NCBI GenBank assembly: GCA_965223505.1
Contig: CBDCWP010000034.1
Coordinates: 32,001-96,000, forward strand
Direction of reading: 5' to 3'
Origin: Planctomycetota bacterium
GTDB lineage: Bacteria > Planctomycetota > PLA2 > JAEUHO01
Length of the DNA stretch: 64,000 bases
The notes under the pieces were generated by a model that made no database searches, was not told where the DNA came from, and saw only the letters and a program-made list of their open reading frames with translations. The position numbers were made by a program, and so were the translations under genes. Below are positions 1 to 64,000 of this stretch, piece by piece; the stretch's first letter is position 1; each line of letters begins with the position of its first letter.

Positions 1-126
1 CGCCGTGAACGCCAGGATCGCGCCCAGGAGGTGGCTGTACGTCTTCGTGATGAACGTCGCGCGGGTGTCGACGTCGAGCTGGGCGACCGGGCGCGCGTCG
101 GTGTGGAACTGCATGACCTGGGACAT
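1..126 (-). CDS. Bax inhibitor-1/YccA family membrane protein, N-terminus (runs off window)
   Basis: Manual translation from ATG at 126 gives MSQVMQFHTDARPVAQLDVDTRATFITKTYSHLLGAILAFTA; the R..FI.KTY.HL.GA pattern is typical of BI-1/YccA; AAGGA lies upstream. Confidence 0.7.
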   Translation of the reverse strand, partial: MSQVMQFHTDARPVAQLDVDTRATFITKTYSHLLGAILAFTA

Positions 127-201
127 GAGGTAGTCCTTTCTCTCGTAGGCCGCCGAGTCTACCGCGGCGCCGGGCGTGCGGCCAAATCGCCGGGTCCAGC
201 T

Positions 202-355
202 ACCCTGGTGGTCGCCCAATTGGGGGCGTCCCTCATTGGGCAGCCACAAGGGCTGCCCCTACGCCTACGGCAACCCGCCGGCGAATGCCGTTGCACACCA
301 GGGGCCTAACCCCTACGCGGACGCCTCCAATTGGGCGATCAGGGGTCGCCCCTAC
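202..355. repeat. Cluster of GTAG-type REP-like palindromes
   Basis: accctggtggtcgcccaattggg...gggcagccacaagggctgcccctac (202-262) nearly matches the units at 34774-34850 and 34907-34984; a further copy gggcgatcaggggtcgcccctac ends at 355. Confidence 0.8.
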
Positions 356-1125
356 GCGAGCGAACTTGGACAAAGCTGGCGCAGGGTGCACTCGTCGCAC
401 TTCGGGCGCCGCGCGATGCAGACCTGGCGGCCGTGGTGGATCAGGCGATGGCTCAGCTGGATCCACGCCGTGGGGTCGTGCAGCGCCATCAGGTCCTTCT
501 CGATGTGCTCCGGGGTCTTGGCCTTGGTCCAGCCCAGGAGCCCGCTGATGCGCTGGACGTGGGTGTCCACCACGACGCCGTCGGCCAGGCCCCAGATGAC
601 GCCGCGCACGACGTTCGCCGTCTTGCGCGCCACCCCCGGCAGCGTCAAGAGGTCGTCCATCGCCTGCGGGACCTCGCCGTCGTACGCCTCCACCAGCCGC
701 GCCGCCATGCCCTGCAGGCTCTTGGCCTTGTTGCGGAAGAAGCCGGTGGTGCGGATCACCTCCTCGACCTCCTCCCGCTGCGCCCTGGCCAGTGCCGCGG
801 GCGTGGGCCAGCGGTGGAAGAGCTCGGGCGTGACCATGTTCACGCGGGCGTCGGTGCACTGCGCGCTCAGAATGGTCGCCGCGGTCAGCTCGAAGGCGTT
901 GCGGTGGTTCAGCGCGCACTCCGCGACCGGGTACGCGTCGGTGAGGAGCTGCACGATGCGCGCCGCGCGCAGCCGCTCCTCCCGGTTGTAGCGGCGCGGC
1001 TGGTACCCGCGCTTCTTGGCCGCCTTCTTCCGCTTGGCCTTCCTGCGGGTCGCCTTCTTGCGCGCGCTCTTCTTGCGGGCCGACGTCTTCGCGCGGGCGG
1101 CGGACTTCTTCGACGGCGAGCCCAT
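352..1125 (-). CDS. nth: Endonuclease III (HhH-GPD DNA glycosylase/AP lyase, 4Fe-4S)
   Basis: [30 protein letters not shown] and C-x6-C-x2-C-x5-C ([17 protein letters not shown]); Lys/Arg-rich N-terminal extension. Confidence 0.97.
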
Positions 1126-2591
1126 CAGGCGTTCCCCTCCCGCCTACACCATGCGGCGAACCCGGCGACGTCCAGCGTGGGAAGCACCTCCGACACGGTC
1201 CACGCACCGCGGCGCGCGGCACCGACGGCGCACAGCAGGTTGTCGACGCTCTCGAGGTCGTGCGCGTCGGCGGCCGGGACGAGCGACACGCCGGCCGCAC
1301 GCGCGGCGTCGTGCCAGCCGGCGTCGTAGCTCACGGCGTGCGCCTCGCCGCTCAGCTCCACCGCGGTGCCGTGGGCCTCGCAGGCCTCGAACACCCGCGA
1401 CCAGTCCGGCGTGGCCGTCGGCCCGCCGGCGCCGGGCGTCTTGAGGTGCCCGAGCACGTGCACCGCGGGATGGGTCGCGGCGGCGACGAGCGTCCGGGTG
1501 AGCGCGGCGGCGTCGCCGGCCGGGTCGCCGCGCCCGGGCTCGACGGTCGCGAAGACGACGTCGGCCGCGTCGAGCTGCGCGGGGGGCACGTCCGGCGCGT
1601 CCTGCCGAGCGAAGTCGGTCTCGAGTCCGTGGAAGACGTGCAGGTCGGGTTCGCCCTCGACGGGCTCGCGCGCGTTCGCCGCGCGGATCTCGTCGGCCTG
1701 CGCCCCGAAGCCCTCGGTCGAGAGCCCGCGGGGCTGGGCGTTCGGCCCGCGGTCGGCGACGACCATCCAGGCGAAGCCCTCTTGCGCGGCGCGGTCGGCC
1801 ATCTCGGCGACGGAGAACGACCCCGCGGCGGCCGCCGTGTGCACGTGCGCCAGTCCGTTGACGTCGCGCATGTGCAACCATCCGTCGGGCGCTTCCTCGA
1901 GATCGCTGCGCTCGCGCAGCTCCGGCGGGCAATACGGAAGCTCCAGCGCGGCGTACAGCTCCGGCTCGTGAAACGCCGCGACGTCGAGGCTGCGGCCGAC
2001 CGCGTTCGCGTGTGCGCGCACCCGCTCGACGTGCGCCGCCGGTCCGGTCAGCTCGAGCAGCTTCGAGAAGAAGGTCGCCTCGTCGGTCACGGTCAGCTCG
2101 ACGCGCGTGCCGTCGTCGGTGCGAACGGCGGCGTGGTCGGTTGCCGATTCGACGCACGCGCTGACGAACGGCATGTTCCGAAACGCATCGAGCAGCGCCG
2201 CCGGCTCGTGCGCGGTCGCGAGCAGCACGACGCGGTCCACCGTCGGCGCCATGCGCCGCACCGCGCCGGCGACGGCGAGTCGCAATGCGCTCTCGTCGCG
2301 TTGCAGGCGGTCGAGCACGCGCGCAGCGACCCGGCGCGCGTGCGGCAGCCGCCGCGCGTCCGTGCCCCACGGCGCCGTTCGAAGCGCGCGTTGGAGCGTC
2401 TTCTGCACCAGCCCGCCGTCGTCGAGCACGTCGCGCACGCGGTTGGTGCGGCAGGCCCAGTCCAGGTCGGCTTCCCCGGCGATGCCGAGCTCCGAGATCA
2501 GCCGCGTTGCCGGCCCCATGTCCGCGCCCAGGGCGGCCCAAAGCGGCTGAAGCGCTGAGGGCGGCTCGGTGGGGGGCGTCGGAATCGTCAC
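1125..2591 (-). CDS. PolX-PHP family protein with degenerate polymerase motifs
   Basis: [22 protein letters not shown], then PHP motifs HVHT, GLE.D, LGH and DAH; stop overlaps the nth start. Confidence 0.85.
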
Positions 2592-2693
2592 GGAATCGAC
2601 GATCGTAGCGCTGATTGCCGGCCGCCCGGCAGACGGTCCCAGCGCTTGGGCCCCGCCTCGCGGGGCGCCTGGCTAGCGGTACGCTGGCCGGTC

Positions 2694-3404
2694 ATGCGTC
2701 TTCGCGCCGACATCGTCATTGCGGGCGTCATCGTGGTCCTCTGCGCCTACGCCGTCGCCGCCCAGCTGGGCTTCGATCCGCTGGGCAGCGAGGAGACGAT
2801 CGAGCCGATCGCCATCGGGGAGGTCCTCGACCCGGACCTCGTCCTGAACTACGTGGACAAGAACCCCAAGCCGGTCGCCCTGGGCAATTGGTACGGCGAG
2901 AAGGCGACGGTGTTCTACACCTGGAGCGTTCCGTGTCCCTGCGTCGAGCATCTGGAACCTCGCATGCGCTCGGTGTTCTCGCGCTTCGGCAAGGACCAGG
3001 GCGTCGCGTGGATCGCGGTGGACGGCGAGCCCCTCGATCGGCCCGAGACGTACGTCATCGCGCCCGGTACCAAGGACGAGGAAGAGCGCCTCGGCATCAT
3101 GACGAAGATGGGCCGCATCTACGCCTTCTACAAGATGCTGCTCGATCCGGAGCAGCAGCTCTGCCGGCGGCTCGGGTTCAGCGACGCGTGCCAGGTTGCG
3201 GTGCTGGACGGGGAGGGACGGCTGCGCTACCGCGGCTCGATCGACCACGACTACTACAAGGGGAAGGGCGAGTATCTCGAAGCGGCGCTTCGGTCCGTCC
3301 TCGCCGGTCGGCCCGTCGAACCCGCCGAGCGGCCGTGGGTGTACGGCTGCGGGTTCTCCGATCCGGAATCGTGCGAGTTCTACGAAGGCCTGACGCCGAA
3401 GTAG
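2694..3404 (+). CDS. Membrane-anchored redoxin / thioredoxin-fold protein
   Basis: N-terminal hydrophobic helix, WSVPCPCV, VLDGEGRLRYRGSID and YGC motifs typical of AhpC/TSA-like redoxins. Confidence 0.75.
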   Translation: MRLRADIVIAGVIVVLCAYAVAAQLGFDPLGSEETIEPIAIGEVLDPDLVLNYVDKNPKPVALGNWYGEKATVFYTWSVPCPCVEHLEPRMRSVFSRFGKDQGVAWIAVDGEPLDRPETYVIAPGTKDEEERLGIMTKMGRIYAFYKMLLDPEQQLCRRLGFSDACQVAVLDGEGRLRYRGSIDHDYYKGKGEYLEAALRSVLAGRPVEPAERPWVYGCGFSDPESCEFYEGLTPK

Positions 3405-3425
3405 CGGCGATGAACAGCCCCCGCA

Positions 3426-3445
3426 GACTCGACACCCGTCGAGTC
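3426..3445. terminator. Hairpin between convergent genes (possible bidirectional terminator)
   Basis: GACTCGAC-accc-GTCGAGTC, 8-bp perfect stem; no U-tract. Confidence 0.35.
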
Positions 3446-3475
3446 GCAGCGTTCGGCGATCGCGCCCGGCTTCGT

Positions 3476-3796
3476 CTAGATGTGAATCAGCGTGCCCGTC
3501 CGCATCATGCTGATGCGCTTGATGCGCGAGATCGGGATGTACTGCTTCACCGGCTGACGGTCCTTCTTCGTGGCGGCCAGAACCGTGTTGAAGATCACGT
3601 AGTCGTTGCCGAATCCGGCGATCTTGCCGGGGTACCAACCCTCGCGCAGCTCGTGCCCCGAGCTCGGCAGCGCTTCGAACGACTCCGGGTTGACGAACGT
3701 GACCTGCTTGCCGACCAGCGACTCCAGCACGCCGCGGTAGTCGCGGTCTTCCGTCGTGGGCTGGGGGGCTTCCTTCGTTGCCTGCTGCTCCGACAT
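3476..3796 (-). CDS. Hypothetical protein (small beta-rich, possibly Sm/SH3-like)
   Basis: GGAGGAG RBS before ATG at 3796; natural-looking protein composition. Confidence 0.7.
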   Translation of the reverse strand: MSEQQATKEAPQPTTEDRDYRGVLESLVGKQVTFVNPESFEALPSSGHELREGWYPGKIAGFGNDYVIFNTVLAATKKDRQPVKQYIPISRIKRISMMRTGTLIHI

Positions 3797-3905
3797 GGCA
3801 CTCCTCCGTGGTGGGGGGCCGTCATTCGGGCCCCGGGCGCCCACCCTACGTGTGCGTGGGGTCCCGGGGCAATGGGCAGCGTCTCGACGAGCGGAGCGCC
3901 GCCGG

Positions 3906-4202
3906 CTAGCGCGCGCGCTTGAACCAGAACTCGACGGAGGCGCGGGTGTTCACGGTGAACCCGCTCGCCGGCTCGTAGACCGAAACCAGCTCCCAGCCGT
4001 GGGCGCCGAGCTTCTGGATGGGCGCCAGCAGGGTGATGTCGGACTTCTCGTACGTCTCCAGTCGGCGGTCCAGCGGGATGAGTACGTGCTTGTACTCCCA
4101 GCCGTCGGGCGCCGCGCCGTCGGCCTGCGCCGGGGCGCCGAATGCGAGGAACGCGGCGCCGAGCAAGAGGGCGCACGGGATCATCCAGGTCAGGGCCTTC
4201 AT
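3906..4202 (-). CDS. Secreted DUF4177-like small protein
   Basis: AGGAGG RBS, signal peptide, WEYK...LGAHGWELVSV...FKR pattern. Confidence 0.7.
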   Translation of the reverse strand: MKALTWMIPCALLLGAAFLAFGAPAQADGAAPDGWEYKHVLIPLDRRLETYEKSDITLLAPIQKLGAHGWELVSVYEPASGFTVNTRASVEFWFKRAR

Positions 4203-4419
4203 CGGGGGGTCCTCCTGTGGCGGTTGGGCGTCGATTGTCCGCGAGGGTTGGACGACGCGCAGCGGCAAACTCGTCGAATTGCTCGGGTCATCCCGGCGTT
4301 GCCCGCGTCGGCTCGCGTTGCTACCTTCCCCCCGCTCGCGAGCGAGGCGCCGCGCCGTTTCCGGCCCCTGTTTCTCGGGCTTTCCCGGCCCCTGCGCCGC
4401 TTCGAGGAGCACTCTTCGC

Positions 4420-5841
4420 GTGGTCAAGATCCCGGTAGGCATCCCGATCTTCGTCGCCGCGGCCGGCATCGATCCGCGTTTCTCGAAGCTGGTGCACCGA
4501 TACATCTTCTGGGCGGCGCTGTGGCTGCTGCTGGCCAGCGGTATCGGGCTGCTTCTCGCGATCCGTCACGTGGACCCCGAGATCCTGGGTGGGCTCGAGG
4601 AGTTGACGTACGGGCGCCTTCGCCCGGCGCACACGATGACCATGCTCTTCGGCTGGGCGTCGATGGCGCTGGTGGGTCTGTCGTTCTTCGTCGTCGCCAA
4701 GTCGTCCTGGCTGCCGATGCACGAGCCGTGGTCCGACTGGGAGCACGCGCTCGCCAACGTGTCGCTGTGGCTTTGGAACGCCGGCATCGCGGCCGGCCTC
4801 GTCACGTTGTGCATGGGGTTGGTGCGCGGCGGCATGGAGTATCGCGAGTACGAGTGGTACTGCATGGCGCCGATTGCGCTCGCCGTGATCATCGTCGGGA
4901 TCCTGTTCTTCCGCTTCATCGCGCGCCGGCACGTGGGCGGCGTCTACATCTCGTGCTGGTTCATCCTCGCGGCGTGTTTCTGGATCGGCGTGGTCGTGGT
5001 GATGGGCTACCTGCCGATCTACAAGACCGGCATTCCGTCGCGGATCATCGACGGGTACTACATTCACAACGCCGTCGGCATGTGGTTCACGCCGCTGGCG
5101 GTCGGCATCACGTACTACGCGCTGCCGAAGCTGCTCAACAAGCCCATCTACTCGTATGCGCTGGGTGTGCTCGGCTTCTTCACGCATCTCGTCTTCTACA
5201 CGGTCATCGGAACGCACCACTACATCCACACGCCGATCGCGCTGTGGCTGCAGTCGGTCTCGGTGATCTTCAGCGTGGCGATGATCGTTCCCGTGTTCGC
5301 GAGCGTCGGCAACTTCATCCTGACGATGTGGGGCGAGCGCCTCGCCATCTCGCACAGCTACTCGCTGCCCTTCTTCGTGATCGGCGTCGTCGGGTACGGA
5401 CTCGCGTCGCTGCAGGGCAGCGCGGAGTCGCTGCGCTCGGTCCAGGAGACGCTGCACTTCACGCACTACACGGTCGGACACGCGCACCTCGCGATGTACG
5501 TGTTCGTCTCGTTCTTGATCTGGGGCGCGATCTACGGCCTGGTGCCCCGCGTGACCGGCAAGGAACCGCCAGTCGCGCTCGTCGGCGTCCACTTCTGGCT
5601 GGCGCTCGGCGGGATCGCGATCTACGTGATCGCGCTGTGTTGGGGCGGCCACGTGCAGGGCGAGAGCTGGAAGAGCGGCGAGCCCTTCATGGAGTCGGTG
5701 CGCGCGGTCATGCCGTTCATGTCCTGGCGCGCGGTGGGCGGCGCGCTGATGAGCGCGTCCCACGTCGTGTTCATCATCGCGCTGTGGAAGATGAGGCCCG
5801 GCGACCTCGCGCGCGCCTTCGAAGCGATGCAGGAGGCGTAG
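4420..5841 (+). CDS. ccoN: cbb3-type (C-family) heme-copper oxidase subunit I
   Basis: YGRLRPAH, HNAVG, FYTVIGTHHY (C-family Tyr before the HH pair), GHAH; GAGGAG RBS before GTG 4420. Confidence 0.9.
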   Translation: MVKIPVGIPIFVAAAGIDPRFSKLVHRYIFWAALWLLLASGIGLLLAIRHVDPEILGGLEELTYGRLRPAHTMTMLFGWASMALVGLSFFVVAKSSWLPMHEPWSDWEHALANVSLWLWNAGIAAGLVTLCMGLVRGGMEYREYEWYCMAPIALAVIIVGILFFRFIARRHVGGVYISCWFILAACFWIGVVVVMGYLPIYKTGIPSRIIDGYYIHNAVGMWFTPLAVGITYYALPKLLNKPIYSYALGVLGFFTHLVFYTVIGTHHYIHTPIALWLQSVSVIFSVAMIVPVFASVGNFILTMWGERLAISHSYSLPFFVIGVVGYGLASLQGSAESLRSVQETLHFTHYTVGHAHLAMYVFVSFLIWGAIYGLVPRVTGKEPPVALVGVHFWLALGGIAIYVIALCWGGHVQGESWKSGEPFMESVRAVMPFMSWRAVGGALMSASHVVFIIALWKMRPGDLARAFEAMQEA

Positions 5842-5844
5842 ATC

Positions 5845-6522
5845 GTGGCTTGGAACATCCACACCAGTCATCGCGCGATCTTCTTGCTCCCCGCGGGCAT
5901 CTACCTGCTGCTCGTGTTCGTCATCGCGATCCTGCCGGCGATGGCGGAGAAGCAGCGCGAGGACCAGTACATCCCGTTGGCGCAATCCGAGGCCGCGGCG
6001 TGGGGCCGCGAGCTCTACCGCAAGGACTTCAACTGCGTCGTGTGTCACACCCAGCAGATCCGCGGTGACGAGCGGCTGCGCTTCGAGGAACTCGACCCGC
6101 GCAGTCCGACCGGCAAGTCCTGGCGCGTTCCGGTGCTGCAGGCCGACCGGCGTTTCGGTCAGGACAAGCCGACGCGGGGCGAGGAGTACGCGCATCAGGA
6201 AGCGCCCATGCTGGGCACGCAGCGCACGGGACCGGATCTGATGGGTGTGGGCAAGCGGCTGCCGGACTTCCAGTGGCACCACTGGCATCTGTACAGCCCG
6301 CGCTCGGTGTCGCCCGACTCGGTGATGCCCGCGTATCGCTATCTCTACAGCACCGAGAAGCCGCCGGCGGAAAACGGAATCGAGCCGCAGCCGGTGTCGA
6401 CGTTCCACGGGCTGGGCGTCGACGGGGACGTTCTGTGGGCGACGCCGCGCGCCGTGGCGCTCGTCGAGTACCTGCTGTCGCTCAAGCGCGATCCGATCCA
6501 GAAGAAGAGCGAGGTCAAGTGA
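5845..6522 (+). CDS. ccoO: cbb3-type oxidase subunit II (monoheme cytochrome c)
   Basis: CVVCHTQQIR, GTQRTGPDL, HLYSPRSVSPDSVMPAY. Confidence 0.9.
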   Translation: MAWNIHTSHRAIFLLPAGIYLLLVFVIAILPAMAEKQREDQYIPLAQSEAAAWGRELYRKDFNCVVCHTQQIRGDERLRFEELDPRSPTGKSWRVPVLQADRRFGQDKPTRGEEYAHQEAPMLGTQRTGPDLMGVGKRLPDFQWHHWHLYSPRSVSPDSVMPAYRYLYSTEKPPAENGIEPQPVSTFHGLGVDGDVLWATPRAVALVEYLLSLKRDPIQKKSEVK

Positions 6523-6749
6523 TGTGGCTCGGCGCCCACGAGCATCCGGCCTGGGAAGACTTCGGCGCCGTCGAGTGGGCGGCGGTCGGCGCTGCGTCCA
6601 TCTTCGTGATCTGGACGATCTGGCTGGCGGTCAAGTACACGATCTCGCCGCGCGAGGACGCGCCGGACCACTACAAGCGCTTGATCTTCGACCGGCCCGA
6701 CGCCGGGGCCCCCGTCTTAGAGGACAATGACGAGTCAGGTGGCGCATGA
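6522..6749 (+). CDS. Small single-TM protein in cbb3 operon (CcoQ position)
   Basis: ATG overlaps the ccoO stop (TGATG) and the stop overlaps the next start (ATGA); one hydrophobic helix. Confidence 0.65.
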   Translation: MWLGAHEHPAWEDFGAVEWAAVGAASIFVIWTIWLAVKYTISPREDAPDHYKRLIFDRPDAGAPVLEDNDESGGA

Positions 6750-9430
6750 CGACGAGAGACGACTCCGAACCGATCAAGATCTACCTCGACGACCAGACCG
6801 AGCCGTTCAAGGTCGCGCAGCCGCCGTTGCGCTTCAACTTCAACACGATCCAGCTACCCGACGGTCCGCACACGCTGCGCGTCGAGGCGAGCAACGGCCT
6901 CGCGCCGCCGACCATCAAGGAGATCCCGTTCCGCGTTCGCAACGGCGTCGCGCTCACCGTCTCCGGCCTCGAGCAGGAGCAGACGATCAGCGGACAGGTC
7001 GAGCTCATCATCAATGCGTATGCGGGGAGTACGGAAGTCGACTTCGAGCCGCGCCGCGCGGAGACGCCGCAGCCCGTTCCGACGTGGGCCTGGGTGCTGC
7101 TGCTCGCCGTCATCGCGTGGACGATGTTCTATCTGATCAATCCCGAGCGCGCCGCGCCCGATGCGACGGCGGCGGTGGATCGTGCGTCGCCCGCGGTGGG
7201 GGAGCGCATCTACGTCGACACGTGCGCACGCTGCCACGGCGAGGACGGACGCGGGCGCGGTGACGCGAGAAACTCGGGTATGCGCGTCCCGCGGCTTCGC
7301 GACGACAAGAAGTACGCGCTGGCCGACAGCCCGTTCGACCTGCTCACGAAGGTCGTGTTGGGCGAGCGTCCCTCGGAGGACGACGACGCGATTCCGGATC
7401 CCGACGTGATCGACATTCCGACCGTGATCATGCCCAACTGGGGGCCGATCCTCACGAACGAGGAGATCGTCGCCGTCGTCAATTACACGCGCACCTCGTG
7501 GGGCCACGACGCCTCGACGATCACGCTCGAGCACCGGCGCCCGCCGCGTGAGATCGAGAAGCTCGAAGAGCGGATGAAGGACGCGATCGAGAACAAGAAC
7601 GCGAACGGCGAGCTCGGCGACTGCTGCTGGCCCAAGTCGCGGCGCGGGCGGCCGCCGATCCTGTTCCGCACCGACGGCGTCCTCGCGCGCGGCCAGCAGG
7701 CGGTCGAAGACGCCTGGAACCGGTACTTCGAGGACCTGGGCACCGGCAAGATCACCCAGTTCGTCCTCACGGAGGAGCGCTACGACTACGACCGCAACAC
7801 GGTGAACCAGGACAAGAGCAAGGTGATCGGCATGGGCCGCATCTTCATCGAGGCGGTCGCGCACAACGGCCAGCCCTACTCGCAGAACGGCCGCTTCATC
7901 CGCGTGTACGAGAACCGGGTGGACAAGGCAGGCAAGGTGAACTGGTCGTTGATCTTCGATTTCGCGGACATCGACATGCGCATCGGCTGCGACGTCGAGA
8001 TCGACCCGGACTGTCCGCCGGACGAGCTGCAGCCGACGGCAGAGTCCCGGATCGCCGCGCTCTTGAAGCAGGCCGACGGCCAGGCGCGCGGCTACGAGGA
8101 CATCCAGGAGATGTTCCGCGCCCTGGGGCGCAAGCCGGTCGCGTCCACGCACGAGCTGTTCTGGGAGCTCGACTACGCGGACTTCATCGAGCTCGAGTTC
8201 CCCTACAGCTGGGACGAGCCCGACCACATCATCAAGCTGGTCGAGCCTTACGACGCCGGCGCGTCGAACCTCATTCGGGCGCTGCTGCCCAACGAGATGG
8301 TCATCGTGAAGCTCGAGAGCGGCGCGACGACGCACAAGCCTGTCGAGCGGATGCCGAAGCGCGGTCCGTATCTCGACGACATCTCGACGGCGAACGTGGC
8401 CGCGTGGGTGCAGGCGGGGTGTCCGGAGTTCGCGGACAAGCCGTCGGCGATCCCGATGCCGGAGGGCAAGGACGAGCCGAACGGTGCCGAGCCGAATGGC
8501 AAGGAGCCGCCGCCGGGACCGTCCACCGGCGACCTCGGCTGGGAAGGCGTCAAGCAGCTGTTGGCGGACCTGAAGACGAAGGCGCCGGCGTCGCCGCACG
8601 GCGACTTCTGGAAGGACCTGAGCTACGACGAGTTCATCGAGTTCGCGTTTCCCCAGGAGTGGGGCGATGAGGGGTTGATCAAGCTGGTGATTCCGTGGGA
8701 CGGGGCGAACTCGAACCTCATCAAGGGGTTGCGCGACGGGAAGAACATCACGCTCACGATGCCGGACGGCACGACGAAGACGACGTCGGTGAAGCGGATG
8801 CCGAAAAACAAGCCGCCGATGTCGCCTGAGGACATCCAGCGTTTGATCGACTGGATCGACAAGGGATGTCCGGAGAAGGCGGGCGCGCCGTCGAAGTGGC
8901 CGAAGCCGGGTGCGACGGACACGGAGAAGCCGCCGAAGGAGCCGCCGCCCGACACGCCCGAGCCGCCGTCGGATGCGCCGCCGCCGCCCCCGCCGGGTCC
9001 TGATCCGGAGCCGCCGGTCGCGGACGCAGGCGAGAAGCCGGTGATCGACATCGGGTTCGCGCGGATCCAGGAGATCTTCAAGGCGTTGAAGCGCAAGGCG
9101 CCGGCGGCTGCGCACGGCAACTTCTGGAAGGACCTGAGCTACCAGGAGTTCGTGGCGTTCGAGTTCCCGATGGAGTGGGGCGAGGACGACATGATCAAGC
9201 TGTTGAAGCCGTACGATGCCGAGGGTTCGAATCTGATCCGGGCGTTGCGGGACGGCAAGGGCGTGGTGCTGACGGCGCCGGACGGGAGTACGCGGACGGT
9301 GAACATCGAGCGGATGCCGAAGGGTCGGCCGCCGATGGATCCTGCGCATCTGGCCGAGGTGATCAAGTGGGTGAACGCGGGGTGTCCGGAGCATTCGGGC
9401 AAGCCGTCGGCGTTGCCCAGGCCGAAGTGA
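6746..9430 (+). CDS. Multidomain cytochrome c (Ig-like, TM, CxxCH cytochrome, SnoaL-like, three tandem repeats)
   Basis: CARCH plus distal MPNW; three ~115-aa repeats, each with H-x2-FW, SNLI, RMPK and W-x3-GCP; Pro-rich linkers. Confidence 0.85.
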   Translation: MTTRDDSEPIKIYLDDQTEPFKVAQPPLRFNFNTIQLPDGPHTLRVEASNGLAPPTIKEIPFRVRNGVALTVSGLEQEQTISGQVELIINAYAGSTEVDFEPRRAETPQPVPTWAWVLLLAVIAWTMFYLINPERAAPDATAAVDRASPAVGERIYVDTCARCHGEDGRGRGDARNSGMRVPRLRDDKKYALADSPFDLLTKVVLGERPSEDDDAIPDPDVIDIPTVIMPNWGPILTNEEIVAVVNYTRTSWGHDASTITLEHRRPPREIEKLEERMKDAIENKNANGELGDCCWPKSRRGRPPILFRTDGVLARGQQAVEDAWNRYFEDLGTGKITQFVLTEERYDYDRNTVNQDKSKVIGMGRIFIEAVAHNGQPYSQNGRFIRVYENRVDKAGKVNWSLIFDFADIDMRIGCDVEIDPDCPPDELQPTAESRIAALLKQADGQARGYEDIQEMFRALGRKPVASTHELFWELDYADFIELEFPYSWDEPDHIIKLVEPYDAGASNLIRALLPNEMVIVKLESGATTHKPVERMPKRGPYLDDISTANVAAWVQAGCPEFADKPSAIPMPEGKDEPNGAEPNGKEPPPGPSTGDLGWEGVKQLLADLKTKAPASPHGDFWKDLSYDEFIEFAFPQEWGDEGLIKLVIPWDGANSNLIKGLRDGKNITLTMPDGTTKTTSVKRMPKNKPPMSPEDIQRLIDWIDKGCPEKAGAPSKWPKPGATDTEKPPKEPPPDTPEPPSDAPPPPPPGPDPEPPVADAGEKPVIDIGFARIQEIFKALKRKAPAAAHGNFWKDLSYQEFVAFEFPMEWGEDDMIKLLKPYDAEGSNLIRALRDGKGVVLTAPDGSTRTVNIERMPKGRPPMDPAHLAEVIKWVNAGCPEHSGKPSALPRPK

Positions 9431-9450
9431 CCGGCGGCGTGGTGGGCGCT

Positions 9451-9536
9451 GTATGGGCGGCCCTTGTGACCGCCCGCGACCGGCGTGCTGCATGCGGCGA
9501 GCGCAGTTGCCGTAGGGGCGGGGCTTGACCCCGCCC
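9451..9536. repeat. Two REP-like hairpins (GTA[G/T]-GGGCG...CGCCC)
   Basis: gtatgggcggcccttgtgaccgccc (9451-9475) and gtaggggcggggcttgaccccgccc (9512-9536). Confidence 0.6.
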
Positions 9537-9567
9537 GCGACCTGTTTCGGTCCGCTCGGGCGCGGAC

Positions 9568-9595
9568 TTGGCAAAGGCGGGGGAGGGTGTACGCT
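9568..9595 (+). promoter_or_regulatory. Putative sigma70 promoter of tRNA-Lys
   Basis: TTGGCA-16 nt-TACGCT, 21 nt upstream of the tRNA. Confidence 0.5.
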
Positions 9596-9616
9596 CTCGC
9601 CCGCGTTTGACAGGGT

Positions 9617-9692
9617 GCCCGCTTAGCTCAGTCGGTAGAGCATCGGATTCTTAATCCGCAGGTCCTAGGTTCGAGCCCTAGAGCGGGTACCA
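9617..9692 (+). tRNA. tRNA-Lys(CTT)
   Basis: Cloverleaf: GCCCGCT/AGCGGGT acceptor, D-arm GCTC/GAGC, anticodon loop TTCTTAA, T-loop TTCGAGC, encoded CCA. Confidence 0.96.
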
Positions 9693-9832
9693 GTCGACCC
9701 ACTGGATGCTTGACGGCGCATCGCCGCCCGTGTGTCCCATTCCTCGACCTCGCACGGTGAGGTCAGTGCGCCATTTGCCGTCCGAAGAACGAACAGAAGA
9801 GCGCTCCGCATCCTCCGTGCAAGTCAGCGCAG

Positions 9833-10645
9833 GTGCTGCATGCGATAGACTTCGCCGGCGTGGGCTCCGTGATCACCATTAATCAGCAGGACGCGATCTT
9901 CACCAGTCGCGGATTGGCTGGGGTGTTGGGAGAGGGGATCGCCGATGCTCTGGAGAACGTCAACCCGGGGTTGCTCGACCAGCTGAAGCATCAGTTGAGG
10001 AACGCGGACAGTGACATGCTGTCGTTCGCCCACCTAAAACCCAATGAGTTCAATGACGTAGTTCTGTCGGTTTTGGCACACGCCGACCGTCTCGTCGTTG
10101 ACCACGTAGCTCCCGACGCACTGAACCCGCTGTTCTTCGATCGCTACTGTGAGCTTGTGCTCGACTTTGAGAATCGGGTGCTTCGAGACCCTCGCCTGCG
10201 TGAGGTCAAGGAGCTTGCCCTGCTACGCCGGGGGCGTGGCAGTAGACGCTCCGGTTCACACTCACCAAGCGACGAAGAAGTAGCGGTTGCATTCACACGC
10301 TTTGTCGCCGGATTTGGAGAGCGGAAGCGCCTACGAATGCTGACGGCGATGGCTTGTGCGCGGGTGCGACCAACTGCGTTCAAAATTGCGGTTGAGCGAT
10401 TGTCCCGCGAAGATCCCTCCAACTGCGTACGGAATTTCGCAAGAGGCGTTCTCAAGGGCCGTTGGTGGTTCCGACTCAGGCACTTGAGCGATGTGACGAC
10501 CGCCTGGCGTCTCGTTGGAGCCGTCGTGCTCATGGCATTCGGTGTCTGGGGCGCGTTCATCTTGCCGCCGGGATCGGTTCTGTGGTGGATGTGCGCGGCA
10601 ATGGTCGTAGCGCCGCCGGTTTGGCGGCTGTGTGGCAAGGTGTGA
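9833..10645 (+). CDS. Hypothetical protein with two C-terminal TM helices
   Basis: 270-aa ORF with visibly more A/T-ending codons than neighbours; start uncertain. Confidence 0.5.
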   Translation: MLHAIDFAGVGSVITINQQDAIFTSRGLAGVLGEGIADALENVNPGLLDQLKHQLRNADSDMLSFAHLKPNEFNDVVLSVLAHADRLVVDHVAPDALNPLFFDRYCELVLDFENRVLRDPRLREVKELALLRRGRGSRRSGSHSPSDEEVAVAFTRFVAGFGERKRLRMLTAMACARVRPTAFKIAVERLSREDPSNCVRNFARGVLKGRWWFRLRHLSDVTTAWRLVGAVVLMAFGVWGAFILPPGSVLWWMCAAMVVAPPVWRLCGKV

Positions 10646-10688
10646 TTCTGGATTCGAGTTTGCCCAGCGCCGTTGCCGTGCCCGCCGA

Positions 10689-10758
10689 CATACGGTACCG
10701 GGTTCTTTCTTTCGGCCACGCCATGCGTTCGCGGCGATCCGGCCAACGAAACCGGCGG
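10689..10758. repeat. GTACCGGG palindromic element, copy 1
   Basis: catacggtaccgggttctttctttcggccacgccat matches the reverse complement of 53759-53799; degenerate partner arm at 10744-10758. Confidence 0.75.
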
Positions 10759-11089
10759 CGGAGTATTTTCACTCGGAAGATGTCCGACGTTGGAACAAGT
10801 AGTACTCGGGGGTTCCCGGATCCCCGGTTCCCCTGAGAGCGAGGACGTCCTCAGTGAGCACAAACAACGGGAAACGGCGACCCGCAAGATGACCATCTTT
10901 GTACTCCAGGTAGCCCTCCGTGCCGCTATCCAAGCGCCACTTGACGACCAGCCAGTCGAGACGGCCCCCCGTCAATCGCAGTCGGCCTAGGCCGAGCGTG
11001 TGGCGCGGTCGGCGATTCGGTTCATGCGGGCCAAGTGAGCGCCTTGCCGATCGCAGGGAGAGCTAGGCGGCGCCATACAATGCCCGCCT

Positions 11090-11386
11090 GTGAAGCACTA
11101 CGTAGGGAACAAGGTCGTGGACCGTCGGTCTCGCCAGCAGCAGAGGGATGTCCTCCTCACGATTGCCATCGTTCTCGGCGTCATACTCCCGCTGCTCGTG
11201 ATATTCGCCGTGCGCAGCGACGAGAAGTGGAAGTGGGTCGCGGCGGCGGTGGAGGTCGGCGCGTGGTTCTTCGTGTGTAGGTGTGGCGTTACGCCGCAGG
11301 GGAGAGCGCGCAAGTGGAAGCGGCGCCATAGACGACGGGCCATGAATGCCGCTGATAAGAGCGCGAAGGCTAGAGAGCCCGGGTAG
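11090..11386 (+). CDS. Small two-TM membrane protein
   Basis: Two hydrophobic helices; TACAAT 8 nt before GTG. Confidence 0.55.
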   Translation: MKHYVGNKVVDRRSRQQQRDVLLTIAIVLGVILPLLVIFAVRSDEKWKWVAAAVEVGAWFFVCRCGVTPQGRARKWKRRHRRRAMNAADKSAKAREPG

Positions 11387-11429
11387 AGTTGCCTTTGCCC
11401 GATACCGGTAGTCATTCACTCCGCAGCAG

Positions 11430-11800
11430 ATGCAAGATGCGCCAGTGGACCCCAAGCTCGACTTCCCTTGCAGAGTCGTCTGCATCAGCGACCGGGCCTA
11501 CCTTGCCAGCGACGAGGAGGGGAACTTGCGCGCGCCTGGCCCGAACGACCGGCTGAGCGTGTGCTGACGGTCGGGAAGGTCTACGAAGTAGTCGGCGAGC
11601 ACCTCGGGATGTACGCGATCATCGATGACACTGGCGAGAGTTTCTTCCCCAAGAGCCGCTTCCGCCACGTCTCCGCGCTCCCCCGAGAGCGGCAAGTAGC
11701 GCCACCCTACCGCCCGAGATGTACTGCTGAACGGAAGACGGAATCTTGCCCCGGTGGTCCGCGTCCCACGTGCGCCGGAGCAGGAACATGTGCACAGTAA
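11430..11800 (+). pseudogene. Frameshifted small SH3-like hypothetical gene
   Basis: Frame from 11430 (FPCRVVCISDRAYLAS..., TGA at 11565) continues in another frame as LTVGKVYEVVGEHLGMYAIIDDTGESFFPKSRF; meaningful similarity probably ends near 11670. Confidence 0.5.
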
Positions 11801-12076
11801 TGGCGCTCCTCCGTCTACTGGTCTCGTCCCTACTGGTTGTGCTCGGCTCCGTCTGTGGGGCTGGTGGGCGCTTCAATCGATTGCCGGCATTGCTGGCGGG
11901 CTCCTCTACGGTCTCCCCGCGGGCTCGCATTTCGGTGGTTACCCCTACGAGCGGGGCCATCCTGGGCTTCTACCGGCTAACTGAGCGGTGGGAAACCGTC
12001 GTGGAGTAGCCTTCGCCCGAGAGCAGCGAGTAGCGCGACCTCGTACCTGCGCTCGTGTGTCCGTAAGATGCGGCGC

Positions 12077-12373
12077 ATGTCTGAGCCCTGGGAGTCCCTC
12101 CGCGTTGGCGACCGCATCCGCATTGTGCAGATGCCCAGCGGCGTCGACGCGCCGGGCTACGTCTTCTCGCGCTGCACGCGGTGGCTCTACGAGAAGCTCA
12201 TCGAGCGAGGCCGTTCACTGCGCATCGCCGAGATCGATGAGTACGGCCTTCCGTGGATTCACTGCAGGTTCCGGCAGGCTGACCAGACGTGGGAACACCA
12301 CTTTCTCGCCGTGAACGACGACAGTTGGGTGCAAGTACGGCACCGCCGCGACCGGAAGACCAGCGCCCGCTGA
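12077..12373 (+). CDS. Small hypothetical protein
   Basis: MSEPWESLRVGDRIRIV...IAEIDEYGLPW...EHHFLAVNDDSW; GC3-rich codons; TAAGAT 7 nt before ATG. Confidence 0.7.
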   Translation: MSEPWESLRVGDRIRIVQMPSGVDAPGYVFSRCTRWLYEKLIERGRSLRIAEIDEYGLPWIHCRFRQADQTWEHHFLAVNDDSWVQVRHRRDRKTSAR

Positions 12374-12494
12374 CGCCACGGCTCCGCGAGATTCGCGCAT
12401 CGGGCATGGTGTTCCGCAGCGTCTCGGTCAAGCCTCGGGCTCGACGTGGCGGCGGATGCTATCCTCACCCTACTGGTCTTGCAGGGGTGTCAAC

Positions 12495-13505
12495 ATGCCG
12501 TCGCGCGCCGTCTGGATCGTCGTTCTTCTCGTCCTCGTAGCGCCCCCGGCCCGCGCGGATGAAGCGTTCAAGGTGGGGTTGACAGTTACGAAGTCACTCG
12601 TCGTCGAGCGCACGTGGGTCTTCTGCGACGAAGAGACACTCGGCGCGTTCGCCATCGGCAAGAGCGGTGAACGAACGGTCTGGGTGAAGTTCAAGATCCC
12701 GTTTCGTTGGGCGATCGCAAGCCACGTCAAGCCGGGCACCCAGCTGGACTTCCGCGGCAAGGTGAAGGGCCCGCGAATCGGCGAGATCGACGCCGTTCAG
12801 GTCGACGACGCCGAGCTGATTGCCGTCGGCGGCCGGCCGCTTGCAAAGCTCGGCGCGGGCGTCGACTACGCGTCGTTTCGGGACGGGGTCTTCGACACCC
12901 GTCTCGCGCAAAGCAAGCGACTCGAGAACTGGAATGCGCTCAAAGGCAAGCGATTTACCGACGTCGGTGTCGTGCGGCGTGTCAAGGATGACGGGAAGTC
13001 GCTGGAGCTGGATTTCGTGTCCGGCGCCGGTACGCACGGTCGAATTACCATCGGTCGTCGACTCAGCGACGATGAGGTGACGAACCAGTACCTGCCACAG
13101 GCGCACGTCCTGGTGGCGGGTATCATCGAGGACTACGTGTTCCGCACCAAGACCGTCGTGGTCAAGGGGACTGACACAGCGGCGATTCCCAACAAGACGG
13201 GGGTCTGGCCGGAGGGGCAGGGAGCGACTCGGGGTCGAGCGCACGTCATGGGCGTCGGCGACATCTGCGAGGCGACCGATGAGATCGCCCTCTTCAGGGA
13301 CATGGAGTTCACCACCAAGATGGAGGCGCGCGAGAAGCTCGTCGGCACCCTCGCGAAGGGCGAGCGGTTCGAGATTCGGCGCTCCGACGGCTTCTTCGAG
13401 GTGGACTTCTTCATCGTGAGCCACAAGAACCCTCAGCTGCGGGGCTGGGCAAGCAAGGCGCTCGTCGAGAAGGCCGCCAAGATCGTTCGTGCAGGCGGCG
13501 CGTGA
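12495..13505 (+). CDS. Secreted hypothetical protein (OB-fold-like segments, C-terminal SH3-like)
   Basis: Signal peptide ending ARA-DE; beta-rich; C-terminal LRGWAS; domain calls are tentative. Confidence 0.7.
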   Translation: MPSRAVWIVVLLVLVAPPARADEAFKVGLTVTKSLVVERTWVFCDEETLGAFAIGKSGERTVWVKFKIPFRWAIASHVKPGTQLDFRGKVKGPRIGEIDAVQVDDAELIAVGGRPLAKLGAGVDYASFRDGVFDTRLAQSKRLENWNALKGKRFTDVGVVRRVKDDGKSLELDFVSGAGTHGRITIGRRLSDDEVTNQYLPQAHVLVAGIIEDYVFRTKTVVVKGTDTAAIPNKTGVWPEGQGATRGRAHVMGVGDICEATDEIALFRDMEFTTKMEAREKLVGTLAKGERFEIRRSDGFFEVDFFIVSHKNPQLRGWASKALVEKAAKIVRAGGA

Positions 13506-13571
13506 GCAAATCCGCACGACCGAACCGCCTCTTCCATGCACCCATACGACTCGGCGCGACCGGATCTCGTC

Positions 13572-14294
13572 CTAGACGAGCTCGTCGGCGAGGGCGTCGA
13601 GCAGACTACCGCCGTCGCCCCTCCACGCGGATCCGTGCATGCAGGCAAGGACCTGCGGTCGCGTGTCGATCAGCTTGTCGAAGAGCGCGCGCGCGTTCTT
13701 CGTGTGCGAGTAGTAGTCCATGTTTGCCTGCATGGCGAGCGACGGACCGAGGATGTCCCGTTCGGTCACGGGAGCGTGCTCCTGGCCGCCCTGCGTGAAC
13801 AGGTCACCGCAGAGCAGCGTCCGCGTTTTCGCCTCGAACAAATACCCGCATTCCCAGCCGTGAGGCAGGTGAGGCGTGTCGAGCCAGCGCAGGCGGTGGC
13901 GGCCGACATCGAGCTCCTCGCCATCGGCCATTGCACGCGCCGGCCGATCCGCCACGTCGTCGATCGAGACCATCGCGGCGATCCGGCTGCAGAGCGGCAC
14001 CGCGTTGGGTGCGGCAGCGAGGAACTCGTTCATCGCCCCGCACTCGTCGGCTTCGAAGTGCGAAAGGCCCACATACCGCAAGCGTTCGAGCGGCAGCACC
14101 CTGCTCACGGCCTCGGAGACGAGCGGGAACAACTTGCGCGGTCCAGTATGAAAGAGCACCGGCTCCTCGTCGTCGATCAGGTACTGGTTGAACGTGAATC
14201 CACCAGGGATCGCCTCCGGGGGGATTGGCGTGCTGATGCGATAGATGCCGTTTGTGATCTCGTCGACCCGCGTACTGCTTGTGTTCGTCGTCAT
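13572..14294 (-). CDS. MBL-fold metallo-protein (FprA/ODP-like di-iron domain)
   Basis: FNQYLI, FHTG, SHFEADECG, TPHLPHGW, CGDLF, ACMHG. Confidence 0.85.
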   Translation of the reverse strand: MTTNTSSTRVDEITNGIYRISTPIPPEAIPGGFTFNQYLIDDEEPVLFHTGPRKLFPLVSEAVSRVLPLERLRYVGLSHFEADECGAMNEFLAAAPNAVPLCSRIAAMVSIDDVADRPARAMADGEELDVGRHRLRWLDTPHLPHGWECGYLFEAKTRTLLCGDLFTQGGQEHAPVTERDILGPSLAMQANMDYYSHTKNARALFDKLIDTRPQVLACMHGSAWRGDGGSLLDALADELV

Positions 14295-14298
14295 GTGT

Positions 14299-14400
14299 AC
14301 ACGGTACCGGGTTTCCTGCCTCAGCTACACCCATGGGGCGTTCGCTGGATCGGGCCTACCCCGGATATCGAGCGCTCGAGAGAAACCCGGTACGGTATTG
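14299..14400. repeat. GTACCGGG palindromic element, copy 2 (inverted pair filling the intergenic gap)
   Basis: acacggtaccgggtttcc (14299-14316) ... gagaaacccggtacggtattg (14380-14400). Confidence 0.75.
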
Positions 14401-14404
14401 CGGA

Positions 14405-16255
14405 CTAGCGCAGGGCGACCACGAGCACGTCCTGCTGTGCCTGCGCGATGTTCGCCTGGTTGAAGAGCACGGCGCCTCGGCCCAGGGCATCCACTTCGAT
14501 CGCGAGCCCCGACACGTTGATGCCCGGGATCGCCGCCGAGAGCGGCTCGTCGGGACCGGACGTCGCGTCCGATGCGAGGCGGCGCATCGCCACGTGACTG
14601 CCCTGGCTCGGGTCGAGCGGGTCGTTGTGCACGGTATAGGCGACGAAGCCGCCCCCGCCGGCATCGATCGTCACACTCGGTGTCAGCTGCGGCCCGGCAG
14701 TCAGGGGCGTCGGCTCCGACGGCAGGTCGGCCGCCGACCATGCAACCGTGTGCAAGAACGACGGCCCGGCACTGAACAGCACGATCAGCAGGTCGCCACG
14801 TGCATTCGCAGCCACCGTCCCGAGGCCACGATCGCCCAGGCCGGCGCCCAGAGGCTCCGCTGGTCCGAAGCCGGTGGCCGGATCCAGGCGCGAACCGAAG
14901 GCGCTATGAGAGCCCTGCACGTCCTGCTCGGTCCAGAGCACGACACCGCTCTGCGCCGCCCCGGTCGCTCGCAACCGAGAGATGGAGAGCGCCTCGCCGA
15001 GCACTCGAGCACCGCTCCACTGCGGTGTCGTCGGCGTTCCGAAGACGGCCAGGACGCTCTCTGTCTGTCCGAGTGCATCGACCTCTTGCCAAGCGACGAC
15101 GGCCTCTCCGTTGGCGTCGACGGTCGACGACGTGACGCTGGGGACGTCACCGGGCCGATTCTCGAGAGGCACCGGGGCAAGGGAGGTGGCGTTCGAGATG
15201 CCGGCCGCCATGACGGTGAAGTCGAACACGCCGACCTCGTCGACCCAGGCGATGACGCCGCTGCCGTTCTCGTTCATCGCGAGCGAGAGTCCGAGCGCCG
15301 GCAGCCCGCTGCTCAGATCGTCGACGAGAAGGGGGCCGGTGGGGCTGCTTCGCACCGCCCGACGCACCAGCGCGTCGCCGCCGATCACCGGCTCTTCGAG
15401 CCACGTGATGACGCTCGCTCCCGTGCTGGTGACTGCGGGGATGGGCCGGCCGGCGCCACGCGTCAGCGCGTCCTCGAGCGGCTGCACGTCCCATGTGAGC
15501 GTCGTGGGATCGAAGAACGCCGCATAGGCGTCCGGCCCGGCCGGCGTGACGACGCGCCACACCGCCGTGGCATGTCCGTTCGCGGCCACCGCAAGCGAGT
15601 TCGGCGCGACGTTCAATGTTGCGGGAGCCGACTGGAGAAGCTCGGGCATCCCGGTCGGCAGTCCTTCCTCGAACCGCTGGGCGACGATGTCTCGACCACC
15701 GGGAACCAGCCGAACGTACAAGGCGACGCCGCTCCCGTCCCGCGCGAGCCGAAATGCAACGGCCCCGGTGATCTCGGGATCCGTCTCGAGCGGCGAAGGT
15801 GGAAGCGCCACCGCCGACCGCGTGTCGAATGCGAAGACGAAGGGGTTTTGACGCTCGTTGGCCTGCAGGTCGCGCACGCCCGCGGCGAGGGTGACTTGCG
15901 TTCTCGCCGCGAAGCGAAGCGGTAGCTGTGGCGTGAACACCACGGTGCGGTCGTTGTCTTCGAACGTGATCGTGCCGTCGATCGGCGCGTTGTCGGTGGC
16001 AGCGGTCAGTGTGCCGGGCTGCACGCTGGTCGTGTCGATCGGTACCGCAAACCTCAGTCGGATCGCCGTGGTCGGGTCGATGCCGACCGCGTCGACGGCG
16101 GGATCCACCGAGACGATGCGCGGGTCTTCGCCGTCGTTGACCACAGACTCGATGTCGGCCCCTCCGCCTCCGCCGCCGCATCCGCAAAGGCACATGAGGA
16201 ACATCGGCAGGCAAGCGAACATGAGGGCGGCGCGCAGGATGCGGGGAAGGATCAT
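14405..16255 (-). CDS. Lipoprotein with Ig-like (Big_5) domain and beta-propeller-like repeats
   Basis: Signal plus lipobox-like LCGC then poly-Gly; PRIVSVDP...IRLRFAVPID...VVFTP; AGGAG upstream. Confidence 0.8.
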   Translation of the reverse strand: MILPRILRAALMFACLPMFLMCLCGCGGGGGGADIESVVNDGEDPRIVSVDPAVDAVGIDPTTAIRLRFAVPIDTTSVQPGTLTAATDNAPIDGTITFEDNDRTVVFTPQLPLRFAARTQVTLAAGVRDLQANERQNPFVFAFDTRSAVALPPSPLETDPEITGAVAFRLARDGSGVALYVRLVPGGRDIVAQRFEEGLPTGMPELLQSAPATLNVAPNSLAVAANGHATAVWRVVTPAGPDAYAAFFDPTTLTWDVQPLEDALTRGAGRPIPAVTSTGASVITWLEEPVIGGDALVRRAVRSSPTGPLLVDDLSSGLPALGLSLAMNENGSGVIAWVDEVGVFDFTVMAAGISNATSLAPVPLENRPGDVPSVTSSTVDANGEAVVAWQEVDALGQTESVLAVFGTPTTPQWSGARVLGEALSISRLRATGAAQSGVVLWTEQDVQGSHSAFGSRLDPATGFGPAEPLGAGLGDRGLGTVAANARGDLLIVLFSAGPSFLHTVAWSAADLPSEPTPLTAGPQLTPSVTIDAGGGGFVAYTVHNDPLDPSQGSHVAMRRLASDATSGPDEPLSAAIPGINVSGLAIEVDALGRGAVLFNQANIAQAQQDVLVVALR

Positions 16256-16389
16256 CTGAGGTCTCCTCTGGGCCCTACGAGTGGGCCCCTAGGAGCGGAA
16301 CTCCCATTCGTCCTTTCAATTCGTCGCCCGCGCTCGGTTTTCGTCCAATGGGGATCCCCGGTGTCGAACGACCTCGTACACGACGGCGC

Positions 16390-17291
16390 TCAGCGGCCTT
16401 CGACGCGAGCGGGCGATCGCTGCGGCCGCGGGGAACGGTGCGCCTTCGCACCCGCCCCGCGAGCGGCCGGCAACGGATCGAGCAGCGACTCGTCGACGAA
16501 CGCGATGCGAATCAACGCCCCGAACAGCCACGCCCCGGCCGCGCGTGACAGGACGCGCTTGGTTAGGAAGGCGAAGAACCTGTACTGCCAGCCGGCGACG
16601 ACGGAAGGCCGGCGTCCCAGATGCCGCAGGCCCGTTCGAGCGACACGATCCGGCCGCAGCTGGAACATGCCCACGCGACGGAAGTCGATCGCCTTTCGCA
16701 AGCGGCCACCATGGGCGTCTTCGTCAACCCGGGCGACAAGCACAGGACGTCGACGCCGTGGGGCCGCAGCTCGTAGTAGAGGGCCTCCGCCAGATGGACC
16801 TGGTGGGCCTTGCCGGCTGCGTAGTTGGCCAGGTGCGGCACGCCCTGGTAGCCGATGCTCCCCGAGACGAACAGGACTCCACCGCGCCCGCGCTCGGCGA
16901 AACGTCGCCCGAACCGCTGAGCCAGCTCCGTCGGCGCCGTGACGTTCAACTCGATGACGTCGCGAAGCTCTGCAGGCGTGTGTCGTACGAATGCGCCGCG
17001 CTGCTCGGCGGCCGCGTTGTTGATCAAGAGGCCGACATCGAGGCTCCGGGTCTCGAGGTCGAGGGCTTCTCGGGCGTCCGACCGCTTCAGGTCGAGCGCG
17101 ACAACGCGCGTCTGCACGCCGAATTCGCGGCGAAGCTCGCTCGCAACGCCGTGCAGCGTCGTCTCCGAGCGCGACACCAGCACGACGTTCATCTTCGCCT
17201 GCGCCAGCATCCGCGCGAAGCTCTTGCCGATTCCGGACGAGGCGCCGGTCACGACGGCCCAGCTTCCGTACTTCTCGGTGAGTGATTGCAT
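16390..17291 (-). pseudogene. SDR family oxidoreductase with frameshift near 16705
   Basis: TGASSGIG, NNAA, YAAGK, PGLTKT; the natural C-terminus (RLRKAIDF...PDRVARTGLRHLGRRPSVVAG) is in the 16390..16743 frame. Confidence 0.75.
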
Positions 17292-17626
17292 CTCGAGTCT
17301 CCTGATTGCGTGCATGCCTCGAAGCGGCGTGAGCTGTGGCCGAAGGCAGGCGGGTGTCGGTCTCGACCTGATGGGCGTGAGGAGCGTCCTCACGATGTGA
17401 GGCGAGCGGTCGCTTCGTCTCGCGAACTCACCGTCGATGACCGGTGTTGCGACGGGCGTGGAGGGGTCGAGTGGACGCGGGACCCGGCGGCGTCCTCCGC
17501 GCTTCGCGGATCGGCTATCCTGCCGTCGTGGATGCCGAGAGACTGCGGTGCATCCTGGACCTCGTGTGAACACCAACGAACCCGAGCTGGAAGCGCTACT
17601 CGACGAGCCAGAGGAAGGAGCCCGAC

Positions 17627-19015
17627 ATGACGACGATCGCCCGCCTGGCAGAGCAGGAGCTAGGAGGATCGCTGCGCGGCGCGGTCTTGACACCCGACGG
17701 CCGTGGCTATGAGGCCGCCCGCTTGGTATGGAACGCAATGATCGACCGGCGCCCGGCTGCGATCGCCACCTGCGTGGGCACGGCGGACGTCATGGCCTGT
17801 ATGCGGCTCGTCACCAAGCATGACCTGCCCTTCACGATCCGTGGCGGCGGGCACAACATCGCCGGATTGGCCGTGCAAGACGACGCCCTGATGATCGACC
17901 TGTCGAACATGCGCGGCGCCTGGGTCGATCGTTCCCAACAGACCGTCAATGCGCAGCCCGGCGCCACCCTCGGTGACATCGATCGGGAGACCCAGCTGTA
18001 CGGACTGGCCGCCGTACTGGGGTTCGTCTCCAACACGGGTGCGACGGGGCTGACGCTCGGCGGCGGCCTGGGGTACCTGACACGCCGCTATGGTTGGACC
18101 TGCGACAACGTGCGCTCGTTCGACATGGTGACGGCCGAGGGCGACCTCGTTCGCGCCAGCGCGGAGGAGAACGCGGATCTGTTCTGGGCGCTCCGTGGCG
18201 GGGGCGGAAACTTCGGCGTGGTGACCAACACGGAGCACAGGCTCTACCCGGTCGGCCCCGAGATCACGGGCGGGATGATCGCATGGCGCTTGGAAGACGT
18301 TTCCGCCGTCCTCGACTGTTACCGGGACGTCGTCGCGACGGCCCCGCCCGAGCTGACCTGCGCGTGCATGATCCGACGTGCGCCGCCGGCCCCGTGGTTG
18401 CCGACCGAGATGCACGGCGAGCTGATCGCCGGGCTGCTGGTCTGTCACACCGGGACCGAGGAGCAGGCAGCGCGGGACCTGGAGCGGATCAAGCAGCTCG
18501 GAGAGCCTGTCGGAGACGTGGTCCGGCGCTGTTCGTACGAGCAGCAACAGAGCATATTGGACAGTGGCCAGCCGAACGGGCGCCGCTACTACTGGAAGTC
18601 CGAGTATCTGTCGGGGCTCGAGCCCGAAGCGCTCGAGGTGTACCGCAGTCACGGCGAGCGGGTGACCTCGCCTCATAGTGCGGCGATCTTGTTCCCCGTC
18701 GACGGCGCGCTCAACGACCTGCCCGACGACCACTCCCCCATGGGGAATCGCGACGCCAAGCTGGTCCTCAACCTGACGGCTTCCTGGGAGGACCCGGCCG
18801 AGGACGCGAGCCACATCGACTGGGCTCGCAACGCGTGGGAGGACATGCGTCCGTTCTCGACGGGCGGAACCTACATCAACTTCCTCAATGAAGAGGACGG
18901 CGAGGACCGCATTCGGGCCGCGTACGGAAGCAACTACGACCGTTTGGCCGAGGTCAAGAGCCGTTGGGATCCCGGCAACCTGTTCAAGGCCAACAAGAAC
19001 ATCGCCCCGGCGTGA
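17627..19015 (+). CDS. FAD-linked oxidoreductase (berberine bridge enzyme / 6-HDNO-like)
   Basis: RGGGHN, GLTLGGG, LFWALRGGGGNFGVVT, YINF, WDPGNLF; AAGGAG RBS. Confidence 0.93.
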   Translation: MTTIARLAEQELGGSLRGAVLTPDGRGYEAARLVWNAMIDRRPAAIATCVGTADVMACMRLVTKHDLPFTIRGGGHNIAGLAVQDDALMIDLSNMRGAWVDRSQQTVNAQPGATLGDIDRETQLYGLAAVLGFVSNTGATGLTLGGGLGYLTRRYGWTCDNVRSFDMVTAEGDLVRASAEENADLFWALRGGGGNFGVVTNTEHRLYPVGPEITGGMIAWRLEDVSAVLDCYRDVVATAPPELTCACMIRRAPPAPWLPTEMHGELIAGLLVCHTGTEEQAARDLERIKQLGEPVGDVVRRCSYEQQQSILDSGQPNGRRYYWKSEYLSGLEPEALEVYRSHGERVTSPHSAAILFPVDGALNDLPDDHSPMGNRDAKLVLNLTASWEDPAEDASHIDWARNAWEDMRPFSTGGTYINFLNEEDGEDRIRAAYGSNYDRLAEVKSRWDPGNLFKANKNIAPA

Positions 19016-19165
19016 GAACCCGGCAGTATGAAGCGGCTGCCGTGCCCGGCGCTCCTGACGCAAGCTCGACGCTCGGAATCAGCGGGTCGGTCGCCATCGG
19101 CGTCGCCTCGGGCTCGGCGACGTTCTCCGACGTCGGTGTGGACGCTTCGAAAACGTGCTTCGACG

Positions 19166-19891
19166 CTACGCGTCCTTGAACTTGCGCTTGTAGCGTGCCG
19201 TGACGATGAAGATCGCCGGCACGCCGATCGCCGTCGGCAGCAACCACGGCACCAACATCGACGCGCCCTCGAGCCGGATCTCCAACAGGCTCGACACGAA
19301 CACCGCTCCCGCCGTGTGCGCCGCGATCCCGCCCGCGATCATCGAAGCCAAGTGCTCGTAGAACCAACGACGGGGCGGCGACTTCGGGGCGCCGACGTAC
19401 CTGCTCGCGGAGATCGTGAGGAAGACGCCGATGGGACTCAAGGCCAACAACAGCGTGCGAAGACCGGTCTGTAGCTTGAGCGCGGTCACGACATCGACGA
19501 TCGCGAACAACATCGGCAGGAACAGGAACGCGCGATACCAACCCGCTCGGAGTACGCCCGGATCGCGCCGCGTCCGCGCCACGCGCCAGCCGTGCACCAC
19601 CGGGACGAGCGTGATCGACCCGAGGTAGAGCAAGAAGACGGCGCCGGCGAGCTGATTCACCGGATCCGTGTTCGCGCCGCCGTCCGTGAACGCGGACCGC
19701 CAACGAACGACCCGCATGCCGGCCATCACCATGCCCGTCATCGCGGCGAAGATCATCCCGGCGCAGAAGCCGCGGCCGAATCCCACGTGGATCCTGCCGC
19801 CCTTCTTCGAGAGCATCGCCGTCCAGAACGCCGGCACACATGCCAGCGCCACCGGTATGTGGACGCTCCTGATGATCTCGTAGACGGTCAC
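19166..19891 (-). CDS. DUF2306-like multi-TM membrane protein
   Basis: H...KKGGRIH..GR and W..EH..SM.GG.IAAHTA motifs; GGAGG before GTG 19891. Confidence 0.7.
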   Translation of the reverse strand: MTVYEIIRSVHIPVALACVPAFWTAMLSKKGGRIHVGFGRGFCAGMIFAAMTGMVMAGMRVVRWRSAFTDGGANTDPVNQLAGAVFLLYLGSITLVPVVHGWRVARTRRDPGVLRAGWYRAFLFLPMLFAIVDVVTALKLQTGLRTLLLALSPIGVFLTISASRYVGAPKSPPRRWFYEHLASMIAGGIAAHTAGAVFVSSLLEIRLEGASMLVPWLLPTAIGVPAIFIVTARYKRKFKDA

Positions 19892-19940
19892 CTGCCCTCC
19901 CGCCGCAAAGCGTACTCGGCGGCAGGCGGTTGCGCTTTGC

Positions 19941-21395
19941 TCAGCGACCCTCACCGGCATCGCGGCGCGGATTCTCCGAGAGGGCGTCGCAGACTTCCTC
20001 GGGCCGTCGCCGATGGAACCACCACATCGGCAGCCCCAGCGTCAGGACGGCTTCCAACACGCGTGCCTTCGCCACGCCCGTGAAGAAGAGCATCAGCGAC
20101 ATCGACAGCCAAACGCTCAGTCGCCGCAGCCGATGCCCCGGCGAGAGGAGGAACACCGCGGGAAAGAACATCCCCAGATACCAGGGATGAAACGCCGCGC
20201 TCGCCACGCACAGCAACACGAACAGCGCCGTCAGCACGTCCTCGAGGAACGCACGCGCGTCGTATCGGGCTCGACGCGACGCCTTCACGATCAGGGTCGC
20301 GAAGAAGCCGAGATAGCCGAGCATGAACAGTGCCCTCAGCGACAAGGTGACCGACCCCGCGCTCGGCCCGAGCGTCGGCACGGCGCGTGCCAGCGCGGCC
20401 CACGCATAGCTGAGTGCCGCCTGGAACGAGTTCCAGGGGGTCGTCAACGTGTCTCCGATCTCCAACCATCGAATGTCCTGCCAGTCGCGCAGGTAGGGGA
20501 TGGAGATCATCGCCGCCATCGCCACCGCCAGACCGAAGCTCGCCGCAGTCCGCCTGCCTCCGTGCTTGCGGAGCAGGTGAATCGCGGCGAACGGGAGCGC
20601 GACTGCCGCAACGTGCTTGATCAGGACGCCCGCCGTGAGCATCGGAACGACCCACATCCACTGTCCGTGCAGTGCCGCGCGGAACGACAGCACCACGAAC
20701 AACGCCATCCATAGGTCGTTGTGCCCATTGGCAACGAAGTGGAGCACGATCAACGGACTCCACGTGAACGCGTAGACCGCGAGGTCGGGCCGGGCGAGAT
20801 CCAGCTGGCGACTCGTCGTCCAGATCAGGCGGCCGAGCAGCAGGATCAGCGCGACGTTGAGCAGCTTGAAGAGCAGCAACGTCGCCTGCGGGTCGCCTGC
20901 GCCCGCCCAAGCGACCGCCCGCGTGAGGTGTGCGAACAGGAACCCGTACGAACACGGCGTCTCGGACCAGCGCGCGTCCAGCATCGCGTCGTCCTGAAAC
21001 TCGGTAACGTCAGCCGGCACGCTCGCGTACGGATTGAGCCCGTACTCGTGTTGGATCCACCCGCAGTTGACGTAGGCGTAGATGTCCGACGACTGAAAGG
21101 CCGGCGCCGGCAACGCAGCGGCCGCGATGACAAGCGCGCCGAGCCCGATGAAGCGGCCGCGTCCCCGATCGAGTGTGCGAAGCTGCCGGTGCCCTTGCCA
21201 GTAGAGAAACACCAGGACCATCACGCCCAGCCAAGAGAACAAGTGCCGCTCGAGGCGAGCGGTGCGACCTGGATAGAGGAACGCCCACGCCGCGTAGACC
21301 GTCGCGGTGTAAATCAGCAGGCGCAGATGCCCCGCGCGATCGGCGCTCAGCCCGACGCGATCGGCGAACAGCCCGATCCGGTCGACGATCCGCAC
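19941..21395 (-). CDS. GT-C membrane glycosyltransferase (GT87 / polyprenol-P-mannose mannosyltransferase-like)
   Basis: SSDIYAY...G.NPY, YG.LF, W.PL...NGHND, LIK, FHPWY; many TM helices. Confidence 0.8.
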   Translation of the reverse strand: MRIVDRIGLFADRVGLSADRAGHLRLLIYTATVYAAWAFLYPGRTARLERHLFSWLGVMVLVFLYWQGHRQLRTLDRGRGRFIGLGALVIAAAALPAPAFQSSDIYAYVNCGWIQHEYGLNPYASVPADVTEFQDDAMLDARWSETPCSYGFLFAHLTRAVAWAGAGDPQATLLLFKLLNVALILLLGRLIWTTSRQLDLARPDLAVYAFTWSPLIVLHFVANGHNDLWMALFVVLSFRAALHGQWMWVVPMLTAGVLIKHVAAVALPFAAIHLLRKHGGRRTAASFGLAVAMAAMISIPYLRDWQDIRWLEIGDTLTTPWNSFQAALSYAWAALARAVPTLGPSAGSVTLSLRALFMLGYLGFFATLIVKASRRARYDARAFLEDVLTALFVLLCVASAAFHPWYLGMFFPAVFLLSPGHRLRRLSVWLSMSLMLFFTGVAKARVLEAVLTLGLPMWWFHRRRPEEVCDALSENPRRDAGEGR

Positions 21396-21566
21396 GGCAG
21401 GCGGACCTCCCTCCCTCACCGGTCCCGCTCCGGCTCGTGCCCGTCCGCTAGAAACGCTCGTCGGGTCCCCGCGCGACCGCGCGCCGGCCGCGAAGGTCCT
21501 GGTCCGTCGGTCCCGAAGCGGCGTCTGCCGCGTCCGACGCCGTTCGCCCGGCAGGTCGGAAAGGAG

Positions 21567-21602
21567 TTGACAGATTCACACCGACAAGTATTTTTGTCGG
21601 TG
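21567..21602 (+). promoter_or_regulatory. sigma70 promoter overlapped by a perfect 9-6-9 operator
   Basis: TTGACA (21567) -16 nt- TATTTT (21589); CACCGACAA-gtattt-TTGTCGGTG (21579-21602). Confidence 0.75.
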
Positions 21603-21635
21603 AACGCTAGACACTGTCTCGGGAAGGACCCCGCC

Positions 21636-22469
21636 ATGAACGCCCCTGAATCCGATGCCCGCCCGCCTTTCGAGACCCAGATCGAGATCGACGCGCCCCG
21701 CGACGCCGTTTGGGAGGCCGTCGCCACCGACGCGGGCCTGCGTCGCTGGTTCGCCCCGGACACGTCGGTCGATCCGCGTGTCGGCGGCGAGATGCTTCTG
21801 AAGTGGGGGGAGTTCCACGTCTGGAAGCAGACGATCGTGGCGTACGAACCCGGGACCTACCTCAAGACGCGTTACGACTCGGGTGTCGATGACGGCGAGG
21901 GCGGGCAGCGCCCGCTCTTCGTCGAGTTCGAGCTCTCCGGCGAAGGCGGCAAGACGACCCTTCGGCTCGTTCAGTCCGGCTTCGGCCCCGAGTCCGACTT
22001 CGACGAGGAATACGACGCGATCAGCAGCGGCTGGCCCGTCGAGCTGCGCAACCTCAAGCTCACGCTCGAACGCCACCGGGGCGTGGACCGTCAGATCGCC
22101 AAGGTCGTCGCGCGGCTCTCCGTCGCCCCGGACGAGGCGTGGCGGCTGTTGCGCAGCGACGAGGGGCTGGGGTGCGGCAACCTGTCGCACCTCGAAGAGG
22201 GTGCGCCGTTCCGTTTCGTCACGTCCGAAGGCGACGAGTTCGAGGGCGAGGCCTTTCGCGGCGGCCCGCGCGAGATCGCCGGCATCGATCGCGTGCGCGG
22301 CGACGCCTTCGTGCGCTTCTCCGTCGAGACCATGGGCGGGCCGCACGCCTGGCTCTGGGTCGCCGGCTACGGTCGGCCGCAGGAGGAGATGGACACGCTC
22401 CAGGCGCATCTCGAAGCGATCGTCGATCGACTCGGCATCGCCCGCGCGGCGTCCCAGGAGGCCAAGTGA
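21636..22469 (+). CDS. SRPBCC/AHSA1-like domain protein
   Basis: IEIDAPRDAVWEA...L.RWF, DPRVGG, TTLRLVQSGF, GW; AAGGA RBS. Confidence 0.85.
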   Translation: MNAPESDARPPFETQIEIDAPRDAVWEAVATDAGLRRWFAPDTSVDPRVGGEMLLKWGEFHVWKQTIVAYEPGTYLKTRYDSGVDDGEGGQRPLFVEFELSGEGGKTTLRLVQSGFGPESDFDEEYDAISSGWPVELRNLKLTLERHRGVDRQIAKVVARLSVAPDEAWRLLRSDEGLGCGNLSHLEEGAPFRFVTSEGDEFEGEAFRGGPREIAGIDRVRGDAFVRFSVETMGGPHAWLWVAGYGRPQEEMDTLQAHLEAIVDRLGIARAASQEAK

Positions 22470-23098
22470 CCATCGCCGTCGACGTCGTCGAGGAAACCGA
22501 GCGCGCGAAGGTGTTGCTGGACCCTGTGCGGCTCGCGCTGCTCGAACACCTCGAGGAACCCGGCTCGGCCGCCGCGGTAGCGCGCCGCGTCGGGCTGCCG
22601 CGTCAACGCGTCAACTACCACCTACGCGAGCTCGAGAGCCAAGGGTTGATCGAGCTCGTCGAGGAGAAGCAAAAGGGCAGCGTCGTGGAGCGGGTCTACG
22701 GGCGGACGGGGCAGGCCTACATGATCTCCCCGTCCGCGCTCGGGTCGCTGGGGACGCGTCCCGAGGACGTCGTCGACCGGTTCTCGTCGGCGTATCAGAT
22801 CGCGCTCGCCTCGCAGGCGATTCGCGATCTCGGATCGGCCCAGGTCGCGGCCCGCGCCGCCGGCAAGAAGCTGCCGACGTTCGCGCTGGAAGTGGACGTT
22901 CGTTTCGCCTCGGCGGCCAAGCGCAACGCCTTTGCCGGGGAGCTCTCCCACGCCATCGCGTGCCTCGTCGAGAAGCACCACGACGAGCGCGCCAAGGGCG
23001 GCCGCAACTTCAGGTTCTATCTGGGCGCATATCCCCGTCGCCGGCCGACAGGGCTCACTGGAGATCGCCGCGGATCGCGGCAACGACCAGCACGATGA
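22466..23098 (+). CDS. ArsR-like winged-HTH transcriptional regulator
   Basis: DPVRLALL, RQRVNYHLRELE..GLIELVEE; GTGA overlap with the upstream gene. Confidence 0.85.
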   Translation: MTIAVDVVEETERAKVLLDPVRLALLEHLEEPGSAAAVARRVGLPRQRVNYHLRELESQGLIELVEEKQKGSVVERVYGRTGQAYMISPSALGSLGTRPEDVVDRFSSAYQIALASQAIRDLGSAQVAARAAGKKLPTFALEVDVRFASAAKRNAFAGELSHAIACLVEKHHDERAKGGRNFRFYLGAYPRRRPTGLTGDRRGSRQRPAR

Positions 23099-23648
23099 TG
23101 AGCGCAACGAGCACAATCGTCGCAACAGCGCTCGTCCACCATGAGAGGTCCCGTACGGTTTCACGCTTCGGCCGAAGGCGCGATCGGCGCTTGGCGCGAA
23201 TTCTCCGGACCCTAGCTCGGCCGTCCTCCCTCGCGAGCTCATCGAACGCGTTGGGGTACACCACACTCAAGGGGATACTGTTGCCGGCGCAGAAGAGGAG
23301 CCACAGCATCGACGCGCCCGCCCACTCCCCTCCACTGGCTGGCATTGCCGCCAGCGTCCAAATCGTCCAGGCAAGCGAACCAATCAGCAGCGAGCCCCAG
23401 TAGGTCGCGCACCACTTTCTGCGCTTCACGTAGATCCCCACTGCGATCCAGCCGGGGCCCGTGAAGAAGACCGCGGCTGCGACGACGGTCTCCGGCAACG
23501 TCGCCCACCTCTCATCCGACATCGCCTTGAGCCCTGCGAGAACGACGATCGCTCCGTAGGTCACCACCAGAGGGCGCCAACGTGACGGCGCACGGGGGAG
23601 GTATCTTCCGCAGGCTCCCGGACGTGTCGCCGCTGTCATTCGAGGCAT
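23055..23648 (-). CDS. Hypothetical membrane protein
   Basis: Several hydrophobic helices; start uncertain. Confidence 0.55.
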   Translation of the reverse strand: MPRMTAATRPGACGRYLPRAPSRWRPLVVTYGAIVVLAGLKAMSDERWATLPETVVAAAVFFTGPGWIAVGIYVKRRKWCATYWGSLLIGSLAWTIWTLAAMPASGGEWAGASMLWLLFCAGNSIPLSVVYPNAFDELAREDGRARVRRIRAKRRSRLRPKRETVRDLSWWTSAVATIVLVALIIVLVVAAIRGDLQ

Positions 23649-23718
23649 CGGATCGCGGTCGCGCCTCCTTCATGCATGTTCTACGTGCATATTCTACGAC
23701 AACTCGTAGCGACTCTTG

Positions 23719-24396
23719 CTACCGCAGCGTCTCCTCCCACCAACCCCAAAGCTCCGCGTCTTGCTTCATGCGGGACGACCGCAGCAGCCGCTTCGTCACC
23801 AGCGCGCACACCGTCAGTCCGACGCCCAGCCCCAGCGCCAACGGCCAACCGTTCGTGAATCCCAGCGATGCGCAGAGCAATGCAAAGACGACCCAGCGCA
23901 CGGGTGACCGCCGCGAAACCTCGCGCTTCCACTCGTCCACGAACAGGTTCTTCTGCTTCAGTCTCCGCCGCGAACGCCACCAGATCGCCAACGGAAACAG
24001 CGACATCACCACGATCATGATCACCGCGCCCTGAATGCGCTCCGACATGCCGTGCCGGGGGTGGGGGACGAACAACATGAACAACGCACCCGCCAACGCG
24101 AAGACGAGCACACCCACGCACAGCCCGACGAACCGCCGCCGCTCGAGCACCTTCGACGCCTCGTCTCGAAGCTGCTCCTCGAAACGCGCCACCATGGCCG
24201 CACGATCCGGCACCGGTGCATTCGTCTTCAGGCCGCCCAACAGCTCCTTCATGGCTTCCGTTCCCTCCACGTAGGCGTCGCCCTCCGGCGTTTCGAGAAA
24301 CGCCGCGACCGACGCTCGTTCGTCGACCGTCAACGGCTGCCCCGTCGTCATCTTCAGATAGGCCTCCTTCGAGGCACGCAGTCCGTTCGTACTCAT
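23719..24396 (-). CDS. Putative membrane anti-sigma factor
   Basis: ATGA overlap with the ECF sigma stop; helical N-terminus followed by about 4 TM helices. Confidence 0.6.
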   Translation of the reverse strand: MSTNGLRASKEAYLKMTTGQPLTVDERASVAAFLETPEGDAYVEGTEAMKELLGGLKTNAPVPDRAAMVARFEEQLRDEASKVLERRRFVGLCVGVLVFALAGALFMLFVPHPRHGMSERIQGAVIMIVVMSLFPLAIWWRSRRRLKQKNLFVDEWKREVSRRSPVRWVVFALLCASLGFTNGWPLALGLGVGLTVCALVTKRLLRSSRMKQDAELWGWWEETLR

Positions 24397-24911
24397 GCTT
24401 CCAGCTCCAGCCGTCGGGCGCGCAGCTTGTCCTCCAACGCCGCACGCGCGTGATACAGCCGCGACCACAGCGTTCCCTCCGAGCACTGCAACACGTCGCT
24501 CACCTCGCGACCGCCCAACCCCTCCAAGTAGAACAACACGAGTACCGCGCGGTGCGCCGGCGCGATCGCGCGGATTGCCGCGCGCACCTGTGCGGTTCGC
24601 TCCGTGGCCTCCGCGGATGACGGCTCGCAAGCCGCTTCGAGTCCCGGGTCGTCCAGCGGTTGCGCCGCGTGCCTGCGCGTTCTCGTCACGAACTTCCTGC
24701 ACGCGTTCACCGCGATTCGGAACAACCACGTCCTTACGGACGATCGACCCTCGAAGCGCGGCCACGCCCGGTAGGCCTGGAAGAACGTCTGTTGCGCCAC
24801 CTCCTCGCCGTCTTCGTCCGACGCGAGGATGCTGCGGCAAAGTCCACACACGGCTTCCCAGTGCTCGTTCATGACGGTTTCGAAGGACGGACGCTCACCC
24901 ATGGCACTCAT
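24393..24911 (-). CDS. ECF (sigma-70 family) RNA polymerase sigma factor
   Basis: EEVAQQTF, FEGRSSVRTWLFRIAVN, GTLWSRLYHAR. Confidence 0.92.
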   Translation of the reverse strand: MSAMGERPSFETVMNEHWEAVCGLCRSILASDEDGEEVAQQTFFQAYRAWPRFEGRSSVRTWLFRIAVNACRKFVTRTRRHAAQPLDDPGLEAACEPSSAEATERTAQVRAAIRAIAPAHRAVLVLFYLEGLGGREVSDVLQCSEGTLWSRLYHARAALEDKLRARRLELEA

Positions 24912-25399
24912 TAGATCCGCCGCGAGCACGCGACCTTGAATCGGATTTTCGCCGTTGCGGAAGGGGCTTTGGACACGCGACGAACGTCTGCAACAAATCC
25001 GCACACCGAGGCAAGCCGCTCCCGCACGACGTTCCCAGTGCGGGTGCCCCGCGGTTGCTCAAACGCGTAATTGACCGTCCTGCTCGAATCCTCCTTTGTC
25101 CACCCGGCTGGTTCCCGCAGGCGCCCATCTCCCCGAGCGAATTCGCGCAGGTCTTTCGGCTCGGGGAATTCGACCCTGTGCGCGCGCAGAAGGCCGGTTC
25201 GAAAACGCCATCGCGACGTATCCACCAATGACCCGTGGTCGCGGGTGTCCGGGTGGGGGCTCCCGGGCGACGAGCTGGACTTTCATTGAATCGGAGGAGG
25301 CCGACGAGACGCAGGTCGCTGGTGGGGCGGCGTCTGCTTCGAGGCCGACTTCTCGTTTGCCCCATGGCCGACTTGTGCGGTGTGGGGCTGGAGTACCCC

Positions 25400-27892
25400 A
25401 TGCTTCGACGCACACGTATCACCACGATCGTGACCGCCGTACTGGCCACGACGCTCATCCTGACCACCGCCTGCGGCGGCGGTGTCGGTGGCAGCTCCGC
25501 CGACCGACACGTCGATCGCCCGGTGGTTCGCAGCTTCTCGCCGTTCCTGTCACCGATCGACTTCGGCAACCTGCAGCAGAACCCCACGTTCTCCAACAAC
25601 GCGCTCACCAGCTCGACCGACCCGCGCTTCCCCGGCGAGATCGTGATCACGTTCCAGGAGAGCACCGTCATCGACTTCGGCACCGTGTTCCTCGGCGGTT
25701 CGCCCGCGCTCGGTGTCGATCCCTCCGCGCTGCAGATCACCCAGGAGATCCCCGGCGTCGGCAACATCACCATTCCGGTCGAGGTCCTGAGCGCGTCCGC
25801 GCCCTTCACGGACCCGGCCACCGGCCTCCCAGTGACGCCGACCGAGCCGCTCGATCACGTCATCCGTTGCCAGCCGCTGCCGCCGTTCGCATCCGCCGGC
25901 GCGGGCAACAACGGCACCGGCTTCGTCACCAACATGCCCGACGGCCAGTACACGATCGGCGTGTTCAAGAACATCCGCAACACCGAGTCGAAGGAGATGG
26001 TCCGTGGTCCGGTCTTCCACTCGTTCTTCGTCGGCGCGAACGACACGATCCGGCCGCGCGTCCTGAGCACGAATCCGGTCAACGGTGAGCAGAACGTCGG
26101 CGCCGGCGCGCCGCCGCCCGCGGCCCCGCCCGGCGTCGAGGGCATCGCGGACGTCACGACCAACGTGTTCGGCCCGACCTCGCCCGACATCACCATCCGC
26201 TTCACGGAGGGCATCACCGCCACGACCGTGAACGCGAACAACATCACCGTCGTCGATGCCGGCGCCTTCGTGCCCGGCGGCGGCGCGCCGCCCCAGCTCG
26301 CGCCCGCGCCCGGCTTCCCGAAGCTCAAGAGCGACAACGACCGCGAGACGCTGCCCTCGAACGGGCACGAGATCATCTGGCGCGTGGATCCCACGACCGG
26401 CGGCTTCCCCTTCGGCACGCAGATCCAGGTCACGGTGATCGGCGAGGACCCGGACACGAACGGCAACCCGACGAACCAGGCGCCCATCGCCGACCTGGCC
26501 GGGAACAAGATGGAGCTGTCGGATTCGTTCCAGTTCCAGACGGTCGCGCCGCCGGACCTGCCGAACTGCCCCTTCCCCGAGTACGCCATCTGGTGGTCGG
26601 CGTCGGACCGCGTCGGCGTCATCGACTCCGTGAACCAGCAGGGCCTGGCGGACCAGTTCACCGGTGCGCAGCAGTTCCCGCTGGGTGTGCCGGAGAACGT
26701 GCTTCCGCCGTTCAACGACACGATCGCGACGGCCGCGAACATCCCGAACTTCTCTCCCGGCGAGATCTTGATCGACACCCGCACCGCGTTCCAGACGCAC
26801 CACAGCTGGGCGTACGTGCAGTCCGCCGAGAGCGGTCAGATCGCGATCGTGCACACGAAGAACATGATCCCGGTCGCGTTGATCAACACGCCGACGCCCG
26901 GCGGCATCGCCACGCAGACGGCCAACCAGGGTGCCAAGGTGCTGCTGGTGACGAACTCGTCGGCGAACACGATCACCGCGTTCAGCCTGGCCAACATCAC
27001 GCCCGGGGTGCAGTTCCTCAACGGCCCGATCTTCATCACGAAGGTCACGCCCACGGGCAACACCCCGGCCGGCGTCGCGATCTCCGCGCCGCCCGCGCCC
27101 GCGCTCATTCCGGATCACTGGAACCGAGACGGTCCCTTCAGCGGGCCCGGCAACGAGGTGATCATGTACGTCGACAAGACGGACGGCGTCGTCAACACGA
27201 CCACGCTGGCGTCCGACGAGCCGGTCAAGCAGTTCGCGCTCGGCGTCGGCTCCGCGCCGAACGACATCTCGATGAGCCCGTGTTTCGGCGGGCCGGTCGT
27301 GATGTTCGCCGCGATCTCGCAAGGCGGCCTGAGCGGTCAGGGCAAGGTGGCGTACTACATCGCCGGGCCCGGCTGCACGACCGGGGCGAGCACGCCGCAG
27401 CGACCGGACAGCATCGTGGGCGACCTGACCGGCTTCGACGGCCCGGCCGGCCTCGACAACCTGTTCGTTCCGTTCAACAGCGCGTTCTGGGCGGTCGCCG
27501 AGTCGGGCACCGACTCCATCTCGACCCTCGGCTTCGTGACCGGGACGTTCAACATCCCGGACATCATCAGCCGCTTCGACAACGTCGGGAACAACCCGAC
27601 CAGCATCGCGCACCGTCCGTCGTACTTCCCGCCGTGCATCGCCATCGCGGGCTCGACGGGTTGCCTCGGGCCGCTGCCGCTCGGCTATCAGTACAAGGGC
27701 ACGCAGCAGCTGGTGAACCAGCGCGGCCTGAACGGCACGGACACCACGTTCGATCCTTCGACCGACCTGTACGTCTGTGCGCGCGGCGAGGGGAAGGTGA
27801 CCGTCATCGACCAGGTTTCGGGGGCGCTCAGCTTCTACAGTCCGATCCCGATCCCCGGGATCCGGCAGGTTGCGAGCACGGCGAGTCAGTAA
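25400..27892 (+). CDS. Large lipoprotein with Ig-like domains and a C-terminal beta-propeller-like region
   Basis: Lipobox TTAC plus Gly; DTIRPRVLSTNP..G, ITIRFTEGI, IADLAGN (Big_5-like); VTNSSANTITAF and GN.P repeats. Confidence 0.8.
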   Translation: MLRRTRITTIVTAVLATTLILTTACGGGVGGSSADRHVDRPVVRSFSPFLSPIDFGNLQQNPTFSNNALTSSTDPRFPGEIVITFQESTVIDFGTVFLGGSPALGVDPSALQITQEIPGVGNITIPVEVLSASAPFTDPATGLPVTPTEPLDHVIRCQPLPPFASAGAGNNGTGFVTNMPDGQYTIGVFKNIRNTESKEMVRGPVFHSFFVGANDTIRPRVLSTNPVNGEQNVGAGAPPPAAPPGVEGIADVTTNVFGPTSPDITIRFTEGITATTVNANNITVVDAGAFVPGGGAPPQLAPAPGFPKLKSDNDRETLPSNGHEIIWRVDPTTGGFPFGTQIQVTVIGEDPDTNGNPTNQAPIADLAGNKMELSDSFQFQTVAPPDLPNCPFPEYAIWWSASDRVGVIDSVNQQGLADQFTGAQQFPLGVPENVLPPFNDTIATAANIPNFSPGEILIDTRTAFQTHHSWAYVQSAESGQIAIVHTKNMIPVALINTPTPGGIATQTANQGAKVLLVTNSSANTITAFSLANITPGVQFLNGPIFITKVTPTGNTPAGVAISAPPAPALIPDHWNRDGPFSGPGNEVIMYVDKTDGVVNTTTLASDEPVKQFALGVGSAPNDISMSPCFGGPVVMFAAISQGGLSGQGKVAYYIAGPGCTTGASTPQRPDSIVGDLTGFDGPAGLDNLFVPFNSAFWAVAESGTDSISTLGFVTGTFNIPDIISRFDNVGNNPTSIAHRPSYFPPCIAIAGSTGCLGPLPLGYQYKGTQQLVNQRGLNGTDTTFDPSTDLYVCARGEGKVTVIDQVSGALSFYSPIPIPGIRQVASTASQ

Positions 27893-27922
27893 TCGCCGGG
27901 CGCGCCTCCACGAGGCCGTGGA

Positions 27923-28462
27923 TCACGCCGATTCCTGCTTCGCCGCCTGACGCTTGCGTCGCCGGCGACGGACCATCGGCGTGATCCACAGCCACAGCCC
28001 GCTGAACACGAGAAACATCACGCAGATCGCGACCAACGGCATGACGTAGTCGTGGAAGGGCTTCCCGACCCACGATCCGTCGTGGATCTGCTCCAGCCAG
28101 TCCGACGTGCGCGTGTCCGTGCTCAGGATCGCGCCGGTCACCGCGTCGACCTGGATCTCCGCGTGGTTGTGCTTCGATCGAACCTTGTAGACCCGCCTGT
28201 CCGGCCTGACGTCGATGCGGTCGATGTCGTCGGGCGAGCGGAAATCCGGATGATCCGCGGCCTGCACGCGCTGCCACGCTTCGTCGATGGAGATGAACTC
28301 CTCGATCGTCCCCTCCGCGCCCTTCTGCGTGGGGGGCTGGATCCAGTCGAACTCCTTCTTGAGCAGCAGGAGGAAGCCCGTCACCGCCGTCACGGCCAGG
28401 AAGGTCGCCGCGCACACGCCGACCCACTTGTGCGCCTTGAAGAAGAACCGAAGCGTGTTCAT
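27923..28462 (-). CDS. PepSY-associated TM helix domain protein
   Basis: HKWVG...TGFLL, IDRIDVRP, VDAVTG, IHDGS, SGLWLW. Confidence 0.85.
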   Translation of the reverse strand: MNTLRFFFKAHKWVGVCAATFLAVTAVTGFLLLLKKEFDWIQPPTQKGAEGTIEEFISIDEAWQRVQAADHPDFRSPDDIDRIDVRPDRRVYKVRSKHNHAEIQVDAVTGAILSTDTRTSDWLEQIHDGSWVGKPFHDYVMPLVAICVMFLVFSGLWLWITPMVRRRRRKRQAAKQESA

Positions 28463-28533
28463 CGCCGCGGAATGCTACACCGTTCGCGCGCTTTGTCGTG
28501 CGCGCATGAGTCCGAGGCCGGCGCGCATGGTGG

Positions 28534-31038
28534 TCAGTCCCGCCACGCCGCGTCGTCGCGTAGCGCCCAGTCGTCGTCGAAGAACCCGGCGCCGCGCACG
28601 CCCTTCGAGCCGAGCTGGGTCATCTCCGCCCCGTAGACGATCCAATCCGGGAACCCTGCGCCCGAGAGGAAGTACGGGATCTGATTCGTCACGCGCATCC
28701 CGGGGAGTCCGGTGCCGGCCACGACGCCGACGCTCGCCACCTCGCTGTCCTTGCGCGGATAGATGAACAGGAGCCCGATGTCGCCGCCCTCGAACACACG
28801 GTCGCCGACCTCGAGCCGGTCGTCGTGGATCTTCCAGTCGTGGTCGCCGAGCACCTTCTTCCACGCGGAGTTGCCGTCGCGGTTGCCGTAAAGGACCACG
28901 TTGCGGTCGGTGTTCGACAGGGGATCGAAGCGCGTGTCCGAGACGACTTCGATGGAGCCGTTGCCGCGATACCAAAACGTCTCCGCGTCGTAGCGCGCCT
29001 TGTGGAACGCCCAGTCCGCCTGCGCCTTCGTGCCGCCGGTCCCGTACACGAAGACGACGTCGTTGCGAAACGCGTCCTTGAACGTTCCGTAGCGCCGCGG
29101 ATTCTTGTACCAGTGGGCGAGGCCCGCGTCGTGGCGCCAGGCGCCGTCCCGGGCGCGGCTCACCGTGACGACGCCGTCCGCCGGCCACGGCAGTTCGAAC
29201 GGATCCTCGTCGTTCAGCTCGATCCGCACCGGCGTGTCGGCCGGCAGCACGTCCCTGGCGGCGAAAGCGGTGAGGTCCAGCTCGAGCCGCGCGACGTTGC
29301 TCGTCTTGACCGCCAGGAGCCGTTGCTTGGGTTTCATCTCGACGGCGAGTGTGCTCGGCTCGAGCGGCTTGTTCTGGCTCAGGATGCGCAGCCAGTGGCA
29401 GCGGTCGTTGATGCCGGGACTGATCGTCGTGAAGGCGAGCTTGGTCAGCGTGTGCGGCTCGGGCAGTACGTTGCGCTTCAGGAAGTCGAAGAGCGGCGGC
29501 CAGTCCATGCACTGGTTGCCCCACCAGTGTCCGGCGCCGGGCTGCTCGTAGTACGCGAAGTTCGTGTGGAACTTCGCGAGACGCTCGCGCATGAACCGCG
29601 CCTGGCTCACGGGCACGTTTTCGTCCTTGTCGCCGTGCAGCACGTAGATCCCGTGGTGCCGATAGTTGGACTCCAGCAGCAACGTGCGGCTCACGTTCGC
29701 CGCGCGATCGAGCATCGCCTGCACCGGCGTCGGATCCTTCCACGCAACACCGCCGCCGTACGACCAGAAGTCGCGCCACCCGGCGCTGGGCGCGATCGCC
29801 GCGAATCGCCCCGCCATGTGCGCGCCGAGGCTCCAGGTGCCGTGACCGCCCATCGAGTGCCCGGTCAGATACGTGCGGCGCCAGTCCGCTCCGAAGCGAT
29901 GGTGGGAATCAGCCAACACCTCCAATGCGTCGAGCCGGCCCCAGTCCTCCCAGTCGAAGCCGAAGGGGCGCCGGTTGGAGGGGGCCACGACGACGGCCCA
30001 GTCCTTCATCCTGTAACATCCGGCCTGCCTCATCGCTTCGACGCCCGCACCGTGAAGCGAGAGCACGTATGCCGGCGGCTCGTCGCCGTCATGCGCCGGC
30101 GGGACCACGCCGTAGTACTGCGTGCTACCGTCGATCATGCTGACGAATGTGCGCTTGTGGTGTTGATCGGGGTGGCGCACGCGCAGTGTGAGCACATCCT
30201 TGTCCAGCGGTTCGTCGTCTTCCTCGTCGTCGTCGTAGACCTCGATCTCGACTTCAACGGTCTCGTCCTCCGAAGCGATGACCGGAAGCCGGACGGCGAT
30301 CTTCCGACTCGAGAGCGGCGGAAGCGAAAACCACGGCGTCGAAACGGTCTTCGAGCCGAAGGTTGCCGAGATGGACAGGTTGTCCCACCAACCGCCGGTC
30401 GCGTTCGTGACGATCACGCCGGCGACCATCTTCTCAGGTCGCCCGTGAAGTACGTCCGGCAGCGTGCGGTCCTTCTTCTCGAAGAAGACGGGCGTGTCCC
30501 TCGGCGTGGACGCGTCCAGCGTCGCCTTCATGCGACCGCGGCCGCCCTTGAACAGCAGCTCGTTCGTGCCCTTGCGGAGCTGGATCGCGATGCGCGTGAT
30601 GCCGGCGTTGTAGACGTCGCCGACGCGCGGCACGCCGTTCACGTACACGTGGCGGTGGCCGCGCGCCGACAGCAGCACGACGCGGTCCTTGCCCGAGTAC
30701 ACCGTCGCGAGCCCGTAGCCGCCGCGCAGGGCGGCGTTCTGGAACCAGCCCTTCTCGTCCGCTCGAATCTCCTTCCACGTGCCCCTCGGCCCGTTTGGGA
30801 GTCCGATCGACTCGCCGGCCTTCGGCGTCTTCCAGGTCCCGTGAACCAGCTGGTGCTCCACCGCGTCCATGAACACCGGCGCCCGGCCGCCGTGGCTCAC
30901 GCGCGGCACGACCAACATCGTGCGCACGCGCTTCGGCTCCTGCCAGTCCTCGTCGTCCTCGTGCGCGCGCGCGGGGTGCGCGGGCAGCAAGGCCAGCGTG
31001 AAGAACGCGATGAACACGTTGGCGAGGTGTAGCTTCAT
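28534..31038 (-). CDS. Secreted alpha/beta hydrolase (S9 / prolyl oligopeptidase-like)
   Basis: Signal peptide, LSLHGAG, GHSMGG nucleophile, HGDKDENVP, GAGHW. Confidence 0.85.
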   Translation of the reverse strand: MKLHLANVFIAFFTLALLPAHPARAHEDDEDWQEPKRVRTMLVVPRVSHGGRAPVFMDAVEHQLVHGTWKTPKAGESIGLPNGPRGTWKEIRADEKGWFQNAALRGGYGLATVYSGKDRVVLLSARGHRHVYVNGVPRVGDVYNAGITRIAIQLRKGTNELLFKGGRGRMKATLDASTPRDTPVFFEKKDRTLPDVLHGRPEKMVAGVIVTNATGGWWDNLSISATFGSKTVSTPWFSLPPLSSRKIAVRLPVIASEDETVEVEIEVYDDDEEDDEPLDKDVLTLRVRHPDQHHKRTFVSMIDGSTQYYGVVPPAHDGDEPPAYVLSLHGAGVEAMRQAGCYRMKDWAVVVAPSNRRPFGFDWEDWGRLDALEVLADSHHRFGADWRRTYLTGHSMGGHGTWSLGAHMAGRFAAIAPSAGWRDFWSYGGGVAWKDPTPVQAMLDRAANVSRTLLLESNYRHHGIYVLHGDKDENVPVSQARFMRERLAKFHTNFAYYEQPGAGHWWGNQCMDWPPLFDFLKRNVLPEPHTLTKLAFTTISPGINDRCHWLRILSQNKPLEPSTLAVEMKPKQRLLAVKTSNVARLELDLTAFAARDVLPADTPVRIELNDEDPFELPWPADGVVTVSRARDGAWRHDAGLAHWYKNPRRYGTFKDAFRNDVVFVYGTGGTKAQADWAFHKARYDAETFWYRGNGSIEVVSDTRFDPLSNTDRNVVLYGNRDGNSAWKKVLGDHDWKIHDDRLEVGDRVFEGGDIGLLFIYPRKDSEVASVGVVAGTGLPGMRVTNQIPYFLSGAGFPDWIVYGAEMTQLGSKGVRGAGFFDDDWALRDDAAWRD

Positions 31039-31182
31039 GAGGACGGTTCCGGGCGGCGCCGCAGTATGACCGAACACGTGGTTTCCGGCACGGGGAGACA
31101 CCGTTCGGAATCGCACGCCCGCGCCGTTCTTCCTCACATCCGGCCGTCTTGCGCGGCCCGAAGCACGTGCTACCGTCGCCGC

Positions 31183-33945
31183 GTGACACGCGAACACGTT
31201 CTTCGCCGCGCGCCCCTTCGAATCGCGTGCGTCGTGATCCTGGCGGCGCTCTTCTGCGCGCCGCTGCTTGCCGAGGACGACGAGGGTGAAGCGCCCGGCA
31301 AATGCACGTGTCACAAGGGCCACGCGACGTGGGAGTACCTGCGCTCGCCGATGGTCCCGCCCGAGGATCCGCCGCGCTGTCCCAACATGGTCGCCGGCGG
31401 CAACTGCGGTGGGAAGCGCCGTCCCCAGGACGCGGACGCCGAGTGCTGGGGCAGCCGGAAGAAGGAGTGCTTCTTCAAGCGGCATGCCTACAGCTGGGAC
31501 ATCAGCTGCAGCGTGTGCTGGGCGGACGACAAGTGCGAGGCCTGCAACGACCTCATCGGCGGGCCCGACCCGGTCGCGGCGGGAATCCTCGAGGACCGCA
31601 TGAAGGCCGAGGCCGAGACGCTGAAGGGCGAGCTCGTCATCTGCAAGTCGAAGCACTTCTACGTCGTGACGAACCTGCACAAGAAGGTCAAGGTCGTTAC
31701 CAAGCGCGGTAGCCGTCGGCTGATGACGTCCCACGAGCTGGCGCACCTTTTCGCCCAGCGCTGCGAGCAGGCCTTCGACGACTTCGACAAGTGGTTCGGC
31801 GGCAACGTCCTCCTACCCAAGCCCATGGCCGTCTACATCACCGACACGCTGCGCGAGAACGACGCCATCGGCCATCGTTACTTCGGGCGCGCCGGCATCC
31901 ACATGAACTACGCGTTCGCCTACAACAACCGGATCGCGAACGGGCTGTGCGGCAACGGCTTCGTGATGAACTATCAGGAGCAGCACTCCGATCATCACCT
32001 GCACGGCTTCGCGCGCCACCAGATCGGCCACATCCTCTTCTCCTGCTGGCACGTGCACAGCGGCTTCGAGGACAAGTGCCCGCGCTGGGCGTGGGTGGGG
32101 GCGGCGCACTTCCTCGAGAAACTGCTCGATGTCCACACCGACTACGCGACGTTCTGTTACGGCGAGGCGGACGGCGGTATCGGACCCATGAGCAAGTGGG
32201 AGCGGCGCGTCAAGGCGCTGGTGAAGGCGGAGACGCTCCAGCCCATCGAGACGTTCTTCAACAAGACCTCGTTGAGCAAGATGATGTACCCCGACCACCT
32301 GCGCGCCTGGTCCTACATGGACCTGGGCATGCGCGAGGATCGCGACCGGTGGCTGAAGCTGCTGATCGCGCTTCGCAACGGCGCCCAGGAAGGTCCTGCA
32401 TTCAAGGAAGCGATGGACCTCACGCCCGAGGACTTCCATCAGCGTTGGTCGGCCCGCGTGATGGGAAAGCGCAAGCGTCTCGGACCGGAGAAACGCGACG
32501 AGCTGTTCGAAGGCGACGCGTTGTTGCGGGAGCTGCTGCAGTTGCAGACCTCCGACGACATCGGTGTGATCGCCGGAAAGCTGCGCGGCCTCGACGTGAT
32601 CAAGGACGTCAAGACCGCGGAGGTGGCTATCGGGTACCTCACGCATGCATCCGATCTCGTGCGTGAGACCGTGCATCACCTCTTGTTGAAGACGAGCGAC
32701 GAGGACGTCCTGACGTTCTTGCGCGAAGAGGGACTCGCGGATGGACGCAAGCTCGTGCGCGCCGGCGTCGCGCGCGCCCTCGGCGAGCTGAAACACGAGC
32801 CGGCGCGGTTCGCGCTCGAACAGATGCTGAAGGATCGCGACTGGCTCTCGCGCGCGAACGCGGCGTACGCGCTCCAGCGCATCGAGAACCGCATCGCACG
32901 CCGCGCGCTTCAGGCGGCGCTCGACGACCGGCATCCGAAGGCCTGGATCTCGGTCGCGGACGCGTTCGCCCACTTCCCCGGCCGGTCGAAGGACGCAACC
33001 GCGCTCATCGCGCCCCGGCTGGAGCACAAGCTGTGGCAGGTGCGCATGACCGCCTGCCGGGCGCTTCGCCGCTGCGGCACGACCGAGGCCGTGGATCCGC
33101 TGCTATCCCGGTTCGAGGAGGAGGAGGGCCGGCTCAAGCTCGAGCTCTACCGAGCGCTGGTCGGCGTCACCGGCGTGGATCAGGGCCCCGATCCCGCCAA
33201 GTGGCGGCGTTGGTGGGAGGCCGAGAAGGAGAAGCACGGCGGCGTGCCGCCGCGGCCGGAGCGCGCGCCCGAGCCGGGCCGCAACCCGGCCGACGAGCGC
33301 TACGGGTTCGGCGACGAAGAGGACATTCCGGACGTGCCGCACCACTACGGGAAGCGCTTCTTCTCGCGCAGCGTCTGCTTCGTGCTCGACACGAGCGGCT
33401 CCATGAAGCTGAACATGAAGGTGCCGGAGGAAGCCGCCCGGAAGCTCGGCGACATCCCGACCAGCGGCACCCGCGCCGAGATCGCGAAGCAGGCGCTGAT
33501 CGACACGTTGAAGAAGCTGGACCCGCGGACGAAGGTTCGCGTCGTCTTCTTCAACACCAACGTGAAGCTGTGGAAGGACAATCTCGCGACGGCGAACACG
33601 AGCACCGTGTTGTCGTTGACGCGCGCCATCGATCGCACGCGGCCCGACGGCGAGACCAACTTCTACGGAGCGCTCAAGGCGGCCCTCGGCTTGCACGAGC
33701 TGCCGACGCTCAATCCGAAGCTCGACGTCATTCCCGACACGGTGTTCTTTCTGACGGACGGCCGCCCGACGCACGGCGAGATCACGGCCATGCCGGAGCT
33801 CACGTCGTGGATGACGAACCTCAATCGCTGGGCGAAGATCCGACTCCACGTCATCGCGCTCGGCGAGCTCAACGTCGATCTCCCGTCGCTCGGGAAGCTC
33901 GCCGCGGCAGGGAACGGCGAGCTGGTGCACGTACCCGAGATGTAG
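31183..33945 (+). CDS. Secreted protein: Cys-rich N-terminus, zincin-like segment, HEAT repeats, VWA domain
   Basis: Signal peptide; HQIGH; VR..A.ALG HEAT repeats; MIDAS DTSGS...T...TDG. Confidence 0.85.
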   Translation: MTREHVLRRAPLRIACVVILAALFCAPLLAEDDEGEAPGKCTCHKGHATWEYLRSPMVPPEDPPRCPNMVAGGNCGGKRRPQDADAECWGSRKKECFFKRHAYSWDISCSVCWADDKCEACNDLIGGPDPVAAGILEDRMKAEAETLKGELVICKSKHFYVVTNLHKKVKVVTKRGSRRLMTSHELAHLFAQRCEQAFDDFDKWFGGNVLLPKPMAVYITDTLRENDAIGHRYFGRAGIHMNYAFAYNNRIANGLCGNGFVMNYQEQHSDHHLHGFARHQIGHILFSCWHVHSGFEDKCPRWAWVGAAHFLEKLLDVHTDYATFCYGEADGGIGPMSKWERRVKALVKAETLQPIETFFNKTSLSKMMYPDHLRAWSYMDLGMREDRDRWLKLLIALRNGAQEGPAFKEAMDLTPEDFHQRWSARVMGKRKRLGPEKRDELFEGDALLRELLQLQTSDDIGVIAGKLRGLDVIKDVKTAEVAIGYLTHASDLVRETVHHLLLKTSDEDVLTFLREEGLADGRKLVRAGVARALGELKHEPARFALEQMLKDRDWLSRANAAYALQRIENRIARRALQAALDDRHPKAWISVADAFAHFPGRSKDATALIAPRLEHKLWQVRMTACRALRRCGTTEAVDPLLSRFEEEEGRLKLELYRALVGVTGVDQGPDPAKWRRWWEAEKEKHGGVPPRPERAPEPGRNPADERYGFGDEEDIPDVPHHYGKRFFSRSVCFVLDTSGSMKLNMKVPEEAARKLGDIPTSGTRAEIAKQALIDTLKKLDPRTKVRVVFFNTNVKLWKDNLATANTSTVLSLTRAIDRTRPDGETNFYGALKAALGLHELPTLNPKLDVIPDTVFFLTDGRPTHGEITAMPELTSWMTNLNRWAKIRLHVIALGELNVDLPSLGKLAAAGNGELVHVPEM

Positions 33946-33952
33946 CCGAGAA

Positions 33953-33978
33953 CTGACATGTCGGCGCCGATCTGTCAG
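33953..33978. promoter_or_regulatory. Palindrome upstream of TetR gene (candidate operator or terminator)
   Basis: CTGACA-tg-TCGGCGCCGA-tc-TGTCAG. Confidence 0.5.
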
Positions 33979-34059
33979 ATCCGCCCGAAGTCGGGTTGAG
34001 AAAGTCCCGAGTCGCATAAAGTTGCGATGGACCCGTGCCCGGAGTCGTAGGGTGTGCCC

Positions 34060-34689
34060 ATGCCCAAAGGCGTCAGCTCTCCTTCACGACGGAATCTGAA
34101 GAAGGCCGAGCGCAGGGAGCAGCTCATGCAGGCCGCGCTCAAGGCCTTCACGAAGGGCGGCTACCACGGCACCCACGTCGAGCACGTCGTCAAGGAAGCC
34201 GGCGTCGCGCGCGGCACCTTCTACATGCACTTCGACTCGAAGCACGACGTGTTCGACGCGCTCGTCGATCGCACGCTCGACGTGTTCCTCGCGGTGCGTC
34301 CCGAAGGCGACTCGGTGAACGTGAAGTCGGTCGCCGACGCCGAGCGCATGCTGCGCGAGAGCTACCGTGTCGTCCTGACCACGTTTCACAAGCACCGGCA
34401 GCTCACCCGGCTGCTGTTCGACGAGGCGGTCGGCCTCGAGAAGGGCTTCCGCAAGAAGCTCGAAGGGCACTACCGGATCTGGCACCAGCGCGTTGCCGAG
34501 ACACTCGACATGCTGGTCGAGCGCGGGGTGGCGCGCCGCACGCTGGACGTCGAGATCACGTCCGAGATGGTGATCGGCATGGTCGAACGCATCGCCCGGC
34601 GCTATCTCTTCCAGTCGCGCAAGCCGGACATCGACCGGCTCGTCGACGCGCTCGTCACCTTCGAGCTCGGCGGGCTCGAGCCTGCGTAG
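34060..34689 (+). CDS. TetR/AcrR family regulator
   Basis: AALKAF..GYHGT.V..V.KEAGVARGTFYMHFDSK. Confidence 0.93.
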   Translation: MPKGVSSPSRRNLKKAERREQLMQAALKAFTKGGYHGTHVEHVVKEAGVARGTFYMHFDSKHDVFDALVDRTLDVFLAVRPEGDSVNVKSVADAERMLRESYRVVLTTFHKHRQLTRLLFDEAVGLEKGFRKKLEGHYRIWHQRVAETLDMLVERGVARRTLDVEITSEMVIGMVERIARRYLFQSRKPDIDRLVDALVTFELGGLEPA

Positions 34690-34992
34690 CGGCACCCCTC
34701 GTGGTGGTCGCCCGCGGTTGGGCAGCCACCCGTGAGACGTGCGGGCCCGGGCGCCGGGAGCGGGAGCGGGGATGTAGGGGCGACCCTCGTGGTCGCCCAA
34801 TTGGGCGTGTCTGGTGCCCCGGGTTGGGCAGCCACAAGGGCTGCCCCTACGGGGGATCGTCACGTGCACGTGAACCTGCACCTGATCGTGCACGACACCC
34901 CGGAGCGTAGGGGCGACCCTCGTGGTCGCCAAATTGGGGGTGTCTTGGTGTCCCGGGTTGGGCAGCCACAAGGGCTGCCCCTACCTACCTAC
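34686..34992. repeat. BIME/REPIN-like mosaic of GTAG REP pairs
   Basis: Two 77-78-bp units GTAGGGGCGACCCTCGTGGTCGCC...GGGCAGCCACAAGGGCTGCCCCTAC (34774-34850, 34907-34984) plus a degenerate unit from 34686. Confidence 0.88.
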
Positions 34993-35423
34993 GGAAACAG
35001 GGCCTCGTCCCGAAAGAGGGCGCGCAGACGCTCCTTGATCTGGTCCCGGACTCTGCGAAACGCCTGCGCGATCTCGTCCTCGCTGCCTTCCGCCGCCGCC
35101 GGGTCCTCGTGCGGCCAGTGAAGCGTCTCGACGTCGCCCGGGAAGACAGGGCAGACCTCATCCGCGCACAGCGTCACGGCAACGCGGATCCGGTCGCGCG
35201 GAACGTCGTCCACCGACTTGCTCTGATGGCCGCTGATGTCGATGTCGACTTCGTCCATCGCGGCGATCGCATGGGGATTCACGGACGCCGGCGCCGAGCC
35301 GGCGCTCATGACGTTGACGCCGTCCGGCGCCATGGCGCGTCCCCAGCCTTCGGCCATCTGGCTGCGCGCGGAGTTGGCGACACAGAGGAAAAGCACCGTG
35401 TCGCGTTCGATTGCGTCACTCAT
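34989..35423 (-). CDS. arsC: Arsenate reductase, LMW-PTP/thioredoxin type
   Basis: FLCVANSARSQMAEG, TLC...CPVFPG, HW..EDP, FRRVRDQI. Confidence 0.92.
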   Translation of the reverse strand: MSDAIERDTVLFLCVANSARSQMAEGWGRAMAPDGVNVMSAGSAPASVNPHAIAAMDEVDIDISGHQSKSVDDVPRDRIRVAVTLCADEVCPVFPGDVETLHWPHEDPAAAEGSEDEIAQAFRRVRDQIKERLRALFRDEALFP

Positions 35424-35432
35424 CTGGTCCCA

Positions 35433-36140
35433 CTAGCAGCACCCGCCCACATCGCCCGGCGTGTCGGTGTCGCACCGGATCCGTTGATACACGAACGCAC
35501 CCAGCAGCGCACCGAGAATCGGCGCGGCGACGTAGATCCACATCGAGGTGAACGTGCCCGACGCCAACGCCGGGCCGATGGTCCGCGCCGGGTTCATGGA
35601 CGCGCCGGACACGCCGCCGCCGATCAACGACGCCATCGCGACGGTCGAACCGATCGCCCACCCTGCCATGTCGCCGACGGCGCGCGTGTCGGTCGCGACC
35701 GCCTTGATGACGAACATGAGGAGGAAGGTCAGGACGACCTCGAACGCGAACGCTTGTTGCCAGCTCCCGGCCGGCACCGTCGTGCCGAGGTTGTCGGGCG
35801 TCTCGTAGAGCGCGCAGAGCAAGAACGCCGCAGCGCACGCGCCCGCCGTCTGCGCGATCACGTAGCCCGGCACCTCCTTCCACGAGAAGCGACCCACCGC
35901 CGCGAAGGCGATCGTGACGGCCGGGTTGATGTGCGCGCCCGAGATGTGGCCAATCGAATAGACCATGACCATCACGACGAGCCCGAAGGCCAGCGAGATG
36001 CCCGCGTGGCCCAGCCCGCCGTACATCTCGTCGGCCACGACCGCGCCGCATCCCACGAAGACGAGGGCGAAGGTTCCCAGGGCTTCCGCAGCGATCTTCT
36101 GCGGGACGCCGCGACGCGAGAGGGTGGACGGTTCGGCCAT
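35433..36140 (-). CDS. MIP-family aquaporin, NIP-like (probable arsenite channel)
   Basis: HISGAHINPAVT and SGASMNPART; ends in GCC; immediately upstream of arsC. Confidence 0.92.
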   Translation of the reverse strand: MAEPSTLSRRGVPQKIAAEALGTFALVFVGCGAVVADEMYGGLGHAGISLAFGLVVMVMVYSIGHISGAHINPAVTIAFAAVGRFSWKEVPGYVIAQTAGACAAAFLLCALYETPDNLGTTVPAGSWQQAFAFEVVLTFLLMFVIKAVATDTRAVGDMAGWAIGSTVAMASLIGGGVSGASMNPARTIGPALASGTFTSMWIYVAAPILGALLGAFVYQRIRCDTDTPGDVGGCC

Positions 36141-36164
36141 GGGCGGCCTCATCTTGCGGCCGGG

Positions 36165-36968
36165 CTAGGACGCATGCCACAAACCAAACAGGCCCGCGGC
36201 GATGGCGCCCGCCGCGATGCCGCCGACGAGGTTGACCGCGTCGTTGTCGAGCCAGCGAAAGCCGGTAACGCGCTTCGTCGTCTTGCCGTCGACGCGCCGC
36301 GTCTCGACCACCGTGCCGTCCTCGAGGGCGCCGCGGTACTGCAGCGTCGCGCCGATCACGCTGTCCAGCAGGCCGCCCACGACACCGGCGGTCGCCGCAG
36401 CGCCGAGAACGACGTGGTCCCACTCGTGGAACAGCCCGAACGTAACCGGCGCGATGAGCGCCCCGAGAAGGCTGACGCACAGGCCGAGGTTGGTGACGCC
36501 GCCGCTCTCCCCGTCGCGCATGGCGCCGCCCCAGAGCTTGCGCGTCGCGCCGCCGTAGCGAACGCCGAGCTCGCTCGAGACGGTGTCGGCGCCGAGGAAC
36601 GACAACCCGCCGAGATAGACCGCGAGCCCCAGGTCGGCGTATCCGGCCAGCGCCAGGACGCACCCGCCGACGGCGGCGAAACCGTTCGCGACGACTTGTC
36701 GGCCGGAACGCTGCTCCGACGGCTTGCGCCCGGGCAAGCGGCCGACGCCGTTGGTGATCAGGAACGTGATCATCAGCGTGGCAAAGCCCGCGATGCCGAA
36801 GCACCAGGCCACGAGCATGCCGAGCAACCACCCGGCGACGGCGCCTGTCGTGGTGAGGTATCGCAGCGGTCGAACGGCAGCGCATCCGAACGCCGCGAGC
36901 ACGAGCGCGAGGATCCACAGATGTTCCGGCACGACGCCGTAGGAGGTCGGGGGGGCGATGAGCAGCAT
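36165..36968 (-). CDS. DUF92 family membrane protein
   Basis: R...QVVANG, ADTVSSELG, GESGGVT..G, DS.IGATLQ, LDNDAVN. Confidence 0.88.
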   Translation of the reverse strand: MLLIAPPTSYGVVPEHLWILALVLAAFGCAAVRPLRYLTTTGAVAGWLLGMLVAWCFGIAGFATLMITFLITNGVGRLPGRKPSEQRSGRQVVANGFAAVGGCVLALAGYADLGLAVYLGGLSFLGADTVSSELGVRYGGATRKLWGGAMRDGESGGVTNLGLCVSLLGALIAPVTFGLFHEWDHVVLGAAATAGVVGGLLDSVIGATLQYRGALEDGTVVETRRVDGKTTKRVTGFRWLDNDAVNLVGGIAAGAIAAGLFGLWHAS

Positions 36969-36989
36969 CGGGGGGCCGCATGGTAGCCG

Positions 36990-38507
36990 TCAACCGCATG
37001 ACGCAATGCGTTCGACCAGGAGCGCCGTCATGCCGCCCGTCGCGAGCAGCGTGAGGCGCGCCTGCGTGGCCGCGACGAGCGCGAGCGCCACGTAGGCCGC
37101 CCACCAGAGCTGCGTGGGCGGCGCCGCGTCCGCCGCGCCCAGCCCGAGCTCACGGCATCCGTGCAGCAGCGCGCGCAGGCCGTCGGCGGTGTGGCGAAAC
37201 GCCGGCTCGAGCCAGTGCGTCGCGCCCTCGACCGGCGCGAGCAACAGGATCAGGAAACCGATCAGGATCAGCACGGCGACGAACGGGACCGCGACGACCG
37301 AGAGGGGCGCAGAGAACAAGCAGACGCGGCCGAACGTGGCGGCCGCGAGCGGCGCCGTCGCGAGCCAGGCGCCCAGCCCGACGCACAACGCCTGCCGCAC
37401 GACGGGACGACGCCTCGGCCGAACGCCCGGCAGCGCGGGTCGATGGCGCGTCATCGCGCGCACGAGTCGCGGCGACAGGAACAGGATGCCCGCGACGGCG
37501 GCGAACGAGAGTTGGAAGCCGCGCTCGAAACACGCCCCGGCGTCCCAGAGAAACGACAGGACGAACACCACCGTCAACGTCGCGGTCGACCGGATCTCCC
37601 GTCCGAGCAGCCGCGCGCAGAGCATCAGGATCGCGGCACAGCCCGCGCGCATCGCGGACGGCGATGCGCCGGCGAACGGTACGTACACGATCACCTGGAG
37701 CAGCAGCAGCACCCACGTCGTGCGAAGCCCCGCGCGCACCCGTCGCAGCAGCCACAACGTTGCGGCCAGCAGCAGCCCGACGTGCAGACCCGACACCGCC
37801 AGCAGATGCGCTTGCCCCGCGCCGTACACGTCGTCGCGGTCCGACGCGAACAGCGCGCCCTTGTCGCCTGCGACCAACGCCCGCGCCAGCGCGGCGTCGC
37901 GTCGCGCGAGCGCACGATCGAACCTGCTGCACGCGGCGTTGCGCACGTCGCGAAGCAGCCCGTCGCCCTGCTCGACGATCTCCAGCGCGCCGATGGGGCG
38001 GCCCTCGCCGTGCACCCCCCGGCGCGCCCAGGACGCGCGGCGTCCGGGGGCCGCGGCGTCGAACGCACGCATCCGGACGCGTCCTCGGACGCGTGCATTC
38101 GGCGCCGGCGCCGAGCCCGCTGGAACGCGCAGGCGGATGCCAAACCGCCGGGGTGAGACGCCGCCGACCCGATGGACGTCGACGACGAGAACCGCCTTGC
38201 CGAACGCCGGCGGCTCGCTGCGCCGAACGACGCCTTCGATGTCGAAGACGGCCGGCTGCGCGCGCGCCTCGATCCACGCCGGGCGCTCGCTTCGTGCGTG
38301 AATCGGTGCGCCCGCCAGCAGTCCGAGCAGGAGACCGAGCGCCGGTGCGCGCACCCGAGCCGATGTCGTTGCCAGGGCCAACGGCGCGGCGAGCCACGGC
38401 GCGGTCTCGAGCTGTCCCAGCGCCAGGCCGGCGACGATGCCGAGCGCCGGACCCGCCAGCGGATGGGGGTGCAGGGGGCCGCCGGGCGGTAGGTCCGGAC
38501 GAAGCAC
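36990..38507 (-). CDS. comEC: ComEC/Rec2 family competence protein (no C-terminal MBL domain)
   Basis: HLLAVSGLHVG, SPSAMRA, GFQLSFAAV; start uncertain. Confidence 0.8.
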   Translation of the reverse strand: MLRPDLPPGGPLHPHPLAGPALGIVAGLALGQLETAPWLAAPLALATTSARVRAPALGLLLGLLAGAPIHARSERPAWIEARAQPAVFDIEGVVRRSEPPAFGKAVLVVDVHRVGGVSPRRFGIRLRVPAGSAPAPNARVRGRVRMRAFDAAAPGRRASWARRGVHGEGRPIGALEIVEQGDGLLRDVRNAACSRFDRALARRDAALARALVAGDKGALFASDRDDVYGAGQAHLLAVSGLHVGLLLAATLWLLRRVRAGLRTTWVLLLLQVIVYVPFAGASPSAMRAGCAAILMLCARLLGREIRSTATLTVVFVLSFLWDAGACFERGFQLSFAAVAGILFLSPRLVRAMTRHRPALPGVRPRRRPVVRQALCVGLGAWLATAPLAAATFGRVCLFSAPLSVVAVPFVAVLILIGFLILLLAPVEGATHWLEPAFRHTADGLRALLHGCRELGLGAADAAPPTQLWWAAYVALALVAATQARLTLLATGGMTALLVERIASCG

Positions 38508-38564
38508 GAACGGACATCGCTCGAACGCGCGCGATGGGTACGTTCCCGTCGTATGCTCCCGGCC

Positions 38565-39581
38565 ATGGAACGCAGCTCGCACGAGATCGGCAAGGAGGTC
38601 GTCCGCAAGGAGCGCGACGCCCTGTCCTCGCTGCTGGACCGCATGGACGGGCTGCGCGAGGACTTCGACCGGGCCGTCGAGCTCATGCTCAGCTGCAGCG
38701 GCCGCGTGATCCTGTGCGGGATGGGCAAGTCCGGGCAGATCGGCCGCAAGATCGCGAGCACGCTGGTCTCGACCGGCACGCCGGCGTCGTTCCTGCATCC
38801 GGCGGAGGGGTTCCACGGCGACGTCGGCATCGTGACGTCGCGGGACGTCGTCGTCGCCATCAGCAACTCCGGCTCGACGCGCGAGGTGATTGAGCTGGTT
38901 CCGGTGATCCGGGATCTCGGCGCGAAGATGATCGCGCTCACCGGCGCGCCCAACAGCGCCCTCGGGCGCGACGCCGACGTCGTGCTCTCCTGGGGCGAGA
39001 TCGAGGAGGCGGACACCACCGGCCTCGTGCCCACCGTCTCCGCGGCGCTCACGTTGGCGTTGGGCGACGCGTTGACCGTCGCGTTGATGCAGCGCCGCGG
39101 GTTCGATGCCGGCGACTACCGCCTCTTCCACCCCAGCGGCGCCATCGGGACCAAGCTCACGCTACGTGTCATCGACCTGCTGCGCGGTCCGCACACCAAT
39201 CCCACCGTGCCGGAAGACGCGACCTTCCAGGAAGCGCTCGAGGTCGTCACGCGCGGCACCCAGGGCGGTGTCAACGTGGTCGACGCCGAGGGCAAGCTGG
39301 TCGGGCTCATGACCGACGGGGACGTACGCCGCTGCATTCAGGTGGCCGAGGGTTCGGTGGGGGACCTGCTCGCGACGCCCGTCTCCGAGCTCATGACCAC
39401 GACGCCCACGACCACCGCGGCAGACACGCTCGCCATCGAGGCGCTGCGCGCGATGGAGAGTCACAAGCCCCGGCCGGTCTACCTGCTTCCGGTGGTGGAC
39501 GCCGACGGCCGCGCCGTCGGATTGCTCCACGTGCACACGCTCGTGCAGGCCGGTCTGACCTCGGACCGAGAGCCAAGCTAG
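38565..39581 (+). CDS. kdsD: KpsF/GutQ arabinose-5-phosphate isomerase (SIS plus CBS)
   Basis: GMGKSG, STGTPA.FLHPAE.FHGD.G, SNSG.T.E, FHP.G.IG, TDGDVRR. Confidence 0.92.
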   Translation: MERSSHEIGKEVVRKERDALSSLLDRMDGLREDFDRAVELMLSCSGRVILCGMGKSGQIGRKIASTLVSTGTPASFLHPAEGFHGDVGIVTSRDVVVAISNSGSTREVIELVPVIRDLGAKMIALTGAPNSALGRDADVVLSWGEIEEADTTGLVPTVSAALTLALGDALTVALMQRRGFDAGDYRLFHPSGAIGTKLTLRVIDLLRGPHTNPTVPEDATFQEALEVVTRGTQGGVNVVDAEGKLVGLMTDGDVRRCIQVAEGSVGDLLATPVSELMTTTPTTTAADTLAIEALRAMESHKPRPVYLLPVVDADGRAVGLLHVHTLVQAGLTSDREPS

Positions 39582-39591
39582 GAACCGCAAC

Positions 39592-40998
39592 GTGAAGCTC
39601 AAACAAACGCTCTTCCGCGAGTACGACCTGCGCGGTCGCGTACCCGAGGTGTTTCCCGACGCCGTCGACGAGTTGTCGGACGAAGGGATGGAGCTGCTTG
39701 GCCGCGGATTCGGAACGTTGGCACAGCGGCGCGGCCTCGACCGCGTCGTCGTCTGCTACGACCTGCGCCACTACAGCGAGCGCTTGAAGGACAACTTCGT
39801 CAAGGGGCTCGTTGCGACCGGCATGAAGGTCGTGGACATCGGCTGCGGACTCTCGCCCACGCTCTACTTCGCGACACTGCACCTCGACTGCGCCGCCGGC
39901 GTCATGATCACCGCCAGCCACAACCCGCAGGGGTGGAGCGGGCTGAAGATGTCGTTGAACTACATCCGCACGCTGCTCAAGCCCGACATCGACGAGCTGC
40001 GCGACATCTGCAACGCCGGCGAGTTCGCCTCGGGCGAGGGGTCCGTCGAAGCCTACGACATCCGCGAGGCGTATCTCGACGACATGGTTTCGCGGGTCGA
40101 GATCACGCGGCCGCTCAAGATCGTCCTGGATCCTGGCAACGGCACCGCGGCGCTGTTCTGCGTCGAGGCGTTCGAACGCGCCGGCGTCGACGTCGTGCCC
40201 TTGTTCTGCGAGCCCGACGCGGACTTCCCCAACCATTTTCCGAACCCGAGCGAGATGAGCGCGCGCGATGCGATCCGGGCCAAGGTGAAGGAGTCGGGCG
40301 CGGACCTGGGGTTCTCGTTCGACGGCGACGGCGACCGGTTGGGCGTACAGGATCACCTCGGCAACGACGTCAACGCCGACATCATCCTCATGATGCTGAC
40401 GCGTCCGGTGCTGAAGCGTCATCCGGGCGCCAAGGTCGTGTTCGACGTCAAGTGCTCGCAGGCGCTCGTGGAGGACATCGCGGCGCACGGAGGCGAGCCG
40501 GTCATGTGGAAGACCGGACACTCGTACATCAAGTCGAAGATGGCCGAGCTGGGCGCGCCGATCGCGGGTGAGCGCAGCGGCCACATTTTCATCAAGGACA
40601 ACTTCCACGGTTACGACGACGGCATCTTCGCGGGGCTGAGGCTGGCCGAGTACGTGGCCTCGCAGGACCTGCCGTTGCACGACCTGCTCGCGGCCGCGCC
40701 GCGATACGAAACCAGTCCCGAGATCCACGTCGACTGCGCCGACGAGGTGAAGTACGAGGTCATGGACCGTGTGCTCGCCGCGATGAAGGACGAGTTCGGC
40801 GATCGCGTGAACGACATCAACGGCGCGCGCGTGACCTTCGACGGCGGCTGGGGCCTCGTGCGCCCGTCTTCGAACCTGCCGGAGCTGGTGCTCGTGTTCG
40901 AGGGCCGGGACGCCGAGACGATGAACGGCATCAAGGAGATCTTCCGGGAGCGCTTGCGCGCGTATCCGGAGATCGGAAGCACGTGGCACAACGAGTAG
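39592..40998 (+). CDS. Phosphomannomutase/phosphoglucomutase (AlgC-like)
   Basis: FREYDLRG, ITASHNP, FDGDGDR, GERSGH, VRPS. Confidence 0.95.
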   Translation: MKLKQTLFREYDLRGRVPEVFPDAVDELSDEGMELLGRGFGTLAQRRGLDRVVVCYDLRHYSERLKDNFVKGLVATGMKVVDIGCGLSPTLYFATLHLDCAAGVMITASHNPQGWSGLKMSLNYIRTLLKPDIDELRDICNAGEFASGEGSVEAYDIREAYLDDMVSRVEITRPLKIVLDPGNGTAALFCVEAFERAGVDVVPLFCEPDADFPNHFPNPSEMSARDAIRAKVKESGADLGFSFDGDGDRLGVQDHLGNDVNADIILMMLTRPVLKRHPGAKVVFDVKCSQALVEDIAAHGGEPVMWKTGHSYIKSKMAELGAPIAGERSGHIFIKDNFHGYDDGIFAGLRLAEYVASQDLPLHDLLAAAPRYETSPEIHVDCADEVKYEVMDRVLAAMKDEFGDRVNDINGARVTFDGGWGLVRPSSNLPELVLVFEGRDAETMNGIKEIFRERLRAYPEIGSTWHNE

Positions 40999-43385
40999 CG
41001 GGACGGCGAAGAGGACTGCGCGGCTCGCTTCGTTCCGCGACCGGGCGCGTCGTCCGGCGCATCGTCGAGTCGCAGTCGCGGGCGAGCCTCATCAAGGCGC
41101 GCGGTGCGATGTCCGTGCCCGGAGTGACGGCGCCCGTCGACATTCGCTTCGACGAACACGACGTGCCGCACATCGACGCGCAGAGCGACGCCGACGCGTT
41201 TCGGGCGCTCGGCGTCTGCCACGCGCTCAACCGCTTCTTCCAGATGGACATCCTGCGGCGCGTGCTTCGCGGCCGGCTCGCGGAGACCATCGGCGATCGC
41301 AAGCTCGGACCGATGGCGATGCCGCCGTTCGACCGCGACCGCACCGCGTCCGACGCGGACTACTTCATGCGCGCGCTGGACCTGGTGCCGTCGGCGCGCC
41401 GGGTCTGGGAGGCGGGCGACGCCGAAGGCCGCCACCTCCTGTGCGCCTACGTCGAGGGCGTGAACGCCGCTGTTCCGCTGCTGCGTCGTCGCCGGCCGCT
41501 CGAGCACCGCGCGATGAACATCCCCATCCGGCCGTGGACGCCGATCGACTCGATCCTCCTCGCGAAGGGCATGGCGTTCGGGCTGTCGTTCAAGTGGCGC
41601 ATCACGCCCGTCTTCGCGGAGATCGCCGACCGGCTGAACGCCAAGCCGGAGCATCTCGATCACATCCTGCCCAAGACGCCGCACGCACAGTCGTTCGCCA
41701 TGACGCGGCTGGTGGAGGGCGGCGTCCGCAACGCGTTGACGTTCGCGCCCTTCGGTGCGCCGGCCAACGGCAGCAACGCGTTCCTGGTCGGCGCCGGCCG
41801 GTCGTCGAGCGGACTGCCGCTGCTCGCGGGCGACCCGCACCTCGAGCTCTCGCTGCCGTCGATCTGGTACCTCGCGTCGCTTCGCGGCAGCCGCTACGGC
41901 GCGGTCGGCGCCACGTTGCCGGGCCTGCCGGGCGTCGTGCTCGGACGCACCCGCGGCATGGCGTGGGCGCTCACCAACGGCATGATCGACGACTCCGACA
42001 TGTGGACCGAGGAGCTCGACAGCGGCGGCACACGCTATCGCGTGGACGGCGCGTGGCGGCCGCTGCGCGTCGAGACGCAGGAGATCAAACGCAAGGGCCG
42101 CGCGCCGCGCATCGTTCGATTGCGCTACACGCATCGCGGGCCCCTGTTCACCGACGCGTTTCCCGGATTCACCGGGCCGCCGCTCTCGATGCGCATGACG
42201 TTGCACGAGCCGGCCGACGACATGCAGTCGTTCCTGCGCCTCGGGCGTTCGCAGACCGTGGCGGACGCGCTCGCCGCCGTGTCGAGCTTCGGTTCGCCGG
42301 CGCAGAACCTGCTGACCGCGGACACGCAAGGCAATGCCGCGTTTCGCCTCATGGGCAAGGTGCCGATGCGCGCCAAGCATCGGCATCCGGCACTGCCGCG
42401 CGACGGGACGACGAGCGAAACGGACTGGCGCGGCTTCATCGCCGAGCCGGATCTGCCGGCCACGAGCGTCGCGCCGAACGAGACGTTCATCTCCGCCAAC
42501 AATCCGCAGGTCGACCACACGTATCCGCACTATCTCAGCCACCACTACGAGCCCGACTACCGCGCGGAGCGCATCGCGCAGCTGCTGAACGGCCGCGAGC
42601 TGAGCGCCGCGGACCTCTGCGCTGCGCAGATGGACGCGAAGAATCTCTGCGCATCGCGCTTTCGCCGGATCGTGCTGGTTCCCCACGCCGAGGCGGTGCG
42701 CAGCATGCGGCCGACGGTGGCCCCGTTGCTCGACCGGTTGATGGCGTGGGACGGGGATGAGCGCAGGAGCGCGCCCGGCGCCGCGCCGTGGCACCTCGTC
42801 TATCACCATCTCGCGCGCCGCACGTTCACACCGCTGCTCGGCGCCGACATCACGCCGCACTGGATGAGCTTGATCAACCTGCTCGACGAGCCGCTGCTCG
42901 ACGCGTTTTCGGACGACGACAACCCCTGGGCGCCGCCCGCCGTTCGCGCGACGCTGCTTTGCGAAGCGCTCGACGATGCGGTCAAGGACATGGAGTCGCG
43001 CGGGCTCACGCTCGACAGCCCCTGGGGCGCGATGCACACGCTCACGTTGCGGCACCCGGCGGGACAAGGGCCGCTGGCGACCGCGTTCAACCGCGGACCG
43101 TTCGCCGTGGACGGCGGCCCGTTCAGCGTCTGCTCCGGGCAGTACCTGCACGCGCGGCCGGGACCGGTCGCCGCCGGCGCGTCGTATCGTCAGGTGGTGG
43201 ATCTCGCGCGTCCCGAGGAAGGCCGCATGATCACGTTCGGCGGCCAGTCGGGGTACGTCGGCTCACGTCACTACGACGACCTGACGCCGCGCTGGCTGGC
43301 CAACGACGGCCTGCCCATGCGACTCGAGACCGAGCTCGACGCCGCGCAGCGTCTGATCCTGACTCCCGGCGCCGCGGGACGGTAG
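40983..43385 (+). CDS. Penicillin acylase family Ntn-hydrolase
   Basis: VPHI.A, RFFQMD..RR..GRLAE, GSNA nucleophile, GDPHL, SANN, GQSG...HY.D; start uncertain. Confidence 0.9.
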   Translation: MAQRVAGRRRGLRGSLRSATGRVVRRIVESQSRASLIKARGAMSVPGVTAPVDIRFDEHDVPHIDAQSDADAFRALGVCHALNRFFQMDILRRVLRGRLAETIGDRKLGPMAMPPFDRDRTASDADYFMRALDLVPSARRVWEAGDAEGRHLLCAYVEGVNAAVPLLRRRRPLEHRAMNIPIRPWTPIDSILLAKGMAFGLSFKWRITPVFAEIADRLNAKPEHLDHILPKTPHAQSFAMTRLVEGGVRNALTFAPFGAPANGSNAFLVGAGRSSSGLPLLAGDPHLELSLPSIWYLASLRGSRYGAVGATLPGLPGVVLGRTRGMAWALTNGMIDDSDMWTEELDSGGTRYRVDGAWRPLRVETQEIKRKGRAPRIVRLRYTHRGPLFTDAFPGFTGPPLSMRMTLHEPADDMQSFLRLGRSQTVADALAAVSSFGSPAQNLLTADTQGNAAFRLMGKVPMRAKHRHPALPRDGTTSETDWRGFIAEPDLPATSVAPNETFISANNPQVDHTYPHYLSHHYEPDYRAERIAQLLNGRELSAADLCAAQMDAKNLCASRFRRIVLVPHAEAVRSMRPTVAPLLDRLMAWDGDERRSAPGAAPWHLVYHHLARRTFTPLLGADITPHWMSLINLLDEPLLDAFSDDDNPWAPPAVRATLLCEALDDAVKDMESRGLTLDSPWGAMHTLTLRHPAGQGPLATAFNRGPFAVDGGPFSVCSGQYLHARPGPVAAGASYRQVVDLARPEEGRMITFGGQSGYVGSRHYDDLTPRWLANDGLPMRLETELDAAQRLILTPGAAGR

Positions 43386-43450
43386 GTACGTCATCGCCAG
43401 CAGGAACCACAGCCACACGATCCACGCGAGGACGTTGTAGACGAGGCGCG

Positions 43451-43702
43451 CTACTCGCTTGACGAGACTGCTTCCTGTCCGGGCAGCGAGACCTTGATCC
43501 AGCGCTCGGTGTTGGGCGCCTTCTCGTCGATCTGGATCAGCTTGTAGCGAACGAGCCGCGCGACGGCCTGGCGCACGTCGGCCAGATGCCGTCCGGTGCG
43601 GCTGCAGACCCGCGTGAGGTCGAGCCAACCTTCGGACTCGTCCTGGGTGGAGACGATCGTGCGCAGCGTGGCGTCTTCCAGAGCGGTCAGGGCGTTTCGC
43701 AT
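43451..43702 (-). CDS. Small winged-helix-like hypothetical protein
   Basis: 83 aa with VRQAVARLVRYKLIQ; TACCCT 8 nt before ATG. Confidence 0.55.
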   Translation of the reverse strand: MRNALTALEDATLRTIVSTQDESEGWLDLTRVCSRTGRHLADVRQAVARLVRYKLIQIDEKAPNTERWIKVSLPGQEAVSSSE

Positions 43703-43735
43703 GGCGGCCGAGGGTACCCGAGCCCGGCGCAGGGG

Positions 43736-44782
43736 CTAAGCGACGGTCGTTGGGTCTGTGTGCGTGATCGTCAGGCCGCTCTCGCTGAGCAACAGGGGCA
43801 TCGCCAGGCAGTCGCCGGGCAGCGCGCCCGCCAGGTACGCGTCCACCGCCGTTGCGCGCTCGTCGTCCGGCAGCAGCACCAGCACGCAGCCGCCGCCGCC
43901 GGCGCCCAGGATCTTGGTTCCGAGCGCACCTCGCTCGCGCACGGCCGCGTCGAGCGACTCGATGGTGGGGGTGGTGACGCCGGGCGCCATGCGCCGGCGA
44001 ATGCCGCCGTCGGTGAGCACCCCCGCCAACGCCTCGTCCAACCGCGCGGCGCGCAGGTGCGAGCGGACCACGCGCGCGTTTTCGGCGATCTCGTGGAGCG
44101 CCTCGACCGTCTCGGCCTCGCCTTCGAGGTACGCGCGCACCGTGCCCCAGTTCGTCATGCCGGAGTGATGCGGCTCGCCGGTGTAGACGAGGCGCAGGCG
44201 TCGTTCGAGCGTCGCGAGATCGACCGGCAGGGGCTCGACCTCGATGCCGCCCAGGCCGCCTTCGAGCGCGAGACATCCGCCGTAGAGAGGGGGGTAGTAG
44301 TCCTGGTAGCCGGTCGGCGTCTTGAGCAGCGCCGTCTCGATGTCCTGTCCGAGCGCGCGCAGCGCCTCGCGGTCCCTGGGTGCGCCCTTCGCCTCGAACA
44401 AGGCGCCGAGCACCGCGCCCAAGAGCGCCGACGATCCGCCCAGCCCCGCGCCGGCCGGACTCGTCGCGCGCGTTCGAAGGGTCAACCCGCCGTCGGGCGC
44501 GGCGGCGCTGACGGCGAGCGCGAGCAATGCGAGCGGTCCCGCGTCGGCCAATCCGGCGCGAAGCGCGTCGAGGTCGTCGTAGCGCCTGCGCGCGTCGAGG
44601 TCGTCGCTGACGAGCTCGATGGCGCGGTCGTCCCTTAGCACGACGTCCGCGCGCGCGGGGACGTCGAGCGCCGCGTTCACCGTCACCCCCGGACGCGGCA
44701 GCGCCAGGTGCAGGGGCCAGATGTCCAAGGTCCCCCCGGCGAGGTCGATCCGGACGGGTACGGTCGCGCGGACGGCTTTCAT
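43736..44782 (-). CDS. GHMP kinase (HddA-like sugar-phosphate kinase)
   Basis: PVRIDLAGGTLD, PAGAGLGGSS, TGYQDY, KILGAGGGG. Confidence 0.88.
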   Translation of the reverse strand: MKAVRATVPVRIDLAGGTLDIWPLHLALPRPGVTVNAALDVPARADVVLRDDRAIELVSDDLDARRRYDDLDALRAGLADAGPLALLALAVSAAAPDGGLTLRTRATSPAGAGLGGSSALLGAVLGALFEAKGAPRDREALRALGQDIETALLKTPTGYQDYYPPLYGGCLALEGGLGGIEVEPLPVDLATLERRLRLVYTGEPHHSGMTNWGTVRAYLEGEAETVEALHEIAENARVVRSHLRAARLDEALAGVLTDGGIRRRMAPGVTTPTIESLDAAVRERGALGTKILGAGGGGCVLVLLPDDERATAVDAYLAGALPGDCLAMPLLLSESGLTITHTDPTTVA

Positions 44783-44904
44783 GCGGTCGATCATCCCAGA
44801 ATCGGACGACTGTCGTTGCCCGTAAGTCTTTCAGCGGGGGAATGGTCACCTACCATTGCGCCTCGGCTCGGGGAAAGCCGAACACCTAGGTAGGGAACGC
44901 GCCT

Positions 44905-45651
44905 ATGAAGCCGGTCATCGGGATGAGCTGCTCGACGCTCGTACTCACGGGGATGCGCGGCGTGCCGCGCCACGCGCTGTCCGAGATGTACGTCGCGTGC
45001 GTCAACGACGCCGGCGGCCTGCCGTTCATGCTGCCGAACGTGGCACCCGACTACGCCGCCGCGTACCTGTCGCGCATCGACGGGCTGCTGATGAGCGGCG
45101 GTCTGGACGTCGACCCGATGTTCTACGACCAGGAGCCGCGGCGCGAGATGGGCAAGATGGATCGCGTCCGGGACATCTTCGAGCTCGCGCTGATGCGCGG
45201 CGCCATCGAGGCCGGCATCCCGATCCTGGCGATCTGCCGCGGCATCCAGGTGCTCAACGTCGCCTGCGGCGGCACACTGATCCAGGACATCCCGTCGCAG
45301 GTCGAAGGCGCCATCAAGCACGAGCAGGATGCGCTGCGCCAGGACGCGGTCGGGCACGCCGTCGACATCGAGGCCGGTTCCAAGCTCGCCGAGATCGTCG
45401 GTAACACGCGCGTGCGCGTGAACTCGTTCCATCATCAGGCGGTGGACCGTGTGGCCGAGGGGTTCGTGGTCACCGCGCGCACCGCCGACGGCGTCATCGA
45501 GGGCATCGAGGATCCGAAGCACCCGTACTGCGTGGGCGTGCAGTGGCACCCCGAGCGCCTTCCGGCCGAGACCTCGACGCAGAACCTGTTCTCGAGCTTC
45601 GTCGAGGCGGCTCGCGCCGCCGCGCAGGCGGGCACCCGCTCCGACGGCTAA
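44905..45651 (+). CDS. Peptidase C26 / gamma-glutamyl-GABA hydrolase family (PuuD-like)
   Basis: SGGLDVDP, AICRGIQ.LNVA.GGTL.QD, NSFHHQAV, VQWHPE. Confidence 0.93.
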   Translation: MKPVIGMSCSTLVLTGMRGVPRHALSEMYVACVNDAGGLPFMLPNVAPDYAAAYLSRIDGLLMSGGLDVDPMFYDQEPRREMGKMDRVRDIFELALMRGAIEAGIPILAICRGIQVLNVACGGTLIQDIPSQVEGAIKHEQDALRQDAVGHAVDIEAGSKLAEIVGNTRVRVNSFHHQAVDRVAEGFVVTARTADGVIEGIEDPKHPYCVGVQWHPERLPAETSTQNLFSSFVEAARAAAQAGTRSDG

Positions 45652-45868
45652 CGACGGGCGTACACGCCGCGGCACATCCGGCAGGGCCCTGCGTCCCCGG
45701 CGGCCCGAACGTCGATGAAGAGGGCGTCGACCTCGTCGTAGGTCGGGCCCCGAATCCGGGCCAGAATGAACGGCCGGCCCAAACGACCGGTTTCCGGGGA
45801 AATTCGGAGTTTCGAGCCTTGGGATTGCGTCGAACGACGGGGTGTTCGGAAGGGAAAGACCTGCTGCC

Positions 45869-47401
45869 ATGACACGTCGCTTCCAGCTCGCTGTCGCCGT
45901 CTCCGCCGTGCTCGTCGTCGGCGTGGTCCTGATCGCGCTGGCCACCGGCGTCTTCGACGGTCCTGTCGCGTCCGGTCCCGACCTGGTCGCGGAGCGCGAC
46001 GGCCCCGACGGCGCAGGCACCGGCGCCGCGCAGCTCGAAGGCAGCGGGACGGCGGACGGCGATCCCGAGACCGGGCCCCATCTTCCGCGCGGCGCGACCG
46101 GCAGAGGTGCGCTGCGCCCCGGCATGCGCGATCCGCACGGGCTCGACCTGAGCGATCCGCAGCAGGCAGCGGACTACCTGAGCGAGCTCCTCTCGACCGA
46201 GCCGCTCAACTGGAAGGAGATCAACCGCGTGCTCGGCGTCATGACCGAGCCGCTGAGCGACGCGTCGCGCGCGATCCTGCTGCAGCAGCTGCTGCACGGC
46301 CAGCGCAACCAGGCCGTCCAGGCGTTCGGCAAGCTGCAGGACGGCAGCCTCACCGAGGACCTGCTGGCGGCATTCGACGATCCGGCGAACCGCGTCGCTC
46401 GTGGCGCGATCCTACATGCGCTCGCGACCATGCCCGGCGCCGATCCGGGGACCGTCGCGAAGGAGCTCGAAGCGCGTCTGACCGACGACATCGCGCACGA
46501 CCGCGTCCTACTCCAGTGGATCGGTGCCCGCGGCGGCGAAGAGGCCGCGCGCGTGATCGTGGAGTACATGGCGCGCACCGACCAGCCCGGCGCCCTACGC
46601 GGCAGCCTGCTGCGCATGCTCGACCTCAAGGGCGATCCGGCGGCGGCCGCCGTCGTGCTCCAGGCGCTGAAGGACTCGACGTCGCCGCAGGTGACGTCGC
46701 AGCTGCTCGACATGGTCGCGCAGGCGGGCGCGACCGGGTTCACGAAGGAGATCATCGCGCTCGATGCGGACGGTCAGTCCGACGCGATCCGTCGTCAGGC
46801 GCTCGACGCGCTCGCGCGCATCGGCGGCAAGGAAGCAATCGATCATCTCCTGGCCAAGGCGGAAGCGCCGGGAACGTACGGCGAAGCGGCGGTGAGCTCG
46901 ATCCGGCTCATCGCGAGCGCCGATCTCGAGGGGCGGGCGGCGCTGGTCGACGCGCTCAAGCGCGCCGGCATGATGTCGCGGCCCGACGAGACGAAGGAGA
47001 ACCTGCTGCTCGCCCTCGGACGGCTCAAGGAGAAGAGCGCGATTCCGCTCATCGTCAAGAGCCTGGACGACGGCAACGAGCGGGTGCGGATCGCCGCGGT
47101 CCGCGGCCTCGGCAAGATGAAGGACGCCTCGCGCGAGCACGTCGAGTCGATCGTCGAGCAGTACGCGAACGGCAGTCCGAGCATGAAGATGACGGCCGCC
47201 ATCGCCCTGGGCGACATCGGCGGCAAGGACGCCATCAGCGCCATGGACCAGATGCTGAGCGAAGAGGGCATCTCGCGCTCCCTGACCCGGACCCTGAACG
47301 CGGCGCTGCGCTTCGCGCGCGAGCGCGAGGCCGCCGGCCCCAGCCCGGCCCCGGCCGGCCCGGGACTTGGGGAACGGCGGGAGTCCGATCAGGGCAGGTA
47401 G
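45869..47401 (+). CDS. Membrane-anchored HEAT-repeat protein
   Basis: N-terminal TM helix; repeats IRRQALDALARIG, VRIAAVRGLG, AAIALGDIG. Confidence 0.82.
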   Translation: MTRRFQLAVAVSAVLVVGVVLIALATGVFDGPVASGPDLVAERDGPDGAGTGAAQLEGSGTADGDPETGPHLPRGATGRGALRPGMRDPHGLDLSDPQQAADYLSELLSTEPLNWKEINRVLGVMTEPLSDASRAILLQQLLHGQRNQAVQAFGKLQDGSLTEDLLAAFDDPANRVARGAILHALATMPGADPGTVAKELEARLTDDIAHDRVLLQWIGARGGEEAARVIVEYMARTDQPGALRGSLLRMLDLKGDPAAAAVVLQALKDSTSPQVTSQLLDMVAQAGATGFTKEIIALDADGQSDAIRRQALDALARIGGKEAIDHLLAKAEAPGTYGEAAVSSIRLIASADLEGRAALVDALKRAGMMSRPDETKENLLLALGRLKEKSAIPLIVKSLDDGNERVRIAAVRGLGKMKDASREHVESIVEQYANGSPSMKMTAAIALGDIGGKDAISAMDQMLSEEGISRSLTRTLNAALRFAREREAAGPSPAPAGPGLGERRESDQGR

Positions 47402-47442
47402 ACTTCAAACGCCGGACATCCGACGTTTCCAAGTGCGGTCCC

Positions 47443-48726
47443 ATGCCTCGTAGCCCCCTCGTCCTCCTGCTGCTCGCGTGCCTGGCCGCGTGCCTCTGCG
47501 CGCCTTCGCCGGTCCACGCCGACGTCGGCGGCGACGTCGTCACCAACCTCAAGAAGGCGTTTCGCAAGGGCACGCCGGTCGAGCAGCGGATCAAGGCGGT
47601 CAACGACGTGGGCGCGCTGCGCGGCCACCTGAACAAGCGCCAGAAGAACGAGGCCTACCGCACGATTCGCAAGCAGTTCAAGAAGGGGGAGGAAAGCGCG
47701 GTCCGGCGCGTGATGGTCAAGGCGTTGGCGCGATTGGGGCTCGAGAACGCGCTCATCGAGGTGATCAAGGCCTCGAAGAAGGACCCCGACGCCGAGGTGC
47801 GCAAGGCCGCGCGCATGGCGATCCTCGCCGGGCGAACGGTGTTCCTCGACACGTTGAAGCTGCTGTACGAGCAGGACGAGAACGCCGCGTTTCGCGCGGA
47901 GCTGATGTTGCTGTTGCGCGACCGGCGCAAGCCGGACGCGGTGCCGTTCCTGCTGTCCGCCTTCGACGACAAGGAGCCGATGGTCGCCGCCGCCGTCGCC
48001 GAGGCGCTGGAGGCGATCAGCGGCGAGGCGCACGGTTACGACGCGGCGGCCTGGAAGGCGTGGCACGCCCGGTGGCTGAAGGAGCGTCCCGCGTCCGTCG
48101 GCAACGGCGGCACGGTGGCGCCGGACGAAGGACCGGTCGAAGAGCCGCCGCCCCACGTGACGCGCTCCCTGCATCCGTCGTTCTACGGACTGAAGATCAC
48201 GTCGAAGAACGTCGTGTTCGTCGTCGACATCTCGGGCTCCGTCGGGTCCGGCGGCGTCGATCGAGCGAAGCGTGAGCTCGTGAAGGCCGTGGAGTTGCTC
48301 GGGTCGGACGTGCACGTCGGCGCCGTGTTCTTCTCCGAGAAGGTCGAGCTTTGGAGCGAGGGCCGGATGGTGCCGGCGTCGCCCGACAACAAGGAGAAGC
48401 TCGGCCTGTACCTGCGCGGGCTCGTCGCCGGACGCAAGACCGACGTCTACTCGGCGTTCAACGCCGGCTTGACCATCGTGCAGAAGCGTGTGGACGAGAA
48501 GAAGGAGAAGGGGGAGACGCTGCGCGAGCCCGTCACGCTCATCGCCGTGAGCGACGGCCAGGACAACATGGCGAAGATCCCGATCGACCGGATCGAGGAG
48601 AAGCTCGACCGTCTCGACCTCGAGAACAGTGTCGTGCACGCGGTGGTGCTCGGCGGCAAGCACAGCCGGCTCATGTACCTGTTTGCGAAGTACGGAGGCG
48701 GCCACCACGTCGTGGTCCCGCAGTAG
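47443..48726 (+). CDS. Secreted HEAT-repeat plus VWA domain protein
   Basis: Signal peptide; HEAT repeats; W.AW..RW linker, FYGL, VFVVDISGS, SDG. Confidence 0.85.
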   Translation: MPRSPLVLLLLACLAACLCAPSPVHADVGGDVVTNLKKAFRKGTPVEQRIKAVNDVGALRGHLNKRQKNEAYRTIRKQFKKGEESAVRRVMVKALARLGLENALIEVIKASKKDPDAEVRKAARMAILAGRTVFLDTLKLLYEQDENAAFRAELMLLLRDRRKPDAVPFLLSAFDDKEPMVAAAVAEALEAISGEAHGYDAAAWKAWHARWLKERPASVGNGGTVAPDEGPVEEPPPHVTRSLHPSFYGLKITSKNVVFVVDISGSVGSGGVDRAKRELVKAVELLGSDVHVGAVFFSEKVELWSEGRMVPASPDNKEKLGLYLRGLVAGRKTDVYSAFNAGLTIVQKRVDEKKEKGETLREPVTLIAVSDGQDNMAKIPIDRIEEKLDRLDLENSVVHAVVLGGKHSRLMYLFAKYGGGHHVVVPQ

Positions 48727-48730
48727 AACG

Positions 48731-49636
48731 CTACTTCTGCTTCAGGGCTTCCCGCAGCTTCGGATGCGTGGACGGACTGTCCGCGAGCTCGTTGATCGAT
48801 TGCGGGCGCCCGACGGCGAGACGCGCGTTGGCGGCGGCGACACGAATGTGCAGCGGCCGCGTCGGATCGAGGATCACCTGATCGAGCACCGTGAGCACGA
48901 CCGGGCCGCCGCGGTCCGGAAACGTCGACAGGAAGTCGATCGCGGCCGGCGCGGCCCAGTTGTCGCTCAGTCCCTCGCCGCGAGCGACGAGGATGAGGTT
49001 CACGATCGAACCCGAGCTGGCGTCGCCCGCGTCGGGCGCGAGCCACGACGCCGCTTCCAGCACCTCGCGCCGGAACAACCCGCTCTTCGCCATCGGCGCG
49101 ATCTGCTCGAAGACGAGCGCGCGCACGGCTTCGCGCTTGTCCTCCGGCGTCGCGTCGACGACCGCGGGAAGGTCACGTAGCGCGGCATAGACTTGTGCGA
49201 TCTCGTTGGGGTTGCGCCCGCGAAGCGCGGCGATGTTGAGCTGAAGCCGACGGGAGATGTCGACCGGCAGTCCCTGGGGGTAGGTGGGCTCCGTTGCGGG
49301 CTCCGGCATGGCGGACGAACCGGTCATGCCGGTGACGGCACCGCCGGCGCCCAGCCCCGCATCGGGCCCGGGTAGGGGGTTGACGGTGCCGGGCTCGGCG
49401 CCGTTCGTCTTCTTGGGCTCGTCGCCCTCGTTCGCCTTGCGGACGGCCTTCTCGGCCGGCCCTTCGCCCAGGAGCGACTGAATGAGCGCGAACATGACGA
49501 CGACGCCCAGCAGGAGCAGGACGAGCCCTTTGCCCTTGGGCGGCGGGGGCGTACTCCGGGAGATCGCTTCGACCCGGTTCGCCAGGTTGCTGCCGCTTCC
49601 CCGCGGTGCGGGGTCGCGATCTTGGAAGGATGACAT
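48731..49636 (-). CDS. Membrane-anchored hypothetical helical protein
   Basis: One TM helix, Pro/Gly linker, helical C-terminal domain; GAGGAAG before ATG. Confidence 0.7.
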   Translation of the reverse strand: MSSFQDRDPAPRGSGSNLANRVEAISRSTPPPPKGKGLVLLLLGVVVMFALIQSLLGEGPAEKAVRKANEGDEPKKTNGAEPGTVNPLPGPDAGLGAGGAVTGMTGSSAMPEPATEPTYPQGLPVDISRRLQLNIAALRGRNPNEIAQVYAALRDLPAVVDATPEDKREAVRALVFEQIAPMAKSGLFRREVLEAASWLAPDAGDASSGSIVNLILVARGEGLSDNWAAPAAIDFLSTFPDRGGPVVLTVLDQVILDPTRPLHIRVAAANARLAVGRPQSINELADSPSTHPKLREALKQK

Positions 49637-49689
49637 CGTTGCTTCCTCTCCGGGTCGGAGGGGCGATTCAATCGTACAGTACGACGGCG

Positions 49690-50835
49690 ATGGAATTCCA
49701 AATCGAGACCGCCGGAGAGAGCCACGGCGCCGTGTTGACGGCGATTTGCCATGGAATTCCGGCCGGATCACCCGTGGACGAGGCCTTCGTGAACGCCCGG
49801 CTGGCGGCGCGCCAGAAGGGTCACGGCAGCAGCCGGCGCCAGGAGATCGAGCAGGATCGGGTCGTGTTCCACTCGGGTGTGCGTGACGGCAAGGCGACGG
49901 GCAACCCGATCGCTCTGCAGGTCGCCAACAAGGACGAGACCTACAAGGACCTGCCCGCGGCCAACGAGCCGCGTCCCGGCCACGCCGATCTGGCGGGCGC
50001 GCTCAACCGGGGCGTCGACGACGCGCGGGACGTGATCGAGCGGGCGTCGGCGCGGGAGACCGCGGTGCGCGTGGCGGCGGGGGCCGTGGCGGCGCAGATG
50101 CTCGACGCGCTCGGCATTCGGGTGTTCGGCCACACGGCGTCGATCGGCGGCGTCGATTGCTGGGGCGATCCGGGCGCCGATCTCGAGGACGCGCGCGCAC
50201 GCCGCGCGGCGTCGCCGCATCACGCCTTGGGTCCCGACGAGGCGCAAGCGGCCGTGACGACGGCGATCGACGAAGCACGCGAAGCCGGGGACACGTTGGG
50301 CGGGGTGGTGGAGGTCGTCGCGGTGGGGGTGCCGGCGGGATTGGGCGGACACGAGCGTCCGGAGACGAAGCTGAGCACGGGTCTGGCGGCGGCCGTGATG
50401 GGCATTCAGGCCGTGAAGGGTGTGGAGATCGGGCTCGGGTTCCGCGGCGCGTCGATGCGCGGGTCGGAGGTTCACGATGCCATCCTGCCGTCGGCGGACG
50501 GGCCGGTGCGCGACGGGAACAACGCAGGCGGGATCGAAGGCGGCATGAGCAACGGGCAGCCGATCATGGTGCGCGCCGCGATGAAGCCGTTGGCGACGTT
50601 GCGCAACCGACTGCCGAGCGTGGATCTGCGCACCGGCGAGGCTGCGCCGGCGCGCTTCGAGCGCAGCGACACGACGGCGGTGTCGCGGCTGGCGATCGTG
50701 GCGGAGGCGGCGGTGGCGGCGGAGCTGACACGCCACGTGCGGCGCCGGTTCGGTGGGGCGCACATCGACGAGGTGGTGGCGGCGATGCAGCGTCATCGCG
50801 AGCGCATGGCGGCGCTGTTTGCCGACGCGGAGTGA
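49690..50835 (+). CDS. aroC: Chorismate synthase
   Basis: TAGESHG, PRPGHADL, ERASARETA, NNAGGIEGGMSNG, AMKP, ERSD. Confidence 0.96.
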   Translation: MEFQIETAGESHGAVLTAICHGIPAGSPVDEAFVNARLAARQKGHGSSRRQEIEQDRVVFHSGVRDGKATGNPIALQVANKDETYKDLPAANEPRPGHADLAGALNRGVDDARDVIERASARETAVRVAAGAVAAQMLDALGIRVFGHTASIGGVDCWGDPGADLEDARARRAASPHHALGPDEAQAAVTTAIDEAREAGDTLGGVVEVVAVGVPAGLGGHERPETKLSTGLAAAVMGIQAVKGVEIGLGFRGASMRGSEVHDAILPSADGPVRDGNNAGGIEGGMSNGQPIMVRAAMKPLATLRNRLPSVDLRTGEAAPARFERSDTTAVSRLAIVAEAAVAAELTRHVRRRFGGAHIDEVVAAMQRHRERMAALFADAE

Positions 50836-50866
50836 TGCTGTTGGTATCTTGCGCGCCGCGACGGAT

Positions 50867-50941
50867 GCCGGTGTAGCTCAGTGGTAGAGCGGCACTTTTG
50901 TAAAGTGCGGGTCGTCAGTTCGATCCTGACCACCGGCTCCA
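50867..50941 (+). tRNA. tRNA-Thr(TGT)
   Basis: GCCGGTG/CACCGGC acceptor, GCACT-TTTGTAA-AGTGC anticodon arm, TTCGATC, CCA; extended -10 TGGTATCTT upstream. Confidence 0.97.
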
Positions 50942-50950
50942 TTTCCCGCG

Positions 50951-51226
50951 TCAGCGTCGGCTGAACAGCGCGATCGGCACGCCGAGCACGAGGACCCACG
51001 TGCCGGGGTCCAGGACGGCGGGCGCGAAGACCCAGAGACCGAGCGGTTCGGGTCCCACGAACCACGCGGCCAGTGCGAAGACGATCGACCAGAGTGGCAC
51101 GCACGAGTAGCCGCCGCCCTCGTCCTTCGGTCTGCGGAACGCCTGGACGACGCCCAGGATGTTCATGAGCGCGCCGTACGACGCGACGGCGACCAGAAGG
51201 ATGCAGATCACGCTGCTCATGTTCAT
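50951..51226 (-). CDS. Small three-TM membrane protein
   Basis: Hydrophobic 91-aa ORF with GC3-rich codons. Confidence 0.55.
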   Translation of the reverse strand: MNMSSVICILLVAVASYGALMNILGVVQAFRRPKDEGGGYSCVPLWSIVFALAAWFVGPEPLGLWVFAPAVLDPGTWVLVLGVPIALFSRR

Positions 51227-51240
51227 GGGACGACGCCTCG

Positions 51241-51468
51241 CTAGTCGATCGTGTCGCCCTTGCGGTCGCACTTCGTGCCGCACTCGGTGCACGTCCAGCC
51301 ACCGCGCAGCATCTGCGACCAGCTGTCGGGCTTGCGCAGCTTGGGGAGCTTGTGGGAGCACTGCGGACAGACGCGGCTGGGTGCGAGCATGGCGAGGACG
51401 ACGACGCTGAGACCGCCGGCGAGGGCGCCCCAGAGCATCGCCTCTCCGAACCCACCGACGACGAGCAT
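51241..51468 (-). CDS. Small membrane-anchored Zn-ribbon protein
   Basis: AAGGAG RBS, TM helix, CPQC...GGWTCTECG..CDRKG. Confidence 0.7.
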   Translation of the reverse strand: MLVVGGFGEAMLWGALAGGLSVVVLAMLAPSRVCPQCSHKLPKLRKPDSWSQMLRGGWTCTECGTKCDRKGDTID

Positions 51469-51614
51469 GTGCGTCTCCTTGCGTGTCGTACAAAGCGTAC
51501 GTCGGGTGTCCGGGACTTGGCAGCCCCTGCTATGCCGATGAACCTTGACATCCGCTCCGAGTGGGGGTTTCTAGGCCCCTCGCGCCGCCGGGCGCGCCGA
51601 TCTCTGACACGCGT

Positions 51615-51700
51615 GGTGGGATACTCAAGTGGTCAACGAGGGCAGACTGTAAATCTGCTGGCTTACGCCTACGGGGGTTCGAGTCCCTCTCCCACCACCA
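51615..51700 (+). tRNA. tRNA-Tyr(GTA)
   Basis: GGTGGGA/TCCCACC acceptor, GCAGA-CTGTAAA-TCTGC, long variable arm, TTCGAGT, CCA. Confidence 0.97.
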
Positions 51701-51719
51701 TTCTTCTCCAGGCCCGGTC

Positions 51720-51756
51720 GTCATACCGTACCGGGTTTTTTTCGACGGCTTCGCAG
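51720..51756. repeat. GTACCGGG element, copy 3 (left copy of a 37-bp direct repeat)
   Basis: gtcataccgtaccgggtttttttcgacggcttcgcag, 36/37 identical to 53037-53073. Confidence 0.88.
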
Positions 51757-51816
51757 AACCCCGGCGATTGATGCGCTTCCCCCCGTGAGGAGACCGGTGG
51801 ATTGACCTGGGCGACT

Positions 51817-52116
51817 TCAGGGCCTCGCGTCATCTCTGTGCGTTGCCTCCCGCCGGTGCTTGCGCATGGCGCCTAGGCACTCCCGCACTTCCTTGATCTC
51901 CGCAATGAACAGCGACACCCAGATGCCTGCGGCGAGTAGCAGGAGCAAGATCATGTCGAGGTCCAGGTCCTGGAGGTGCCCAGGAAGAGTCAGGATGGCC
52001 CCAACCAGCCCCGCGAGAAGAACGATGCCGCCAAAGAAAACGTGCCCGATCAGGTGAAGCAGCGGTCGAGCCGGAGGGCACTTGCTCCAGTACGGGTTGA
52101 AGGGACGCAAGTCCAT
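51817..52116 (-). CDS. Small two-TM hypothetical protein
   Basis: Two hydrophobic helices. Confidence 0.55.
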   Translation of the reverse strand: MDLRPFNPYWSKCPPARPLLHLIGHVFFGGIVLLAGLVGAILTLPGHLQDLDLDMILLLLLAAGIWVSLFIAEIKEVRECLGAMRKHRREATHRDDARP

Positions 52117-52202
52117 TGGGAGAGTCTACCTTGAGTGACAGCGCGCCGTGCGGGAGCCGGGCTCTAGTGACCACAGCGCGCCATCTGAGTAACCTCGCGT
52201 AC

Positions 52203-52988
52203 ATGTGCGGAGACTCCGTCAAGCCTGATCGCGGACCGGTCCCGGCGACGATTTCGTTTTCGCTGACGCAACAGGCTGCCGCCGACCTGGCCACGACTGT
52301 CGATCTTCTGTCAGGCATCTGGTCCACACTCCAGACAAGCGGCCTCGTCCTCGCGCGTCCGGCTGAGTTCTGGCGACCAAGGGGTACGAACGATCAGTTG
52401 CTCCTGCACGTACTGTTTTGCAGCAGCTCCATGGCCGGCTCCTGGCTGCAGAACCCGGATGTCACCGCAGCTCATGGCGAGTCCATGAGCGCGTTGCTGG
52501 TTCGCCCGCCTGAGACCCGTTGTTACGCCGACTTGTTTCGAGGTGAACACCTCATCTGCACCTGCACCGCGTCGAACGGGTACATCGTCGAAGGAGGCGA
52601 TCCCGATTCGCTTTCGCCGGTGATCTGCCTGCAGTGCGATGGTCGCTTGCTAGATACCTCCCCCGAGTCGGGCGCCACGGTTGATGAATGGGCTAGCGCC
52701 TACACGCGTGTTCAGAGGATCTGGTTCGAGGGAGTGGTACTCGATTCTTGGAGCGCAGAACAGCTCTCGAACCCCAAAGGGGAGCTGATCCAGTTGGGCC
52801 TTGCGGCCTGCGCAGGCCTAGAAGCGAGACTGACTGCTCCCGTGTACCTGCGGATCCGGCAGTGGTGCTCAGAGACAGGTGACCTGCTGGCGACCGTTCA
52901 GTGCCCGCTCTGCGGTTCGTCTGGCGAGCAACTAGCTGATCGGCGGGCACTCCTGGTGTGTCGCGAGTGCCGCTTGGCGTTCGAGTAG
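52203..52988 (+). CDS. DUF2310-like Zn-ribbon protein
   Basis: CTC...SPVICLQC...W...Y...EQLSNP.G.L...G....A.LE....PVYL...CPLCG...CRECRL; start uncertain (ORF open from 52116). Confidence 0.65.
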   Translation: MCGDSVKPDRGPVPATISFSLTQQAAADLATTVDLLSGIWSTLQTSGLVLARPAEFWRPRGTNDQLLLHVLFCSSSMAGSWLQNPDVTAAHGESMSALLVRPPETRCYADLFRGEHLICTCTASNGYIVEGGDPDSLSPVICLQCDGRLLDTSPESGATVDEWASAYTRVQRIWFEGVVLDSWSAEQLSNPKGELIQLGLAACAGLEARLTAPVYLRIRQWCSETGDLLATVQCPLCGSSGEQLADRRALLVCRECRLAFE

Positions 52989-53036
52989 CCTACAACAGGA
53001 AACGTGACTGCTAGACCGTACCTCGTTTCTTTCGAG

Positions 53037-53112
53037 GTCATACCGTACCGGGTTTTTTCCGACGGCTTCGCAGGCGACTGAGAGGCCCGAAAAGAAACCC
53101 GGTACCGCATGA
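53037..53112. repeat. GTACCGGG palindromic element, copy 4 (complete, both arms)
   Basis: gtcataccgtaccgggttttttccg...cgaaaagaaacccggtaccgcatga; extra degenerate arm accgtacctcgtttctttcga at 53015-53035. Confidence 0.88.
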
Positions 53113-53115
53113 GCG

Positions 53116-53643
53116 TCATCGATCGTCGGGCGGACGCAGATCCTCGAAGAGATCCTCGGGCAGCAGCTCCAGCTGCGGAACGACGTCGGATTGCAGGGGG
53201 TCCGATCCGCGGAAGAACCGCGTTCCCGTCGGCGTTCGAACCTCGACCACGCCCTGCTCCGCGTCCACCAACCAGACCTCTTCGACGCCTGCGTCCAACA
53301 GGATCGGGGTCTTGACGGCACGGTCCCTTCGACGCGTCCCCGGCGAAAGGACCTCGATCGCGACGCACGGAATGCCGACGTTCGTCGCCGTCAAGGCCGG
53401 CGGCTTGCGCAGCACCACGATGTCCGGCTGGAACACGTTGTAGTCGTCGATCTCGACATCCGTCGGTGACAGCACGACCAGCCGCGAGTTCACCACCCCG
53501 CACAAGGACAGATAGAGCCGTCCGACCAGACCCTGATGGCCGTACGTCGGCGGCGGCTCCTTCACCAGGTGACCGTCGATGAGCTGTGCCGGGAACCCCT
53601 CGGGCAAGCGCGCCCAGTCCTTGCGTGTGAAACCGATCGTCAT
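53116..53643 (-). CDS. Uma2 family (PD-(D/E)xK-like) endonuclease
   Basis: QLIDG.L..EPPP..GHQ, QPDI, IEVLSPGTRRRDR..K, GV.EVWLVD. Confidence 0.9.
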   Translation of the reverse strand: MTIGFTRKDWARLPEGFPAQLIDGHLVKEPPPTYGHQGLVGRLYLSLCGVVNSRLVVLSPTDVEIDDYNVFQPDIVVLRKPPALTATNVGIPCVAIEVLSPGTRRRDRAVKTPILLDAGVEEVWLVDAEQGVVEVRTPTGTRFFRGSDPLQSDVVPQLELLPEDLFEDLRPPDDR

Positions 53644-53698
53644 TGCGTGCACGCGATGATATCGCCTCGCATCGCCGCAGGGTTACACGCGTACTCGC

Positions 53699-53800
53699 CA
53701 CGTGCCGGACATCTCCACGGCTTCGTAGCCGCGGGTGGGGGCGACGGAACGCCGCCGGATGGCGTGGTGAAGCCGAAAGAAAAAACCCGGTACCGTATGA
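53699..53800. repeat. GTACCGGG palindromic element, copy 5
   Basis: Right arm gccgaaagaaaaaacccggtaccgtatga (to 53800); degenerate left arm containing acggcttcgtag at 53717-53728. Confidence 0.72.
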
Positions 53801-53952
53801 GTGGGGAACCTGCGGCGCGTCTCGTGCGTCCTCCCTCACCTGGAGCCGATGACGTGCGCCGCGATTCCAACCTCTTCCCGTTGCCTCGCTGACCTCCCAC
53901 CCGGAGCTCGCGCAACCCCTGCAGCCACGAACACCCGAGGAAGAGGTGTGCC

Positions 53953-54270
53953 ATGACCCAGAAGGACAAGAACCGATTCGAACAGACCCGGCCCGACGCG
54001 CCGGACACGCCCCACCTGTGCGCGGGCTGCCGCCACGGCCTCGTGATGCTGCACAAGTTCCAGACCTGCGACGAGGAGTCCACCTGCTGGAAGACCGACA
54101 AGTTCCGCTGGCAGTGGACCGCCCGCTGCAACAACCCCCGCATCGCCGGCGCCGAACCCGAGTTCTTCTGGGCGCCGATCGTCGACTGCGAGGGCTACGA
54201 GGCCCGCAAGTCCCCGTCCGGCAAGAAGAACCGCAAGAAGCACAAGAAGAAGAAGAGCAAGTCGAAGTAG
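53953..54270 (+). CDS. Small Cys-containing hypothetical protein with Lys-rich tail
   Basis: GAGG RBS; CAGCRH...C...CEGY; strong GC3 bias. Confidence 0.65.
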   Translation: MTQKDKNRFEQTRPDAPDTPHLCAGCRHGLVMLHKFQTCDEESTCWKTDKFRWQWTARCNNPRIAGAEPEFFWAPIVDCEGYEARKSPSGKKNRKKHKKKKSKSK

Positions 54271-54397
54271 TGGCGTGATCGCCGACGTTGGTCCCGAAAG
54301 CGACTGAAACAACCTCCGGCATGCGATCGAGCGGTCGAGTGGCGCGCCTCTGGACGGTCGCGTAGACTCCCCGCCTTGTGACCACGGGAGGCAGCAG

Positions 54398-55441
54398 ATG
54401 AGCGCAGGCCCCAACCCGTTCGAGTGGCTCGGCGCGCCGGACGAGATCGGTGAGACGATCGAGCTCGCGAAGCGTGACGTGATCATTCGCCAGGGCGAGC
54501 ACTCGGACTGCCTGTACCTGGTCCCGGCCCCCGCCCTGACCGTCTGGCTGGACTCCAAGTCCGGTCGCGCGCGGCTCGGCGACAAGGGGGTCGGCGATTG
54601 GGTCGGCGAGCTCGGGCTCGGCCTTCCGGGGCCTGCGACCGCGACAGTGGAGGCAGCTTGCGACACCCGAGTTGTGGCGCTATCGCGAGAGACGTACCTG
54701 GATCGGCTCGAGCGCAACGACCCAATGATCGGAAGGCTGCTGACGGGCATCTGCTGCGATCTCGCTCGCCGCATTCGGAGCACGAGCGAGGCGAGGATCG
54801 AGCGCGATGCCGCGAGCATCGAGCTGGTGGCGAGCCTGAAGGCGATGCAGGGCGTCGAGCGGCGTCAGGTGCCCGTGGACTGGATCCCCGCGTCGGCGAA
54901 GGGCAATACGATTCGCGACACCCCCGCGAGCATTCTCGACGACCTCGAGAGTGCGGGTGTCTTCGCGACGGAAGGCGGGCAGGCGGCGCGCATTGCCGGC
55001 GCCCTGCGAGCGGACCTGGAACAGCTGGCGCCGACGTTGGGACTTCAAGAACATTCGGCCGGCGACGTCATCGTCGCTGAAGGCGCGCCGGCGGACGGAT
55101 TGTTCCTGTTGTTGCGGGGGACCGTGCGTGTCCAGGCGGGCGCTCCGAGTGCGTGGTTCCACGTCGATCGCGAGCTGGGGCCCGGATCGACGTTCGGCCA
55201 GATCGCGTTCTTCGACGACGGCACTCGCAGCGCCACGTGCACCGCGAGCAGCGATGTCCGTCTGGCGGTCATCTATCCGGCGGCGGTCAAGATGCTGCTC
55301 GACACGGGAGAACAGGGCAGTCCGATGGGGCTGCACTTCCTGGACTGGTGCGCGCGGCAGCTGATCACCGACGCACGTGAGCTGACGACGCAGCTGGGGC
55401 GGCGGCTCATCGAGGCGCCGCCGGACGGCTTCCTCGAGTAG
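54398..55441 (+). CDS. Tandem cyclic-nucleotide-binding domain protein
   Basis: IIRQGE.SDCLYL...GELG...ATATVEA and IVAEG..ADGLFLLL.G.V...FGQIAF.D...RSATC.A. Confidence 0.85.
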   Translation: MSAGPNPFEWLGAPDEIGETIELAKRDVIIRQGEHSDCLYLVPAPALTVWLDSKSGRARLGDKGVGDWVGELGLGLPGPATATVEAACDTRVVALSRETYLDRLERNDPMIGRLLTGICCDLARRIRSTSEARIERDAASIELVASLKAMQGVERRQVPVDWIPASAKGNTIRDTPASILDDLESAGVFATEGGQAARIAGALRADLEQLAPTLGLQEHSAGDVIVAEGAPADGLFLLLRGTVRVQAGAPSAWFHVDRELGPGSTFGQIAFFDDGTRSATCTASSDVRLAVIYPAAVKMLLDTGEQGSPMGLHFLDWCARQLITDARELTTQLGRRLIEAPPDGFLE

Positions 55442-55493
55442 ATTCGGAGTTCGATCTGTCTTCCCAGGCGGCATTGCCCGTATCTTTAGGCCC

Positions 55494-57206
55494 GTGACAG
55501 AGACTCGTTGGCTGTTGGTGGTGTTGCGAGCCCTTCCGGCGGTGTTGTTCTGCGTTGCCGGTGCGGCTGTGGGCACGGCGCGGGCCGAAGTCAGTCTCAA
55601 GAACGGGAACTTCTTCGTTGGCTACACGGATGTGCTGTTCGAGGGCGGCATCCAGCCCAAGATCGAGCGGGTCTACAACTCCAAGTCGCCGTACCACACA
55701 GGGATTTTCGGATGGGGTTGGGGAACCGAGTATGAGGTCAACCTCGAGCAGCGGCCTGACGGAACCGTCGTCGTCAACGAGTTCGGGGGTGGCGCGGAGA
55801 ACCGATTTTTTCCCGAAGACTTTGATGAAAACGCTTCTGAGGAAGCGGTCGACCTGCTGATAGGGGCGGCCCGACTTGCCGGCATTATCGCCGATGATAG
55901 AAACGAGACCCACTACCGGACGCTGCTGGGCTCGGATCCGAGTCGCGCCGGCAACTTCTATTCGAAGCTTGTCGCAAAAGACCTTCTTCCAAGTCTTGCT
56001 ACACCGTTGGGGGCTCGATTACACAGTAACCGATTCGGAAAGCAGACGCTGACCCGGGTGCGCGGCGGTTGGCGACGCGCACACGCGGACGGCCGCGCAG
56101 ACGACTTCGACGAGGACGGTCGGTTGATACGGATCGTCGATGCACACGGGAACTGGATGATCCTCACGCACGACGCCGCCGGACGAATCAGAAGCATCGA
56201 GGACAGTCTTGGTCGAAGAATGTGGTTCCACGTAAGCGACGCTGGGTTGGTTGAACGGATCGAGACCCACGACGGGAAGATCGCTCGGTATGAATACAAT
56301 CACCTGAGAGAGTTGACGTACAGCAAGGACGTCGCCGGGAATGAATACCGATATGAATACTCGAGCGACAGGCGACACAACCTGACTCGCATTTCGTACG
56401 GCGATGGAACACACAGGGATGTCGAGTACTACGGTCGCGATCAGAAGGAGAATGTGAAGCTGGTTCGGGATCGAGACGAGTCGACGACGAGCTATCGATA
56501 CGAGAAGGAGTCAACTGACAATGGATACGTCTTGACGAGATTTCTACGTTCGAGACTCAAGGGTGGCAGAGAAATCGACGCGACACGCTACGTCTACGAG
56601 TACCGCTCGGACCCGACGAAGGGGAGCACGTACCTCCACCGCGAAGAAGTTTCATCGGAGTGGTTCCACCAAGAGACCGTCTATCACCCCCAATTCGGAC
56701 TGCCGCTGCGCAGGGTCGAGGCTGGTGAAACAACAGATTTTGCGTACGACGACAGGGGCAGGATCGTCTCGATGACGACAGCCAAAGAACGGAAGACGCT
56801 TGCGTACCATCCGAGTTTCGACAAGGTCGTTCGGGTGGAGGTGACCACCGAGGTCGGCGTGAATTGGTCTGAGTTCGAATACGACGGCCGGGCGAACCTG
56901 AGAGTTGCGCGAAACTCGGACGGAGCCTGGGTCGAGCTGGAGCATGACGAGCGAGGGCGCGTCCGGAGGATCAACGAGAAGACCGACGAGGCCGAGGCCG
57001 AGAGCATCACCTTCACGTACGACCATCGCTCGAGACCCGTCTTCATCGAGAGCAAAGTGGGCATCATCGAGGTCACGTGGGGCCGCGACGGAGGAACCGA
57101 GGGCGTTCGATCGACGGCCGGGCGCGATGTATCGCTCGCCGTCTACGCGGCCTTCGCCCGACTGCAGGCCATCATTCGTCCAGCGGGCGTGACTCTCGGA
57201 ATGTAA
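55494..57206 (+). CDS. Secreted YD/RHS-repeat protein with DUF6531-like N-terminus
   Basis: Signal peptide, VSLKNGNF, IERVYNS...GIFGWGW, multiple YD..GR repeats. Confidence 0.85.
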   Translation: MTETRWLLVVLRALPAVLFCVAGAAVGTARAEVSLKNGNFFVGYTDVLFEGGIQPKIERVYNSKSPYHTGIFGWGWGTEYEVNLEQRPDGTVVVNEFGGGAENRFFPEDFDENASEEAVDLLIGAARLAGIIADDRNETHYRTLLGSDPSRAGNFYSKLVAKDLLPSLATPLGARLHSNRFGKQTLTRVRGGWRRAHADGRADDFDEDGRLIRIVDAHGNWMILTHDAAGRIRSIEDSLGRRMWFHVSDAGLVERIETHDGKIARYEYNHLRELTYSKDVAGNEYRYEYSSDRRHNLTRISYGDGTHRDVEYYGRDQKENVKLVRDRDESTTSYRYEKESTDNGYVLTRFLRSRLKGGREIDATRYVYEYRSDPTKGSTYLHREEVSSEWFHQETVYHPQFGLPLRRVEAGETTDFAYDDRGRIVSMTTAKERKTLAYHPSFDKVVRVEVTTEVGVNWSEFEYDGRANLRVARNSDGAWVELEHDERGRVRRINEKTDEAEAESITFTYDHRSRPVFIESKVGIIEVTWGRDGGTEGVRSTAGRDVSLAVYAAFARLQAIIRPAGVTLGM

Positions 57207-57209
57207 CCG

Positions 57210-60200
57210 TCATCGGCGTGGTCGAGTCCACAAGACACCATCTCGGACCCGGTGTGGACTCAATCGCTCTACCTGATCCGTGAGGGTGGGGGGCGCGTCG
57301 TGCGCGCTCAGGTCGCGTAGCACCAGGACGGGTCTTCCACGCCCGCCGAGAAGGTATCTGCCGCCCGAGCTCAGTGCGATCATGTCGCCTCCGGCATCGA
57401 ACGCTGCTCGTCCGAGCTGCCTTCCGGTCTCCTTGTGCCAGAACTCGGCTGATCGCCAGGAATTCACTGTGACGACGATGGAACTCGACGGGCCTCGTCC
57501 GGGCAGAATCCGGCGTATCCCCGTCGCGCCGTCCAAGCGTTTGATCGTGCCTTCGGTTACGTCGGCCATCCACGCGCTTCCGTCCCGGCAACACAACACG
57601 AGGCGCGCCCCGTCGAACGCGAGGTCGATGACGTCGTCGCGGGGCCCATAGAGTGTCGTCGCATCGGTCCCTCCCTGCCTCACGAGGTGGGTCGTACGCC
57701 CGGTGGCGGCCGCGACGAGCCCGTCACGAGCGCGAACGGCGATGCAGCCGACAGGTTCGGCACCAGTGCCCACCTGCGCGCTATTCACGACTTCGCCGTT
57801 GCGAGCGTTCCATGTTCGTATGGTCCCGTCCCTGTGGCCGGTCAACAGGTGATTGACGTCTCCCCACGCCCAGGTACGGCACGTCGTCAGGTCCGTGTGC
57901 AACGAAATGGGCGCGCCGTCATCCGTGTCGTAGAGCCGGGGCAGCTCGAAGCCGCGTCCAAGTGCGACGACCGTGCCGTCGCCGTTGAAGACGGCGTCGT
58001 CGGGGGCGCCTCCGGACCAATCCAAACTGCCGATGTTCGTTCCGTCCGCGGCGCGCCACAAAGCAGGCGTTCCGCTCGAGTCAACGGTGACTACGCGCGT
58101 GCGCTCCGGGCCGATCGCGCCGTCCACCAACGCTGCCTCCCCGATGGCGAGCGTCACGCTCGATCGTCGCCGGCCGTCAATGGTGCTCCAGACGTCGATT
58201 CCGCCCCGAGCGTCCAGTGTCATTACGGTCTCGTCCGAATCGTCGGAGGCGGCGTGGATGAGCCGCTCCTTCGTCGAAATCACACGGGTGCGGGCCGCGG
58301 CGCCATCGAGGCGATACACGCGTGTCGATCCGCTTCCGCTTCCGACGGCGAGACGCGTCGCGTCGGGAGAGAGTTCGGCCCACGTCCACGGGTCTTGACC
58401 CTTGGAATTCAGAAAATCGGCGACGAGACGACCCGTCGCCAGCTCCCAAACGGCGGTGTCGCCATCGCCGCTGGTCGTCACGAGCTTGCCGTCGGCGCTC
58501 ATGTCGACGTTGTTCAGCGGCGACCAAATGTGGGGCAGCGAATGAGTGAGCGTCCACGACTCGGTCGCCCAGACGCGAACTGTCGCATCGGGATCCGTCA
58601 GCGTTGCCGTGAGCAAGCGCGTCCCATCGGGCGAAAACAAGACGATGTCCACCGGCCCTCCATGCCCATCGAGCCTCGCGACTTGCACGCCAGTTCGGGG
58701 ATCGTAGACACGCGCGGTCTTGTCGGCGCCGCCGCTCGCGAGCCAGCGGCCGCGCGGATCGAACTCCAACCACTCGGGCCGTCCCTCGTGTTCCAACGGC
58801 GCTTGCTCGCCAGTCTCCAGATTCCAGACAACGAGCTGATCATTGGTGCCGCCGGCGACGCTGGTCCCGTCCGCACTGAATGCCGCGCTCCGCGCCAAGC
58901 CGCGCAAGCCTTCGAGCGTGTGCAGCGCGGAGCCCGTCGCGGCATCCCACACCATGACCGAGTTTGCGGGTCCACGAGTGACGAGTTGCCGTGAGTCCGG
59001 GGAGAAACGAAAGAACCCCGCACTCGAATGGCCGCAGTTGATCACGGCGGGCTTTGTTGGGTGGGCGAGATCCCAGATGCACACTTCGCTGCCCGAGCCG
59101 CCGACCGCTAGGCGACGCCCGTCCTTGCTGATCTCACCGAGGTACAGGATGCGACCAGGAGCCTCGAGGTCGTGGAGGAGGTCGCCCTTCCTCGTGTCCC
59201 AGATCTTCGCGTGTCCATCGAATCCCAGGGTGACGATGCGCTTGGCGTCCGGCGACCAATGAACCGAGTTCGTTCGCGCAGCGTGCCCGTCGAGGAGGAG
59301 CCGGCCTGAGCTCCAATTGTGGCCGCACTCCGCTAGAAGGAAGGGAATGGCACCATCAAACTGCTCCAGACGAAGCGCCTCGGCGAGGCAAGTCAAGGCG
59401 CGCGCGTCATCGTTTCTCGAGACGAGCGCGCGGCGACCCCGCTCCACCCAAAGGGGCCCCGGGTCCACTGCCTCCAGCATCGCGATCGCTTGGGCCAGGT
59501 TCGGATCCGGAGCCCGGGACTTGCCACGGCCCGTGCCCCACGGTACGGCCTTCAATACCCGGTCGGAAATCTGCGTTGAGTCGAGACGCCGGGCGACTCG
59601 CCAGGCGCGGACGAACCCGTCCTCGCTGGCGGTCAGGAGGCGCAATTCGTCGCTCGCCCCGCAGAAACACAGCGAAACGACGGCGCCGCCGTGCTCGAAG
59701 ACCGCCAGGGGCTGTCCGGACGTTGCATCCCAGATTCTCGCCGTCGCGTCGCGCCCGGCGGTGGCGATCAGCCGATCGTCCGGACTGAACGTGAGGGCGA
59801 GAACGTCTCCATCGTGCCCCTCTGCTTGCGCGATCGGTTCGAGTGTGGCCCCGCTCCACACGTTCGCGATGCCGTCGGCGCCGCCGGACACGAGCCGAGA
59901 TCCGGACGTCGAGAACGCCACGCAACGAATCGTCCCCGAGTGCGCGCTACGATTCCACCTCGTGCGTTGACTGAACCACGAGTGCCACAGGGAGAGACTG
60001 CCGTCCGATCCGGCCGTTGCGACCTGGTTCCCGTCGGGTGAGAAGCAACCGCAGCTCGCCTTGCCGAAGTCGCCTCGGTGTTTGCCGTCGTCCGCATACC
60101 AGAGGTTCCCGGCATCACCACACGTCAGGATGCGCGACAGGTCGCTGTTGATCGCGACGTGAGCTGCGGGTTCGCTTGGCCCCTCCGACCTCGCCAACTC

Positions 60201-63200
60201 CTCGCCCGACTCGGTGTCCCACAGCTGCCAAGGGTACGTTATCGAAACTTCGGGCCCCTGGCGGCGGCGTCGCGTGCATGCGACGACGCGCGATCCGTCG
60301 GGAGAGAATTGGGCGCACGAGTACGGATCGTCCTCGCTCTCGAATGCGTGGATCAGTTCCCAGGTACCGGTGTCCCAGACCACCACGCGCTTTCCTCCCG
60401 CGGTGAGCAAGCGACTGCCGTCGGCGTTGAATTGCAGGCTGGCCACCCAGCCGTCGCCATGGTCCAGGATCCGCTCGCATTCGGGGCTCTTGCCATCCCA
60501 GAGACCCACCCCCCTGCCTCGGCCCGCCATCGCGATCAGGTCCTTGCGCGGGTGGTGCGCGGCGGTTGTCGGTACCGCAGGCGCCTTGACGCGCGCCAGC
60601 TGTCCCTCCGACTCGAGACGCCAGATTCTTCCCGCGCCACCCGACGATGCGGTCGCCAGACGACGGCCACCGCGGTACAGAGCGAGCGCGCGAGGCGTCG
60701 AGTTACCGTGGTCGTGCGAGGCAATCGCGCGCCCCGAGCGCGCGTCCCAAACGCGGGCCGTTCCGTCGTCACCTACCGTCACCGCCCGCTCGCCTCCACG
60801 ATCGAACGCCGCCGCTCGGACCCACCCGCTGTGACCTCGAAGCTCGGCGACCTGTTCGCCGCGAAGCCTCCAGAGCGACGCGGCTCCGTCGCTCGTCCCG
60901 AGGATCGCGAGAGTGCCGTCCGACGAAACGGACGCACAGGTGATCTTTGCGCGCGTGGGTCCGAGTGTCGCCACTTGCTTTCCACTACCCGCGTCCCAGA
61001 CGTTGGCAGTGCGGCCATAGCAAGCTGTGACAATGAGATTCGATCCCGCGCGGTCCGCAAAGTCCGCGAGAAAGACCTGGCCATCATTAGCTGCGAGCTC
61101 GTGTTCCACCTCTCCGGATTCGGCGTTCCACACTCGCGCCGTGCGATCACCAGACCCGGTCGCCACACGACTTCCGTCCACACTGAACCTCACCGACAGA
61201 ATCTCCTCGTCATGCGCTCGTTCCCGGTTGCCGGTCCGAAGTCGTACGACGGCACGCCCCGACTCGGTGTCCCAGATCAGCGCACGACCGTCCGTGCCAC
61301 CCGTGAGCAATCGTGAGCCGTCGTCGCTGAAATCCAGCGCATTGATGCCACCACGGTGACCATCGTGGCCCCGAACGACAACACGGCCCGCTGCAGCGCC
61401 GAGCGGTACGGTCGCGATACGATCGCCGAGTGCCGCGTCCAACCGCCCCTCGGTGGTGAAAGCGGCGACCTGGCAGATTCCCAACGACTCGCCGAGTGTG
61501 CGCTCCACACCGCTCGGTCCGACGCGAATCACGTCGCCGGCGCGATCACAGACGACGGCGTGTGACCCGTCCGGAGACATCCAAGCACCCATGGGGCGCA
61601 CGCGCAGTGGATCGGACTTGTATGTGACTTTGAAGGAGTCCAAGTCCAGGATCAAGACCCGCCCCTTGCTCGTACAGACACACGCGTGCGTGCCGCGTTC
61701 GTTCACGACGAAATGGGTGCACAGCTCGTCATCCTCGTCCTCTATAGCTGTTTGCTCGATCGTCGCAACCGGTGTCCCCACGGTGTCGGTCGCGCTGTCC
61801 CATGTGCGCACGGCGCCGTCTTGTGTGGCGACCAAGATCCGCTCGGACGCAGGAGTGAAGGCGAGGCCGACGATGGTCGCGCTCGGCATGTCGTTCGTCG
61901 CGCGGTGCAGTTCGCCGGCACGCCAGACGTGCACGATGGTGAGTCCCGCTGTCGCGAATAGCGTTCCACGGTCGTTGTACGCGACGGCCGTCACATCGGT
62001 CGCGCCCGCCTGCCACGCACGCAACAGGCGCCCGGACGTGTCGTCCCAGATCCGGATCTCCCCTCGAATGCCGACGGTCGCGATCTCCGGCCGACTCGGA
62101 TTGAACCTTGCGAACCGCACCCCTTCGTCGTGCCCCTCCAGCGTGAGGAGCGTGCGCCCGGAAGTCGCGTCGAGCACCCGGACGCGCCGATCCTCGATGC
62201 TGCCGATGAGGATGCGCTCGCCGTCCGGTGATCGTGCGAGACATGTGATCGACTCGAGTCGCGCCGTCGTGGGCTCCATGCTCACCAAGAGCGCGCCCGA
62301 ATCGCAATCCCAGACTCGGGCAGTGCCATCCGCGCTCCCTGTCGCGAGGCGCTTCCCGTCGTTCGTAAGCGCGATTGCATTGACCGCATCCAAGTGCCCG
62401 TCGAAGGAGCGCTCGAGCCGGCCCGTCTCGGCGTTCCAGCGTTTCGCTGTTCCGTCCCTGCTGCCCGTGACGAGGAACGAGCCGTCCGGCGAAGCGAGCA
62501 GCCCCGTGATGTCTTCACTGTGTCCGGTGAGCCGCGCCTGTTCGGCGTCGGCGAGCGCCACTGCTCGCGGCAGGAGCACCGCGAGTGACGGAGCGCCGGC
62601 ATCTAGGCCGTGCGCTGCCGCAAGGTACGCGGCTGCCCTTTGGCCATCGCCGTCGAGCAACGCTCGTCGTCCCTGTTCCACAAGAAACGTAGTCAGTCCC
62701 GCTTGCGCGCGCTTGCGGTTCTCGTCCGCCTCCGCTGCGGACCGTTTCGCAGCGTCCGATCTCTCCTGTGCGATCCCCCGTTGACGCTCGGCGTCCTTAA
62801 GAGCCTGGTCCTTTTCGGATATCGTCTCTTTGAGGTCCTCGTTCAGTGCACCGATCTCTTCGGCCTTGCCCTTGGCCACGAAATAGAAGCCCGAAACAAC
62901 GGCGAGGACGACGCTCAGGACGACCATGCCAACACGGATGCGTCGATCCCTCCGTGCGCGGGACGCCGCGCGTTCGTCCGCGATTCGTCGCTCCGGCAGG
63001 GTGCGGAGGCGGGAGGCCACATCGCCCGCGCCGGCAAGGCGACGCTCGGGGTCGCGATCGACGCAGCGCGCAATGTCGGCTTGAAGCGTCTTGTCGGGGA
63101 CATCCCGGCGCCAACCGGCGCCGAGCGCCCTCCGGAAGTCGCCGATCGCCATCTGATAGAGAAGCACGCCCAGCGCGAAGATGTCGGACTTGATGCTCGC

Positions 63201-64000
63201 CCGCCCGCCTTCATGGAGCTCCGGCGCCAGGTACATGGCCGTGCCGAGCGTGGACGCGTCGGAGTCTCCGGCGAGCAGCTGTGTCTCCAGCGCGCGGTCG
63301 CGGTCGAGCTCGATGTGCTCTCGGTCGAGGAAGCTGAGGCCGAAGTCGGTCAGTCGGATCTCCGTACCGCCTTCCATCAAGACGTTCGAGGGTTTCACGT
63401 CCCGATGGATGATCCCGACGTCGTGCGCCTGCGCGAGGGCGTCCGCAATATTCGCGACGATCTCCATGCGTGTCGCTTCGTCGACGCCGGACACCGGATC
63501 GCTCTCGCGGGCCCAGTCCAAGAGTGTTCCGCCCGGCGAGAACGCCGTAGCCAGATAGTACGGCGCCTTGTCGAAGCGATAGTCGAGGATCGCCGCGATG
63601 GCTCGCTTCCCACGGAGCAGTTCGTTCATCCTGCGAAGCAGGTAGACCTCACGCTGAAAGCGAGTCAGGTGGTCGGCATCAAAGCAGAACTTGAACGCCC
63701 GTTCTTCCCCGGTCGTGTCTTCCCGTGCGAGCCAGACTTCGCCGAATCCGCCCTTGCCGAGGAAGCGATCCAGAACCCAGCGCTCTTCACCAGGCACTTG
63801 CTGCCCGGGCGACGGCCGCCATCCTTCGACCCCCCTCTTGGGTCCGCTGTCAACCGGCTTGATCTTCGCGTTGCCTTTGGGACGACTCGGCTCCGCGACG
63901 CTTCCGATCCCGGTGGGGACGATCTCGCAGATCTCGAGAAGCTCGTCCTCGAGACCCTTCGCCTGATAGGCGCCGTGGAGGTGCCAGCGCAACGTCTCGC
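57210..64000 (-). CDS. Giant Ser/Thr kinase-TM-WD40 protein; N-terminus beyond window, possibly with a class III cyclase domain
   Basis: GKGGFGEV, HRDVKPSN, DFG, YLAPE; TM and coiled coil; dozens of GH...WD repeats; frame stays open to the window end (GAG ACG TTG...). Confidence 0.92.
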   Translation of the reverse strand, partial: ETLRWHLHGAYQAKGLEDELLEICEIVPTGIGSVAEPSRPKGNAKIKPVDSGPKRGVEGWRPSPGQQVPGEERWVLDRFLGKGGFGEVWLAREDTTGEERAFKFCFDADHLTRFQREVYLLRRMNELLRGKRAIAAILDYRFDKAPYYLATAFSPGGTLLDWARESDPVSGVDEATRMEIVANIADALAQAHDVGIIHRDVKPSNVLMEGGTEIRLTDFGLSFLDREHIELDRDRALETQLLAGDSDASTLGTAMYLAPELHEGGRASIKSDIFALGVLLYQMAIGDFRRALGAGWRRDVPDKTLQADIARCVDRDPERRLAGAGDVASRLRTLPERRIADERAASRARRDRRIRVGMVVLSVVLAVVSGFYFVAKGKAEEIGALNEDLKETISEKDQALKDAERQRGIAQERSDAAKRSAAEADENRKRAQAGLTTFLVEQGRRALLDGDGQRAAAYLAAAHGLDAGAPSLAVLLPRAVALADAEQARLTGHSEDITGLLASPDGSFLVTGSRDGTAKRWNAETGRLERSFDGHLDAVNAIALTNDGKRLATGSADGTARVWDCDSGALLVSMEPTTARLESITCLARSPDGERILIGSIEDRRVRVLDATSGRTLLTLEGHDEGVRFARFNPSRPEIATVGIRGEIRIWDDTSGRLLRAWQAGATDVTAVAYNDRGTLFATAGLTIVHVWRAGELHRATNDMPSATIVGLAFTPASERILVATQDGAVRTWDSATDTVGTPVATIEQTAIEDEDDELCTHFVVNERGTHACVCTSKGRVLILDLDSFKVTYKSDPLRVRPMGAWMSPDGSHAVVCDRAGDVIRVGPSGVERTLGESLGICQVAAFTTEGRLDAALGDRIATVPLGAAAGRVVVRGHDGHRGGINALDFSDDGSRLLTGGTDGRALIWDTESGRAVVRLRTGNRERAHDEEILSVRFSVDGSRVATGSGDRTARVWNAESGEVEHELAANDGQVFLADFADRAGSNLIVTACYGRTANVWDAGSGKQVATLGPTRAKITCASVSSDGTLAILGTSDGAASLWRLRGEQVAELRGHSGWVRAAAFDRGGERAVTVGDDGTARVWDARSGRAIASHDHGNSTPRALALYRGGRRLATASSGGAGRIWRLESEGQLARVKAPAVPTTAAHHPRKDLIAMAGRGRGVGLWDGKSPECERILDHGDGWVASLQFNADGSRLLTAGGKRVVVWDTGTWELIHAFESEDDPYSCAQFSPDGSRVVACTRRRRQGPEVSITYPWQLWDTESGEELARSEGPSEPAAHVAINSDLSRILTCGDAGNLWYADDGKHRGDFGKASCGCFSPDGNQVATAGSDGSLSLWHSWFSQRTRWNRSAHSGTIRCVAFSTSGSRLVSGGADGIANVWSGATLEPIAQAEGHDGDVLALTFSPDDRLIATAGRDATARIWDATSGQPLAVFEHGGAVVSLCFCGASDELRLLTASEDGFVRAWRVARRLDSTQISDRVLKAVPWGTGRGKSRAPDPNLAQAIAMLEAVDPGPLWVERGRRALVSRNDDARALTCLAEALRLEQFDGAIPFLLAECGHNWSSGRLLLDGHAARTNSVHWSPDAKRIVTLGFDGHAKIWDTRKGDLLHDLEAPGRILYLGEISKDGRRLAVGGSGSEVCIWDLAHPTKPAVINCGHSSAGFFRFSPDSRQLVTRGPANSVMVWDAATGSALHTLEGLRGLARSAAFSADGTSVAGGTNDQLVVWNLETGEQAPLEHEGRPEWLEFDPRGRWLASGGADKTARVYDPRTGVQVARLDGHGGPVDIVLFSPDGTRLLTATLTDPDATVRVWATESWTLTHSLPHIWSPLNNVDMSADGKLVTTSGDGDTAVWELATGRLVADFLNSKGQDPWTWAELSPDATRLAVGSGSGSTRVYRLDGAAARTRVISTKERLIHAASDDSDETVMTLDARGGIDVWSTIDGRRRSSVTLAIGEAALVDGAIGPERTRVVTVDSSGTPALWRAADGTNIGSLDWSGGAPDDAVFNGDGTVVALGRGFELPRLYDTDDGAPISLHTDLTTCRTWAWGDVNHLLTGHRDGTIRTWNARNGEVVNSAQVGTGAEPVGCIAVRARDGLVAAATGRTTHLVRQGGTDATTLYGPRDDVIDLAFDGARLVLCCRDGSAWMADVTEGTIKRLDGATGIRRILPGRGPSSSIVVTVNSWRSAEFWHKETGRQLGRAAFDAGGDMIALSSGGRYLLGGRGRPVLVLRDLSAHDAPPTLTDQVERLSPHRVRDGVLWTRPRR

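Follow-up and report, generated by a model that had tools for sequence, protein, structure and literature searches.

A dispersed head-out repeat near tRNA genes in a Planctomycetota genome is probably a miniature element of a RAYT/TIRYT-like transposase

Introduction

REP/REPIN-RAYT systems were reportedly described by Nunvar in 2010. Cutting and rejoining of single-stranded DNA without target duplication has been shown for IS200/IS605 elements and proposed for REP/RAYT. RAYT-like genes can also be flanked by TIRs, copies of which form moderately abundant singles, dimers, and clusters according to the part of Di Nocera et al. (2013, PMC3733652) drawn on here. Such TIRtrons or TIRYT (TIR-associated tyrosine transposases) are equated with subclass 2.1 of the TnpA-Y1 enzymes by Quentin et al. 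(2018, PMC6006769). For group 1 RAYTs, about 12 copies of the flanking 16-mers are given in the relevant section of Bertels et al. (2017, PMC5581495).

We analysed a 64-kb stretch of DNA (the window) in which an earlier, sequence-only reading had noted five asymmetric palindromic elements beside two tRNA genes. That reading proposed a cassette-recombination site or, as another possibility, a non-autonomous element mobilised in trans. We find it most likely that the arms of these elements are miniature mobile repeats of an ordinary type and not a new gene-capture system.

Results

The 13-mer core ACSGTACCGGGTT, allowing up to one mismatch, occurs seven times in the 64-kb window (10692+, 14301+, 14384-, 51725+, 53042+, 53096-, and 53784-), compared with a mean of 0.07 in shuffled sequence and with 0 of 100 shuffles reaching seven. 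The matches are confined to the five places noted earlier, where the arms are present as described, and all seven arms lie between ORFs with Pfam or GC3 support. Each arm is approximately 35 nt long and runs from a conserved head, (C)ATAC[C/G]GTACCGGGT, through a T-rich stretch into a GC-rich stretch. Arms are found alone, as head-out inverted doublets that make long ssDNA hairpins, and as tandem copies (Table 1). The arm behind tRNA-Tyr is the strongest family match (nhmmer E 1.8e-10), and the left arm of the doublet at 53039 is identical to it at 34 of 35 positions. The degenerate copy in front of this doublet has four mismatches to the 20-mer consensus.

Table 1. Repeat arms and tRNA genes in the window
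Feature	Position	Strand	Remarks
tRNA-Lys	9617..9692	+	heads first accessory region
Single arm, B type (CATACGGTACCGGGTTCTTTCTTTCGGCC...)	10689..10723	+	~1 kb downstream of tRNA-Lys; nhmmer E 7.8e-08
Inverted doublet, REPIN-like hairpin	14298..14399	.	heads outermost, variable spacer; nhmmer E 2e-05 and 1e-05
tRNA-Tyr	51615..51700	+	heads second accessory region
Single arm, A type (CATACCGTACCGGGTTTTTTTCGACGGCTTCGCAG)	51722..51756	+	starts 22 nt after tRNA-Tyr
Degenerate tandem arm copy	53012..53038	+	abuts front of doublet 53039-53111; 20/27 positions common, by eye
Inverted doublet, REPIN-like hairpin	53039..53111	.	core-motif and nhmmer matches, ssDNA fold
Single arm, B type	53765..53799	-	upstream of Uma2 gene; nhmmer E 2.1e-08

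Folded as ssDNA, the doublet at 14298 reaches -25 kcal/mol (z -2.67) and that at 53039 reaches -21.8 kcal/mol (z -4.25), values that 0 of 200 shuffles equalled in either case. By Pfam assignment, the former lies between the stop of a Big_5 gene (14405-16255, -) and the start of a metallo-beta-lactamase-fold gene (13572-14294, -), while the latter separates a convergent DUF2310-like gene (52116-52988, +) and Uma2 gene (53116-53652, -). In agreement with the ORF table, the elements end 3-5 nt from two stops (14405, 53116) and one start (14294). Only these two doublets surpassed shuffled sequence. The intervals 10685-10762, 51705-51760, and 53695-53804 did not (z 0.69, -0.66, and -0.17, respectively) and are therefore read as single arms. 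By eye only, 53699-53733 could be a decayed partner of the arm at 53765-53799.

The arm profile was run with nhmmer against the 5.15-Mb assembly of the same genome (G000), a 92%-complete MAG. Ten loci with a total of 14 arms were identified at E <= 1.8e-4, and the matches that ranked next had E > 5. The arms are arranged as singlets, two direct pairs, and three doublets, the last at 3 of the 10 loci. The three head-out doublets (73-102 nt) gave -42 to -65 kcal/mol when folded as RNA, and direct reading of the sequence showed no target-site duplication at any of them. Nine of the 14 arms lie no more than 5 kb downstream of three tRNA genes. The other five are away from the tRNA islands, and include the third doublet, in the spacer between two core genes, an AAA_2 (HslU-like) gene and the aspartyl-tRNA synthetase gene aspS. 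The statement that core blocks hold no element is accordingly correct for the window but not for the genome. Likewise, the C/G difference between facing arms is present in both window doublets but not in this third one, in which both arms have CGG.

The neighbours of the arms are accessory, as had been supposed: a search of the order's 39 other genomes recovered neither the DUF2310-like gene nor a 349-aa ORF (12456-13505) in any of them. The genes between arms that were tested are single-copy in the genome except for Uma2, a family of eight members that shows no other linkage to arms. Arms are genuinely enriched among genome-specific genes and beside tRNA genes, which can be explained by insertion tolerance or by co-import with the islands.

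An association with HUH/RAYT genes, suggested earlier as a check, proved positive in related genomes, where the same head ends the repeats that flank RAYT-like Y1 genes. A long (~330 aa) RAYT-like HUH/Y1 ('IS200-like') transposase gene, with homologues in 62 of 151 sampled genomes of the phylum, is enclosed by inverted repeats whose outer end is the degenerate head TAC[C/G]G..CC.GG. This 12-nt head was defined after several genomes had been inspected. Allowing up to one mismatch, it was found pointing towards the gene on the upstream side at 12 of 24 full-length homologue loci in other genomes, inverted on the downstream side at 10, and on both sides at 10. The opposite orientation occurred at 0 of 24, and the reversed control gave 1 and 0. 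Flanking inverted repeats of at least 19 nt were detected by script at 21 of the 24 loci, with the chance level not set per locus. The profile built from G000 arms only recognised 1 of 41 RAYT-like loci (the G033 arm, E 0.013). At most foreign loci it is the short degenerate head by itself that suggests a link to the arms.

The clearest arrangements come from three genomes. In G312, a 324-aa ORF (PF01797 at 26.7 bits, cut-off 23; NCBIfam REP_Tyr_transpos, E 1e-13) has two motif copies at each border, in inverted orientation. The homologue in G031 has one copy at each border, and in G033 an arm lies ~95 nt upstream of the homologue, with the contig end on the other side. Among eight of the RAYT-like proteins, H60 and H62 (HUH) and Y119 are invariant, seven match PF01797, and two give HTH-like Pfam matches, both weak. 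A profile of these proteins had a single match in the PDB, TnpA-REP (4ER8), with E 2.9e-4.

The window's own genome carries one intact homologue, on contig C30 (C30:205066-206046; 37% identity, PF01797 28.2 bits). A 27-nt inverted repeat belonging to a different subtype borders this gene, with the head (TACCGAGCCAGA) in the upstream copy only, and this repeat has no dispersed copies in the genome. No arm lies within 2.5 kb of this homologue or of a decayed fragment on C10. Since the C30 repeats differ in subtype and no arm is adjacent, the arms are orphans in the 92%-complete assembly. The same genome also contains two classical GTAG REP families, distinct from the arms, whose commonest 14-mers are present in 124 and 86 copies. 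The 211 GTAG REPs have no flanking RAYT in the assembly either, so that absence from a MAG of this completeness says little either way.

Among 401 genomes of the phylum, at least three exact head matches were found only in G000 (7), G022 (4), and G312 (17). The other 398 have none or one, and the reversed-pattern control gave at most three in any genome. G033, from the scan of the order, has 34 matches with up to three mismatches against three for the control. G312 holds 56 exact copies, arrays included, and only there does the unit form a 5-bp stem, ACCTG/CAGGT, read directly. Both G022 and G312 likewise have direct copies in tandem, spaced 36-59 nt from each other, and most copies in G033 and G312 are short doublets or solos without cargo. 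The patchy spread and genome-specific variants are as expected of mobile repeats.

Discussion

The arms are probably lineage-specific, short non-autonomous repeats, of the REP/REPIN or TIR kind, of a RAYT/TIRYT-like transposase, and so belong to a known kind of element. The suggestion of a non-autonomous element mobilised in trans, or of an ssDNA hairpin, is supported by the low-copy dispersed singlets, inverted doublets, and tandem copies and by the association with RAYT-like genes in related genomes. Similarity to TIRYT, within the parts of the published descriptions used here, lies in a RAYT-like Y1 gene that is longer than classical RAYTs and flanked by TIRs rather than GTAG hairpins, and in the fact that a genome may contain a TIRYT without dispersed copies of its TIRs, as for the C30 gene. 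Singles, dimers, and clusters are dispersed in both, but in G000 the resident gene has TIRs other than the dispersed arms. The TIR consensus printed in those parts, GGGGWSAS, is absent from the arms and differs from the head ATAC[C/G]G..CC.GG, and GGGGAGAG was seen only in the G028 copy. Subclass 2.1 is reported to have a C-terminal HTH, which was matched weakly here in one of eight proteins (E 4e-4), and the proteins are ~330 aa in length compared with a median of 238 aa.

With REP/REPIN-RAYT systems the arms share their nature as short extragenic repeats, the inverted doublets that give ssDNA hairpins with a variable spacer (Bertels & Rainey 2011, PMC3116915), the singlets read as decayed remnants, and the ordered tandem clusters. 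In both, copies flank a single-copy HUH/Y1 transposase (in G312, G031, and G033, with their own variants) and no target duplication is seen. However, single arms are non-palindromic and lack a GTAG/GTGG tag, and hence are not classical REPs. The copy number is low (14), doublets are formed at a minority of loci, and no arm flanks the resident homologue.

IS200/IS605 elements such as IS608 and ISDra2 share the HUH/Y1 catalytic core (PF01797, with HUH and Tyr conserved) and the lack of target duplication. On one strand they recognise imperfect hairpins that contain unpaired bases; by analogy, a hairpin of two arms that differ as C/G would contain a C.C or G.G mismatch. Their own ends are asymmetric subterminal hairpins rather than long TIRs, and they encode their own transposase. 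Integron attC sites are likewise variable-length imperfect hairpins between single genes and offer conserved unpaired bases as an idea. In contrast to attC sites, however, the arms have no IntI-type integrase nearby, show mixed orientation (+,(+,-) and +,+,(+,-),-), contain no R or L core sites (RYYYAAC/GTTRRRY) when read directly, and also occur in core spacers. The gene associated with them in relatives is a Y1 transposase.

We propose that a RAYT-like Y1 enzyme most likely spread the arms in trans. Recognition of the head and hairpin would take place in single-stranded DNA, which the enzyme would then cut and rejoin without target duplication. Copies would have built up in intergenic spacers, chiefly at three places behind tRNA genes where the DNA is genome-specific and may tolerate insertions or may have come in together with the repeats. 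The repeat reading does not itself predict that arms cluster by tRNA genes and around individual accessory genes, for which this kind of added assumption is needed. The family in G000 looks orphaned or old, because singlets predominate and the intact homologue has no adjacent arm.

On another reading, the arms are cassette or capture sites, at which single accessory genes are inserted beside tRNA genes by a site-specific recombinase or by the Y1 enzyme itself. The predominance of arms (9 of 14) downstream of tRNA genes and the genome-specific genes between them agree with this reading, as do the two nearly identical A-type arms that flank the DUF2310-like gene as direct repeats. The outer arms 51722(+) and 53799(-) furthermore bracket a 2.08-kb two-gene segment head-out, like the transposase gene of G312. 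This explanation is nevertheless unlikely, as the sites lack both an integrase and a cassette-like orientation. None of 57 scanned window ORFs has an integrase or transposase domain (0 with PF00589), and the 17 Phage_integrase matches of the genome include none on C34, the window's contig, which speaks against the tyrosine recombinase association that had been considered. The arm order +,(+,-),- is not that of one site per gene in a single direction. Apart from Uma2, no second copy of the tested inter-arm genes and no arm-flanked gene elsewhere was found, five arms are outside the islands, including the doublet between the HslU-like and AspS genes, and the copies of G033 and G312 are mostly cargo-free. 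In low-depth contigs of one study there were no joints at arm borders, and neither excision nor an empty allele was seen.

It is highly unlikely that the arms are MITEs belonging to a DDE transposon, such as an IS630/Tc1-like element that targets TA, and moved by a classical cut-and-paste transposase. The 73-102 bp inverted-repeat doublets with a variable centre do resemble MITEs, and TA or A precedes many heads, but the genome has no DDE_3 gene, the ends of its sole DDE_Tnp_1 element (two copies) are unrelated to the arms, and the three doublets lack target-site duplications. The motif-bordered gene in other genomes is a homologue of a Y1 transposase and not a DDE enzyme. A host-function site under selection, such as a transcription terminator, an mRNA-stabilising hairpin, or a binding site for a host regulator, would agree with the intergenic position of every window copy, at 3-22 nt from the end of a gene or tRNA. 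The head is followed by a T-run, the tRNA-Tyr arm can form a 9-pair stem before T7, and REP-type repeats have been co-opted for such roles, as noted in the part of PMC3733652 cited here. We consider a host site improbable. No terminator-like or promoter-like site was found within 50800-54600, no Rfam family matched, the T-run of the doublets is within the stem and not behind it, and the orientation of arms relative to the upstream gene is inconstant. Multiple copies were present in only 3 of 401 phylum genomes and, from the order scan, G033, each with a different variant, which is a misfit with a conserved regulator site.

A variant that would retain the RAYT-like Y1 enzyme is that it moves or captures whole gene-carrying segments ('cargo TIRtrons') and deposits them downstream of tRNA genes, which we regard as quite unlikely. 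Two cases would be relevant to it: the head-out arms 51722(+)...53799(-) around the DUF2310-like and Uma2 genes, and the head-out arms 10689(+)...14399(-) around a 3.7-kb block. Both brackets have the same geometry as the arms around the transposase gene elsewhere. If true, the arms would be more than junk copies, and cargo TIRtrons would capture genes by a single-strand route that relies on an HUH enzyme.

The arms reveal no new gene-capture system. An odd-looking palindromic element is instead explained as a probable member of the RAYT/TIRYT repeat world, and a usable marker is gained in the orientation-specific conserved head TAC[C/G]G..CC.GG, with which the inverted repeats bordering a long RAYT-like gene end. 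The head motif provides a concrete substrate for testing DNA recognition by the little-studied long Y1 enzymes. Many of the repeat copies are situated at contig ends, and the arms are flagged as a source of broken contigs in MAG assemblies.

Inverted arms in the window and across the genome

The repeat unit is an arm of ~35 nt that runs from a conserved outer head, (C)ATAC[C/G]GTACCGGGT, through a T-rich run to a type-specific end, CGACGGCTTCGCAG in A-type arms and CTTTCGGC..CACGCCAT in B-type arms. Its core, ACSGTACCGGGTT, occurs seven times in the 64-kb window with at most one mismatch and is found at five places alone; shuffled sequence gave a mean of 0.07 copies and none of 100 shuffles reached seven. 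The five elements described in the sequence-only reading are all present, as confirmed by direct reading of the sequence. Their description as hairpins holds for two of the five, in which inverted arms form a doublet with heads outward and which fold as single-stranded DNA far more stably than shuffles. It does not hold for the other three intervals, where folding stability did not exceed that of shuffles (z 0.69, -0.66, and -0.17) and which we therefore read as single arms. Both doublets in the window pair CCG on one arm with CGG on the other, as described, but a third doublet in the genome has CGG on both arms and the ‘asymmetric mismatch’ is therefore no rule. The stricter form, that every doublet joins a C-arm to a G-arm, was rejected, as mixed and same-type pairs both occur in this genome and in the related genome G312 (counted by hand).

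A profile built from the arms was searched against the assembly (5.15 Mb, 44 contigs, 67.4% GC, 92% complete) and returned 14 copies at E ≤ 1.8e-4, spread over 10 loci, with the following matches at E > 5. Most arms, nine of 14, follow one of three tRNA genes (Lys, Tyr, and Met on C8; 66 tRNA genes in all) at a downstream distance of at most 5 kb, a clustering that is unlikely by chance (probability ~1% by rough arithmetic). Genes lying between arms in the window are specific to this genome: across the order's 39 other genomes, neither the DUF2310-like gene nor the 349-aa ORF was found. The earlier picture of an accessory, post-tRNA element thus holds for the most part. The family does, however, extend beyond such regions: the third doublet occupies a core spacer, flanked by the stop of an AAA_2 (HslU-like) gene on one side and an aspartyl-tRNA synthetase gene on the other. 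Between the two C8 arms lies a 36-codon ORF with a hydrophobic stretch; it ends inside an arm as ...GRRKKPGTV-stop, probably by chance. A coding role for the arm was rejected: the opposite strand can be read as ...RRKKPGTV-stop, which puts the C/G and Y sites at the third positions of codons, and in most copies in-frame stops occur a short way upstream.

Locations of arms, related features, and head variants. Single-number positions and ranges without a contig refer to the window.
Feature	Location	Strand	Remarks
Single arm	10689-10723		
Head-out inverted doublet	14298-14399		ssDNA fold z -2.67, 0/200 shuffles as stable
Single arm	51722-51756		
Degenerate tandem arm	53012-53038		directly before doublet 53039-53111
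Head-out inverted doublet	53039-53111		ssDNA fold z -4.25, 0/200 shuffles as stable
Single arm	53765-53799		
Third doublet	C34:199081-199171		CGG on both arms
Two direct arm copies, 153 nt apart	C8:151650-151830		~0.7-0.9 kb downstream of tRNA-Met
Singlet arms	C35, C40, C44		
Intact RAYT-like Y1 gene, 327 aa	C30:205066-206046 (L131:2064-3047)	-	own 27-nt inverted repeats
GTAG REP sites	249, 34774, 34837, 34907, 34971	-, +, -, +, -	
Head variant	G033		TACGG[T/A][A/T]CCGGGTGTTTTCCTGCGAAACTCGCG
Head variant	G022		TACGGTRCCAGGTYTTTTCCTACGG
Head variant	G312		TACSGTACCAGGTCTAWTCCCCTCGGTCGAAG

The head motif borders RAYT-like genes in related genomes

We compared the head across the order (40 genomes) and a phylum sample (401 genomes). 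It is multi-copy in very few of them, with seven exact copies in the genome studied here, four in G022, and 0-1 in the rest of the phylum sample apart from G312, which has 17 copies of the 14-mer and 56 exact copies of the 13-mer. G033 has three exact copies, and 34 at ≤3 mismatches compared with three for the control. Head copies in these relatives occur as solos, head-out doublets (~40-330 bp), and tandem arrays, many of them at contig ends. Such patchiness, with a separate variant in each genome, is the pattern of a mobile repeat rather than that of a conserved regulatory site. In G312, nine head motifs form an ordered tandem array (C16:38913-39183, L099-L107); spacings of 42 and 17 nt alternate as far as 39090, and the last two copies follow at 54 and 27 nt; inverted head copies lie 0.15-1.4 kb past this array.

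The sequence-only reading had suggested a check for HUH/RAYT association, which proved positive, as the head borders Y1 homologues in related genomes in a specific orientation. A 324-aa ORF in G312 is bordered by two tandem head copies per side in inverted orientation; it matches Pfam Y1_Tnp at 26.7 bits (cut-off 23) and the NCBIfam model ‘REP-associated tyrosine transposase’ with E 1e-13 at 51 bits, under the model cut-off of 80. The G031 homologue is bordered by one inverted copy on each side, and the G033 homologue has an arm ~95 nt upstream with the contig end on the opposite side. In a profile of eight RAYT-like proteins, seven of which match PF01797, both HUH histidines and one tyrosine are invariant, and the profile matches a single PDB entry, E. 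coli TnpA-REP (4ER8, E 2.9e-4). The profile matched 62 of 151 genomes sampled from the phylum (E ≤ 1e-20). Several copies per genome are common, with 12 matches in G026 for example, and the C-terminal half is conserved with a W-M-x-x-x-A-x-x-A-D-G motif that belongs to no Pfam family (seen at loci L133-L155).

Among the 30 RAYT-like loci listed, 24 full-length loci were kept and six that matched through the N-terminal half only were left out. A script search detected flanking inverted repeats of at least 19 nt at 21 of the 24. The degenerate head TAC[CG]G[TA][AG]CC[AG]GG (≤1 mismatch) was found upstream and pointing towards the gene at 12 loci, downstream and inverted at 10, and on both sides at 10, while the opposite orientation was found at 0/24 and the reversed-pattern control gave 1 and 0. 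This bias marks the head as the conserved outer end of the TIRs (terminal inverted repeats) of the RAYT-like gene family, throughout which the C/G alternative at head position 4 is present.

A resident RAYT-like gene and other repeats

The genome studied here holds an intact RAYT-like gene on contig C30 and a decayed RAYT-like fragment on C10. The C30 protein shares 37% identity with the G312 protein (E 2e-65) and matches PF01797 at 28.2 bits; because it reaches this score when scanned as a protein, the empty result of the PF01797 scan of the genome (E ≤ 0.001) is a false negative. The C30 protein alone had no match in the PDB, and the eight-protein profile was needed to reach 4ER8. The upstream copy of the gene's 27-nt repeat begins with the head subtype TACCGAGCCAGA, which is close to the G015 head; the downstream copy has lost its head, and the repeat has no dispersed copies in the genome. 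The gene adjoins the end of an apparent IS110-type transposase gene (judged by eye), and a tRNA-like piece suspected beside it had no Rfam support. Since no arm lies near the C30 gene or the C10 fragment, and a profile of the arms of this genome only gave a single match among 41 RAYT-like loci, the G033 arm (E 0.013), the putative tie of the window arms to a transposase rests on the head and the architecture that they share with the related genomes and on similarity to the G033 variant over the whole arm.

Two classical REP families with a GTAG tag, GTAGGGGCAGCCCTTGTGGCTGCCCAA and GTAGGGGCGACCCTCGTGGTCGCCCAA, make up the abundant repeats of the genome; their most frequent 14-mers are present in 124 and 86 copies, and 211 sites match the REP pattern used. 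The arms are a minor family separate from these. No GTAG REP lies within ~10 kb of the sole RAYT-like gene found, and the RAYT of these REPs is also missing in the assembly, so the absence of a cognate gene for the arms is weak evidence. The cognate enzyme may be unassembled or lost, or the C30 enzyme may act on a shared head. Further short repeats are the palindromic GAATCAGCTAGCTGATTCAAGCGAAGC (14-mers, 34 copies) and TTTACAGAAAGAACG (33 copies).

Relation to published systems and alternative readings

R. baltica is a planctomycete. The closest description is that of RAYT-like genes flanked by TIRs, termed ‘TIRtrons’ or ‘TIRYT’, some of whose TIRs exist as moderately abundant families that include single copies, dimers, and clusters; R. 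baltica is named among the species rich in such genes and repeats (passages of Di Nocera et al. 2013, PMC3733652). TIRYT corresponds to TnpA-Y1 subclass 2.1 with a C-terminal HTH-like extension (passages of Quentin et al. 2018, PMC6006769), whereas the HTH shows weakly in the present proteins. The proteins are also longer than those described, and the head differs from the printed TIR consensus, GGGGWSAS. Similar to the 14 arms, the flanking 16-mers of RAYT group 1 are reported at ~12 copies per genome, the same order of abundance (passages of Bertels et al. 2017, PMC5581495). The arms are a real feature and most likely a further member of an already known type of repeat.

By analogy with IS200/IS605 and REP/RAYT, the enzyme would act on single-stranded DNA, recognising head and hairpin, and would cut and rejoin it without target duplication; the doublet would be the mobile unit and singlets its remnants. 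A C.C or G.G mismatch from mixed arms could serve strand discrimination, although same-type pairs also exist. The IS200/IS605 mechanism is established and the REP/RAYT one proposed, according to passages of PMC3116915, PMC3733652, and PMC6006769. No target duplication was detected at the three doublets of this genome.

Gene capture at the arms, one of the options raised in the sequence-only reading, would fit genome-specific genes bracketed by head-out arms and the clustering of arms near tRNA genes. We keep it just as a low-probability reading given the doublet in a core spacer and the absence of integrase and transposase domains from the 57 window ORFs scanned; with all 17 Phage_integrase matches in the genome on contigs other than C34, a tyrosine recombinase near the elements was not found. 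Uma2 as a mobilising nuclease was rejected, since just one of eight Uma2 genes is beside arms. A source in a DDE transposon was likewise not found, as the ends of the one DDE_Tnp_1 element (two copies) are unrelated to the arms, and the genome has no DDE_3 gene. Rfam at gathering score returned tRNAs alone, and at E ≤ 1 added two chance-level sub-gathering matches, neither at an arm. A consensus scan of window 50800-54600 found no terminator or promoter.

Wider sequence collections were also searched. A 19-mer pattern searched in 185,579 species genomes gave 13 single matches in unrelated taxa, about the chance number by our own arithmetic without a tool control. A 23-mer scan of metagenomes found no arm copies; two contigs (L034, L035) carry a different repeat, with three GGATCCGGTACC units around a stretch matching 23 nt of the arm, and one of the contigs shares 73% identity over 213 nt with C30:203692-203900, ~1.2 kb from the RAYT-like gene. 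Joints in contigs of four runs from one study (depth ~4-8) had sides of 20-26 letters from unrelated places, none bordering an arm. Sample S2 left 51208-51608 and 52010-52811 uncovered, which is uninformative at depth ~4-8.

Just past the second accessory region, an RHS-repeat/DUF6531 protein is encoded at 55494-57206 of the window, where GC drops to 0.58 at 56001-57000. Beyond it, 57210-63992 encodes a protein of >2260 aa that combines a kinase domain with numerous WD40 repeats.
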